64,000 bases of DNA from Phoronis australis (Eukaryota; Animalia; Phoronida). A program made the position numbers and the translations under genes. The DNA lies in assembly GCA_002633005.1 (NCBI GenBank), contig NMRA01000499.1:62001-126000 (forward strand), read 5' to 3'. This document shows, piece by piece, positions 1 to 64,000 of the stretch. How positions within the stretch are numbered: position 1 is the stretch's first letter; each line of letters begins with the position of its first letter. The notes under the pieces were generated by a model. The model was not told where the DNA came from. It saw only the letters and a list, made by a program, of their open reading frames with translations, and did not search any database.

Positions 1-458
1 TGATATTTATTAAAATGTCCGTACGCTCCTACCGCCTTTCGTCAGTAGCATAGCGCAAGTGAAATAGGTTAGAGAACGAACAAGGGCTAACAATGTACAT
101 GAAATCAGAAAAAGGATAAATGCTTGCATGGAACATTGGTTCTGCTGTGGCACGATAACTTTTGCGTTTTAAATGCACTCGCGAGACCCACAATCGCCTG
201 AGTAAAAATTCGACTCAATCACATTAAAAGGCGATATGGTATATGAAGCTTCTCGTTTGGGATGCGCGGTGAAATATAAGTTATGTTGGACCATCTCTAG
301 GCGTTAGTAAAAGTCGAATTTCGTTACCTTGACATCATTTTTGACTTGAAAATGATTCTTTCACTGTTGTGTTAATGGAGACGCGAACAAAGAAATGCAC
401 GTGAGCTCGGGAGGGATGCTACACTCTATGAATTTAATTATTTTGTCACGAAGTAACT

Positions 459-3241
459 TTTCATACGCCTGCATATTTATATGTGGGTGCATATTGCAGT
501 CATCTCTGTCTGGGTGTCCTAAACCCTCACAGGATCTTGATGAGATTTAACAGATGTGTTTCTATGAAGCTGACGACAGATGACCACGAATTTCGGACAT
601 CTCTGACTACCGGTGTTCCCCTATTGGCAATTTTAATTTTGTACGTTTTCCTCTGTATCTTCAAAGGTCCTCAACGGATTTTTATGCACCCACATATTTA
701 TATGTGGACGCATTATGCCGTCATCTCTGTCCGTCCGTCCAGCCGTCCGGCGTCCGCTGCTCTATTTCGGAAACAGTTCAACGTATGTTCATGGAATTTT
801 GCCCACATGTTCCGTTCACGCATGGGACGGAATGAACGAACTTTTGGACGGATCCGACTACCGATGTGCCCCCTGATGGCAATTTTAGTTTTTACGTTCT
901 GTATCTTCAAAGGTCCTCAACATACTTTCATAAAATTTGGCGTATAGAGATCTATTAAGGAGATGACGCTATCCTTTCGTTTTCGGGTGGATTCGATGTA
1001 GTGTGCGCCACCTGGTGGCCATTTTTACTGTTTTTGGCGTCAGCAGCTCTGTCAACCAAACCACTCTAAGGATGATTGTGAAAATTGCCAAATGCTTTCG
1101 TACTGTGAAGAGGACGGCTGACGATGATTTTCCGACTTCGACTACTGTGGCGCACCCTAGTGGCGGTTTTGTATGCGGCTGTATCTCCTAAACCCTCTGC
1201 AGGATCTTTACTAAATTTAGCAAGTGTATTTATATGAAATTGACAATGGACGACGACGACTTTCGGATGGATCTGACTACCGGTGTTCTCCCTAGTGGCA
1301 ATTTTAGTTTTTTACGTTTACCTCTGTATCTCCAAAGGCCCTGAACTGATTATCATAAAATTTGAAATATAGGCATCTATAGGTGAAATGACACTGTCCT
1401 TCCGTTTTCTGACGAATTAGAAGTGGTCATTTTTGCTGTTTTCAAGACTGTTTTGGCGTTCTTCCATCTATCAATCAAACCAATCTGAGGATGATTTTGA
1501 AAATTGGCGTGTGTGTTCTCAGTGTGAATAGGACAGTTGATGACTACTTCGACTACTGTGTCGCCTCCTAGTGGCAGTTTTGTTTTGTTTTCCGCCCATA
1601 GCTGTATCTTGAAAACTCACTGCAGAATCTTTATGAAACTCAATAAGTGTAGGTAACAACAGACGGCGACGACTTTCAGACGGATGCGACGAACGCTGTG
1701 CCCCCTAGTGTCAATTTCATTTTTTCCGTTTTCCTTTGTTTCGCTGAAGTTCCTAGTAAGATTTTTTTTTGAAATTTCTTAAGTAGCTCTGTATTAAAAA
1801 TGATGACAGGTTCCATATTTAGGATGGTTTTGGCGAATTTTGGGCCAACTAGTGGCCATTTTTATTATGCAAATAAACAACCCCAGTAGCACATCGTTTG
1901 TGGTGCATTCGTGGGCGCATTTCAACGCTCCTCGTTCTTGTCATAAAATTTGGCAGTTGGGCATTTGTTAGTGAGATGACGCTATCCTCTCGTTTTTGGA
2001 TGGATTCGAGGTACTTTAAGCCACTTAGTGGTCATTTTTACTGTTTTCGAGTATTTTCTTTGTTGTCGGTCTCTGCATCAACCAAACCGCTCCAGGGATG
2101 TTTGTGAAAGTTGGCGTCTATGTTCATACTGTGAAGAGGGCGACTGTTAATGATTTTCCGACTACTTCGGTTACTGTGGCGTCTCCTAGAGGTAGTTTTT
2201 TAGTTTTGCGCCCATGGCTGTATCGCCTAAAACCTCTACAGGATCTTTATTAAATTTTGAAAGTGTATTGGTAGGAAGTTGACAACGGACGTCGACGACT
2301 TTCAGACGGATCGGACTACCGGTGTGCCCCACGTGGCAATTTTATTTTTTTTTTACTTTTACCTCTGTATCTTTAAAGGTCCTCTACGGGTTTTCATAAA
2401 ATTTGGCATTAGTGAGGTGACGCTATCTTCCGGTTTCCGGACTGATTCAAGGTATTTTTGCGCCACGTGGTGACCATGTTTACTGTTTTCGAGTCTGTTA
2501 TCGGCGTCTACCCCTCTGTCAACCAAACCACTCTAAGGATGATTGTGGAATTAGTATGCATGTTCCTATTGTGAAGAGGACGGCTGACGATGATTTTCCG
2601 ACTACCTGGTGCCTCATAATGGCAGTTTTGTTTTTTATGCCCATCGCTGTATTTCCTAAACCCTTTGCAGGATTTTTATTAAATTCAGCAAGTGTACTTA
2701 TATGATAACGACAAACACTGTGCCCCTAGTGGCGATTTCATTTTGTCTGTTTTCCTCTTTTTTTGAAGCTGCTTGGCGGGTTTTTATGAAATATGGTAAA
2801 TATTTTTTTATTGAAACGATGACATGTGGCTGTTTTCGGATGGATTCGACATATTTTGCGCCATATAGTGGTCATTTTTATCGTTTTTAGTCCGTTCAAC
2901 CAAACCACTCCAAGGATGATTATAAAAATTGGCATATATGTTCTTAGTGACGATGATTTTTTGACAACTTCATCTACTGTCAGTGGCACCTCCTAGTGGC
3001 AGTTAATTTTTGCGCCCATAGCAACATCATTTTTTGTTTTCCCCGGTTTCTCAGAAGTTTTTAAACGGATTTCAGTGAAATTTAGTGAATAACTTCTATG
3101 CCATGGACCAGTTTTCTGATGGATTTGACGTTTTTTTGCGCCATCTAGTGGCCATTTTTATGATTCAAATAAACACCCCTAGAAGCACACCGTTTGCGGT
3201 GCATTCGTGGGCGCATTTCAACGCTCCGCGTTGCTCTTGTT
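459..3241 (+). mobile_element. Cluster of non-autonomous Helentron-type (HINE/DINE-1-like) elements with degenerate internal repeats
   Basis: 5' end ttttatgcacccacatatttatatgtgg (about 680), a GTCC microsatellite (about 729-755) and recurrent ccctagtggcaatttt modules. The 3' subterminal IR ggtgcatt and hairpin caacgc-tcc-gcgttg precede ctcttgttt (about 3219-3241). A second 3' end lies at about 1941. Confidence 0.7.
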
Positions 3242-3446
3242 TATATTTAATAAATTTTAGTTTTATTTAAAATCAATTTTCACCATTTGTCAATATTGTC
3301 GGTTTCTTTGTCGTAGGCCTTTATTCATAAAAATTGAACGTGATCAGTTCTATATCCAGCAGAGGAGCAAAACAAGAAATGGAGGCCAAACTTTGTTAGA
3401 AATAAAACACCGACGGCACAAACAATATTTTAAAAATCCTTTTCAG

Positions 3447-3779
3447 ATTATGATGACCTACAACACAAAGGTCGACCTGATCAAGGTCTACTTCTCTCCT
3501 TCGCTGTCTAAGATGAAGTCGGTAAACAAAAAAGCATACGAGATCAAAGAAAACATGATCATGAGCTCAATTGTCAACTCTGCTGACATCTGGGCAGGTA
3601 CTGTTTGTCCCAAAAAGGCCCGACCTGCTCTCACGCCGTACGAAGTCGGAGATCCGAAAGACCTAGAAGAGAAGAAATCCAAAACGGTTCTCGCGCAAGA
3701 GGCGAAAGATGTGACACAACGACAAGCCGTTCTGAATTGGGAATTGGAATGGGTTAATAAGAGAATGAATCCAGCTTAA
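3447..3779 (+). CDS. Paralogue A, terminal coding exon (rest of the gene lies upstream of the window)
   Basis: ttttcag|ATT ATG ATG acceptor; IMMTYNTKVDLIKVYFSP...LNWELEWVNKRMNPA*. About 74% aa identity (hand count) to 54579-54908. Confidence 0.9.
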   Translation: MMMTYNTKVDLIKVYFSPSLSKMKSVNKKAYEIKENMIMSSIVNSADIWAGTVCPKKARPALTPYEVGDPKDLEEKKSKTVLAQEAKDVTQRQAVLNWELEWVNKRMNPA

Positions 3780-3974
3780 TCTCCATTTCTCTCGTGTAAA
3801 CGCACTGTGTCTCACTTACGTTTTAACTTTGTCAAGTTTTCACTAACACAGGCTCTTACTAAAAGGAAATGAATCATTTCTGAAACTCTTGGCTATTATA
3901 ACTGCATGGGCCAATATGACATGATTGATTTTGTTCGTGTAAGTGTTTTTGAAGTATCTATTATGCGCATACCT

Positions 3975-4109
3975 ATTAAATGTTCTTGCACTTTTTAAAG
4001 TATACGATTATGCCCGGCCTTTAAATCAAAGCCCATCTAGACATGCACTGAGGTGGTCAGGCCTGCAACCAGCTAGGGAAAAGGGGATGCAATATATTTG
4101 ATTAATAAA
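3975..4109 (+). promoter_or_regulatory. Candidate polyadenylation signals of paralogue A
   Basis: ATTAAA at 3975 and AATAAA at 4104, 200-330 nt after the stop. Motif only. Confidence 0.3.
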
Positions 4110-5299
4110 CCTTTTGCTTGCTCTTCAGCAGCCTCACCCGATCAGCAGGTTTCCCAAGTCGTAATCGATCATCTGTCCTTCATCACCTACTCCACTCTCT
4201 CTGTTCGGTTCCTTCACTTCTACTCGTTTCGTTAAGATACAGACTCAGTTAAACCAGTTAGAAACAAATTGATATGACTCACACGACAATATATGTCGAT
4301 TGGCAAATCTCAAATACCGGTGAATGTTGGGTTTTCATCCTTTGGACATCCGCCTGGCTGCAGGCCTGATGCTGTTGGAATACTTGCAAATTCTGTTTTT
4401 GTTTTGTAATCCAGGCTGCACAGCGCTAACTACTGCAAAAGTTCTCCATTTTGGGACAGCGAAAATTGGTGATTTTGGTCAAGACAGGAACTCATACCAA
4501 AATTTATAAATACGCAGTATTGGTCGTTCTCTAAATTCAAGAATCACAAGAAAAGCGAATTTTGCAATAGCTGCTATTTTCGACGATTTTATCTCAGACT
4601 TTTTGGATACAAAATACAATTTCCAATATTTGAGAAATATGATGAATGCCAACATTACCAATATTTAGAATGAAGAAAATTCAATGTTGGCTTGAATTTC
4701 AGTGTCCCAAATGTTAAAGACTGTCCCACACTCGGGAATTTTACCATAAGTCAAGCCAAAATTGGAAACTTTAAACTGGAATAAGTTAGCGGCAGTGAAG
4801 CCTCCCGTACAACATGTTCGTGCACGTATTTCATAGAATAGACAATAAAATGATACCTACCTACACCATTTTTATATGAAACCTTGTGTGTACACCAATG
4901 CAATGGGTGGGTATCCAAATACGATACATTGTAGTATGATGATCAATGCAATGGTTGGTTGTCCTAATTGCACATCAGTATACCAACGCGCCCCCTGGGA
5001 GCAACACTTGAAGAAAAGGGCGTATCGTCGCCGTTTTGTTTTTACGGGCGTAGACAAGGGGTAGAACCGGTGATTTAAGATGAACACAAAAAACGACAAG
5101 AGTGGTGGGTTACACCCAAAAGTAAAATATCTAGGATGTTGTTTGATTGGTACTAAAGAAACACATAAGGTCAACGTACAGTACAGGGGAGTAGCTACGT
5201 GCAAAACAAAAAGAAACAACGAGCGCTTCCCCGAGATGATTCGGGGAAAATAAGTATGCAGTGGCAGAGGATGTCATCATGGTGGCTCGACCAAAAATA

Positions 5300-8000
5300 T
5301 ACGCAATGCCAGACCCTAGATGACGCGGATGACAATAACTATCAACAAGACTGTTGAATTGACGGACAAGTAGCGACCTAAGTACACAGGTGTGAGCATT
5401 CTAACAGCACACTTTTGGAGCCATGAGCATAAACGATCATACTGAACGGTCGTCCAAAATAGCATACAGCAGTGGACGCGGTACTAATACAACAACGACC
5501 GGACTACTATAAAGATGCACAAATAAAAAACAACACTAAAGCAATTATAAACAACTGCCAATACTTAGTATGAATTAATTCGAAAAATGACATTTCCTAC
5601 TCAACATCCCTTGTGTTCATTGGAACGACAACTTGGTAAATCCTTGACATTTTGTGCTAACGGAAGCGTCGAGTTGTTGATGTTATTGTCTGTCAATTTC
5701 CATAATAATCCTTATTGCGCGTTCGGCAAATAAAAGAGGCAGGCGATAAAGGTTAATCTTTGTAAAACCTAAAACGCCTACAATTTCCAGTGCACAACGC
5801 TTCAAAACAGGATATTTCAACTTATTGGGGACAAATAAAACAACAAGAATAATATATGTTTTAAGTTGTATTGGGAATTTCCGGGTCACAGCTCTACAAA
5901 TAAATATTTCACAGAATGAACCAGGTGGGTTCCTTAATTACAAGAGATAACACACAGATTTCCGATACCCAATGTGTAATTGAGTATCGGATACTAAGTG
6001 GCACATGTTAGCATTGTACCAAATGGGTACATAATACCAAATGGGTATTGGCCGATTGCCTACCAACTGAGTCTAGCAAAACGGCAAATTTAGTAACAAG
6101 TACCAAGTGGGTACAAACTGCCAAATGGGCAAATATCATATAAAGTACCAAGTGGGTACACCAAACAGCCAACTGGGCTATAAAAACCTGCAAAGCAGCT
6201 TCCGGACAAGCTGAGTGAGCAGACCAGCCGGAGTGATAAAAAGAGATATTGTAAGGAACGTGGTGTTGTGGCTCAGTATGTGCCACATGGGCAGGGTTGT
6301 TCATGGATGAACAATCCTGTCCACCGCCACAACCCGCGTGGGGGCCGTGACCCTGGTAAAGGAGTGGAAGGGGATGGGGAAAAAGGTAGTCGCAACCAAT
6401 GAGAGATGGACCGATGCCATTCCCAGGTATAAAATTGTCTAATTAGGAAAACTTACGAGTGAATGTACTGTTGCTTGAGGCTGGGCCAACAGGAAGCTGG
6501 AGAGAAAGAACAAACAGCGCTGCCATCGGACTTGGTAGGAACAAACTATGAGTTGGATATGAAGGATGAAGGGCTGTATAATAGTATTTGCCCAAATAAT
6601 AGGATTTATGTCAGAGTGCCATAAATCTCATTGTTTTGAATTGTTCTACAGAAAGGACAGTTTGTATCCACAAATACAAGACCAACACATGGACAAAGGT
6701 AATATCGAAATTCTTCGTATGTTTTAGTGCTATGGAGTTAAGCGAGACACTGCCTGGCTTTTCACACGCGTTGCTTTAGAAAGAATCAAATTTATTTGTC
6801 GTTAGAACTGTGAAGTCTCACTTGTGAGGTTCGCGTTCGAATCCTACGATCAGCGCACTAACTGTATTTCGACTGCTTGTGGTCGCTCTAACATGAGTGC
6901 TTGTAAAGGAGCGAAAAAATATTTATCTGGACACACAAACTTAATCACTACACTGACTGGGATTTGATTACTTTGTCACAGTATATCGTGACAAATCCTA
7001 GTATGGTAATCCATTCGCCTCGAATTTCTGCGTCAAAGACGACGGATGGAAAAAACTTCTTCATAATTGGCCATTCTGTAATTCAAAGAATAAACTTTGT
7101 CATGTAAAGTTTGTCAGGTTACGATATACTGTTTCAAAGTAATCAAATTCCAGTTTTTGTAGCAATTAAGTGCGTGTCCATATAAATATATATTTTTTCA
7201 CTCACACACCGAACGAGCACAAAGATTCGAGAAAGAATTAGTGCAGTGATTGAAGAATTCGAGCGCGGACCAAATGAGAGTTCACCTTTCTAAAGACAAA
7301 TTTCATTATCTGTAAATTTTCAGTGATAAAACGTGTAAAGCAGGAAAGTAGCAGGCCAAAACCCATAGGTCTAAAACACATGAAGAAATTCAATATTTCA
7401 TTTGTACACGTGTTACCTTGTAATTAATTATTGCAATCTGACCTGTCTCTCAATCGAGCGAGCTGAAAGAAAAAAATCAAACAATCCTGCAATTCAAAAC
7501 AAGTTGAAATCGACTTATATTAAGCACTATGCGCTGGAGGTAGTAGGCATTTTTGGTTTTGTAGGAATTAGTTATTGCCGCCCGCCTTTTTGTCTGCCTA
7601 ACGCCCAATAAGGATCACTAGGAAAATTGACAAACATCAAAAACTCGAACCTTTCGATATCACAAAACATCAATGACTTACCTTTTAAAAAATGTCGTTC
7701 AAATGAGCTCATTTTCCCCATTAATACACATTAATTGCTGGCAGCTGCTAAAAATTACATTTAGTGTTGTTTTCTATTTGAGCATGTTTATAATAGCCCG
7801 GTTCGTGTTGTGTTAGAACTGCGTACACTGCAGTTTGCTATGTTGGACGACCGTTCAATATAACCGTTTATGCTATGACCGATGTACTGTTCGAATGCTC
7901 ACTCTTTTGTACTTGCTACTTTGGTCGCTCCTTTCCCGTTAATTCAACGGTCCTCATGATAGTTACGCGCCATCTAGCGTCACCTAGGGTGTTTGCGTAA
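5300..8000. repeat. Large degenerate inverted repeat (foldback-like) with roughly 0.9-kb arms and an insertion in the left arm
   Basis: About 5300-5960 plus 6680-6995 is the reverse complement of about 7115-8000, e.g. taactatcaacaagactgttgaatt vs aattcaacggtcctcatgatagtta. ORF-track peptides 5683..5889(-) and 7402..7611(+) resemble each other. Confidence 0.75.
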
Positions 8001-9308
8001 CGTGGTTGTTTTTAAATTACTTCTATTTGTACAATTTGCCATGAATTTCTTACTGAGATATTTCACTCTGTTACAGAAACAAGATGAAATTATTTTGAGC
8101 CAACTTATAGGGCTATCGGTCTTTTCACTGCGGTGATATTGAAAGTTAAAATTTGGAAATGTAATTTTGACCTCTGATTTGAATTTTACAGTGCTTGAAT
8201 AATTTGAACAAAAAGGTCTCAAATATTTCCAGACCAGTTGATGATACCCTAAGGTTAGTCCGTTATTTATTTTACGGTTTCGGTTTATCGATTTCTGTGA
8301 AACTACTTTTAAAAGTATTTCACCCGACATAAGACCTAGTGTTTGCTCATTGAATTCTTGATCTGAGACAGTATCCTTTGGGTTCGGATTGATATGGAAA
8401 ACTGTGCGCAATAGACTTGGGTACGGTCCCGTCGCAGTAAAACAAGACTAACACTTATAATGGTCATTCAGTTGAAAGATTGGAAAACCGGTTATGTTCA
8501 ATGATGTCCGTTAAAAGTGTCGCTTCTTGATTCTTTTTCCAAATGACGGAGATTCAGTTATTTTACTGCACCAGTATATGAATTCATTTACACCATGAAC
8601 ACAAACTGAACGGACGACGTTGCATTTCTAAAGGTTTTGACGACTGAAATAATTTGATTGGGAATGTTTGCACTCGTTCTCACTTCTCATACGATCTATG
8701 TAATTTAAGCGCCAGTTCCTAAGTACGTCTAGTAAAAACTGTAGATGAAGCATGCAGCAGACGTTTTAAGAACTTAGGCCACCTTGAACCAAAATGCCTT
8801 AAGCCATCAAAGTGTCAATGCTGGCATTCAATGCGGCTGATGTCGAGGGCATACAATGTAACTTGTAGTGGAAATAAAACCCACCAGGCGAAATCCTCTC
8901 GGGAATAAAATGTGCGCCCCCTTTTGTTAGAAATTTTACTTATGAGCGATTAGCAGCGTTCTTTATCGCTTGAAGTGAAAAGTATATGCAATTGTCGGCA
9001 TTCCGCGACCCTACTGAAGCAATGCAAAGTTGCCTCGGAAACACGACAATTTCCAGTCAATGTGTTCATCTCTTATAAAGTTTTTTGCCATTGTCAAATA
9101 ATGAATAGGATATACCTGAGAGTAATAAGTTCATCGTGGTCCTTTGATTCATGCACATTATAACGTTCCAGAGATGTTCAACTGGCAGCACGGTAGTTGT
9201 AACCCGGGTATTTGATCCAAAAATCAAGGATAGGCCCATAATCACATCTACTGATGAGTAATGGATTCTTGAACTCAACAGCGAAATTGCTTATGTTCCT
9301 TTCATTAA

Positions 9309-9836
9309 AGAGGCATGGAACGCGAAAGCTCGTCAAAATATCTTTTAAACAATTTCTGTCGAAAGTAACATCTCGTAACGTCTAGTACAGAGTAATTCAG
9401 TTTCCCCGTGAGGAAATTTCCAGAAAAAAATCACAAAATTCACGATTATTGAAATACGCGCGAAGGAAAAACTCTGCGGTTACCATCTATGATAAAAGCG
9501 CGCATGCTCTCACAGTCCGTTGCTTGAAGTCGCTTGAGGTCAAAGGTCCCATTTTCCACATTAGGGAAATGTGCTACTTATGTTATGTTTTGGTATACCA
9601 AATAAGAAGACGTGCTTTGCCTTGTGGGAGAAAAATCGACGAAGCGGCGAGCAGGGACGGGTCGTTTTTTTTGCGGAAATTTGAAACTCAAAGAAAATGC
9701 TATGATATCAACAAAAATTACAAATATATACGGACAAATTTTAAAAATATCTGGTAAACAGGTTGAATTCTGTTTCAGTGGCAGAGAACCATTTTCAATA
9801 TTGCAATTTAGTCTGTTTATCGCGTTCCAGGCCTCC
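9309..9836. mobile_element. Non-autonomous DNA transposon with TTAA TSD (Kolobok/piggyBac-type)
   Basis: ttaa|agaggcatggaacgcgaaa ... ttatcgcgttccaggcctcc|ttaa. A related copy lies at about 55521-56292 and a 5' fragment at about 13171. Confidence 0.7.
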
Positions 9837-9921
9837 TTAAAACTAAGATAATGCAACATAATTATGTGAATCCTAAGTACTTTAGGTATCATAGCCGGTA
9901 TCAGTCGGCTGGTTAAGAATA

Positions 9922-10017
9922 CAGGTGTCCATAGCTTCTGATAGTCACCAATACTAAGTCTTATAAAATAGACATAAATGTAGTGTATTGGTGACTATCA
10001 GAAGCTAAGGGCACCTG
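9922..10017. repeat. Hairpin MITE-like palindrome
   Basis: caggtgtccatagcttctgatagtcaccaatac ... gtattggtgactatcagaagctaagggcacctg. Confidence 0.75.
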
Positions 10018-12469
10018 GGCTTAAGACGTCAATTAGGCTATCTACAACGTGGCAGGTGCTTGACAGAAATCCCAAGCAGGTGCTGATAATGGGTTATGGG
10101 CTTATGTTTTAACATAATTTGACGTTAGTGACTTTAAAAAGTCGCTAACGTCAAACTAAAAATGAACAGCCTGTATTTTCCCAGTTCATTCAGCTCATGT
10201 GGTTTTACTACTTAGCAAACAATTGGTTACACCGATGACACTCCAAAACCTCATCAAGTCAGAGTCGGGATTTCCAGACATAGCGCTCCGTGTCGTTTCA
10301 GACAATGAGAACAAAAGATACATCTTAATTTCACACAATTTATGTTGCATCTAGTGACATTTTGAGTCACTGGTGAGAACATTACGACGAAGAGTACACG
10401 TTCGTGAAATCCATTCCATAACATCGCAAAATCTTCAAATGTGTAGACCGCCATGTATTATACGGAAATCATTTCAAGAATTAAACACGAGCCTAAAATC
10501 ATCCAACGTTGTCTGGCCTGTCACACAGTAGCGCCATCACTCGCAAAACCTTAAAACTAAGCCTTGGTTTGAAAAGAATTGTACAGAGACTAACCAGCGA
10601 TGAAATGGGGACAACTAGAAAATTTGTATCAGTGTTTTTTTAAACAGACCTTCTTGTTTTCATTTTGCAGCTAGGATGTGTTCCTATTATAAATGGCAAG
10701 TACGACTGGTGAGGGGAAAATAAAAGAATCTTTGTGACATGGGTCCCAGTTAGTACCCATCTTGACGACGAATTATCGACTACCTCCGCTCGTAGTCCTC
10801 GACATACATTTTGAGACACTAGCAGGCAATTTTATCTGGGCAGTCTTACTTGTGACCGTAGATTCATAAGTATTAAGACAACATTTAGGCATTACTTATC
10901 TTGCTCTTTTTACGAACAATTAAGGAGTGAGCAGGCTGTCCATTCAAACGACCTATTTGCCGTTGTATTCAGACCATACATGACAAAACGTCCAAACATA
11001 TAATACAGGCGAGACATTTTTCCTCGGTTAATATCATACAACAATTCACGGTCCACCAACGATGTTTTTATTATTGTTTGAATGTTTCCAATGACAACAA
11101 AGGTTGATTTCGTCGCTCTGTTACACCTGTTTAGGTTGGTTATTTACAAAGTAATTGAACCCGGATCCTATTGTGACCTCAGATCTTAGATAGGCAGTGG
11201 ACTGTAAACCATAGCAGGCTTTTAACACCAGTTCTGTGGTCGTTTTTGCTTTACGTTTTTAATATCACATCATCGACACTTTAAAGAAATTTACCCCTAA
11301 GGGACGATATTGAAAATAATTAAATTGCATTAAGTCAAAAACAGTTTTATTTTTCAAATCAAAATATAAATTCAAAACTAATTTCTGAAAATATGAACGT
11401 CACTATAAACCTGCATGAGTTCAAAAAGATTGGAAGGACAGCTGAGCTACCACTCTGATACATGCAGTATGACATGACTGTTGTGTAAGCAAATTTCACG
11501 TTCGTTGTCGATACTGATTGTGACATTGTTGCCTATTGGAATTGAGAAGTATTCTACCGTCGTTGTTTTATGTTAAAACAGCTTTCGTATTATCCATTTT
11601 ACAGACTGTTTTCATCAAAATACTCTTTTTAAGTTGTTAGAAAATCACATTGTAATATTATTTATCCTTTTGCAAATGTAACTTCTGCTCACATCTAACA
11701 CGACAAAATTCAGGAAAAGTTAAGGTCTTTTAAGGCTCTTGCTGCCAGAAACGCATTCGTGAGTCTGATAGTCAAGTACACAAAATTGTGTACGTTGAGT
11801 ACAGTCGACCCAGTTGTGACACCTATTGGAAAAATACTAAGGCGAACCTAAACGTCTTTTGTTCGGAAATAATGCATTTAATTTCTTTTTCAGTATTTTT
11901 GGGGAATTAATAGAATATTGTGTTAAAAATGCGGATTTGTCACACTAAAAAATCACAAAAGATATGCACAAAACGTACCGAGAGTGGTGTAGATGAAGTA
12001 ATATCCCACGAGACATTCCGCGTATCGACCGAGACCGATACGCCAATCGAGGTGCGTTTTGTATTAATCCCATACGCTTCGAATTCCTAAGTTTCTTTCA
12101 TTTTCAGGCACAATTTTTAAATACTTCACTAAGACTGTTCACGTGGCGGATCACATCCTATATGTATGTACTTGCGCGTTAGGTTGCAAGTTTTCTCTAG
12201 TAAAAGAAACAGTTTAAATGTAACGATTTATTACTTGAAAAGATGTAACAAAGATGAAAACAACGGTAACTGCGCATTGAACTTGTAACCTCTCCTGAAA
12301 ATATTTAAGTAAAAACAATATTTGATATTGTAGTTACCGAGGAATCGGCGCCTCGGTTGCAGACGATATGATAATTAGCAATTCAAAACTGAGACAGAAC
12401 TGTCCGGTTCCAGATGTCACGGTTAGGGCCTGATTGTATGTTGAGTGTTATTTACACTGCTACGATTGT

Positions 12470-12899
12470 AAGGTACCTAAACTACACGGTCAACAGACTC
12501 ATAAACACGACTCACGGACCTGCAAACACCGTCCACTGACTCACAAACACGTGAACGGACTCACAAAACACGATCCACGCACCCAAATACACGGGACACG
12601 GACTCATATTCACGAGGAAACACGGTTAATGGACCGCCAAACACTCGGTTTACGGACAAAATGAAAATGTCAGCTGACCAAGGAAGCCGATGAGTCCGTG
12701 ACCCGTGTTCTGCGGTCCGTTAACCGTGTTTCCTCGTGAATATGAGTCCGTGTCCCGTGTATTTGGGTGCGTGGATCGTGTTTTGTGAGTCCGTTCCCGT
12801 GTTTGTGAGTCAGTGGACGGTGTTTGCAGGTCCGTGAGTCGTGTTCATGCGTCCGTGCCCGTGTTTATGAGTCCGTTGACAGTGTAGTTTAGGTACCTT
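12470..12899. mobile_element. Foldback/MITE with near-perfect inverted arms of about 170-190 bp
   Basis: aaggtacctaaactacacggtcaacagactcataaacacg ... cgtgtttatgagtccgttgacagtgtagtttaggtacctt. Arms are built from gactca/cacg submodules. Confidence 0.8.
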
Positions 12900-15658
12900 G
12901 AATTGTATTAGTTTAAACTATTTTCGGAAAGGTTGATGATCGAACCGGCTAACGACGTCGAGTTGACATTGACCAACCTTTTGAACTTTCCATGTCAGAG
13001 GTCACCGTTGAAGTAGTGCGGGAGGTGAATACGGAAAGCATTATTATATGGCCGTATTACTGGACTGATTCAACGCGTATGGAATAAAACGAAGTGTTGT
13101 TATTTGACTTTGCGGTTTCGAGTTAGTAATTTGAGACAATTGTAATTCTAATGAAGAACGCTTTTACAGTAAGAGGCATGGAGCGCGAAAACTCGAAAAA
13201 TAACCTTCTGAACCATGCTCATTCAATACGAAGTTCGTCTATTTCCGTGTGACGTTATCATGTACATTGCTACATATTGTATATTATTAAGCTTTTGCAA
13301 AGTATTTGGCGGGTTTTTAATATTTTTGAATAAATTTAAATACTTAGACAGTCCTACTCGGAAGTTAGGCACTGATATCTTGGCAATCGTTTCAAATGCA
13401 TCTCCCGTCCAATGTATTCAAAATACGTCATAAATCATTTCGAACTAAGAATATGTATGCCACTACGATGACGTCTCGCGGTACAGTGATCAATTAAGGC
13501 TACAACAAACAGAGCTTACGTGTCTCAAAAGTACCATAGCGCTTGCGTTTGACAGATTTTTGTTTAATTGTTTGCCAAATAGGTGAACGTTACGTATGTA
13601 ACTTACGTGCGTAAGTTAATTCTTGTTTGGGTCGTAAGGTAATTATATGCAGCGTAAAGAAATTGTTTGCGTCATAAAGTAAATGTGTGCGGTATAAATT
13701 AATTTTTGCGGTGTAAATTAACTTTTTACGGCCTTCAGTTAGTATATGTGGCGTAAAGTAACTTTTAACGCCTCAAATAATTACTTTAGGCCGTAAAGTA
13801 AGTTACTTTACGCCGTAAATGATTACTTTACACCGCAAATAATTGCTTTGCGCCTCTAACAAGAATCAACTTTCGCGCGTAATTTACCTGCGTAAGGTTC
13901 ACCCACGCGGCCAGCGATATCGTTTTGGTGACTTCGCCAATTTCATTCTGAGTTTTAGGGCAGTGAAAGCGGTATGCCGTGAAAAATTCATGTTCATCGT
14001 TCTGGCTTTCAAGGTAAGTCCGATACGATTGGTTTAAAAGTGTGTTGTTTGGAAACGGGTTTATAGAAATGGCAAGAAGCATTTGTATGCCTAAAAAATT
14101 TAAAATTCGCCGCTTGATCGTTTGAATACGGCGTGCTGCGAAGTAGTGGCAAATGGTCACAGTGGAGGGAAGAAGTTTAACCCTTAATGCATATGCCAGT
14201 ATGGTTTGAGGCTATTGAAAAACAGTTTCAGTTCCTTAAAAGAAAAGACAACGTTCCGATTTAGCGGCAAAAAAAAAACGTTTCTCAAGCTCTACTAATA
14301 CATATACATTAAAACGTCGTACGGGAAATGATGAATATTGTATAGAATGAGCATGTTCTAAGCAGATTGTGGCGAATCTATTTCTTGGGGATACTAACGT
14401 GAGATTAATTCACAGAGGCCTCACTAACTGAATTTCATTGCTTGAGCTAATGAAGACATAATGATCTCCAAAATCTCCATCAGATCTAGCCCGTAATGCT
14501 GTGAATGCAGCGTTCACATCTCCTTCGATGAGAAGACTGAGATTAATAAGAATAATAGCATTTTAGACATCATTTTATTCACCTGTTAAATATTAAAACA
14601 TTCATTGGTGTGGGAAATTACTGTACACCAAAGCAGGAAATTGTAAAATGGATAAACATGCATTCGAAATCGTCAATAGACTAAACTTGATGATTTTTAA
14701 CTGTTTGGCTTCTGAAATTAAATTCTTTGTAAAAAGTTCAGTTATGACCATTTTATCCGAAGAAATACGATGAAAATAACAATTATATTACATTTCCGTG
14801 CGTTGCCAAAGAGACACCTGTCACGTGGCAAACCCTTATTCGTTTTTACAAAGCTTCGTTTCGAGTTATGAAAACAAGAAACTTCTCTATCTAAAAAGTA
14901 ATTTCCATTGCCTCCGTTCTCCTGAACACATTTTGGGTAGCCTGGTCAGAGAACGATCTCGGCTCCTCTCCGCGGTCGCTTGTGACTATGGTTTAAGAAC
15001 AATATACTAGACCAATTACAATCCAGCAGCTAACCGCATAACCAATGCAATGCATGGATAAGACATCAGACTAATGTTCACCCACGTAACCATCTAGGCA
15101 TCTACTTAAAATTTTCAGTACAAATTGAAATCCCTTACTCAAAATTAATTATATATAGTGGTTGAACGGCGGAAATTAATGCACAACTTGTCGAGAAACA
15201 AAAATTTGTGAGCACTTAACATTAGCATTAGGGCTTGCTCAGTATTGTCCGTAAAATGCTTAAAATAAAAATAACTTTTCTTCAAAACCTTTATGTTGAT
15301 GCAATTCAGGGTTGAATGAATCTTCCAGCTGTGCTATCTACACCACCTGAAAAAATGGTGTAAAACACAAATTTAATATTATTACGGACTATACAGTAGG
15401 GCGACTTTTGGACCACCTCGAACTTTCGTTGTGTGGTTTTACCCACGTTTTGCAAGTATTGCTCAAGAGTGCTTTCGTTTCGTAAAGGACTGTCTCCTAA
15501 ATAAAAGATTTTCATGAATTCCATTATCGTTTTGTACGAGTTTATTGATAGAAAACCAGTTACGAGAATGAAGAATACATCCAAATATGAACAATATGCG
15601 AATGAAAAAGAATATTGCCGATATGCGCGTATCCACCATCCGAATCTGAGCTTCAAAA

Positions 15659-15847
15659 AATACTGTTCGCATTACAAATTCCATTGTCCATCATGAATAC
15701 CGTTCGCATTACTAATTCCATTGTCCATCATGAATACCGTTCGCATTACTAATTCCATTGTCCATCATGAATACCGTTCGCATTACTAATTCCATTGTCC
15801 ATCATGAATACCGTTCGCATTACTAATTCCATTGTCCATCATGAATA
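15659..15847. repeat. 37-bp minisatellite, about 5 copies
   Basis: Unit atgaataccgttcgcattactaattccattgtccatc. Confidence 0.92.
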
Positions 15848-16002
15848 ACTCATTTTCTCACTGAATAATATTCCACGAAAATTTCCGTTTATGGAATTGG
15901 TGTGAAGCCAAATGCTGCTTTTATCAACAGTCCGAGAGAGGTCGCCCATGCTGTTATGCCAGGATTGTAAAAGTGAACTGCACTTCTATCATGTATATTA
16001 CT

Positions 16003-16159
16003 CAATGGCGGATCCAGGATTTTGAGTTAGAGGGTCCAGGGCAGAATATTAACCAGAATTTTGCCGGTCAGACATTTGCACCCCCGAAATGCCTAATGGA
16101 ATCTGGGATAATTTTAGGGGGGCCGTGGCTCCCTTGCCCCCCCTCCAAATCCGCCACTG
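16003..16159. mobile_element. MITE with CARTGGCGGAT termini and 5-bp TSD (TTACT)
   Basis: ttact|caatggcggatcc ... aaatccgccactg|ttact. Confidence 0.8.
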
Positions 16160-17001
16160 TTACTCGGGGTAGATAAAGTCCACCGATGACCCGGGGACCA
16201 GAGAATTGTGCTATTTGTACACATATTTAACATTAATCTGGGGTGTAGAGTATTTAGACACAAGTTATGTCTGTTATTGGGAGTTCTAAGACGCTGTCCT
16301 GACTGTACTTCCTATGGCGTACTTGCAATTTGGAATTTATAAGAACGATAGGCGGCCATTCCACAGTTGGAAACCAAGCCATATTCTCAAAATTTTGTGA
16401 TATACTGTTTCAAGCTCCAGCTCTGATTATGGTACTCTCAAAACACCCGTTCGCTTTATACGTTTCAAATATTTAAAATTCAAACAGCCCGCGACATACT
16501 TACTCTTGATACCCGTGTCTCGTGCTATAATAGCGGAGTGAAGTGGTAAATTTACACATAAGAACTTTTAAGTGTTTTAAAAAACACTGCAAATTGAAAT
16601 GAGCATCTACGCTTAGTTGACTGGAGACTGAAAATAGTCCCTTCACCAGTTGGGATAATTTGGTTTTTTATTGGCATTCAAAGGTACAAAGGTATGCCTA
16701 ATGTTACCCAATAGGGTACTGTGCAAAAATGTTCACAATAGGCACAATAGAGGTTAGTATACAAAATCAAACAATAATGATGCATGTTCGTTGTTTGCCT
16801 GACTGGCTGGCCGTAATGTATTTTTGTACGGACAAAGGAATTAGGTGAATATGAAACCGACCACAAAAGCTTCACAGCTGGTAACTGAATAGGTTGCTTA
16901 CAGGCTCACATCCAAAAAGCAACACTCGGTGGGCACCTTCATATGACGATTTCGTGAGATCGCTAGTTTACTTCTAGCGTCAAGAAGAACGCACCACAAC
17001 G

Positions 17002-17196
17002 ATGTTGCTGCCACTCGTTCTGTTGAGTTTAGTGGTAGCGTTCAGTGTCGCCAATTCGAATAAAAATCTGTACTTCAACTATGTAAATTCTGTGAAGCAT
17101 GAGCGAAGTGGAGAAGTATTTCACATGAAGAAGTCTGGTAAAGTGGCCGGATTGATTGATCTTGACGACAACGTTGAAAAACACGACGTGATCATG
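17002..17196 (+). CDS. B exon 1: signal peptide and start of pro-region
   Basis: MLLPLVLLSLVVAFSVANS hydrophobic leader; ATG|gtaatt donor. Same 195-nt length and MKKSG-x3-G-x-IDLD motif as C exon 1. Confidence 0.9.
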
Positions 17197-20100
17197 GTAA
17201 TTGATGCTTTGCATTACAAAATGAATTGAGTTTTTTTGTAGAAAAGTAATGTTTTGGACAAAAAATGGATTTTCGAAAAATAAAAGTAAATTTTGAGGAG
17301 AAAACGTTTAATTGTACACATAAATTCTTTTATACCATCTTGCTTATTAGTTTTTTTTAATTGTTCTTTCTTACCGGAAACCCGTTGGAGACCAGGGCCC
17401 GCTCCAATTTCTGACTTAAGTGTAAGATTTGTCTCAACTTTCAAATTTTGAAACTTCCACATCCAGTAAGTTAGTCGAACTTAGGACAAAATTTAAGTCA
17501 AAAACTTAAGACAAAACTTAAGTAAAAAACTTAAGACAAAACTTATTTCAAAACTTTAAGTCAAAAAGTAAAATCAAACTCAAGATCACTTCCTTAGAAA
17601 CGACGGAATTGATGTTTTATCTTAAAATTGGCTTAAATTTAAGATTTGTCTAAGCTAAGTTAATTTTCTTGGAAAGGGCCCCCATTGTATAATTGAATTT
17701 TTTTATCCTGAATGAGTATATGTTACACGTTATTGCATCATTCAAACTTGAACATGAACAGTCGTCAAAACAGTTTCCTTGTCAGTTGCTTTGCTTCTGC
17801 ACGTCTATTTACGACGATTCGACGATGTTTATCGTTGAGCGTGTTTACAGGCAACTTATTTAAACCAGGATCTGTGTTACTGTGTGCTTGTTTTCTACTT
17901 TTTTCGGACTTTTTGTTTCTCTGAGGCGGACCTTTTTGCCCATTTCGCCAAATAGGGGGGGATCGTACGATCCCCCGAGCCCNGGAGGGAATCTCGTTGC
18001 AACATTCCATCTGTTTTATGCATATACGAATATAATTGTAACCAAGAGAAAAATCAATGGTCTAGAGTCCAGTTTCATTAATTTTCCACAGAATAACTGA
18101 AAATATGTGTCCACCAAACTTTTTAGAATATGAAGGCAATTACTCGTTTCGGAGCAATATTGGTTTCTCGGATGAAATGGAAACATGACAGGCCTCAACG
18201 TTTTATCAAAATCGACAAGTTTCTTAACCGAGAGCTTGCTTTAGACCTCTTCATCATTGCTCACCGATAACCGTGTAGTCACTTCCATATTCCAAGCTTG
18301 AGATTTTCCCAATTCTGACTTTACGGAATCTGCTCCAGCCAAGATTTTTTTAAAAAGATGTAATGATGACGGAATTTATTAAGACTATGGAGCCTACGAA
18401 GTGATACGAAACAAAAAACTGCAAGCGGAAACGAGTTACTTACTCGTATCTACTACGGGGACCCCAAAATCACATTAAAGAAAATTCTAGTTAGAATGAG
18501 ATACTAAGTCGTGGGAACGAGTAAGTATCTCGTTGCCACGAGCAACGTAACACGTAGGAACGAGTTAGTTTCTCCGTACCAGACTGGTGCCACCAATGAC
18601 AGTTTAAAAGTCTTAACACTTCCTTTGTGCAAATTAATAGCTCTACGGAATAAGTTCTTGTAGCTCGTGTTTTAACATGGTGCAAAACACGTAGTGTCTA
18701 CTGCTTATTGTCACAGTGGGGGTTCGCCGAATTGCCACCCTTGAGTAACGAGACGTTTTTATAATACATTTCAGGATATAAAATGTGTACGCAATGGAAT
18801 TCGAGTGTATATGGACCCAGAATACAACAACTCTCATGGAATGCTGGGAGGTCACTACGACATCAGACAGGTTTGGTTACCTGGAATGATCGTCCGTTCA
18901 AGGAAGACGTGGAACAATTGCAAATCCATGGTGGATGGAACAGAAATAGACGGAATTTACCAAAAAGTCAAGGCAATCTGGTTCAGCACGGATCACCTGT
19001 TCATTTTTACTGTACCAGCCGGGTAAGTGTTAGTCTATCTGTATAGAATTACAGGCAAGGGTGACATTTGCTAAGTACCGACCAAATGATGAATACGTGA
19101 AGCAAGACAGCTACGTACTTCAGGCAAACGCTTACTGTTTACAGGTGTTTTAAACATCAATATATGAGATGTTGTATAATGTATTACGCACATCAACATA
19201 AGAACAGAAAAACGGTGAAATGTTTACAAAATCAGACTCAGCAGATGGATTTTGTTGTAAGCCAAGTGCCACCGTAGAATTCTTGACACGAGTCATAAAA
19301 GTAGTGCAGCCGAGTTACTGTGGATACATAAATTAAAGACGTGCAATATTCATAATCCAAATTTCAATGGGTGTTGCATAAAAAGTGTTTTTCTTTCCTT
19401 TGTTGGCACAGGCGGCGTAGTCATTACAGTTACCGAAACGGTCGAGTTGCCCAATTGCGCCCGGTGTGCGTGACAACGTAGGATTCTTTTCACAAAATAA
19501 TACCGCTGAGTTAAAGACATGTTGAGCTAATTACTCTCCATTTAAACTTGACAAGATACAACCAATATTTTTAGATTCTCTGACAACTTCGAAGACCTGG
19601 AATACACCGTCCACCACAAGAGAGGAGATTGGACAGGAGTCCCTGATGCGGAGAAGGAAGAGCACAGACATCGCGTCCGCCGGTCAGTGATGACTAACGA
19701 CCAGCTTATTTCGAAATTCACCCAAGGGACGCTAACCCAGTCAATTTTTGAGCCAGGTCATCATCTTTCACTAACCTCCAACTGGGATAGCAACTCAAAA
19801 AAAGTTGATATGAGTGCACGAATAGACACTTCTGAGAAGCAGGTTAAGTTTTACGACCAGTCGCAACAGTCGCAGTACTCTCCGAAGAACAGCAGCAACA
19901 ACTGGTGGGACCTTTACTGCAAGGAATGCTACGCTACACTTGAGGGCGATACATCCACGTGAGTATTCTTTATCAAATGCGCTCGTATTGCTTCGTTCTA
20001 CACACAATTTAGACTACACCTTTACCGTAAATGATTTTTATTTGATGATTTGGGCAGATTATGGAGTTGTAAACCAGTATTTTGGAGTCAACGAATCGCA

Positions 20101-23100
20101 ATATTGACCACGGGTATGGTAACGCTGTTTCAAATTTTGATTCACAATTTAAGCACACGAATATTTGTATGCCAGTGCATATTTCCGTTATCTCTGTCCG
20201 AGCGTCCGGCGTACTGCTTCGGGACCTTAATGAAGCTGAAAACAGGGCTCCCGTTTCATGAAACTATTTTAGACACGCAAAACAATGCTGTCATTCCATC
20301 GCGTGTCACGTTGCGCTTGTTGAACAATGATGTTGATGTCATGCCAACAATCAAACTTGAGACTTTCATGAAACGAAACCCAGACGACCACGAATTTCGG
20401 GAAGATCCATTGAACTACCGCTGTGACAATTTTATTTCTTTTACGGTTGCCTCTGCATCGTCGGAATTTCATAAAATTTAGTAAATGTTTTTATATTAAG
20501 GAGACGACGATACCTTTGTATTTTGGGACGGCATTAACGATTCTGCGCCTCCTAGTGGCTATTTTTTTTAAATTTTCGAGTCTGCTTTGGCGTCCGCCTT
20601 GTTATCTGCCAAACCTCTTGAAGGATCATTAGGGAAATTAGCAGGTGTGTCTCTGATGAAGAGACCGCAGGTGACGTTCATTTTTCCGACGGGTTTGACT
20701 GCTGTGGAGCTCCCTAGTGGGGATTTTGTTTTTTGAAAATTTGGCAGTTGTTTTTTTTTAGCTGACAACAGATGACGAATTTCAAATCAATCCGATGGCT
20801 TGTGGCCTCTTAGAGACAATTTTTATTTTTACGTTTTTCTGTGGTTCTTCGGAGTTCATTGATGGACTTTCATAAATTTGGCAAACAGGTTTTTATTAGT
20901 GAGACAAAATGGCTTCCTATTTTCAGACAGATTTGACACATTCTGCGCCACCTAGTGGGCATTTTAAAAAGTTTCGAGTTTGGTGCTCTCCTCTCTGTCG
21001 CCCAAAATGCTCAAACGATCATAGTGAAAATTCGCGGATGTGTTTCTGAAGAGAATACCGCGGCTACTGTGGATTTTCCAACTGGTGTGACTACCCTGGC
21101 GCCCCTAGTGGCGTTTTTGTGTCTACTGCTGTATCTCCTTAACCCGGTTTTACAAGAAAATTGGCGGATGTGTTCCAATGGAGTTGACAAGGGGTTACAA
21201 CGAGTTTCTAACCAATCCGACAATTGCTGTGCTTCCTAATAACAATTTTAGCTTTTTACGCTTGGTTCTGTAGCTTCAGAATTTACCAATACGTTTTCGT
21301 GCGATTGGGCAAATAATGAATCTATTAAGAAAATGGCAATGTTCCTCCATTTTTGTATGGATTTGATGTATTTGGTGTCCCAAAAGTTAAATTCTAGAGG
21401 TAGGCCAGGCTCAGGGGCAGTTTTGAGGTAAGCGTTGCACGTCGGTTCAGTGAATCTGGTTGTCTTGCATTTGTGAACTTGTTGGGAATGAGAAAAGGCC
21501 ACTTGTCTGGCTATAGATGCACTCTTCAAGATAGCAAACCACTGTTTCTCTTGTGCATTGCTGAGTAGCGACTGAGAAATCGGCAGCGATTTCAGGTAGC
21601 CCTCAAACAAGCCAGAATTACCAAAACAGCTTTATTGTAGATAAAGAAAATAAACACCCTACAAATAAATCATTACAGTACACAAACAATATAATACAAT
21701 TATTACAATACAATATCACAGTCTACGGTCTTACAATAGGTTTAATACTTATCAATTATCTAGACAATCATGTACACAAATAGGTAACCACAAATTAAGG
21801 AACGCATCGAGGATACGATCAATGACACACGATAGTTACTGTACACAAAATATAAATAACATTTTGTATCACACGTACCTGATGTAAACTGATTGACACT
21901 GAGACGGACACAAACTTTTCCGACACCACTGGACAGGTGAAGACTGAACAAATACACCAAAGTAAAACCTTCAACTCAAAACAATGACGTACATATTTCC
22001 AAACTGATTGGCCGATCACTCAAAACAACGACTATGAACAAGTGAAAAGACCAAAATGGTTACGTAATAACACAGAAACATTGCAGAAGCGAAGTACCTA
22101 GGGTGTAATGGTAGCTCACTGGGCCACAATTACAGGTGTGCTTCATAAACATCCAACCACGGTTCAAAGAAGGGCAAAATAGAGAAGCTCTTTTTCATAC
22201 TTTTTTTAAATAAAGCAAAACACACGAACACAAATAGAACACAGGACAAACATAGTACATTGAAAATATCAAACTGTCACATTAATTTCCTATGAACGAC
22301 ACCGCTTGTATTAACAATGCCAATACTTCATTATTTAAATAAAAAATCAACTTGTCAAGCAAGTTTTCACACCTGTGTTAACGATTGAGACATTGCAACA
22401 TTGCAATTAACCAAAAATGAGCAATTTAAGGATGCAAATCAAAAATTGAATGATTTGATAAATGTTCACTAATATTGAACTGTTGGCCTATTGCATGTCT
22501 TAATGAACATGAAATTCAAGAAATTTGTGCCCGGTATTGCTCACAAATTGTTTCAAAAGTATTACTGATGATTGTAAAATAAATTTTTACTTCAATGTGA
22601 AAAGTGTCGTAGGAGGCTAGAGGAAGAAATTGCAGGGGGAAGTTTCGATGGGGCACTTTGGCGAAGTTTAATTCATCTGTTGAAATAACAGTCACCTTTT
22701 TATGACCCTTTCGGTGTGCTCTCTTTGTGATATGGGTTTAAAATCTTTGGCTAAAGTTGACGAAAATTAATCGACAATTGAGGTCTATGTTTGACCTACC
22801 TCTTCCTACCACCTGTCTCTTAGTTCCTACTTTATCATTCCTTTTGTTACCAAGGTAACATCACCCTTCCTATACTGTTAAGAATGATCCTGTTGAAAAA
22901 GTAAAATCATCATTTATTGGGTATAAACATGAAAACGGTCCAGGTATTTGTAATTAAAATTACAGTTTTATATTCTTCCACTAGAAAGTGATTTTATTGA
23001 TATGGAGAAGTAACTTGCTCGTTTAATTTGTTTAATGGTTCATCAAGTCTCTTTTAACATTTAAAAAATGCATTAGACAATATTTTTCATCAATAGTGAC

Positions 23101-26100
23101 TATGTTAACGTAATTTTTCATTAAATTCGTAAGAAAATTTTCAGAAACTTTTGAAAAGTACACATATGAATGAGGTGAAAAACGTCATCTTTTCATGTTA
23201 TGTTTTTTAGGAAGTTGGTAATCAAAAAGCAAGACATCAAGGAATTCAAAGTCGAGGTAAGAAGTGTAGGTTGTATCAATTAAAGCCCAATTATAACGAT
23301 CAATAAGAAAATTACGGAGAAGTTCAAAAAAGGGACTGCAAAATCTTGGGCAGTTAGCGGTGTAAACATGACGATACTACGGAAAATTTGTGAAATATGA
23401 GCGCACGCTGACATAGCTTGTCTACGTCACATGATAACGCAGATTACATGGCTGTCTCGCGGCGAGAAAATTTAGCCAAAATTACGTGTTCTCACTGAAA
23501 GTACAAGGCAAAGTCTTCCTTTTTAGCCAGGTCATAGCGTTACTGAACTCTGCCCTGCGTTACACGTTAAGTGTCAGGGAGCCACATACCCAGAGAGGTA
23601 CGTCCAGTGGGGGTCTTAGAACTAAATTAATCATTTCTGTAAGGCTTCAGAAAGTTTCTTCGACAACATTTCCCTTGAAGTTCTAAATACTGGAAATGGT
23701 CGTTATTTCTTAATTGCACATTCGCCATTGTTATCACCTTGATAAATGAAACATCAGTACACTTCAATTTAGATAAATGGCGTCATCAAACTCAAGCGGA
23801 AGTTCAAAGTTCACACAAAGGGTGACAAGAGTGAGAAGGTTGAAGTTATGATCAGTAGCTCTAAAGGCAAAATCGACATACCAGTGATGATATTTGATGA
23901 CGTTCTTAAGAAAGACGTCATGATGCATCTGAACTATGACTTCGCGCAGTACATCAATGCAAACATAGAATTCGAAGCAGTTCAGTCCAAATTTGAATTC
24001 GACATATTCGAAGAGGGCATTTTGAACATGAGTAAGTACACCTGTTTGCAAATTGACTTTCTGTTTTTGGATTAATCCTGACGATTTCTGATATCTAACT
24101 ACATGGGTAACTATGTTGAGAAACGATTTGAATGGCTCTCACAAATTAAATCTCACCATGGTTTTACAATAATTGTCCCTATCAATCCCTCGATGCAGAT
24201 CAGCATTAGGTGCAACAGCTGACTTTCGAAATAGCCGCGCCATATTGAAATTCACTTACCCGCCAGACGGCGACCGGGTCTTTGGTGGACAGGCGTTCAG
24301 CGCCACCTACAGATCACATGTAATGCGGACGGGAGGTAGTTCCACCTAATGGTATAATCAGCGTTTTAACACCATTGCTGCTATTGCCGGGAATTTTCCA
24401 CTACTGTTCGGTGGGATGTACTGTTGTCTTACGAAAAAGGTAAACATTTTGAAATACCAATGGATGAACAACAAGGACATCATGTTCCATAATTTCGATA
24501 CCAGCAGGTGTCAAACAATTAAAATATAATAAATGAACTGGAACTAGTCAAATAATAGGAGGGAATGACAATGGAATTGATTCCTCTGCTTCTTAATTAA
24601 TTAATCATTAAGTAGTAGTTGAGTTTCTGTCCACCAAATCTGAGTCGTGATCAATGGAAGTCACTTTCGTGCTCTCATTACTCTAGAGAGCGTCAATATG
24701 GAAAGTCGCCTGTTATAGAACCAGGATAACCTGTGGTATTCATGAGGAAGTGGTGGGTGACATTTTCAGCTTTCACTCGGCAATCAGACGGCAGCTTGAT
24801 GATGGATCACCAATACACACAAATCAACACGACAGCTGTGGACCCTGTGTACGACTTTTGGTCTGTTCTTTCGCGAGCCCAAGTGGATTTCAAAACTAAG
24901 GTAAGGAAAAATTCGACGGCAACAATGAATTTGGATACATCTAAAATTATACGATGAGTTTTAGAACTATTTAAATTTGTCAATGGATTTGACTTAACAT
25001 CGACTGGCACAACGCAATACAACGAAACAGTTTCCTACGATAATGGCCTGATACAACGTAACCGAATTTTGAGAACCAGTTTTCTCATCTGAATAACAGG
25101 CATCAAACTGATTCTCAAAATACGAGCAAGTTATATCAGACCGTACTGTACCCTGACTGCTGAACATAAGGGAATGGTACCTGTTACGTGAGTATGGATC
25201 TGAAGTTCAGAAGAATCATAACTAAAACATAGCTATTGCTTGAATCTGTGTCCTAAGTAAATATATAAAGGCTGTTGGATGATATTTGAGAAGCTTGAAA
25301 GTGAAAAAGTGACGTGGAAGACGATGTGAAATTTATCATCGTCCTCTGTGGACTGTTTGACGAGGCGGAGGATGTTATCCGGTTATGGAGCAGCAGTTGG
25401 ATTCTGTTTTTGTTCCAGTCACAGATACAGGCGTGAAAACAAATTACAAGTGTATTGGCTAATGATGTCATATTTACCACACTATTTCACGAGCGGACAA
25501 TTTATTTGCAAGATTTTTGAATAATAATCCATTGGTGTTACAGTTCTACAATTTTGGGGTGTGAAAAAAGGCTTCAGCGCCGTAAAAGAGGTTATTGTAG
25601 CTTACAACTCGAGTAGAACGCAATATTTTAAGAAATAATTTACCACCGATTATAGGTCCCTTATGGCTACATTTGAGCCAAATTTGACGGAAGACAGCTG
25701 ACGCCCACCTTGCCGCTGAGTGGCTGGCCATCCTCTCGCGGACAAGTAATTAAGAATAATCTGAACTCAGATTATTGTTTCTTTCAACAGTTAGACCTTG
25801 ACTTCACCATAAGTTGGGCCGATCAAACTCGTGAAATCGACGGGAAGGAGATTTTCTTATTTCAGCTAGGAACTAACATGAAGTATAAAGTTGGGTAAGT
25901 AGCATAAGCAGCAGCATACCTTAGTATACTTTTATGAAGTTACAAGTCTTCTTAATTATAATAATAAATAATCTGAGGATATTGTACTGCAACAAAAATT
26001 ATCGCGTTGATTATACTTAAATTCGTCGAACTCTTTCCTTTTTTAAAAAAAACTCGTTTCTCAATTCTTAAGTTTTTTGTGTCGATGGCCTCTGGCCCAT

Positions 26101-29100
26101 AGGCACATTCACACATGCAGCCAACGTATTAAAACTATTTCTCTTTTTCGATGACCATCTTCACCTTGTAGACAAGGCGACTTATTTATGTGTTATTTTA
26201 CACCGTCAGTCTTGCTGGTCATCACATATTACTGAAAAAATCTCGAATTCCAAAACTGCGCCGGAATCTATGTTCCACGTCCTACATGTATAGCAAGTAA
26301 GGAAAGCTGGGTATCACTTGGAAATTTTGTCGCCGTGTTCCTCAGCCACAGTAGCATAGCTTTAACAGGCTGAGCTTTGCATCTTGTTAGGCAATTTGTG
26401 ACTACACATCTTTCGAATTTTCTATCAACCTTTTAAGTTACTGGTCTTGCAGGTTCGTGGTGCGCCGCATATGAGCCTATTGAAATGAAAAATAAAAATT
26501 TCTCCGCGGTTTTGAATGCCTCTTTGGCTGTTTATAAGGAGGGTAACACGGAAAGCGTCAGTGACATGCTTTAACAAGAACGCTTATCGAAGATGTTTAA
26601 AGGATCTAGCCTATTTTTAAACGGTCATAGCCTTCCTTCTTGTATTGCTGATTCATTCCGTACTATTCAAGAAGACTTATTGTATCTTATGGGCATTCAT
26701 AAAACGATTTGTTTTATAAGACATACATCCATCCATATGGATATAGTAAATGATTGCGTTCTTTCGAACTGTACTTTTTTCGTTGAAGATCTTTAGCGGT
26801 CGAGCCCTCCTTAGGACGTTCCTTAGGCACATAAATGTGTCCTAACTAACGTTCGGGAATGTGTCACTTCGGCTATGAAAATGTGTACGTCTAAAGGAAA
26901 CAGATAGGGATACACTAAGTCTGAGGAATTGCTCCTCACAGAGTCCATAAACATGTGTTACAATGCACTTGGGTCATGCCTTGAAACACATGCATGTGTG
27001 TGAGAAAATATTATTTCCTGAACAATGACAACAACAACATTTTATTTTTCGCAAACTGGACGCTATATGAAATGTGTATCAACACTTCAGATTATCCCAG
27101 AAAGTGGATTTTTCCACCTACATCTACGGCTACGGAACAGTCTGCATGCGACCAACTCACGACTTACGGTTGTCCTCAGAAGTTTCTCAGTCGTCGTTAG
27201 AGTACAAAGTGCTGGGCAAGATCTTCTGGTAAGACGTAATAAAAAATAACACATAAACGTGATAATTAGTATGTGGCGATGTACATTTTCACCTCCGGTA
27301 ATTCTTCTATGGGAGCGTCCACATATTACGTCATCCCAAATTTGGCACTTTTTACTGCCCTCTCCTCCCACTCTGCCATTACCCGTCATCATGATATAAA
27401 AAACCCGCCCACTATTTAATTACATCATCACTGCCAACCTCCCGCCCCCTGCTGTTGGAAGGACCGACAGTTCGTTAGAGATTCCGTCTTTGATTCTACT
27501 GACAATGTCTCTTTATAATCGTAAGTTGTATTTGCCGCTGTCGTATTCAGCATTGAAATAACGTACGCATTTCAACTATCAAATTTAATGAATGTTTCCA
27601 TACCTTACTACGTCACAGTTGTAGGATAGGGCTGGGAAAACAAAATATTTTAATAAGGGTGGCCTTTTATGGCCCACATATTTATATGTGGGTGCATATT
27701 GCCGTGATCCCTGTCCGGGCGTCCTTGCAGGATCTTAATGAGATGTGTTTCTATGGAGCTGGCGACAGACGACGACGAATTTCGGGCCGATCCCCTAGTG
27801 GCAATTTCAGTTTTTTTTTGTTTACCTCTGTATCTTTAAAATTCCTTGATGGATCTTCGTGAAATTTGGCAACGTCTTCTAATTTTCAGACGGACTTGAC
27901 GTATTTTACGCCACATGGTGACCATATTTTATTTTTAGTACGTTTTTTTCGTCTGCCTTTCTGTCTGCCAAACCAATCTTAGGATGATTATCATGAACAT
28001 TGGCAGGTTTGTTCCTGATGAGAAGACGGTAAATGACTTGATTTTCGGACGTGTTTCAATGCTCTGGCGCCCCCTGGTTGCAATTTTATTTTTTGCGTCC
28101 ATGCTTTATCTCCTTTTAAGTAGTTAAAACATGTCGACAAGTTTCAGACCAGTCCAACTACAGCTGTACCCCTAGTGATAATTTTATTTTTTACGTTTGC
28201 TAAACTACAGCTGTACCCCTAGTGATAATTTATTTTTTACGTTTGCTTTTTATTTTTAACTTAAAAATTAATGGATGTATTTTTGTGAAATTTGGCAAAT
28301 ATTTTTCTATTAAGGAGACAACAATGCCTTTTTATTTTCCGGTGGATTCAACATATTCTGTGCTGCCTAGTAGCTATTGTTATTATTTTGAGTTCGTTTT
28401 TGGCGTCCGCCTCGTATCGGCCAAACTGCTCAAAGGATCATTTTTAAACTCAGAGCTGTTGTGTTCCGGGTGAGAAGACTATGACTGACGTTGATTGTCG
28501 GATGAGTCTGACAACTGTGGCGTCCCCTAGTGGTGATTTCGTATTTTTTAGATCATGGCTGTAGCTCCTGATTCCTTTGCAGAATATTTGTGATTTTTTA
28601 AGGTGTTTTTCTGCAAATGTGGCAATGATTAACCGCCGGCTTTTTGGACGACTTTGACTACCGCTGTGCCCCTATTGACAATATTAATTTCTACGTTTGC
28701 CTCTTTGGAGGCCCTTAGCGGATTTTCATGAAATGTGTCAAATATTTTTTATTAGAGATTACGCCTTCCCAATGTCGAACGGGTTCGACGTACTTTTCGC
28801 CATCTAATGGTATTTTATGATACTAAAACATCCTGGGAGCCACTCCCTTTGCGGAGCAGTCTCGAGCGTATTTCAACTCTCCGCGTTGCTCTTGTAATAT
28901 TAAGTTACAACACTGTGGTCAGTCGCCACTGAATCGGCAATCTGGGGTGCAAAACCTGACAAATTTAACAATAAACTTGAAGTATAGTAAGAAAGCAAGA
29001 TACAGTGACATGTAATGTGGTGGAGATATTCCAATAAAACCACTAGATGACGTCATGATGAGTGTAACCCCCTCCCCCTGTCACAAATCGTCATCTTTCC

Positions 29101-32100
29101 AAGCCCCCTCCCCTCGAGTGATGACTTAATATGTGACCGCTCCCTTAACAGAATTAACGGTCATGGCAGGAAAGCGGTATTTTGTCTGGTTACTCTTGTC
29201 TTATACTGTATTTGTAAAAATGCGTCATTTCATTGCTACTGGCGAAGAGTTCACACCGTGCCGTCTGCGAACAAAACTGTTGAAAACCTTGCCGATATTT
29301 TCTAGTTCCTATGATTAGAATTGCGAGCTTTGTCTGGCAATAAATACGTCTTTCTCGTTCCTAAGATCCAGACGGGGGCACAATTTTTGTAACATACGTT
29401 ACTTTGTTCCAGTTTCTTTAATTACTGACAAAATAATGTGTCGTACTATCTTTTCTAATTGCCTCACACTTCCCCTTCTTTCCCACAGGTGGGGCAGTTT
29501 ATATCCAGCAATGACCACCATTACACATATTAGAAATGAGACTGAGTTTTTACTTTGTCAAGACCCTATAGAGGAGACATCTTGTTGCTTTGTACAGCTA
29601 GCCGGCGCTGCAGAGTATAATGCAGACAAGACACCGGAGCAAGCGTGCGGTAAAATCATTTTCGCGGTGGAGAGGGGCTTCGATGAATTCGTCACGTAAG
29701 TTAAATCGTACAATGTTAATACAATAAAAGCACTCCCGTGAGCTTATACGAAGCAAAGACACCATGAACAATCACGATCTGTAGAGACGACGAATCTTGT
29801 TCTCTGACACCATGGTTGGTACCGGGGATGGGATCAAAGATCATGACACCGTTAAATATACCGTAACCACTGGGCAACAGGTAAATGAAAGCACTTGGCG
29901 AAATCGAATGATAACTTAGAGGTGAGGTAGACGACACAACAAATAAAACAACCACTACCCCGACGCCTATTACATCAACGTACCATAAATGAAAAACGCC
30001 TAGTGGTGCATTCAAGAATTATTCAATGAAAGACAGTCATCAAATCATTAAAAAAAATCAAATCACTCAAGAACGGTAAATCATAGCGAGAAAGTAGAAG
30101 CACTGCAGATAGCACTTGAAGGGATGTGTTTACAAACCGAATTTGAGAAGGTTCGGTCTAAGGATCGTGTAGTTAGAGCTCCAAAAACATTATTCAAAAA
30201 TGGCCGTAACAGCGCCATCTTGCCTCTAATTTTTCCCACACACACCAGAGCCCTCGAAATATTGATTAGATAAACAATGTACGAAAAGTTAATGTTGATC
30301 AAATCAAAAAATGCAATCACTAACTCGAATATGATAGGGCAGCAAAATAAGATCAGTTGTCTGAACAGTAAATCTCGAATATCTCAAAAACGATAAGTCG
30401 TAGAGAGAAACTGAGACCAGAGTGCAGATAGTGCTTGGGGAGATCTATCCATGTACCGATTTTCAGAAAGATCCGTCAAGGGACGCCGGAGATACGTCAC
30501 GAAAACCCATTCAATTATCGAGCAGTCACCTGACTATCTCGAATAACTCGGAAACGATAAGTTCTAGAGAAATACAAATATTGCACGTTCCCCATAACTC
30601 TTGAAGCGATCTATCCACCGAAAAAATAGAAAAATCCAAGCCAAAAGAACTAAACCATGGCTCTACAAACCAAAAACGTGAAGAATGGCCTCCACGTCAA
30701 CCTCTCGCGTCCCATTTCAACCGAAAACAGCATATGCACGATATACGGGTTTTGGGTTTTGTGTAAATTCCACTATGCTCAGACAGGAAATACGACCTGT
30801 TTCTTGCCATCAAAGAAACAAACAAACAAACAAAAATTATAACAAAGCAGAAGACTAGGGGAATTTTCATTTCACCAAGTAATTATGCACAAACGAATTA
30901 TCATGAAAACTATACAAAGCAGCAATAATGTATACATACATACGTTGTCATGTACACGAAATTACACAAACAGTACAAGCAGTTTTTCGTAATTACCGTA
31001 ATTACGCATATATCATGGACAGGTGGCGATACTGCCGACAATTCACAGTTGAATTTGGGCAATATGACCAGGATTTACAGTAAATAAAATATTGACAACA
31101 GTAATACAGTACCCAAGAATAAACTCAGATATACATTGAAATTTTATTAAAAAATAGGATGAAAACTTGTTTGTCTTAAGATGCTACGACCAGAGTCCCC
31201 GCCACTGGGAAGGAGACAAGAGGTCTCTGAGGTACTAGGAATAGGTAAATATTCAGTCCAGTAGACCAACCTCATTCTCAATATAGTATGAACTTCCTGG
31301 ATCAGGCTCAAGACCTGCATTTTGTTAACCAAAACAAGTACTTTAAATGAGAGTGTGGTGGCCATGTTGAAATGCCGTGACATTTTAGGCCAACTATTTG
31401 TGGCACCTAAGATATGCTTTTTACATTAAACTTTTTGAATTTATAGACTAACCAAAAACTCAAAATTACTCAGTCGACTTTTTTAAAATCTAGTACGGCG
31501 TGTAGTTACTATGGTGATAGCAATGGTTACCAAGTCTAATTTCGAAAAACTCGTCAAAACTGACACAAACTTTCATGCTTTTACCACAAAGTGGATAATT
31601 TTGATTTTCTTAGATATTTGACTTAATGTACAAACTTGTCGATATGGTCGCGCAGAACCTTAACAGCTCTACTACATAGCTTTTTAAGTAACAAAGCATG
31701 ATACCCTTTTGGCGGTTTAGCGTCGCCTGATGGCATTTGGAAATTCTCGAACCTTTTCTTATTTTAGCAAGTACACTATGCTTAAGAAATTTAAGCTGGT
31801 TTCCGAATTTCATTTCAGAAAAATGACCCAAGTGAAATCGAACAAGATTCTGTTCAAAAACGAGGAGCATTCAGAAAAATGGTGTGGATCGTTGAACAAC
31901 CCCTGTGCAGATTGTCGCAAGGATGTCGCCGGGTATACACCGCCGGAACTGTGCGCTGATCGTCATATGTCGTTCGACATGTCGGAGACAATCAGGACCC
32001 TTGCAGAATTAGTGATAAAAGACCCCAAATTGAAAAATCGTACGTGATTATAAACTCTAGCCATGAAAATTTGCTGTCAATTACGCGCAACATAGAATTA

Positions 32101-35100
32101 ATTATGCTGTACATCTTTTCAGTCAATTCGTTACAACGTAATGTCTTTCGACTGTAGAGATTATTTTAACATTGTGTTTAGATTACAAATTAATGTGCAG
32201 GGCACTGATACTGACATTGTGACTTTTTCAAGGGAAGCTGATGGTTATTAACGCCTTTGACGAGCCGACTGACTTGAACCCCACAGGAAAGTTTGAACCG
32301 ACTTCCATCCACACGGAAGGTAGAGGCGCCCAGATAGCAATCTCAAGAGAGCTAACGGTCGACGAAATGAACTACAAATTCACCACAATGCCGAATGAAG
32401 ATAAGAATGCAGAACTAATGCGCAGACTTGGTCAAATGGCAGTCATGGCGGAGTTTGACTACGTCAAGATTTACACAGACTACGTGCATGTTGGTGTAAA
32501 GCATGGTTCGTGGAAAACTGGAGATACCTGGTCGAATGATTATTTTGCAACTCTGATCAATTCAAGTAAGTTTGTTGAAGCTCTGAAGGGCTAGTACTAT
32601 TCGGCAGTAACGTTATCGCACATTTTAGGGAAAGTCGATCGGTGGGAAACGTCCACAATTTGGCATCGTCCTCGTGATGCAGGAGCCTACTCCTGTAGCT
32701 AGGGTAGTAACGATTCGTGGCTGTCTGATGGAGAGGGGTTGGCAGTGCCGAGGCACTGGGTGTTAACGGGAAAAGTCCGTTTTGTGGTGCAACGATGGTG
32801 TTGACAGTAATAATGGCTACTAATAGAAATTAATATACATAGTCATTCAGTTGATATGACAAAAATAAGTTCCATCATCAGTCGCACATCTCATCGCTGT
32901 TATATTTTCTTTTCGAATAAAATGGACAACGTCGAAATTTAACAAAGTTTCTATCCACAAAACCGTGACTAAATATAAATATCATTTTGGATGAAACGCG
33001 TTTCAGTCACGGTAAATTCTCGACAACTTTGCCGAAATCGCGACAACTTGCCTTGCAGGAGCACTTACAAACCAATTAGCGGCTTGGTGCACTAACGTCA
33101 CATTCAACTCTGACTTACGCTCGACAAAAGTACCATTTTATTTCGACAAATGTTAGACCAAGTTGCTAAATAATCCTGCAAGGCGTTCGTCCATGCTTTG
33201 AAGAGTCTTACACACCTCTGTCAAAGTCTGTCTAGTTCATCTTGAAAACTTCTGTATATTATAATACTGTTGAGTTCTACTCTCGGTCAATTTGTTGATT
33301 TTCAGACCCCTAAGTATCAGTGCCGGATTACACTAGATAACAAAACTGACCGAGAGTGAAAGTCAGTTATTGTTTCATTTTTACCTTCCACCAACTAAGT
33401 TATTCATGGAAGGAGGCTCTAATTCTTTTGAAGTTATAAGTGTTCAATATGGAGAATCATGGTCTCTGAATATCTCCTAAATATTTAATTTTTACTTATG
33501 GAAGCTACGGCACTTATGTGTTAACAGGCATTAGCTATGATGTTCATCAAAAGGTAGAATGTAAAACCAGCATACAGGAAGTTGTTTGGGGTCTGTTTCA
33601 TGAAAAGTGACGTCAGACTTAGGACATAAATTAGGTCTTATGCTCCCAATTCACAATTACTGAATAAGTGACAAGCATCGTAATTGTTGGCAGGTCACAA
33701 CATCAAAATAATTCATGCAAATTATCTCAGTAACTAGAAGTAATGGGTATATTGTGAGGGAATTTGTATTTTTGTCAAAGCGAGATGTAATAATTTTTCA
33801 GAAATAGTTGTGTGGAGCGTAAGACCAAATTTATCTCTTCAATCACCTTTCATAAGACAGACCCCAGGACTCTCACGTAACGTTTTTCCTCACACCGTCC
33901 AAAGCTGACGTGCGATCAGTAACACCAGGACCTACGCTAGGGCCTAGCTATAGCCAAAGTCACATGTTCTTATGTAAAATACAGGGCAATATCTCACGTA
34001 ATCTCGCGAGGTCTTGCTTTTTAGTGAGGTCCTAGCGTTACTGGACGGGAGGCTGTTACATTCAGTCTCACTTCCTGTTTATCATCATTGTTGTCTTTCA
34101 GCGTACGCAGCCGGCATCTCTGTGGCCCAGTGCAGCAAGGCTTCAAACCTTTTTCCTAAACTCAAGCCCGGCATGAAGCGGCCCATACACTCGACAATGA
34201 CCACAGCCTGCGGCAAGATAACTCTACCCATCACTCGTTCCAACAAACAACAGTTCAAAGGGCAAGTGAAAAGATACGATGCAATAAGCGTTCCAAATCT
34301 GAAGTTGCAGCCAATTGCGTAACATCTGTGAAGTGTCGAAGCATGAATTCCCCCATGAATTCAGTTTAGTTGACCAAAGAAATAGAAAGTTGGGCTAGTT
34401 GTCCAAATTCCAGAATTTTGTAAAAGTGGTCCCATTTAGGCTTTTAGTTTTGAATAAGTTTACCTGCGAGTTTGTTTGAACTAATATCCGGTTTTGATGT
34501 CTTTTCCTCTCAATGAAATTTTCTCGTGTGTTGTTGTGCATAAAATAATCTGATTTCTATCAATTTCATGCAGCACGGTGGACGACACACAAATCCACGG
34601 TCATTACCTTTGGAACGTTTTAGTTTCGTGTCGCAATGTTCTTGAGCCTTTTTAAGATCAACTTATTCGAGCAGTTGCGCACTCAGCGATATGAACGATA
34701 CAAGGTTGTCTGTGAGATGGCAGATTTTCCAGAGAGTAATGCAATTTTTAATCAAAAACGTTAAGATCAATGAATGACAGACAATTTGAATTATGATCTA
34801 CGAATTGTATTTCTGTTGACGAATCTCTCGCTGGCGTTGATTTCCGGACTGATCCAAATACTGCCAAGCCCGTAATAGCAGTTTTAATGTTTGTTTCCGT
34901 CTTTCTCAATATCAAACAAATTCGGTGCCACTGTCATGGATATTGTTGGAAACAAAAGGTGTTGCGTTCTTATCGTAAATTTTATTTATAGAAATTATAA
35001 TAGAAGTTTTAACCTTCTCTTGAACTGAAATACGTCATTTTCAATGATCGAAACCTAAATCGTTGCATAAGTATCGCTCATTCAGATTTTTGTATGACAA

Positions 35101-38100
35101 TACTGCAGACTTCAGAGTTGGTATAACTTTTTATACCACAATATTAGCCTCGAATAGCCAATACAACCGTGTAATAACCCATTTAGTTATTTCACTAGTG
35201 AGATAACATTCTGGCGGGAACCGAGGCCGGTTTCTAACCCGGGCCGCAAGAGTTTCGAGTAATCGACTTTACCACTACACCACTCAGCGGCTGACGTCAT
35301 CGAATGTGAAAATAGAATACTTAAATGAGTACGCGCAACAATCACATGTTCAACACAGGGCATTGTACCGACATTTATACGCTATGAAAAATAAGACGCA
35401 TAATCTCCATAAAAACGATATTTTAATTCAGTGAATTTTTTCTCTCATGTTCTCTCACTTGTAAATCACCGATCTCCATTTTGAATGCGGGTATCGTATC
35501 GTCAGGATCCTCAGTTGCCAGTGGTAACCTACTTAGAAGACGATATTTTTCCGGTCGAAGCTTGGCCTGATAAAATGTGTAGTAAGCTATAATCGTTGCT
35601 AAACCTTAATTTATAGATTCATTCTATTTCTGTTTTGTTTAAATTTTCAATTGGTTTTGAGTAAAAGCATTATTTGACAAAAATAGCCCGACCCCGGGCC
35701 TCTGACATAGAAAGTAGTTACAAAGCCGAGGCGAGTCGAGAAAGGTAGATCGATTCATTGCAATGTTTCTCGTTCAGTATGTGGTATAAATAGATTATTA
35801 CATGCTCTCAATCGTTATCCCCGTTATCTAGAGCCCGAGTGGATTTTGGAGAATTATCGCCCGAGGGGTGTCAGCCCCGAGGGCTATAATTCTCCAAAAT
35901 CCACTCGGGCTCTAGAATACGGGGGATAACGACTTCGCCATGTAATAATCTATATATACCACTATTCCTCGTCACAAAACTACAAGTGGCTAAACCGATC
36001 GTTGCCGTCTTGAGGCTTGGGGACTAGGCTGCCTACATTTGCTAACCGTGTTGCCGTAGCAATCATTCGACTTTGACTCTGAAAAATGACCTGCCCAGAT
36101 ATGTCTCATGCACATTTCGTTCTCATGTATGTCTATACAGACAGGACCTGGCTGTTTTCGCACGGCTTCTGCGTATTGTGCGTCCCTTGTTCCATTTTTG
36201 GATACCCCCTAGTGGCTGTTTTCTTAGTTTGGTGTTTGGTTTTGGTATCCGCTTCCCTATCTCTCTCTTTACGATATAGTGCCGTAAATGAATTTCTAAA
36301 AGTGAACAGGGTAGGCGTCAATTATTACAGATTCAACAATGACTGTGATCATATGAATGTAAATGTCATTGGTCTTGTCCTCACCAACATCGTTGTAGAG
36401 TATGTAGCGTCACCTATTGTTCACTATAGGCAGTTCCGCTTCCGTTCATCAACGAAGTCTCGTGTTGTGTTTTTTATCTACTGGATTATCGGCAATAATC
36501 CTAGCCATCGTTCATGCAAATACACTACAATCTTCATTCCACGTCATTCGTCATTATTGTCTCTGCAATTACCGTTGCAGTTCCATTGACACTGAACGCC
36601 ATTGAATTTATCATATTTGTCATTGACACCACTGCCATTGTGTCATCACCGTGAATAACGCCATCCCTACAGCCAAACCGTTATCAATGCCATTTTTTTA
36701 ACTAGATTTGTTTCTTTTTCTTCAGCTTATACTACTATCCGTTTAACGATGTCTTCTTCACAAACCCAAAGCGAAACGACGAATGGTGCGGAATGCAGGG
36801 CAGACGCTGTATCGACTGTCGAATCCATACCGGAAGTTTAAATGTACTTCCTTACGAACGTTGTAGAGATCGTGTGATGACTCGCAGTCTAGCTTTCAGG
36901 TTGAATTGTTTACTAGTTATTCGTTCTTGTTGATTGTAAAACTTCGTATGAATTCACACAACTTTTAGCAGTTATGAGCTAAACAAAACAGGCAGACCTC
37001 ATGATTGTGCACCTTTTTGTAACGGTATGGAATTACTTGAGGAATATTTCTTGTCGTTGAGTAACGTGCTTCAGTCTATAATTTTTGTGCTAAATGGTGA
37101 GTGAGGACGGAATTGCTCTTCTTTCTTAACTACGAAACAGCGAACAAAACTGATCACACATTCTCTTGTTTGCCTCTGTACACCCTGGCTAGCTAATAAA
37201 TGAAGTGACCTTTACTGCTTTTTAGACTGCGTCGTTTGGCAAAGCTTGTTGATGAGATGTGGGAAGGAGCCAACAAGCTGGTTGTTGAGCGGGCATGGTT
37301 TGAGCCTACAGCAACTACTACTGTCGAAAAAAAACCCGCTGCTCACCATCTTACGGGACAGTAAGTACGCTGTGTAGTCGTCTAGTGTAAGTTGTTAACG
37401 AAATGTTTGTTTATGAACAGCACATCGGACATTACAGATGGTTGTGGATTTACAAATCTGACAATAATGATCCGTCTGTTAAACTGTCAGAATAAATATT
37501 GCTTATGTAATTAATGGAGTTAGTTTCAAATGTGAAGTTGTCAAAAAGTTGTGCATATGTACTTTTAAAACCATTGGTCAAACATGTTCACATGTGCTTT
37601 TGATGTTTACAGCTAAGTGTTCCGCACTGGTCCATATACAGGTCTGCGTTTTGGCTGCCATAATTGTTTGATCGAAATAACATCTGTAGTTCAGACGTTT
37701 TGTGTGTTAGGAGAGGATTGCAGTTCACTCATGTTAGTTGACACCAGTTTCGTTTCTGTACTTTTACAATTGATATCTACATGTATGTTATGCTTGAGAC
37801 ATAACAACAGGCATAACTTGCATGTGCTGCGTTAGCTTAACTGAGTCGCGACAAGTGTTTTGCTTTATTGCTGAGCGCGCTTTTGATTTCAGGGCGCTCT
37901 GGCTTAACCTGACCGGGTCCGACGGGCAAAGTAAACTTAATAAGTTGGGTCATCTTGCTCAGTGTGCCGGCTTTGATTTTGTCGAGCACCCTCTATCTCT
38001 TGAACCTCACCTTAGAGTGTGCGTCAAGAAAGAAGGCTCAACTACGCCAGTTGTTGTAGCCTTTCCAACCGCGCATATACAGTCCACATCAAGACCGTTC

Positions 38101-41100
38101 CTTCTTCCCACCTACGACGACGAGTACGAATATCCAGAAAGCTGCCTTGACTGTGAAGTTCCTGAGGATGAGCCCTACACCACTGAGCTTTTCGACACGT
38201 CACTCTACGAAGATACCAAACTGATTGGCAATTTAACACTTAACAATTTCACCAAGGAGCGCTTCCTAAGAATCGACGAAAACCTCGTTGAGTGCGTCGG
38301 GAACCTAATAGAGGAAGGCGATCTCAATATCCTGGTGACAGATGGATACAGAAATAAGCTGGACAACGAAGAGAATGAAGAAACGAAACACGAGGAAGAG
38401 ATGTTACGTCACCAGTCTGGTCAGGCTGTAATTGTCAAAATGGCCACGGAAACGACAGGTGAAACTGAACTGATATCAATTGGGAAGGTTAGTTTATTTT
38501 AAACCTACTGATTTTTACGATTTTCATGAAAAAACTTTTTTCGTTTCCCAGTGGCGACGCTTGATCCTCAGCAGCATTAGGTTCGGATTACCACCGAGTT
38601 CCTTCTAAATCGACATGCAAACCTCTTCATGTTAAACTATTCTGAAGTTCACTCCATTCCTCAAACAGTCGGGAAGATAGGCATCAATACGATAGCTGCT
38701 GCGTCTTCGACACTTGGATAATACTAGTATAATTAGATATTATAACTTTAAATTGACTTCGACTTTGACTTAAACTTGCCTGTCAGTTCAAAGCCGGTCA
38801 CCGGGTCCTGGCTACTTCAGCATAAACCGAAAGATTCTTTGTCAAAACAAACCAGCACTATTCAACTAACTTATGGTACAAAGTCATGACCAACCCTCAT
38901 TTTCTCCATTTATTCGCTGTCTCAAGAGACATGCATTTTACTGTCGAGTCCACATGGAGTGAAAGTCATAAATTGTCCTGTTTACACTTTGCACTAGCCT
39001 TTTTATTTGATTACCAAAACGCATTTTAGTGGTAAATTTGTATACTTATCCCATGTATGTGAAAATATGGATGTTGTATACGTCAGGTTATTTACTGTGA
39101 AATACGGGAAAGTAGAGCCAATGTGTATTCAACGTTAGAAGCCGTATACAACGGTAGAAGTTGTATTTCCCGGATAGATTGTTTCTAAGTTTCCAATAAA
39201 CTTTTAATATTTTTGAATGGTTCAGTGCTTTAACTAGTATATTTCATAAACTGAAAATTCTTATCAATTTATTATGAAATAAATCTTTACTGATTATTCA
39301 ACACTTTCACAGCAGGATAGTCTTGTCGCTTAACCGGCTTGATACCGTATATAACAAGCCAGAGCACACGGCAACAAGGTTTTGCGGTGATGGTGCAAAT
39401 AAGTGCATATACATGGGATAAATACGTTATCCCGCATACATAGAAATACTACTGCGATATCCTATCTCGAATTCATTTCATCTGGGAATGTCTCGTTGGG
39501 ACATTCCCAGGTGAACTGAATTTTCGATAAGATATGGCAATAGTATTGCTATGTATGTGGGATAACCTATATTTATCTTAGTGTTGAGAACTGTGCACAG
39601 ATACATTTTCGCTGATGGCAAATCGCCTTGTTTGCACTGGGCTGAGTTTGGCAATGTCTAGCTTATGACTTTTACTAATGGTTCTTTTTACACCTGGTCC
39701 CGGAGTCTATTTGTTACTCGAAATCTAACTCGAAAATACTGTTGACACCCTCGAGATAATTAGCTATAATTCTTTGTTGTAGTATGTTAAGTATTAAACC
39801 AATAAGTGCTTTATCCAAGTTCGCACTTGATGCCCCCCACTAGATTTGAACTACGACCTTGATTGAAAACTAGCAATTTCAAGTAAAAACTCGAGAATTT
39901 GTGTTCACTGGCAGACTTGAATTCATAGTTTTAATGATAGGGTCACCAAGTGCAAAATAGAATTACACAGTCTCGCGTGATTACACTCCAGCAACCGACA
40001 CTTACCTATAAACATGATGCTATCTGTTATTCAGAGTCGTCGTCAGCTAGAGTCCATCTTCATTGTGGGTTTCGACCTTGTCCTAGAACCCTCTCGGATG
40101 ATAGGTTTCTGAACGCTAATCATACCTCCAGCCGACGCCGGGGTTGCTATTTGTTTTCACGTTGTAACCACAGCCACATGGTTGCTTCCTCCGCTGCTCT
40201 TACTGTTGACTTAAACATATCAGCTCGCCTTCTTGGTGAAATGCCCATTGCATAACATCGTCATCCGCCACATGATGCTTGCAATAAACCCTCGGCAGCC
40301 AACTTTTACGAGAATCCAGAAGCACTTACAACCATTCGCTCTACATTCCTACGATAGCTCTTCGTACTTAAGAAGTTTCCTCTGGTAACCTCCGGCACCC
40401 TAGTCTCCCAGGATACAGTTGACTCAGTCAGAATCCCTACCACCTTGCTGTGTGACCACATCACTATGTCTAGTTTCAACTGGGTAACTACTCGGAAATG
40501 TGACCACATCCACCACAATCTTCCAGTAAGTCATGCCTAGAACACCAGAGTCACATTTCCTCATGGATCTTTCGCTTTTGTAGATTTGGATGAATACCTT
40601 GCCTGAGTGAGTCGCTTTCTTCCTTCTCTATAGATCTAAAACATGGAAAATCACTTCAGAATCTTGTCATGGCACAAGATGTACTTCCCTGAAGCGAGCG
40701 CTTCTTTGCAGTTGGATAAAACGCGTTCCAATGTACAACGCTTGTCACAGCCCCTGCAGCTATCATCCTCAGTCATGCTCCAAATTCGAAGATTGACTGG
40801 AGTTGGAAGAGTGTCGTATACGAAACCAAGTAGAAAACCCAGTCTGAATTCATCTGGAAACAGAAGGTCTTTACCAATTATCCTTCTATTATAACTCCTT
40901 CCCATGATATCCATGCACCCTGTTTGTTCATTCCAACCGCTTCAGCGTAGGCCTATATTCTCTCATTCTCCTGGGATCTACCTTCGTCCAGTACCATTTT
41001 GCGTTTCTCTTTCCCAGTTGACGACTTCCACCTATCCGCTGGAACCATTCCCAATCCCTGTCTTCCATTATGGCAGACTCTACCCACAATGCCTTTGTGT

Positions 41101-44100
41101 CTTAACCTACTCTCTGTTTCATCTACTGCTTCTGCAGCCTTCCACATCCTTCCAAAATCTACCGACGTAAGTCGCTCTTTCTAAGCATCGCATCTTTCGA
41201 GATCCGCATAGTCAATAATGTTCGGCACTTTACTATCTTAACTCTTCTACTATCGATGTTACTTGTGGCGAAACTGCACCACCTTTGATGTATAAGCCGA
41301 GTCTTGCAAAGCTTGGAGAGACCCCCAAACACTTCCTTGATACATTTTGAGTTCGTACTAAAATAGAATAGCAATGTTAGAAATAATTTCAAGTTCGACT
41401 TGTAGTAAAGAAGTTACACCCCATCATCTAAGTACGATCACTATGCGTGTGCAATGACGTTGCCTGCTGCACTTATGCCTATTGAAGCAATGGCTTCCCC
41501 AGGGAAATGGAAAATTTACGCTTTATCTGAACCAATTTATTCGTCATTTTAACATTTGGGTACAATAGTTTATTTCGGAGGGGCAACAGGTGATTTTGCG
41601 TCTGTCCGCCCTCTGTTTCATGTGTATACCCAGACTATTTCCAAACCTAGTTAAATTTCTTCATCGAAGGTACTTTCACATTGTTGTGAAATCAGATTCA
41701 ATAATTCAGGGCTCTGTGGGCCTATGGAGGCTGACGTTCCCTGTTGTTGTTCGTATCTGTGTTAAATTGTTGTCTTTTAACTTTTAAATCACATTCAATT
41801 TATCTCAACGTCTGCAAACAACCTACCACGTCTCTAAGTAAGTGACCATCTTATATACTACAATGCCTCTAGAGACCAATGACGAACCTATTCTCCCGAT
41901 CTATGATTCGTCATTTCAATTATTTCTTGCAAAGTACCTCGTTCATTAAAAATATTTATCGATACAGTTTTTGTAGCAAACCCAATAAACCATTGGCCCA
42001 TTGATTTGGGCTGCCGACTAGTTATTCACATTGAATGAGTGATTGAAATCAACAATAAAAGTGTTTCGAACTTCTTAAAGGACACAGTCGTTTTAATGGC
42101 AATAAAAACTGGGCTTATTTCAGATAGAGTTAACTTCTTGAAGTTATTAGCTTTCACCAGAACTATAAAATAGAAAAATCTGCTGTGTTATGTGAAAGCC
42201 TGATAACTATAACTGCTAACGTATGCAGTTTTTGGGGTTAAAATTATTACGAGAGTACGGACCTGGATGTTAATTTACGTGCCAGTCAAAATGAGCTTCC
42301 GAGTAAACCTGTACCTGGCTGCTACATCGCCCCAACAGTTAGCGCAATCGAGGGTCACTGGCCTTGCAGATCTTTGCGAAAACAAAAGAAAAACATCACC
42401 TAAGAAAATCAAAGTATTTCTAATGAAAACCCTCTGAACAGTGTGAAGAAAAGTCATGTAATTTCAGTACGTTTTATTAATGCTTCATTGACGCTAATTA
42501 TGTGTCATTAAAGGGATATTCTCAGCGAGAAAAATAATTTATCAGAAATTATAAGTAACTAGCTTTGAAATACAAGCCGTATGTCCTACCTCTAAGCCAA
42601 AACCCCACTCGTTAAATAGCGGAATATTTTAAGCTTGCTTAAATGGTAAAGGAATCGGCCTTGATTTCAGGGAACGTCTGGCAGACATCGGCAAAAATTA
42701 GACTTGTGATAAAATCACTAAACACGACAGATTTTTGTAGATAGCTCTAGTCAAGGCTTGTGCAGTAATCCCCAAAATGCGTTTTCAACAGTAATGTCCC
42801 TTTAAAGAGTTACTTTGTAAAGAACAGTGTTTATTTCCAGGGCGTCATTAACATCTGTGGTAACCAAATCGATCCTCAACAGCGTATGCTGGGAATTGGC
42901 GTCCATGAAGACGAGTTGTATTTCGACTTCCGCCCCAAACCATGGACCGCGCCTTCGTCGGTGCAGGCCAAAATGTGGACTCACGATGGGGGCAGCGAAA
43001 ATGTCGTCACTGAGCTAAAACAGTTCTTAAAGGCTGTCCAAGGTAAAAATTTCATTAGAGTAAATCCGGAGAGACACTCTCATTCATTTTGTATTGGGCT
43101 ATGTCTTAGCGAAATCAGCCATCTCCTGTATTTAATCAAATTCCTAAGGAATAATTTGCCCCAAATAACAATTACACAACTTCCAAATTTCTGGAAAGAA
43201 CGGTAAAGTTATATTTTGCTTGTGACAACTGAGGAACAGTACTGAAATAATGTGTGCCTTCATAGTTCGAATCTTTAGTTATACAGTACACGCCTTGTTC
43301 AAAATCCTATTCGGTTTCTTAAGCTAGCAAAGATTACTCGCGTCGGATTTCTTCTAGGTATTTGGTAGTTTGATGAAGCCGTATGTCGTAGTTTTCGTGC
43401 CCTGCAACTATTCGGTCATCTTCGTATGTCGAAGCGTTCGTGCCCTGCAACTACTCGGTCATCGTATGTCAGTGGCAGATCTACGATTTCAGTAAGGGGG
43501 AGTTTAGGATTCGAGAGAATCCGAGGCGCGTAGCGCCGAGGAGAAGGAAGGTCGCGAGAGGGTTTCCTTCCTTCCGTGTAAGGTTTTTTGGGATTTTTAG
43601 TAGCTAATTTCGTTTTTCTGGTGATTTTTTTTTCCAGTTTTTATTTTTGATCCTGTCCCGAGGGGGGGTTTAAACCCCCTGAACCCCCCTGTAGATCCGC
43701 CTCTGTATGTCGTAGTGTTTGTGCCCTGCAACTACTCGGTCATCTTCGTGTGTTGTAGTGTTTGTGCCCTGCAACTACTCGGTCATCTTCGTGTGTTGTA
43801 GTTTTCCTGCCCTGCAACTATTCGGTCATCTTCGTATGTCGAAGCGTTCGTGCCCTGCAACTACTCGGTCATCGTATGTCAGTGGCAGATCTACGATTTC
43901 AGTAAGGGGGAGTTTAGGATTCGAGAGAATCCGAGGCGCGTAGCGCCGAGGAGAAGGAAGGTCGCGAGAGGGTTTCCTTCCTTCCGTGTAAGGTTTTTTG
44001 GGATTTTTAGTAGCTAATTTCGTTTTTCTGGTGATTTTTTTTTCCAGTTTTTATTTTTGATCCTGTCCCGAGGGGGGGTTTAAACCCCCTGAACCCCCCT

Positions 44101-47100
44101 GTAGATCCGCCTCTGTATGTCGTAGTGTTTGTGCCCTGCAACTACTCGGTCATCTTCGTGTGTTGTAGTGTTTGTGCCCTGCAACTACTCGGTCATCTTC
44201 GTGTGTTGTAGTTTTCCTGCCCTGCAACTATTCGGTCATCTTCGTATGTCGAAGCGTTCGTGCCCTGCAACTACTCGGTCATCGTATGTCAGTGGCAGAT
44301 CTACGATTTCAGTAAGGGGGAGTTTAGGATTCGAGAGAATCCGAGGCGCGTAGCGCCGAGGAGAAGGAAGGTCGCGAGAGGGTTTCCTTCCTTCCGTGTA
44401 AGGTTTTTTGGGATTTTTAGTAGCTAATTTCGTTTTTCTGGTGATTTTTTTTTCCAGTTTTTATTTTTGATCCTGTCCCGAGGGGGGGTTTAAACCCCCT
44501 GAACCCCCCTGTAGATCCGCCTCTGTATGTCGTAGTGTTTGTGCCCTGCAACTACTCGGTCATCTTCGTGTGTTGTAGTGTTTGTGCCCTGCAACTACTC
44601 GGTCATCTTCGTGTGTTGTAGTGTTTGTGCCCTGCAACTGCTCGGTCATCTTCGTGTGGAAAATTAAAGCTGCATTTCACTTCCTTAAGCTTTCTAAACA
44701 CGAAAAATAAAGTTTGCATAGTACTCTCATGAAATCGGTCTCACCTAGGATCCAACACATTCGGAACCTAGGTCTTCTTACCGTGATCTATCGGAACCTA
44801 GGTCTTCTTACCGTGATCTATCGGAACCTAGGTCTTCTTACCGTGATCTATCGGAACCTAGGTCTTCTTACCGTGATCTATATGGAACCTAGGTCTTCTT
44901 ACCGTGATCTATCGGAACCTAGGTCTTCTTACCGTGATCTATCGGAACCTAGGTCTTCTTACCGTGATCTATCGGAACCTAGGTCTTCTTACCGTGATCT
45001 ATCGGAACCTAGGTCCATTTACCGTGATCTATTGGAACCTAGGTCTTCTTACCGTGATCTATCGGAACCTAGGTCTTCTTACCGTGATCTAGGATTCAGA
45101 ATGGTGGATCCTACCGGTGATAGGATTCTATCTCCGTTACCAACCACGACACTTAAATCATTTTAGCGACTGAAGAAAACGTGTCATAGTATGGCATTGC
45201 GTGGCTAATCCAGAAAAATAACACATGCACGCATCGCCTGTCACTAGAGTTTCTCGCTCATTTGACAACAATTCAAGACTGGGTGAGCGTGGTCATGTTT
45301 TTAAACCCAATTAAGAATTTAGCAGTGACAGCTAAACAGCCACTAATTCCCCTTTAATAGACTTCACAGGCAACAGAACGACTATTGGCGTCGTACAAAG
45401 AGAACTTAGATGTGAAGAATGGTACACATGGACATGTATTCGACAACGCAAATCTATTTCAGTTATGGTACACTGGCTTGCCGAGTCTCATGTTTGGTTC
45501 ATTTAAATTAGCGTTCAACAATGACAAGATAATTTTAAAAAGCAGATAGAAAAACTGTGAGCCTGTAGTTATTTCCCCTGCATTTCTAGTGATACTAGCT
45601 TCACTGTATGCCTTATGAGCTAACAACTAACTCGATTTACATTCACGTTTCAGGTGGACCTCCAATCTCGGCTCTTGATGTCGCCACAGCGTGTAAATTC
45701 AAGCTTGGAGAACTGAATTACTATTTTAACTTTAAAACAGATGCTGGGTTGTAAGTTCCAGCTCCTGCGGTGTTTAAGATTAATCATTATAGGTGCATGT
45801 AGGTCCTGCCAACGACGAAAGTATCAAAACATGCCAACTAAAATTAACTGTAATTTATCATTCTTGTGGACCTGAAACGAACTGTACGCTCACAATGTGT
45901 TATCAATTTATTTGGAAGAGTAGAGCTACTGAGGAATCGTAAATAATTATTCTTGGAATTTTGTGGGTGAAGAATTGTGGAAAATCTAATTCAACAGTGG
46001 TCAAATGCAAAAATCATCTGAGCGTTTAGGGATAAAAAAAATCAAATTTTTATTAGCTGCAACTTCTAAAATGTTTTATGCGCACAATCTCAGGCCAATG
46101 ATACATCGACATTTGTGACGGTGGGCGACAGATTTTTCTGTCACATCAACGAGGAAAAGATGAAGGTTGCGCAACTCATGATGTCAGACCTGTCCGTATT
46201 GAAGCTCACACCCGTGTTAAAGTAGAAATAGCGGACTTAAGGGAAATCTATCCATTTCATTCGCAACACAAATAGGGTATTTTAATACTGAAACCTGAAG
46301 CAAGCTGTCCAAAGTCGATCACGTGATCGATTTTGGGCGAAGTAAAATATAGCTGGTGATTTTTGAGGTAATCACAAACCAGCTCGTGTTCATCACGGAA
46401 CGAATTGCAAAAATATTTAGCCACGGTTATGTTACAAATTATCAGAAGTTCAGTGGGATTCACAACAATTTTACGGAATTGTGTTGTAGGGTTTTCTGAG
46501 CCAAGCGATCCGTCGTTCGGTCGACTAAAACCACATTTGCAGGCTCTCAGCCGCTTCCGGATTGGAGCACGGAATCGAGTTTCGAGCTTCACCTTACATT
46601 CTGACACTAATTTCACTTGACAGTCTGACCTTTCGCGACAAAACATTGAATACAATTGTTCAGAGCTGAAACGATACTGGTGACAACTGATCCATTTAGT
46701 AGAGTGCGAAAAAAAAACAATAGGCTTGCTCCCTGTTGGAAAGCTTTGGAAAGAGATTTGACCTGATAGACTGGCTTCAGGTAGACAGACCATGCGTCTT
46801 GGCGGCAGGATGCAGGTAAACAGGCCGTGCGTCTTGGCGGCAGGATGCAGGTTAACAGACCATGCGTCTTGGCGGCAGGATGCAGGTAAACATACCATGC
46901 GTCTTGGCGGCAGGATGCAGGTAAACAGACCACGCGTCTTGGTGGCAGGATGCAGGTAAACAGACCATGCGTCTTGGTGACAGGATGCAGGTGAACAGAC
47001 CATGCGTCTTGGCGGCAGGATGCACGTAAAATAGTATATTTGGTGAAATAGGGTTACATGTGACCTGTGATAAATTCAAAACTGAAGTTTGATTTCAGTC

Positions 47101-50100
47101 ATACCTAACGGGGGACTTTTCAGTTTAGACTAATGAGGCCACGAAAATGACCGATTGATCGCTACTCAGATTTTGTGGACAGAAATTCAATTAACGGTAC
47201 TACGGAATTGCTTCTCCTGTAAAATAAAAATAGTTAATGAGAACACAACAGAATTTGGTAAAAATTACCAAACAAGCCTAAGTGAGTCATGTCTAGACCA
47301 GATGATTGTTAATGCTGACAATGTGAACAGTGATGACAATGGCTGACAAATCTGGACTCAAGACTAAGTGCACAATCTCGATGTAAACTCCAATGTTTGC
47401 ACTTTACTTTCAGTTTGGCCGACCGCGATTGCGAGAAGACGGCTTACTCCTCTGAATTTTGCAAGAAGACGCAATCTTACCGGAAGCAACAGATGTTGAG
47501 GGTGGAAGATATGTTAAGAAGGAAAGCTCAGCTCACTACCAGCCATCGAGACTACGCAAGAGTGAAAAAGGCACTGATGGCATGCCTCGTTGATAATTGC
47601 ANCCACAGCGTGTAAATTTAAGCTTGGAGAACTGAATTACTATTTCAACTTTAAAACAGATGCTGGGTTGTAAGTTCTAACTCCTGCGGTGTTTAAGATT
47701 AATCATTATAGGTGCATGTAGGCCCTGCCAACTACCAAAGTATCAAAACATACCAACTAAAATTAACTGTCATTTATTATTCTAGTGGACCTGAAACGAA
47801 CTGTACGCTCACAATGAGCGTGTTATCAATTTATATGGAAGGGTAGAGCTCCTGAGGAATCGTAAATAATCATTCTTGGAATTCTGTGGGTGAAGAATTG
47901 TGGAAAATCTAATTCAACGGTGGTCAAATGCAAAAATCATCTGAGCTTTTAGGGATAAAGAAATCAAATTTTTATTAGCTGCAACGTCTAAAACGTTTTA
48001 TGCGCACAATCTCTGGCCAATGATACATCGACTTTTGTGGCGGTGGGCGACAGATTTTCTCAAAGTACTTCTCTGTCACATCAACGAGGAAAAGGTGAAG
48101 GTTGCGGAACTCATGATGTCAGACCCGTCCGTATTGAAGCTCACACCAGTGTTAAAGTAGAAATAGCGGACCTAAGGGAAATCTATCCATGTCATTCGCA
48201 ACACAAATAGGGTATTTTAACACTGAAACATGAACCAAGCTGTCCAAAGCAGATCACGTGATCGATTTTGGGCTAAGTAAAATATAGCTGGTGATTTTTG
48301 AGGGAAACACAAACCACCTCGTGTTCATCACAGAATAAAAATATTTAGCCACGGTTATGTTACAAATTATCAGAAGTTCAGTGGGATTCAAAACAATTTT
48401 ACGAAATTTTGTTGTAGGGTTTTCTGAGCCAAGCGATCCGTCATTCGGTCGACTAAAACCACATTTGCAGGCTCTCAGCCGCTTCCGGATTGGAGCAGGG
48501 AATCGAGTTTCGAGCTTCACCTTGCATTCTGACACTAATTTCACTTGACAGTCTGACCTTTCGCGACAAAACATTGAATACAATTGTTCAGAGCTGAAAC
48601 GATACTGGTGACAACTGATCCATTTAGTAGAGTGCGGATTGACAAAAAAACAATAGGCTTGCTCCCTGTTGGAAAGCTTTGGAAAGAGATTTGACCTGAT
48701 AGACTGGCTTCAGGTAGACAGACCATGCGTCTTGGCGGCAGGATGCAGGTAAACAGACCGTGCGTCTTGGCGGCAAGATGCAGGTAAACATACCATGCGT
48801 CTTGGCGGCAGGATGCAGGTAAACAGACCACGCGTCTTGGTGGCAGGATGCAGGTAGACAGACCATGCGTCTTGGTGACAGGATGCAGGTGAACAGACCA
48901 TGCGTCTTGGCGGCAGGATGCACGTAAAATAGTATATTTGGTGAAATAGGGTTACATGTGACCTGTGATAAATTCAAAACTGAAGTTTGATTTCAGTCAT
49001 ACCTAACGGGGGACTTTTCAGTTTAGACTAATGAGGCCACGAAAATGACCGATTGATCGCTACTCAGATTTTGTGGACAGAAATTCAATTAACGGTACTA
49101 CGGAATTGCTTCTCCTGTAAAATAAAAATAGTTAATGAGAACACAACAGAATTTGGTAAAAATTACCAAACAAGCCTAAGTGAGTCATGTCTAGACCAGA
49201 TGATTGTTAATGCTGACAATGTGAACAGTGATGACAATGGCTGACAAATCTGGACTCAAGACTAAGTGCACAATCTCGATGTAAACTCCAATGTTTGCAC
49301 TTTACTTTCAGTTTGGCCGACCGCGATTGCGAGAAGACGGCTTACTCCTCTGAATTTTGCAAGAAGACGCAATCTTACCGGAAGCAACAGATGTTGAGGG
49401 TGGAAGATATGTTAAGAAGGAAAGCTCAGCTCACTACCAGCCATCGAGACTACGCAAGAGTGAAAAAGGCACTGATGGCATGCCTCGTTGATAATTGCAA
49501 TGAATGCATCGAAGGTGGGATGCTGTATGATTTGCTAAATATATTAATTCTTTGCCTGCATTCCCCGTTGATAAAGTTAGTATCACGTGGCCTTAAATAC
49601 AAGTGTACTCTGTTAGCCAAATTTTGGCATTTTTCTGGTGCCCTACATAACGTGGATCCCTTGCAGGGATGGTGGTTTAGTATGCATGTGACACGTACAG
49701 GTATCAACAACTTTCGGTCGAATTCGTGTTCCTTGGTTGGTTTTCATGACGTTTGGCGAATAAGTTTCTACTATCCACACCGTTTTTTTTTTATATTTGA
49801 ACGTCTTTGGCGTATTCTGTGCCCTAGCTTTAACAGCTACTGTTGGAGTCTTTTTGGTGTTCTCCACTCTGACAAACCGCCCATTATAAAACTTGGCAAA
49901 CGTGTTCCTAATGACAAGAACAACTAACGCTGATTTTAGGATTTACTACTACTGTGCTCTAGTGGTAGTTTTACGTCCGCAGCTATACGTCATGTAGGCC
50001 TATCTCCAGAGCCCCCTGTGGGATCTTTGCGAAATTTGGCAAGAGCATATATATGGAGGTGGCAACGATGAACGAATTCTTTCCAACGAATCCGACTACC

Positions 50101-53100
50101 GATGTGCCTCCTAGTGGCAATTTTATTTTTCACGTTTGCCTTAAAAGGTTTTTATGAAATCGACAAATGGGTTTATATTAAGAAGACGATGCCTTTTTAT
50201 TTGTGTACGGATTCTACGTAATCTGCACCAGCTATCAGCCATTGTTATGTATGATACTTACCCTTAGAAGCCTACGTTTGCGATTCAGTCGCGGCCGCAT
50301 TTCAACGATTTGCCTTTTATCATAGTGAGGATACATGTAGGTTTGAGACGTCGACGTCATTTCATGTAGCGAGTAACGAGGAAACGTCCCTTGATTAAGT
50401 CTGTTCAAAAGAATATTTATCCATAAATTAGCTTACCCCTGTATGTTTTTGAGCGATGAGGTGATCACTTCCGCGATGCTGCGAGCGCCTTCGGCGATTC
50501 TCAGTTATCATTGAATCTGACATCATTTTGGAATTGCTAAGAATGTTGTATAATGTTTACGAGGGTTTGTGTTAAGGTAAATGGCTTGTTCTGAATAATT
50601 TTGCATTACTTTTTACGATGTGGTGGCGCTGACTGCTGCTCGATTGAAAATAGAATATTTCTGGGAATATACGAAAGGATTGCAAGAGACGAGAGCAAAG
50701 AAATTGTGCTACCATGATCAAACATTTGGCACGGCTCTGATCTCCGAGTTCGAAGACACGTGCTCTGTTGCTTACATTGCTATGTGAAGCTGCGTTATTC
50801 TGTGGCTCCTCCGCAAATTTTAAAAGTGTTATTTTTGTGGTCGCGAAGTTTACGTCGAACTTCGATGGTCACGCCAAGTGATGGACACCCAAATTGAGAA
50901 AGCAGTTGAAAGGACTCAGGTCTGGCGAGGGGCAGAGTCAGGAAATGGTGTTTTGATGTTTCCATAGCTGCGTGGCTTCTTCCGCCATCTTGCTGCATTC
51001 ACATGTGCCTAGGATCAACTTTATTGAATGAACTATTAAGCATGTTATTGTAATGCTCAATTTTAAATGTGTTACGTAATTTTAAAACGTCCTTTATATC
51101 ATTTCAGGGCCAGTTTGGACAAGAAAAGTGGAGAACTGTATGACGGTCTTGAACTTTTACAAAAACAACTCTGGCAATCCATTTGGTAATCTAGACAGGT
51201 TGAGCGTTTACAACATGGCCAGCGAATCAGCCATCAAGAGTGCCAGCACGTTTGCCTGTGACGACAGAAAATACTTGTGTGTGGAAAAAACGGAGCTGTT
51301 TGGCATTTTCGGTAAGCTTGCATTCTTAAGCAAGGCTTTGTAGTGCGGCGAGGTATTAGTGTAAGGTAAAGCAAACGTTGCTGCCGAAAGCATAGAAATA
51401 TCTAGAGGAAACGCACCAATTCACAATTGTCGCCCCACCTTCCGGAACCTTGCAGTTATTCATTTAGGCTCTGCAGTGAGCCTTCACTTCATTACTGTCA
51501 TAATATAGGTATATCAAACCCAAAAGCTTGAGAAAAGTCGTAAATGATCCAAACCATCAAGTGTAGATAATTTGCTTTTTTAACAACAAGCAGGTGAAGC
51601 CAAAAGTTTTACCATACGTCTATCCACGCTGATCTGTATATTACAGCGAACCAGTTCACCAGAATGTAATTTGGCAATCTCTATGTTTGAGAGTTGTTTC
51701 ACCAATCTTTTATGGAATACTTTAATTTGATTTAAGTTAAGAACCGTCCTAATTTCAGACCAATATAACTACAAAGGTACCGCTATCTATTGACACGACG
51801 TGTCACTTTGGAGATTTAACGGTAGTTTTAATGTTACTTTTACCGCTAGAGCAAACTTAGCTCTTTCAGTCTGCTGTAATTGCTTTGGTGTGTTTTTTTC
51901 AAAAGGATCATTGTAGTTAAAGGTGATGATCACATAAATATTCTCCGAAACAGAATCCTTTTTGTTGATATCTACCATGTAGAAGTCTGGCGATGAACGA
52001 ATTTCACTACACCAGAAAACCACAATGACTTTCCGTTTCAAAGTATTCGCAGTAGGAAACCGTGTTTTGGAGTAATTAAGCACCGAATTTAAAGCTTATT
52101 GCAGATGACTGGGTGATTCAGGAAGAACAAAAGTATCGTTTGCATATTAAAGCACATGCAATTTGACATGCAATTCCACGTGCAAATTACTTACATAATA
52201 TCTGAGGTCACTGGACATCGTTTTTAAACCATGGCATGCCTGCAAACAAAAAACTGAAATCGGTGAGGCACATGTACCGTACCGTGGCAAAGAGTAATGG
52301 AAAACGACGATCCTCGGTTGTTCCCCCTGACGTCACAATGTCACTGACAAACTGCTCTGACAAAGAACCATGACCATGACGTTTGACAAGATTGAACATA
52401 AATATCGTAGACTATGATTCAAAATGTTGTCATCTGTGCCCAATGAAATAAATTTCACTCGGATAAAGAGTCAATCAACTAAATGAAGCATTTTTATAAT
52501 CTATTAATAAAGCATATACATGTTTTTTATTTCTCTTACAGAGATAATTTTTATTGAGGAGTCTTTCAGAGACCACCCAACTGGCTCAATCATTGCCAAG
52601 GATAACCATTCAGTATGTGGACCGGTTACGTATTTAGGCCACGCTGAAAATAAGCTTTAGCAAAAAATAGTACAGTACAAATTACCTTAGAGGAAAAATC
52701 AATGTTAGTGTGGTATTTACAACTTATAAAGACAGTGTGGTGTGGTTAGGTACTGAGCTACAGACTCTCATTGGGGTAACTGGGTTCAAAGGCTGGCTTT
52801 ACTAGCAAACAACAGTGCCTCCTATACCTGTGTGCTAGTTCTTGGATGGGAATGGATGCAAGATCAGTGGGGCTGTCTGGTGTGTTGCACGCTCATTTCA
52901 TAAGTAACACATGCCCTACGATTCTTATGCAAATTAGCGAAAGGCAGTGTGGCCTTGTGGGATAAATGTCCGCTTCTTTTACTCAAGGTCGTGGGTTCGA
53001 GTCCTACTGGTGCACACTGCTAGACCCTTAAGGCAGGTCTTTGACTCCTCAGCTCGGTAATAAAATATAAAAATGGTTCCAGGTGATCAGTGCAATCGGC

Positions 53101-54908
53101 CTACAAGAGCGGCCTGCGCACGTCTGGTACAACGTGTACCAGACCGCCTGCAGTTATATGCTAATTAACTCCTCACCACATTTCAGCTCCAAGTATCCGT
53201 GCGCGTTACAAGCCAGACAAGGATAGGAGTATTGAAGTTGAACTGTTCGGTGAGAAAAACCCGTCTCCACTTCTAGATATGATCCAACAGATGTTAGTCA
53301 TGCATGCTAAAGGAAATGTGACTGTGTTTATTGACAGTTACGGAGATCTGGGGCTCATGAAGAAACTTTTGAAGGTAAGTTGAGGCTACAAGTCGTCACA
53401 TCTAGTACTTTTTAGCAAAATTTTTGAATGGTTATCAGATAAGATAAAACAAGAAGTACAAAATACGGTGTTGCCGGTAATGTGTATTAAAATGTCCATA
53501 CGCTCAGAAACCAATACGAGCTTGCCTGTTGCTAACCCATACACTTTAGACTCGCTCACGCGTGACTAGTGTACGCTTGTAATTAAACAAATATCGATAT
53601 TCACACATGGTCAAATGTTGGTATTTAGAACCCAAAAATGGCAGGACCGTGGCGGATCCGAGTTCATTATTGCCTCGTTTTCTTCGTGTATGGATGGCGC
53701 AGGTTGTTACCGACTGGTGTTAAAAGCTTTCGGTGCGACGATAGACTGACTGAAGATTGGTGCGAGTTGATCACTTTATTAATTTCGACCGTACGTTCAC
53801 CTGAAGTCTACTCAAGCAAAACGTCCGACATAATGCCTGTTCTATGCTCCAGCAAGTGCTGCGAAGCCTTGGCTTGTGATGAACTTTTGAGATCCTTCCA
53901 GCAACTGTTACACGCGTTGATTCAATAAGCTGATGGCTCTGGCTCTCTGTTGACTAACACTGTCACAGCTGGTTCTCTTCATTGCATCTCAAATATAACT
54001 TCAACCAATCAGCTATACCAGGTATAGCTCATTGCTTCAACTGACTTCAACTGAACTTCAACACCAACTGTATTCAACTTGATCTCAACTTCAACTCTAC
54101 CTCAGCTAACCCATGCCTGGTTATTTATTGTCTCTTACAATGTTCTGGAACTTTTCACCAACTCAACGACATTCTAGAACTTTCCGGAATCTACCCAATC
54201 CCTCTTTAGTCTAATCCTGACAATTTTTTAGTCTGAATCGGGAACGTTAATAATTGTATGATCACGTAATTTGCTTGTAATGTGATATCTCGCGAAGCAT
54301 TGCGTGGTCTTGAGTTTTGTTTTCGCGAGATTCTTGCATCTACAGAACGCGCGCCTGAGCTCTAGTGGGTAACTGAGTGAATGTTCCATTAATTCGATTG
54401 GGCAGGTATTCAGGTATTAAATGACGAATTGTTGGCAGTTTTTAGATTCAAAATGTAGAATACGAATTGACGTTATTACAGGGTTTTCTTTCAGGCAGAA
54501 TGAATGTTCCACTGCAGCTTAGTGCTTTGTAAGAAATAAAATACCAACGGCACAAAAGTATAAAAATTTTCATTTCAGATTATGATGGCCTACAATAAAG
54601 ATATCGATTTGATCAAGATCTACTTTTCTCCATTGCTGGCTAAGACGAAGTCGGTAAAGAAAAAGTCATACGAGATCAAAGAAAACATGATCATGAGCTC
54701 CCTTATACGCTCTGCTGACATATTTGCTGGTACTGTTTGTCCTAAAAAAGCTCGACCCGCCCTCACCCCGTACGAAATGGGAGACCCGAAAGAGCTGGAG
54801 GAGAACAAATCTAAAAAGCTTATCGCGCAAGAGGCGAAGGATTTGCAGCAACGATTAGCTATTCTGAATTGGGAAATGGAGTGGGTTAATAAAAGATTGA
54901 GTGTCTGA
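17002..54908 (+). CDS. Paralogue B, complete 21-exon gene (about 1517 aa): secreted protein with signal peptide, furin-cleavable pro-region, beta-rich region, 2x Hedgehog-N-like domains, peptidase M15-like domain and a C-terminal CD38-like(?) domain
   Basis: Hand-spliced exons: 17002-17196, 18775-19022, 19575-19958, 23211-23256, 23773-24031, 24770-24900, 25791-25894, 27091-27228, 29489-29695, 31819-32039, 32233-32565, 34102-34261, 36726-36899, 37226-37360, 37893-38487, 42841-43042, 45654-45750, 49312-49514, 51108-51311, 53187-53374, 54579-54908. Sum is 4554 nt, every intron phase is compatible and there is no internal stop. Exons 1-4 and 21 are supported by the paralogues in the window. Confidence 0.85.
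17394..17683. mobile_element. PIF/Harbinger-like MITE with internal aaacttaagacaa repeats
   Basis: Termini agggcccgctccaa ... ttggaaagggcccc, with repeated subterminal motifs in both orientations. Confidence 0.55.
18775..19022 (+). CDS. B exon 2 (pro-region)
   Basis: tttcag|GAT...GCC GG|gtaagt; DIKCVRNGIRVYMDPE...TVPAG, homologous to C exon 2. Confidence 0.9.
19575..19958 (+). CDS. B exon 3, containing furin site RVRR (19672-19683)
   Basis: ttttag|A TTC...TCC AC|gtgagt; FSDNFEDLEY...HRHRVRRSVMTND...WWDLYCKECYA, homologous to 62886-63266. Confidence 0.9.
20148..21375 (+). mobile_element. Decayed copy of the same HINE-like family (intron 3 of B)
   Basis: Similar 5' end and tctgtccgagcgtccggcg, with repeated cctagtgg modules; 3' end truncated. 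Boundaries approximate. Confidence 0.6.
23211..23256 (+). CDS. B exon 4 (46-nt small exon)
   Basis: ttttag|G AAG...GAG|gtaaga; KLVIKKQDIKEFKVE. A 46-nt homologue sits at 63719-63764. Confidence 0.88.
23773..24031 (+). CDS. B exon 5 (beta-rich region)
   Basis: tttag|ATA AAT...ATG A|gtaagt; open frame with alternating hydrophobic pattern; phases fit. Confidence 0.82.
24770..24900 (+). CDS. B exon 6
   Basis: ttttcag|CT TTC...ACT AAG|gtaagg; phase 1 to 0 fits neighbouring exons. Confidence 0.78.
25791..25894 (+). CDS. B exon 7
   Basis: tttcaacag|TTA GAC...GTT GG|gtaagt; LDLDFTISWADQ... Confidence 0.8.
27091..27228 (+). CDS. B exon 8 (frame absent from the ORF track)
   Basis: cttcag|A TTA TCC CAG...TTC TG|gtaaga; LSQKVDFSTYIYGYGTVCMRP...KVLGKIF; phase 2/2. 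Confidence 0.78.
27664..28895 (+). mobile_element. Near full-length HINE-like element (intron 8 of B)
   Basis: Starts ttttatggcccacatatttatatgtgggtgcatattgcc and ends tttcaactctccgcgttgctcttgt, matching both ends of the 459-3241 family. Confidence 0.72.
29489..29695 (+). CDS. B exon 9: start of Hedgehog-N-like domain 1
   Basis: tcccacag|G TGG...GTC AC|gtaagt; EQACGKIIFAVERGFDEFV aligns to Hh GASGRYEGKITRNSERFK. Confidence 0.85.
31819..32039 (+). CDS. B exon 10: Hedgehog-N-like domain 1 with Cys insert
   Basis: atttcag|A AAA...AAT C|gtacgt; ILFKNEE...CADRHMS matches Hh IIFKDEE...ADRLMT. Confidence 0.88.
32233..32565 (+). CDS. B exon 11: core of Hedgehog-N-like domain 1
   Basis: KLMVINAFDE...SIHTEGRGAQI...LGQMAVMAEFDYV...YVHVGVK matches Hh [10 protein letters not shown]...SLHYEGRAVDI...LARLAVEAGFDWV...HIHCSVK. 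Confidence 0.9.
33588..33865. mobile_element. MITE with GGGGTCTGT TIRs (Harbinger-like)
   Basis: ggggtctgtttcatgaaaagtga ... tcacctttcataagacagacccc. Confidence 0.65.
34102..34261 (+). CDS. B exon 12: start of Hedgehog-N-like domain 2; followed by a GC donor
   Basis: ctttcag|CG TAC...AAA GG|gcaagt; ACGKITLPITRSNKQQFK repeats the exon 9 motif. Confidence 0.82.
35782..35960. repeat. Palindrome of about 180 bp (hairpin MITE)
   Basis: tctagagcccgagtggattttggagaattat ... ataattctccaaaatccactcgggctctaga, extending out to atagattattacatg / catgtaataatctat. Confidence 0.85.
36726..36899 (+). CDS. B exon 13: Hedgehog-N-like domain 2 with Cys insert (absent from the ORF track)
   Basis: tcttcag|C TTA TAC...TTC AG|gttgaa; DVFFTNPKRNDEWCGMQGRRCIDCR...CRDRVMTR. 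Confidence 0.87.
37226..37360 (+). CDS. B exon 14: Hedgehog-N-like domain 2 (absent from the ORF track)
   Basis: ttttag|A CTG...GGA CA|gtaagt; LRRLAKLVDEMWEGANKLVVERAWFEP...HHLTG matches Hh [25 protein letters not shown]...HYEG. Confidence 0.88.
37893..38487 (+). CDS. B exon 15: end of Hedgehog-N-like domain 2, acidic linker and start of peptidase M15-like domain
   Basis: LGHLAQCAGFDFV...HLRVCVK, followed by FLRIDENLVECV...ILVTDGYR...N...RHQSGQAV (M15A-type S/DGYR and HxxGxA motifs); AAG|gttagt donor. Confidence 0.9.
39168..39578 (+). repeat. Dispersed repeat ending in a hairpin of about 160 bp; second copy at about 58206-58635
   Basis: Both copies share tgaatggttcagtg, aaactgaaaattcttat and tatcctatctcgaattcatttcatctgggaatg. 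Hairpin spans about 39415-39578. Confidence 0.75.
40020..41215 (-). mobile_element. 5'-truncated, decayed RLE-type non-LTR retrotransposon (HERO-like), antisense in intron 15 of B
   Basis: Frameshifted peptides WKAAEAVDETESRLRHKGIVG...GRQGLG; YDTLPTPVNLRIW...CRGC...TLERVLSNCKEAL...HDKIL (degenerate CCHC knuckle); LDIVMWS...LTESTVSWE (PD..D/E endonuclease); AAEEATMWLWL. Confidence 0.8.
42841..43042 (+). CDS. B exon 16: end of M15-like domain
   Basis: atttccag|GGC GTC...CAA G|gtaaaa; LGIGVHEDELYFDFRP resembles the M15 GIGxYxxFVHxDxR motif. Confidence 0.85.
43381..44658. repeat. Three-copy 410-bp tandem repeat: a 43-bp minisatellite plus an embedded MITE
   Basis: Identical MITE copies at 43470-43705, 43880-44115 and 44290-44525 (tatgt|cagtggcagatct...agatccgcctctg|tatgt), separated by gtagtgtttgtgccctgcaactactcggtcatcttcgtgtgtt units. 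Confidence 0.92.
44761..45091. repeat. 30-bp minisatellite, about 11 copies
   Basis: Unit tcggaacctaggtcttcttaccgtgatcta. Confidence 0.95.
45654..45750 (+). CDS. B exon 17 (partial second copy at 47603-47669)
   Basis: gtttcag|GT GGA CCT...GGG TT|gtaagt; phase 1 to 2 fits. Confidence 0.8.
45684..49499. other. Direct duplication of about 1.9 kb across N47602; probable uncollapsed haplotype overlap
   Basis: 45684-47601 matches 47603-49499; both copies break mid-exon exactly at the N. Confidence 0.85.
46778..47022. repeat. 35-bp minisatellite, 7 copies (6 copies at 48711-48920)
   Basis: Unit caggtaaacagaccatgcgtcttggcggcaggatg. Confidence 0.93.
49312..49514 (+). CDS. B exon 18 (truncated duplicate at 47414-47601)
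   Basis: actttcag|T TTG GCC...GAA G|gtggga; LADRDCEK...ACLVDNCNECIE. Confidence 0.83.
49780..50315 (+). mobile_element. 3' fragment of the same HINE-like family
   Basis: cctagtggcaattttatttttcacgtttgcc module and the terminal gcgattcagtcgcggccgcatttcaacg motif. Boundaries approximate. Confidence 0.55.
51108..51311 (+). CDS. B exon 19
   Basis: atttcag|GG CCA...TTC G|gtaagc; ...RLSVYNMASESAIKSASTFACDDRKYLCVEKTELFGIF. Confidence 0.85.
52943..53015 (+). mobile_element. tRNA-derived SINE head or tRNA-like pseudo-element
   Basis: A-box tggccttgtgg and B-box ggttcgagtcc at tRNA-like spacing, but poor acceptor and anticodon stems. Confidence 0.55.
53187..53374 (+). CDS. B exon 20 (absent from the ORF track)
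   Basis: atttcag|CT CCA...TTG AAG|gtaagt; PSIRARYKPDK...KNPSPLLDMIQQMLVMHAKGNVTVFIDSYGDLGLMKKLLK. Confidence 0.85.
53961..54221. mobile_element. Possible solo LTR remnant
   Basis: TGTCA...TGACA inverted termini. Its right half (ttctggaacttttcaccaa...ttctagaa...cctgac) recurs at about 56640-56743. Confidence 0.4.
54579..54908 (+). CDS. B exon 21 (terminal)
   Basis: catttcag|ATT ATG ATG...GTC TGA; homologous to 3447-3779. Confidence 0.9.
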   Translation: [109 protein letters not shown]

Positions 54909-55520
54909 TTTTGTTCAGCCGCTGGTCTAAATCCTCAATAATATGGTATTGATTACTTTCTCTATACTATTTATCTCATGTTCACTAAAACTAGTTTTTA
55001 CTTTGCCTTGCTTTAACTGCGGTTTAGACGGTAACGCGCACAACTTTGGAAGCTACAATATGTTTTGAGCGTTACTCAGACCACACCAATGCTGTAAATT
55101 TCCAAATGTAATGAAAGACTATGTTTATTTACTTATTCGTCTACGTCATGGCGAGAAAGATTATAATGTGTCTGTTGTAATCACTTTTGGCCTATTCACT
55201 GCCTGCACACTTCGCTGGAGTTACAAAAATGGTTGTTTAGTACACAATGCCTCGTTCTAGCATCAATTTTTACAACGCAAACGTGAAAGCGCGTGTGTTG
55301 CAAACATGCAGAACCAAGCATAACGACGAATTCGTGCAAGTAGTGAAATGTTTTTTCTGTGTTGTCACGGTAACGCGATATGGCACTAAGCGCCTACATC
55401 ACTAATCATTTGACAAGCCTAAGTTTGAGTGAATGATTATGTAACTAAATCATTAATGGGATTATCTACCCAGCCCAATGCATTTAAAATAAGAAAAAAT
55501 TCGTTTGAGGATGACTTTGA

Positions 55521-56292
55521 AGAGCCATCGAACGCGAAAGCTTGTCAATGATGTATTCCAAACAATTCCTGACGAAAGTACCATCTCGCAACTTCTACTA
55601 CACAGTTATTCACTTTCTCCTGTGAGAGAATTTGAAGAAAAAAATCAGAAAATTATCGATTTTTCATATACGCCCCAAGAAAAAACTCTGTAGTCACAAC
55701 AGAGTTTCAAATCTCCTTCCCACCTATGATAAATGAGCGCATGCGCTCACAGTCATTCGACAAACAGCTGATTGGCGAGATGGATATTTTAACGGCAGAT
55801 TATCTTGCGTGATCGCACTCCGAATCTGAGGTCGACAGCACAGTATGAGGCAAGCCGGAGAAGCAAGCGATTTCCCAAAAAGAATTCCAATTGCATTTTA
55901 GAGTATATTTGAATGTTACAACTAATTTTAATCACTTCCTTACGACTTACATCAATTGCCTCTTAATTGGACTGAGGTCGCCATCGTTTCCTTACATCAA
56001 AGGTCACATGTCACACTTTCCATGTATGGGAAATGTGCTACTTCTATGTCTCGCCATACCAAATGAGGCGACGTGCTTTGCCTGGTGGGAGAGAAATCGA
56101 CGAAGTGACGAGCAGTTGACAGATCATTTTTTGAAATTCGAAACTGAAAGAAAAATAATTTGACATCAACAGAAATTCAAAACTTTTACGAACGAACCGT
56201 CAAAATACCAGCTGAATAGGTTGTATTCTATTTCAGTGGCAGAGAACCACTTTGAATTATGCAAATTAGTCTGTTTTTCGAGTTCCAATCCT
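55521..56292. mobile_element. Diverged copy of the TTAA-flanked element family
   Basis: About 55990-56296 aligns with 9535-9840 (gggaaatgtgctactt, gacgtgctttgcc, tttcagtggcagagaacca) and ends cctc|ttaa. Confidence 0.65.
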
Positions 56293-58205
56293 CTTAAAAA
56301 AACGACTGTTACTTTTGTAAGGTGAAACTCTCAGTTTCTTAATAAAGGTTTTAGCAATATTTAAAGTCTCAAAATGTGTTACAAGTTTGTGTTCACCTAC
56401 ATGACCAGTACCGAAGTTATTTAAGTTGTCGCAAATTTTGTGCATACTTGTGTTAAATATTTTGATTGATACTATTTTATTATAAGTGAAAGTGTCTTTT
56501 GGTGGGTCTATGTTATATTCGTAAATAAATAAATAAAGCAAGTGTGTGCCAACGTTGATTTTCTGTATGTTACATTTGTAACTGTGTTTCCGTTTTCAGG
56601 CACTGTTGACTCGGCTGACTATAACTGACTCGCATTATCTCGTATTTATTACCTGTTGCCATCTTCTGGAACTTTTCACCAATTAAATCACACTTTCTAG
56701 AAATTTTTGTAATATATCCAAACATTTCATAAATGTTCCTGACCATTGTTATATATCATCCACTGGAACTGTCCAAAATGTTTCCGAGTATTCTGTTGTA
56801 AACATAATCACTGTCCTGGCATCACATTGGTTGGCTTTAGTCACGTGATAACTGTTTGTAAAAAGGTAGAACAAGCAAGTAAAACGTAATTAATTGCAAC
56901 CATTCTCAGTTTACACCCTGCCAATCCACCCCTACCAGAGAAAATTGCTCTACAATTTTCGAGTTTCGTATATTCATCTGACATGTATATTGTCTTCTGT
57001 TACATGTTTGCATTTCTCTGGGATGCTCCATTGTACTGCTGTTAGTCGTCTCAAGTAGCATGCGCCGACGTGGACTACTCTTGCCGGAAACTTACATAGT
57101 TTTTTCTCAAAATCTTCCTCGACTTCACTTAGAGTTGGATTCGCAGTGGATGGAAGAACATGGCCTTTATGTCAGTGACATTCGTTCGACTTGGACTACT
57201 TGAACGAAACAACCGCTAGCCGCCAGGTATCGGAGCTCACCTAAGTAAGATTATCTTGTGTTCTTGGCACCACGATGGGGATGCATCACAAATTTCTTTT
57301 CAAATGAAGACAAACAACGACCCTATAGCGATCGCTCACAGAATTGTTGCAGCGTTTGAGTTGCCTATGTGTGAGTTTTGGACAGTTTTGGAACTTGGCT
57401 TGGTGTCAAACCCAAATGGATTCAGGTTATAAATGAACAAGTCACGTGGGACCATGTCAAAGTCAGAGATTAAATCAAGGAAAATAGACATGTAATTGTA
57501 GTTTTCCCATACATGTCTAAATACGGGCTTTCAATAACCTATGGCCTCTACCGTGAAATACAAGAAAGTAGAATCAGTCTGTACACAATGGAAGAGGCCG
57601 TATTTCAGTTTGGTGTGCAGTCTCCTGACGAAGTAAATTGGCGTGTACAATGTTATATTTAAGTGGGCTCGTTCATTTGGGTTTCCTAAAACATTGATCT
57701 AAGGCGCTGTTCCTAAAAACAGCAAAGATTTTTAGCGATGAAAATTCCGACGCACGGTGATCAGACGGCTATTTTTAGGCCTCGCTAGCTTCAATCTGGG
57801 TCATCACTAATAGGTCAGTAGCCGGCGTCCTCAACAAAATCAGCCAAAAATCTCATTCTAATCAAAAGAAAACGTTTTGATATGGATGCATGAAGCATAT
57901 CTACACCGACAACTAAGATGTTTATAGGAAATTGCAACTCATTGTGTTTTTTAATGACACAATCGTCTGGCCGCAGCGTTCCTTGACTCTTGCCGTTGGC
58001 GGAAAACCTGCTTTTTACGATATTGTCCTTACCTCAAGTTCTGCGAATCAGCACAGTTTCCATTGTTATTTTCCAGCGCTGTGATCAACATGGGGAAATA
58101 ATTCAGTAACTATTTAATAGACCACAAGACAACTAAAAAATTAAACGAAGCTAAAACGACACACTGCGGCACATCTGTTCAGTTAATGTTCGAATCCATT
58201 TTTAT

Positions 58206-58635
58206 ATTTCCGGATGGATTATTTCTAATTTTTCGAAGAACTCTTAATATCATTGAATGGTTCAGTGTTTTAACTTGTGTATTTTACAAACTGAAAATTC
58301 TTATAAATTTATTATGAAATAAAACTTTACTAGTAATTCAATACTTGCACAGATAATCCTGATGCTTAACGGGCGCTTGCGTGCTTAGCGTATTTTTGAC
58401 GTCAAATAACAAGCCAAAGCACACTGTAAAAAGATATCGCCGCGACGCAAATAAGTTCAAATATATAGGATAAACTGGCTATCCAACATACATAGGAATA
58501 CTATTGCGGTATCCTATCTCGAATTCATTTCATCTGGGAATGCCTCAACTCGACCTTCTCGTTGGGGCATTCCGAGATGAAATGAAGTCGAGATAGGATA
58601 TGACAGTTGTATTCATATTTATATGGAATAACCGG
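58206..58635 (+). repeat. Second copy of the hairpin-terminated dispersed repeat, about 0.6 kb upstream of the C start codon
   Basis: Aligns with 39168-39578; hairpin tatcctatctcgaattcatttcatctgggaatgcc ... ggcattccgagatgaaatgaagtcgagataggata. Confidence 0.75.
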
Positions 58636-59225
58636 TAATCGTCTGAATAACGAGCATCAAGCTGGTTCATAAAATACGGGCACGTGATATCAAATTATTG
58701 CCGGAAAGGTAATGGTCTGCCGGATAAGCTATATGAATGTCATGGATTATATCAGTAAGCTAGGAGTTGGTACCTTCTACGAGTAGATATCCAAACTGAG
58801 GTGAATGCATAAGATAACGTGATTTTAATTATTCAAGAACTTTAGGTGGTATAACCTTTTCTGCATTTTCGGACAAGGTGTTGAGGACTGTGAAGAATAT
58901 TCATGTGTCCTTCAGAAAATATTTACCATCACTGCCCAACAAAAAGGCGACGTTAAGCAAATCAAGAAGAAGAATAGACCTTGCGGAGTCACGTGGCGTC
59001 TTCTGTATTGACCGAGAGTAAATACAGAGATTGTCGAGCGCACGAAAAACAAACACAGTGTTCGGTTATCCATACAATAGATCGCGTTTCAGAAGAAGTT
59101 TTCATCGTCTTGGCTTGGTTATACATTGGAACAGACTGACGGCAGCCAGGTCGCCGATTTGGCGTTATTGGTGTTGTCAGATCGTCAAGAAAATTATCAA
59201 AGAGCTGTGATAGAAAGTTGTTAAG

Positions 59226-62200
59226 ATGAAAACCCTAATTCTTCTTTGTGTGTGTGCAGCATTAGTTCGTTGTCATACTGCTGACCATGATTTAAGCTTT
59301 GACCATGAAAGTCACATCCGCCATGATAAAAGTGGAGCTGAGTTTTACATGAAGAAATCGGGAAGACTTACCGGAATCATAGACTTGGACGAATACGTTC
59401 GGAACTACAAAGCCATAAAGGTAAACGAAACGTGAAATTAATCATTAGGCAAAACTTTTACACCCGACACAAAAGCAAACAAAACTAAAAGACGTTTTTG
59501 AGTCACTATCTTATTGAATTTCCAAAAAGCCCATTTTCCTTAAAACCTCTTTTCCTAAAAATGATGTCATTGCTGTCCAAAAAATCCTAAATTACAAGAA
59601 AGGTCGTTATAGTTTAATATCTTTGTGCTTTGAAACTGAGCAAATATGCAATATTCTTCCACTTCCTCATGGCAAAAATAAGTTAGCGTGTGATATCTTA
59701 AATAAAAACTTTTGCTCGGTTTTGAAATTGCTCTGAATTAGACTTCAAATTATGTTATTTCGTATAAACTATTTTATATCTGCCATTTGTCAAATGCTCC
59801 CGAAACTAGTTTACAGTGAAACAACAAAAGTGGGAGTTAGATACAAGTCATGTCTTATGACAAACTAGAAGGTGGGGGTGGTGGTAGGGGTTGGGGAATC
59901 GAAATACAATGAGAGTTTTGGGTGAAAAGGGTTTTTTATTTTTTTATTAATTCAGGCCAATGCAAAATACTTTGAGAAAGTTCTCACTATATATAATTCG
60001 ATGATGTGTAACTCGATATACAGTTGAATGACTGCACGTTCCTATACCACTGTAAATCGGTGGGCATGTCTAGTATTAGGTTTGAGATTTTTTTGTTTTT
60101 TTTTTAATACTTAATACTGTTGAAGCTTTCATTGAAGGGAGACTTTCGTTTGACAGTGTTTATTGCCATTGGACTGCAAAATATTCCTAAAACTGGGGAT
60201 GAAATTTGTATGGAAGAAGCTTTCGGTGGTAGCATTTCCTTTATACTAAACACATATTACTTTACCCCAAAGCAAAAACTACACCGAAACAAACCAACAC
60301 AAACAATTAGGCCCACCGACGCATAGGTGATATCAAGTTGCCATTCCATTCGTAGAGTTCTATGGCTCCTCTCAATCCCAGAAGTCATATCAATTTTAAC
60401 TAAGGTATAATTTGAGACCAATTTTATAACGGTAAGTGGTCTTAATTAAATTTTTTGTGAGGTTTTATTTATTTAGCTTTAAAAATTAATTTAACTAGCA
60501 CTCGCTACAACGTAGTGCAACTCCAAATCCGGATTTTAACCTGCATGAAAATTTTTGAGAGCTGGTTTCGATTCGCTGTGTTTAAAATGTTCCAGTACTA
60601 CACACACTCGACGTCTCCATACTACAAAGTTATCAGTTTATGCTACTTCAATTTCTTTACCTTTACAAAGTTTTTGCTTCTTTGGCCTATTTAGAATTGG
60701 ACATAGTATCTTTAAACTATTCCGTCATATTTTTACGTGCAGGGAGTGAAATGCGACCTCAAGGGAATTCACGTGTTGCTGGATCCGGAATGGGACGCCG
60801 ACCCACACGAAGCCTTGGGCGGTCACTACGACATAACCGAGGTGTGGTTGCCAGGGATGATACTACGATCTGAAGCAATCTGGAATAACTGCAAGTCAAC
60901 TGTGGATGGCAAAGAGGTTGATGGGATTTATCAGAAAATTAAGGAAGTGCTGTATGGAATGAACCAGTTATTCANCCAATTTTATAACGGTAAGTGGTCT
61001 TAACTAAATTTTTGTGAGGTTTTATTTATTTAGCTTTAAAAATTAATTTAACTAGCACTCGCTACAACGTAGTGCAACTCCAAAGCCGGATTTTAACCTG
61101 CATGAAAATTTTTGAGAGCTGGTTTCGATTCTCTGTGTTTAAAATGTTCCAGTACTACACACACTCGACGTCTTCATACTACAAAGTTATCAGTTTATGC
61201 TACTTCAATTTCTTTACCTTTACAAAGTTTTTGCTTCTTTGGCCTATTTAGAATTGGACATAGTATCTTTAAACTATTCCGTCATATTTTTACGTGCAGG
61301 GAGTGAAATGCGACCTCAAGGGAATTCACGTGTTGCTGGATCCGGAATGGGACGCCGACCCACACGAAGCCTTGGGCGGTCACTACGACATAACCGAGGT
61401 GTGGTTGCCAGGGATGATACTACGATCTGAAGCAATCTGGAATAACTGCAAGTCAACTGTGGATGGCAAAGAGGTTGATGGGATTTATCAGAAAATTAAG
61501 GAAGTGCTGTATGGAATGAACCAGTTATTCATCATCACAGTACCTGCCGGGTAATACTAATTGCTTTCAGCTTTGATTAATGATATCAACATGTTTGACC
61601 TGTACAACGTTAAACTTTAAATACCTTTTAAAGCCACTGTAAGTCCACCGTCCGTCACAAAAACAAAATTTGATTTGGACGACTTACCGTTATGAAAGTG
61701 ATCTCGAATTGTTTCTTAGCGGTTTCAGGTCTTCAAATGAAGTGGCAGTTCGTTATTGCTTGAGAGCATTCTCTACCAGTTCCCAGATTATCCTAGCACG
61801 CCATTTATACGATATGCATGGTAGTGTCAAGCAAAAACAAAATGTCATATTTTGCTAATCCAGACCAATTTTCATGTCAATTAGAAATAATCAGATTCGA
61901 AATTCATAGAGGTAAATCTTCTAAGTCAAAAGTTCGCTTTTTGAAATGAACGCTGGAGTTTACACCCTCTTAAACATTAAAATATGGAGACGATTCAAGT
62001 TTCGCATGAGCTTGGGTGAGATCACGCAAATCCTCAGGAGATATCGCCATTAATTACAAGCGAAGCACATGGTCGTACTAGCCTTCCTTACTTAGCGGGT
62101 CCCTGAATAGAGCTGTCCGCATGCCATGACGTTTCGAAAGTAGTTCTTGGGGCTCTTGAAGCTACAAGGCAACACCCAAGGTTTCTATGCATATCGTCCA

Positions 62201-63764
62201 ATTGTTTTATGGTGAGCCTCAATCAGGAGAAACGTTGCTCAACAGGCGTCCAAAATTTACCTGAAATACCTGGGCCTAGCATACAATATCCGAGCTCAGA
62301 CTCAGACTCGACAATTTTACCAGACGAGTCGGGGCAAAAATTTTAGTCGAGTTTCGAGGACAGCGGCTAGACCCCGGATATTGGACAAACCCTCGGGAAT
62401 CGCTGCAGCATTTTTAGAGAGTGCTCAAGTCGCAAAATCTAGTTTTCACTGGAATTAATTTTAAAATACCCCAGGGTTACATAAATTGTTTACTTACGGC
62501 GTCACTGCCAGGTATGTACATGTACACAGGTACAGCGAGTTAGTCCAGAGAAATATTTTAGTGGAATATTCCAACAGTTGAATGTCTTTGATCAGATATT
62601 CCCCATTTATAACTCGAGTAAAGAACTGGTGCTTTTACCCGGCTTTGTAGCCCACTCTACCATGGTGTGTGTGTAGTTTGTTTTCTACATAAAACAAGGT
62701 TAGTAATAATTCTTTTCGTTCAGTTTTGGTTGTTTGAAAATGCGGATGTCGATCTGAATCAGAGGCATAAATTTGTGTGCTTATGATGGCACATAAAAGC
62801 GATTGGGCTTGTAGTTACTAGTTTAATGCATCATTTGTGTCTCATAACCAGACGTAACGCAGTGGTATTTTTTTTAAATTTACAGTTTTGCCGACAACTT
62901 CCAGGAGCTCGAATATCATGTACATCATAAGAGAGGGAACTGGGAGGGCGTGCCTGAAGCGGAGATAGAAGAGCACAGACATCGCGTCCGCCGGTCAGTG
63001 ATGACCAACGACGACCTCGTTGCGAAGCTAACTGGTTCAATCTTTGAGCCGAATCAGCATCTCTCATTGAAGACCAACTGGAATTCTCAATGGGGTATAG
63101 TCGATAAGCACGTGAGGATCGACTCTTCGGAGACCCAAGCTACATTTTATAACAACGAAGCTTTGGGGATTCCCGGTCAGGCAAAGTACTCGCCCAAAAA
63201 TGCCAATAACTGGTGGGACATCTTCTGCAAGCAATGTTACGCATCTCTAGAAGCTGATATTTCCGCGTGAGTTATGGTTTGATGTTGGCATATAAATATG
63301 TACATTTAAAGTCACAGACCAAAAGCCCTTAAAGGGGTTGTCCGTTTGTGACAAGATCATTCATTAGAGAGATAACAGTGTGTGCCTTTAACAACAATTT
63401 GCCGACCATGCCAATAAAGTTTTTCTTTTAACATAACACTATACTATTCACGTTACGGTATCGTTCCTACATAACTGTGTTAATATTCCATAGGAAATAC
63501 AAAGCATATTCAACGGAGTATTATCCGTACACGGATACTTCTGATCTCCTACGTAAATTATAACTGAGCAGAAATATGTTTAATTTCATAAAGAACAGAT
63601 GCTTTTATAAGCCTGAAGTGCAATGTGCTGACATCAGCATTTTCATGAGCATATTTAGCTGTACATCCACACAGGAAATTTAGGAGGATGCTTTAATTAT
63701 TCTCCAATTATTTTCCAGAAAAATGAAAATCGTAAAGCAGGAGATAAAAGAATTTGAAGTCAAG
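59226..63764 (+). CDS. Paralogue C, 5' part (exons 59226-59420, 61300-61550, 62886-63266, 63719-63764); continues beyond the window
   Basis: Signal peptide MKTLILLCVCAALVRC; same exon phases and near-identical exon sizes as B exons 1-4; conserved HRHRVRRSVMTND and WWDxxCKxCYA. Confidence 0.9.
60418..61531. other. Direct duplication of about 557 bp across N60975; probable haplotype overlap
   Basis: 60418-60974 matches 60976-61531 with a few SNPs and an indel; the first copy of C exon 2 (from 60743) is cut at the N. Confidence 0.88.
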
Positions 63765-64000
63765 GTAATATTCACGAATAAAGTTGACGAAATTTAGCGC
63801 ATGCGCGTATGTAGCGTATTCAATACAGTCATGCGTAAACGTGACTCACCAGTCAATCAATTTAGATGTTTAGTGATGTCGTCATTTGGTCCCAAAAATA
63901 GGAATATAAGTCGACACTCATATCATATTTTTCAAACTTTTGTTGGCCTTTGATTTTTCCGGCTCGGGTAAGCACGACGAGAATTTAGCAATTGGAAGTT

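Follow-up and report, generated by a model that had tools for sequence, protein, structure and literature searches.

A long-form Hedglet gene of Phoronis australis with two Hedgehog-N-like units and predicted M15A-like and CD38-like folds

By its sequence, the gene at 17002..54908 (+) of the window is a long-form Hedglet and is neither a Hedgehog nor a Hedgling. The window is the whole stretch of DNA analysed here, 64 kb from one contig of the phoronid Phoronis australis, and has the character of animal DNA, being AT-rich and intron-rich. The product is predicted to carry four folds in one chain: two Hedgehog-N folds, an M15A fold, and a CD38-like fold. This anatomy appears to be undescribed. 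A search of open-access text (subscription journals and supplements lie outside this scope) returned no report of a Hedgehog-domain/ADP-ribosyl-cyclase fusion or of the long architecture.

Hedglets were named by Jagers and Roelink in 2021 from an alignment of ~105 residues and were recorded in lophotrochozoans, amphioxus, and echinoderms (PMC8052667). In the portions of that paper available to us, they are predicted to be non-catalytic, and their distribution is called enigmatic. In the open-access text searched, the word "Hedglet" occurs in a single work, in its journal and preprint versions. An earlier note on this DNA, made from the letters alone, had proposed a distinct and uncharacterised family. 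No functional study was found, and the family already has a name. The debate on the origin of the Hedgehog domain rests on Hedgehog, Hedgling, and bacterial Hedgehogs. To these, Hedglets add a third lineage among animals, and this locus supplies the full anatomy of the long form.

Gene structure and transcripts

The gene is composed of 21 exons totalling 4554 nt, which form a single frame of 1517 aa with one stop. On the forward strand, exons 1-7 lie at 17002-17196, 18775-19022, 19575-19958, 23211-23256, 23773-24031, 24770-24900, and 25791-25894; exons 8-14 at 27091-27228, 29489-29695, 31819-32039, 32233-32565, 34102-34261, 36726-36899, and 37226-37360; and exons 15-21 at 37893-38487, 42841-43042, 45654-45750, 49312-49514, 51108-51311, 53187-53374, and 54579-54908. 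All acceptors are AG, and the donors are GT in 19 cases and GC in one, after 34261. This model comes from an independent splice-and-codon scan that was then corrected with RNA joints, and it arrives at the same length as the 21 exons and ~1517 aa proposed earlier.

Four RNA runs carrying the same species label were compared with positions 16800-36799, and three of these with 29400-43300. Contigs of run X4, presumed to be RNA, join exons 5-6-7-8, 9-10-11, and 11 through 16. The contig over exons 11-16 is 3628 nt long, and 2197 of its letters extend past the last aligned piece. Between 32523 and 36725, the same contig has 201 unaligned letters, which correspond exactly to the remainder of exon 11 plus exon 12. 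The GC-AG intron (34262..36725, +; donor GCAAGT) lies inside the second Hedgehog-N-like unit; its joint is deduced from this 201-letter spacing, which fits a 160-nt exon 12, the contig letters there being unaligned. Raw stranded reads of runs X1 and X2 cross the joints 25893/27090, 32037/32233, 36900/37227, and 38488/42844, with 2-7 reads each, and over exons these reads are confined to one strand. Because the X4 contigs and the X1/X2 reads join their exons, the three LAS units described below are placed on one transcript; the question whether the exons lie on separate transcripts is answered by one X4 contig (exons 11-16) that links all three. Identity between these RNA pieces and the window is 83-95%, so they come from a diverged allele or a close paralogue. 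For the joints of exons 1-5, 8-9, and 16-21, the evidence is splice signals, phase, and collinearity with homologues.

This is a real gene with one long product. It is extremely improbable that the long protein is an artefact of joining exons from separate genes or from a pseudogene. Such an artefact could draw on the divergence of the copy behind the RNA, on the lack of RNA-confirmed joints for exons 1-5, 8-9, and 16-21, and on two assembly overlaps inside the window. Against it, 21 canonical exons keep one open frame, a single RNA contig covers exons 11-16 and continues for 2197 letters, and BLAST aligns the protein end to end with homologues P0007 (aa 7-1513, E 7e-94) and P0032 (aa 2-1515, E 3e-104).

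Three candidate features were rejected during modelling. The frame at 24199-24337 is out of phase and is skipped by RNA, and an exon 10 start at 31768 and an exon 12 end at 34318 were ruled out by RNA. Four intronic repeats (17467-18133, 24804-25470, 33475-34141, and 34809-36142) have deep RNA coverage on both strands, and are therefore present in many transcripts of the animal.

Neighbouring copies and assembly overlaps

Three copies stand in tandem here, with about 36-63% protein identity, and the gene lies between the other two. The last exon of the upstream paralogue lies at 3447..3779 (+) and has 82% nucleotide identity. Over 109 codons of the two last exons, dN is 0.14 and dS is 0.59, a sign of purifying selection. 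From the downstream paralogue, the window contains the first three exons, at 59226..63266 (+), with 36%, 58%, and 58% identity, and RVRR is present there.

Two direct duplications flank single N letters. The first is 1.9 kb long (45684-47601 and 47603-49499, 93-99% identical), contains a truncated copy of exon 18 at 47414-47601, and is likely to represent two haplotypes that overlap at an assembly join. The second is 557 bp long (60418-60974 and 60976-61531, 99%), doubles exon 2 of the downstream paralogue, and is likely an assembly overlap of a similar kind. Tandem repeats occur in introns and upstream at 43380-44655, 44761-45091, 46778-47030, 48711-48928, and 15659-15847, with periods of 410, 30, 35, 35, and 37, respectively. 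An imperfect palindrome of 388 bp (87%), made of 21-bp units, is found at 12484-12864. At 40654-41180 (-), short frames resemble by eye a decayed non-LTR retrotransposon end and have no Pfam match, and Pfam searches with ten other frames of the window gave no match.

Signal peptide, pro-domain, and beta-rich domain

The N-terminus is signal-like. A likely signal peptide (about aa 1-18; 17002..17055, +) is the sole strongly hydrophobic stretch of the protein, with a Kyte-Doolittle 19-residue mean of 2.13 at residue 1, and by hydrophobicity the earlier proposal of a signal peptide is likely right. Because the mean never exceeds 1.11 past residue 7, a transmembrane segment is not indicated. The signal peptide is followed by a likely pro-domain (aa ~19-184; 17056..19683, +), for which a small beta domain is predicted and which ends in the RVRR reported earlier, at aa 181-184 (19672-19683). 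Among 10 long forms in which this end is present, 8 have an R-x-K/R-R site at this position. Next is a beta-rich domain (aa ~185-525; 19684..29558, +) with a predicted long-stranded sheet. Both predictions come from the model of a mussel homologue, P0005 (pLDDT 79), composed of a small beta domain, a disordered linker with a furin-type site, and the long-stranded sheet. A homologue profile of the N-terminal part matches the window protein at aa 7-352 (E 6e-13).

The protein contains 35 Cys residues, most of them conserved. All 15 homologues compared have a dibasic site ~30-40 residues before the C-terminus (15/15), and the window protein lacks it. The site is missing from both the window gene (54760-54908) and the upstream copy (3630-3779), in which a conserved tail motif, NWE..W, is kept.

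The fold of the beta-rich domain has no clear match: the best in Foldseek is the lipid-transfer protein MTP (E 0.022, TM 0.20, prob 0.75, rmsd 22.8), and the best VIA score is Z 6.3. One exon row in the alignment of this domain was misaligned (0% identity). One alternative view of the whole protein starts from this sheet. The protein would be structural or a carrier (egg coat, haemolymph, shell or cuticle matrix, lipid carrier), with the sheet doing the work and the enzyme folds serving as spacers. The size and long strands of the sheet, the MTP match at its probability of 0.75, and the processing sites at both ends of most homologues are in its favour. The E, TM, and rmsd values make that match a weak one, however, and conservation is lowest in the beta domain (21%), which the short form of the family lacks. 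We regard this view as decidedly doubtful.

Hedgehog-N-like and M15A-like units

Three units with LAS folds follow. In bacteria, LAS folds act on peptidoglycan, and their zinc motif consists of H-x6-D plus H-x-H (PMC6027127, as far as available). Hedgehog-N-like unit 1 (aa ~548-734; 29625..32501, +) has H671 / Q678 / H730 at the zinc positions, and unit 2 (aa ~790-958; 34203..38031, +) has H908 / W915 / R953. The two share 27% identity (E 3e-16) and are 31-34% identical to a bacterial Hedgehog. Both contain an insert of ~25 residues with four Cys at the position of the Hedgehog calcium loop, and several calcium ligands are changed.

Profile scores and a homologue's fold bore out the earlier identification of two Hedgehog-N-like units. 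Built from 6 bacterial Hedgehog domains, the profile scored 26.6 bits over aa 617-734 and 34.3 bits over aa 856-958; the best of 200 shuffles of the protein reached 2.6 bits. On single exons, Pfam HH_signal is weak (E 3.4e-4, 20.8 bits with a cut-off of 22.1, and E 0.14). Homologues pass this cut-off, and the family profile matches Shh with E 2e-19. Fold models are those of homologues, chiefly the oyster protein P0019 (27% identical over aa 592-1513; mean pLDDT 84.9). Its unit 2 superposes on Shh/Dhh with Z 19 and an rmsd of 2.3 over ~147 residues, and its unit 1 matches VanX (Z 9.4) and MepA (Z 8.4). The HMMER- and Foldseek-type searches that the note had proposed thus gave weak HH_signal matches on exons and Hedgehog/DD-peptidase folds on homologue models. 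The Hedgehog-N motifs it had listed are generally present, except that its second "H.EGR" is actually HLTGQ.

The third unit (aa ~1018-1145; 38209..42945, +) is M15A DD-peptidase-like, with H1085 / I1092 / Y1137 at the zinc positions. ESM Atlas features score 0.90, in clusters with 22-47% Peptidase_M15_3. The phrog_894 endolysin was matched in 6 of 33 members. In P0019, this unit superposes on 1lbu, an M15A peptidase of Streptomyces (Z 10.1, rmsd 2.4 over 116), and Foldseek matched it to phage M15 peptidases. Single exons searched against PDB sequences gave no match. The M15A assignment made earlier thus holds for the features and for the LAS fold of the homologue, and fails for the zinc motifs, which are not kept.

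In Hedgehog, the zinc triad is numbered H141/D148/H183, with E177 in addition (PMC6027127, in part). Neither the complete triad nor an E177 equivalent is kept in the window units, which have H/Q/H and H/W/R. The second zinc ligand, Asp, is found in 0/26 Hedglet Hedgehog-N units, and both bacterial controls (2/2) keep H/D/H and the catalytic Glu. In the third unit, H-x6-D plus H-x-H is intact in 0/11 long forms, the window having H/I/Y. The first zinc His is kept in all three LAS units of the window protein, and unit 1 keeps both H671 and H730, unlike most homologues. Because none of the three keeps the H-x6-D / H-x-H zinc site, they are likely pseudo-peptidases. The former cleft residues of the Hedgehog-N units vary widely across species.

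Animal-type and bacterial-type LAS domains had been claimed for one chain. Both are there, and "animal-type" is a loose term, as Hedgehog-N domains also occur in bacteria (PMC6027127, in part). The plasmid search returned Hedgehog-N-domain matches only. At one plasmid locus (L001, 2149-3811), a bacterial Hedgehog gene adjoins a gene with an N-acetylmuramidase domain, a neighbourhood in line with a cell-wall role of the bacterial domain. In a tree of 28 Hedgehog-N units, from which animal Hedgehog was left out, both window units are unplaced, and the tree is therefore silent on a descent of Hedglets from Hedgehog.

The Hedgehog-N units bear on a further alternative, in which the protein is secreted and modulates Hedgehog signalling. 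Lacking lipid anchors, it would serve as a decoy or carrier, with its Hedgehog-N units attaching to Patched, Cdo/Boc/Ihog, Hhip, or heparan sulphate. The Z of 19 on Shh, the profile match to Shh, and the presence of Hedgehog in Hedglet-bearing animals (PMC8052667, in the parts available) would suit it. The N-terminal Cys and Patched-binding arm are absent, however, as is the Hint domain; the calcium loop has the four-Cys insert and several altered ligands; identity to a bacterial Hedgehog is just 31-34%; and the zinc cleft, which Hhip uses (PMC6027127, in part), is broken. On this balance, a modulator is unlikely.

CD38/ADP-ribosyl-cyclase-like domain

The earlier inventory of domains was incomplete, for it missed a C-terminal CD38-like fold in what is the best conserved part of the family. 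The CD38/ADP-ribosyl-cyclase-like domain (aa ~1222-1478; 49346..54788, +) is recognised from the two-lobed cyclase fold of P0019 residues ~625-882. This region matches the whole CD38 ectodomain, its helical lobe included (Foldseek E 1.4e-4; VIA Z 11.2-11.8 over ~200 residues). Z values are 11.1 for the Aplysia cyclase, 10.3 for CD157, ~6.5 for unrelated background, and 5.8 for a compact bacterial toxin domain. ESM Atlas features score 0.86, which is a lead only, and the Atlas's own low-confidence model gives TM 0.60. At the sequence level, a profile of the domain found no cyclase in the PDB or Pfam. Pfam Rib_hydrolayse has no match at E<=10 in 11 rows, and a PF02267 search found nothing in 0/2 plasmids and in 0/4 and 0/401 genomes, with the controls likewise silent.

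Across 9 long forms, mean identity is 41% in the cyclase-like domain, 30-38% in the LAS units, and 21% in the beta domain. Both local copies share a 13-residue basic insert inside the cyclase-like domain.

Cyclases need two Glu and two Trp residues; neither CD38 nor bacterial cyclases can do without the catalytic Glu, and in one of these enzymes both Trp are required as well (PMC12605009 and PMC12356396, each in part). TLEDTL is the cyclase signature (PMC3329556, in part). Residues were mapped by motif register, from the TLEDTL signature and an assumed CD38 spacing together with predicted secondary structure, and not by superposition. We take the catalytic Glu of CD38 to be E226, and the register depends on our assumed spacing of CD38 residues. 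In this register, the signature position is Glu or Asp in 16/16 sequences (E1337 in the window), the first Trp position is Phe or Tyr, and the second Trp is absent in 16/16. Leu or Ile occupies the mapped place of the catalytic Glu in 16/16, likely L1407 in the window, with no Glu one residue to either side. The domain thus appears to have lost its catalytic Glu. Invariant polar residues are E1337, N1370, Q1380, D1399, R1452, and R1467, along with the near-invariant K1408.

These residues raise the alternative of a cryptic enzyme. A rearranged site in the CD38-like domain would bind NAD+, cADPR, or a similar nucleotide or turn it over, or else a substitute ligand would let unit 1 hold zinc. 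In favour, the cyclase-like domain is the most conserved part, with Glu or Asp in the signature in 16/16 and an aromatic residue at the first Trp position. D1399 is invariant and K1408 nearly so, and unit 1 keeps H671 and H730. Opposed to this are the essential role of the catalytic Glu in CD38 and bacterial cyclases (PMC12605009 and PMC12356396, each in part), the lack of a Glu at the mapped position or at +/-1 residue in 16/16, and the silence of Rib_hydrolayse at E<=10 over 11 rows. A cryptic enzyme is rather unlikely.

Long and short forms of the family

When exon 15 was searched with HMMER against 1.84 billion representatives, 27 matches were returned, of which 14 sequences were inspected. 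P0010 (ankyrin-like) and P0025 (a Cys-rich repeat protein) were dropped as spurious. Exons 3 and 15 gave no match in word-based protein searches. The named homologues, all uncharacterised proteins, come from Sinanodonta, Batillaria, Haliotis, Saccostrea, Pinctada, Argonauta, Octopus, Lingula, Asterias, and Glandiceps. The mollusc proteins (bivalves, gastropods, and cephalopods; 1340-1490 aa) match end to end and are collinear with the window protein. In a tree of the C-terminal part, the window protein groups with these long mollusc forms, on a long branch. A search for Hedglet relatives in bacterial genomes by peptide patterns, which is a weak test, found none.

A short form of 940-950 aa occurs in a sea star and an acorn worm and is homologous to window aa ~790-1511 (P0024 of Asterias, E 2e-69 over aa 793-1511; P0008 of Glandiceps, E 7e-60). 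At its N-terminus, a second M15-like unit replaces the beta domain and unit 1. In the short forms P0008, P0024, and P0036, two M15-like units flank one Hedgehog-N (internal match E 4e-12, 4e-9), and residues 44-117 of P0024 have a weak NCBIfam MepK match (E 0.011). Some bivalve Hedglets carry an insert of ~300 residues in Hedgehog-N unit 2 (P0020 of Saccostrea, ~600-930; P0016 of Pinctada, N-terminal part). This insert partly resembles a lysozyme-type domain by eye, with no Pfam match there; such a domain, if real, would favour a cell-wall link. Conservation indicates that the folds are kept under selection across molluscs, with the shared part also found in echinoderms and hemichordates.

The Hedglet assignment was made because the Hedgehog stretch of P0024 is ~80% identical, by eye, to the published Acanthaster Hedglet. 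The window protein has a Hedgehog-N-related domain that connects to Shh in searches and is more diverged than that of Hedgling, loss of the zinc residues, and homology beyond the Hedgehog domain. Seven Hedglet entries in the available part of the published supplement give stretches at residues ~270-420 (PMC8052667), as in the ~940-aa short form. That arrangement, with a single Hedgehog-N at residues ~270-420, is not matched here, where there are two units and a beta domain. The long protein is taken as a variant, because the portions of PMC8052667 available do not define Hedglets by architecture.

Proposed function

A search of open-access text by accession found no expression or proteome papers on these proteins. 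The explanation ranked first, which we hold at somewhat short of an even chance, is that the protein is secreted, trimmed by furin, and serves as a scaffold, made of four dead enzyme folds, for binding to surfaces rich in glycans. The signal-like N-terminus would direct secretion, furin may cleave at RVRR, and disulphide bonds would hold the protein together, as the motifs suggest. The dead domains may now act as binding modules, and their ligand could be a glycan or peptidoglycan, in mucus, matrix, or the bacterial cell wall. Binding is proposed because the four enzyme folds appear to have lost catalysis, and a glycan or cell-wall ligand because three of the folds descend from peptidoglycan peptidases. 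The scaffold is placed first because Shh binds heparan sulphate (PMC8052667, in part; structures 4c4m/4c4n) and because the gene is tandemly expanded and fast-evolving. Structures 4c4m/4c4n appear among the structural matches of the P0019 model. Three tandem copies (~60% identity) would be more typical of a secreted family that changes fast than of a morphogen with a single gene copy. Several points speak against the scaffold: the variation of the clefts between species does not point to a single conserved ligand, unit 1 retains two of its three zinc ligands (H671, H730) and all three units their first His, the invariant polar residues of the cyclase-like domain, the best conserved, could be a working site, and the cyclase residues are mapped by register.

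A wider reading makes Hedglets an ancient family of bilaterians, assembled from cell-wall peptidase and NAD-cleaving folds as a bacterial-style effector kit. A rewired CD38-like pocket would couple extracellular sensing or turnover of NAD or cADPR to the binding of receptors or glycans by the Hedgehog folds. We consider this quite unlikely. If true, vertebrates and insects would have lost what amounts to a third branch of signalling by Hedgehog domains. With four apparently dead folds and a shared part conserved from octopus to sea star, Hedglets offer a test case for the non-catalytic reuse, in animals, of bacterial wall-peptidase and NADase folds.

Comparison with known systems

Hedgehog proteins (Shh/Ihh/Dhh, Hh) are secreted and have the Hedgehog-N fold, which occurs twice here. 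The window protein lacks Hint/Hog, the N-terminal Cys, the zinc triad, and the E177 equivalent, and adds the four-Cys insert in the calcium loop and three extra domains. That it is not a Hedgehog, as first proposed, agrees with the absence of Hint/Hog matches on exons and homologues, with a first Cys at residue 69, and with a C-terminus that models as a cyclase fold.

In Hedgling, the Hedgehog-N domain is followed by vWA, cadherin, and EGF repeats and a transmembrane segment. Pfam matched no vWA, cadherin, or EGF in 16 homologues and 22 frames of the window, and there is no transmembrane stretch, so the view that this is not a Hedgling also stands. Hedgling of sponges, cnidarians, and choanoflagellates resembles the window protein as a large extracellular protein whose Hedgehog-N lacks the full peptidase motif (PMC6027127, in part). 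It differs in that the Hedgehog-N units of the window are internal and doubled.

The M15A carboxypeptidase of Streptomyces albus (1lbu), phage M15 endolysins, and bacterial Hedgehogs have the LAS fold in common with the three units. Unlike them, the window units are without H-x6-D and H-x-H, and their host gene is animal and intron-rich. Rusticalin is likewise a marine invertebrate protein with an M15 peptidase domain of bacterial or phage type (PMC6339383, in part). It differs in having short Cys-rich repeats and one L-Ala-D-Glu peptidase domain, and its abstract mentions neither a Hedgehog-N nor a cyclase domain (PMC6339383).

CD38, CD157, and the Aplysia cyclase (PF02267) share with the C-terminal domain the whole ectodomain fold and a TLEDTL-like motif with its Glu. 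Identity to this family is 11-13%, and the catalytic Glu and the second Trp are apparently lost. The domain is fused behind LAS domains and is without a membrane anchor.

Published Hedglets share with the window gene a divergent Hedgehog-N domain without catalytic residues. The text on Hedglets in the available parts of PMC8052667 describes no architecture, M15 unit, or cyclase fold. In the short form, with which the positions of the published Hedglet stretches agree, the order is M15-like, Hedgehog-N, M15-like, and cyclase-like. The window gene differs from it in having a beta domain, two Hedgehog-N units, one M15 unit, and the cyclase-like domain.
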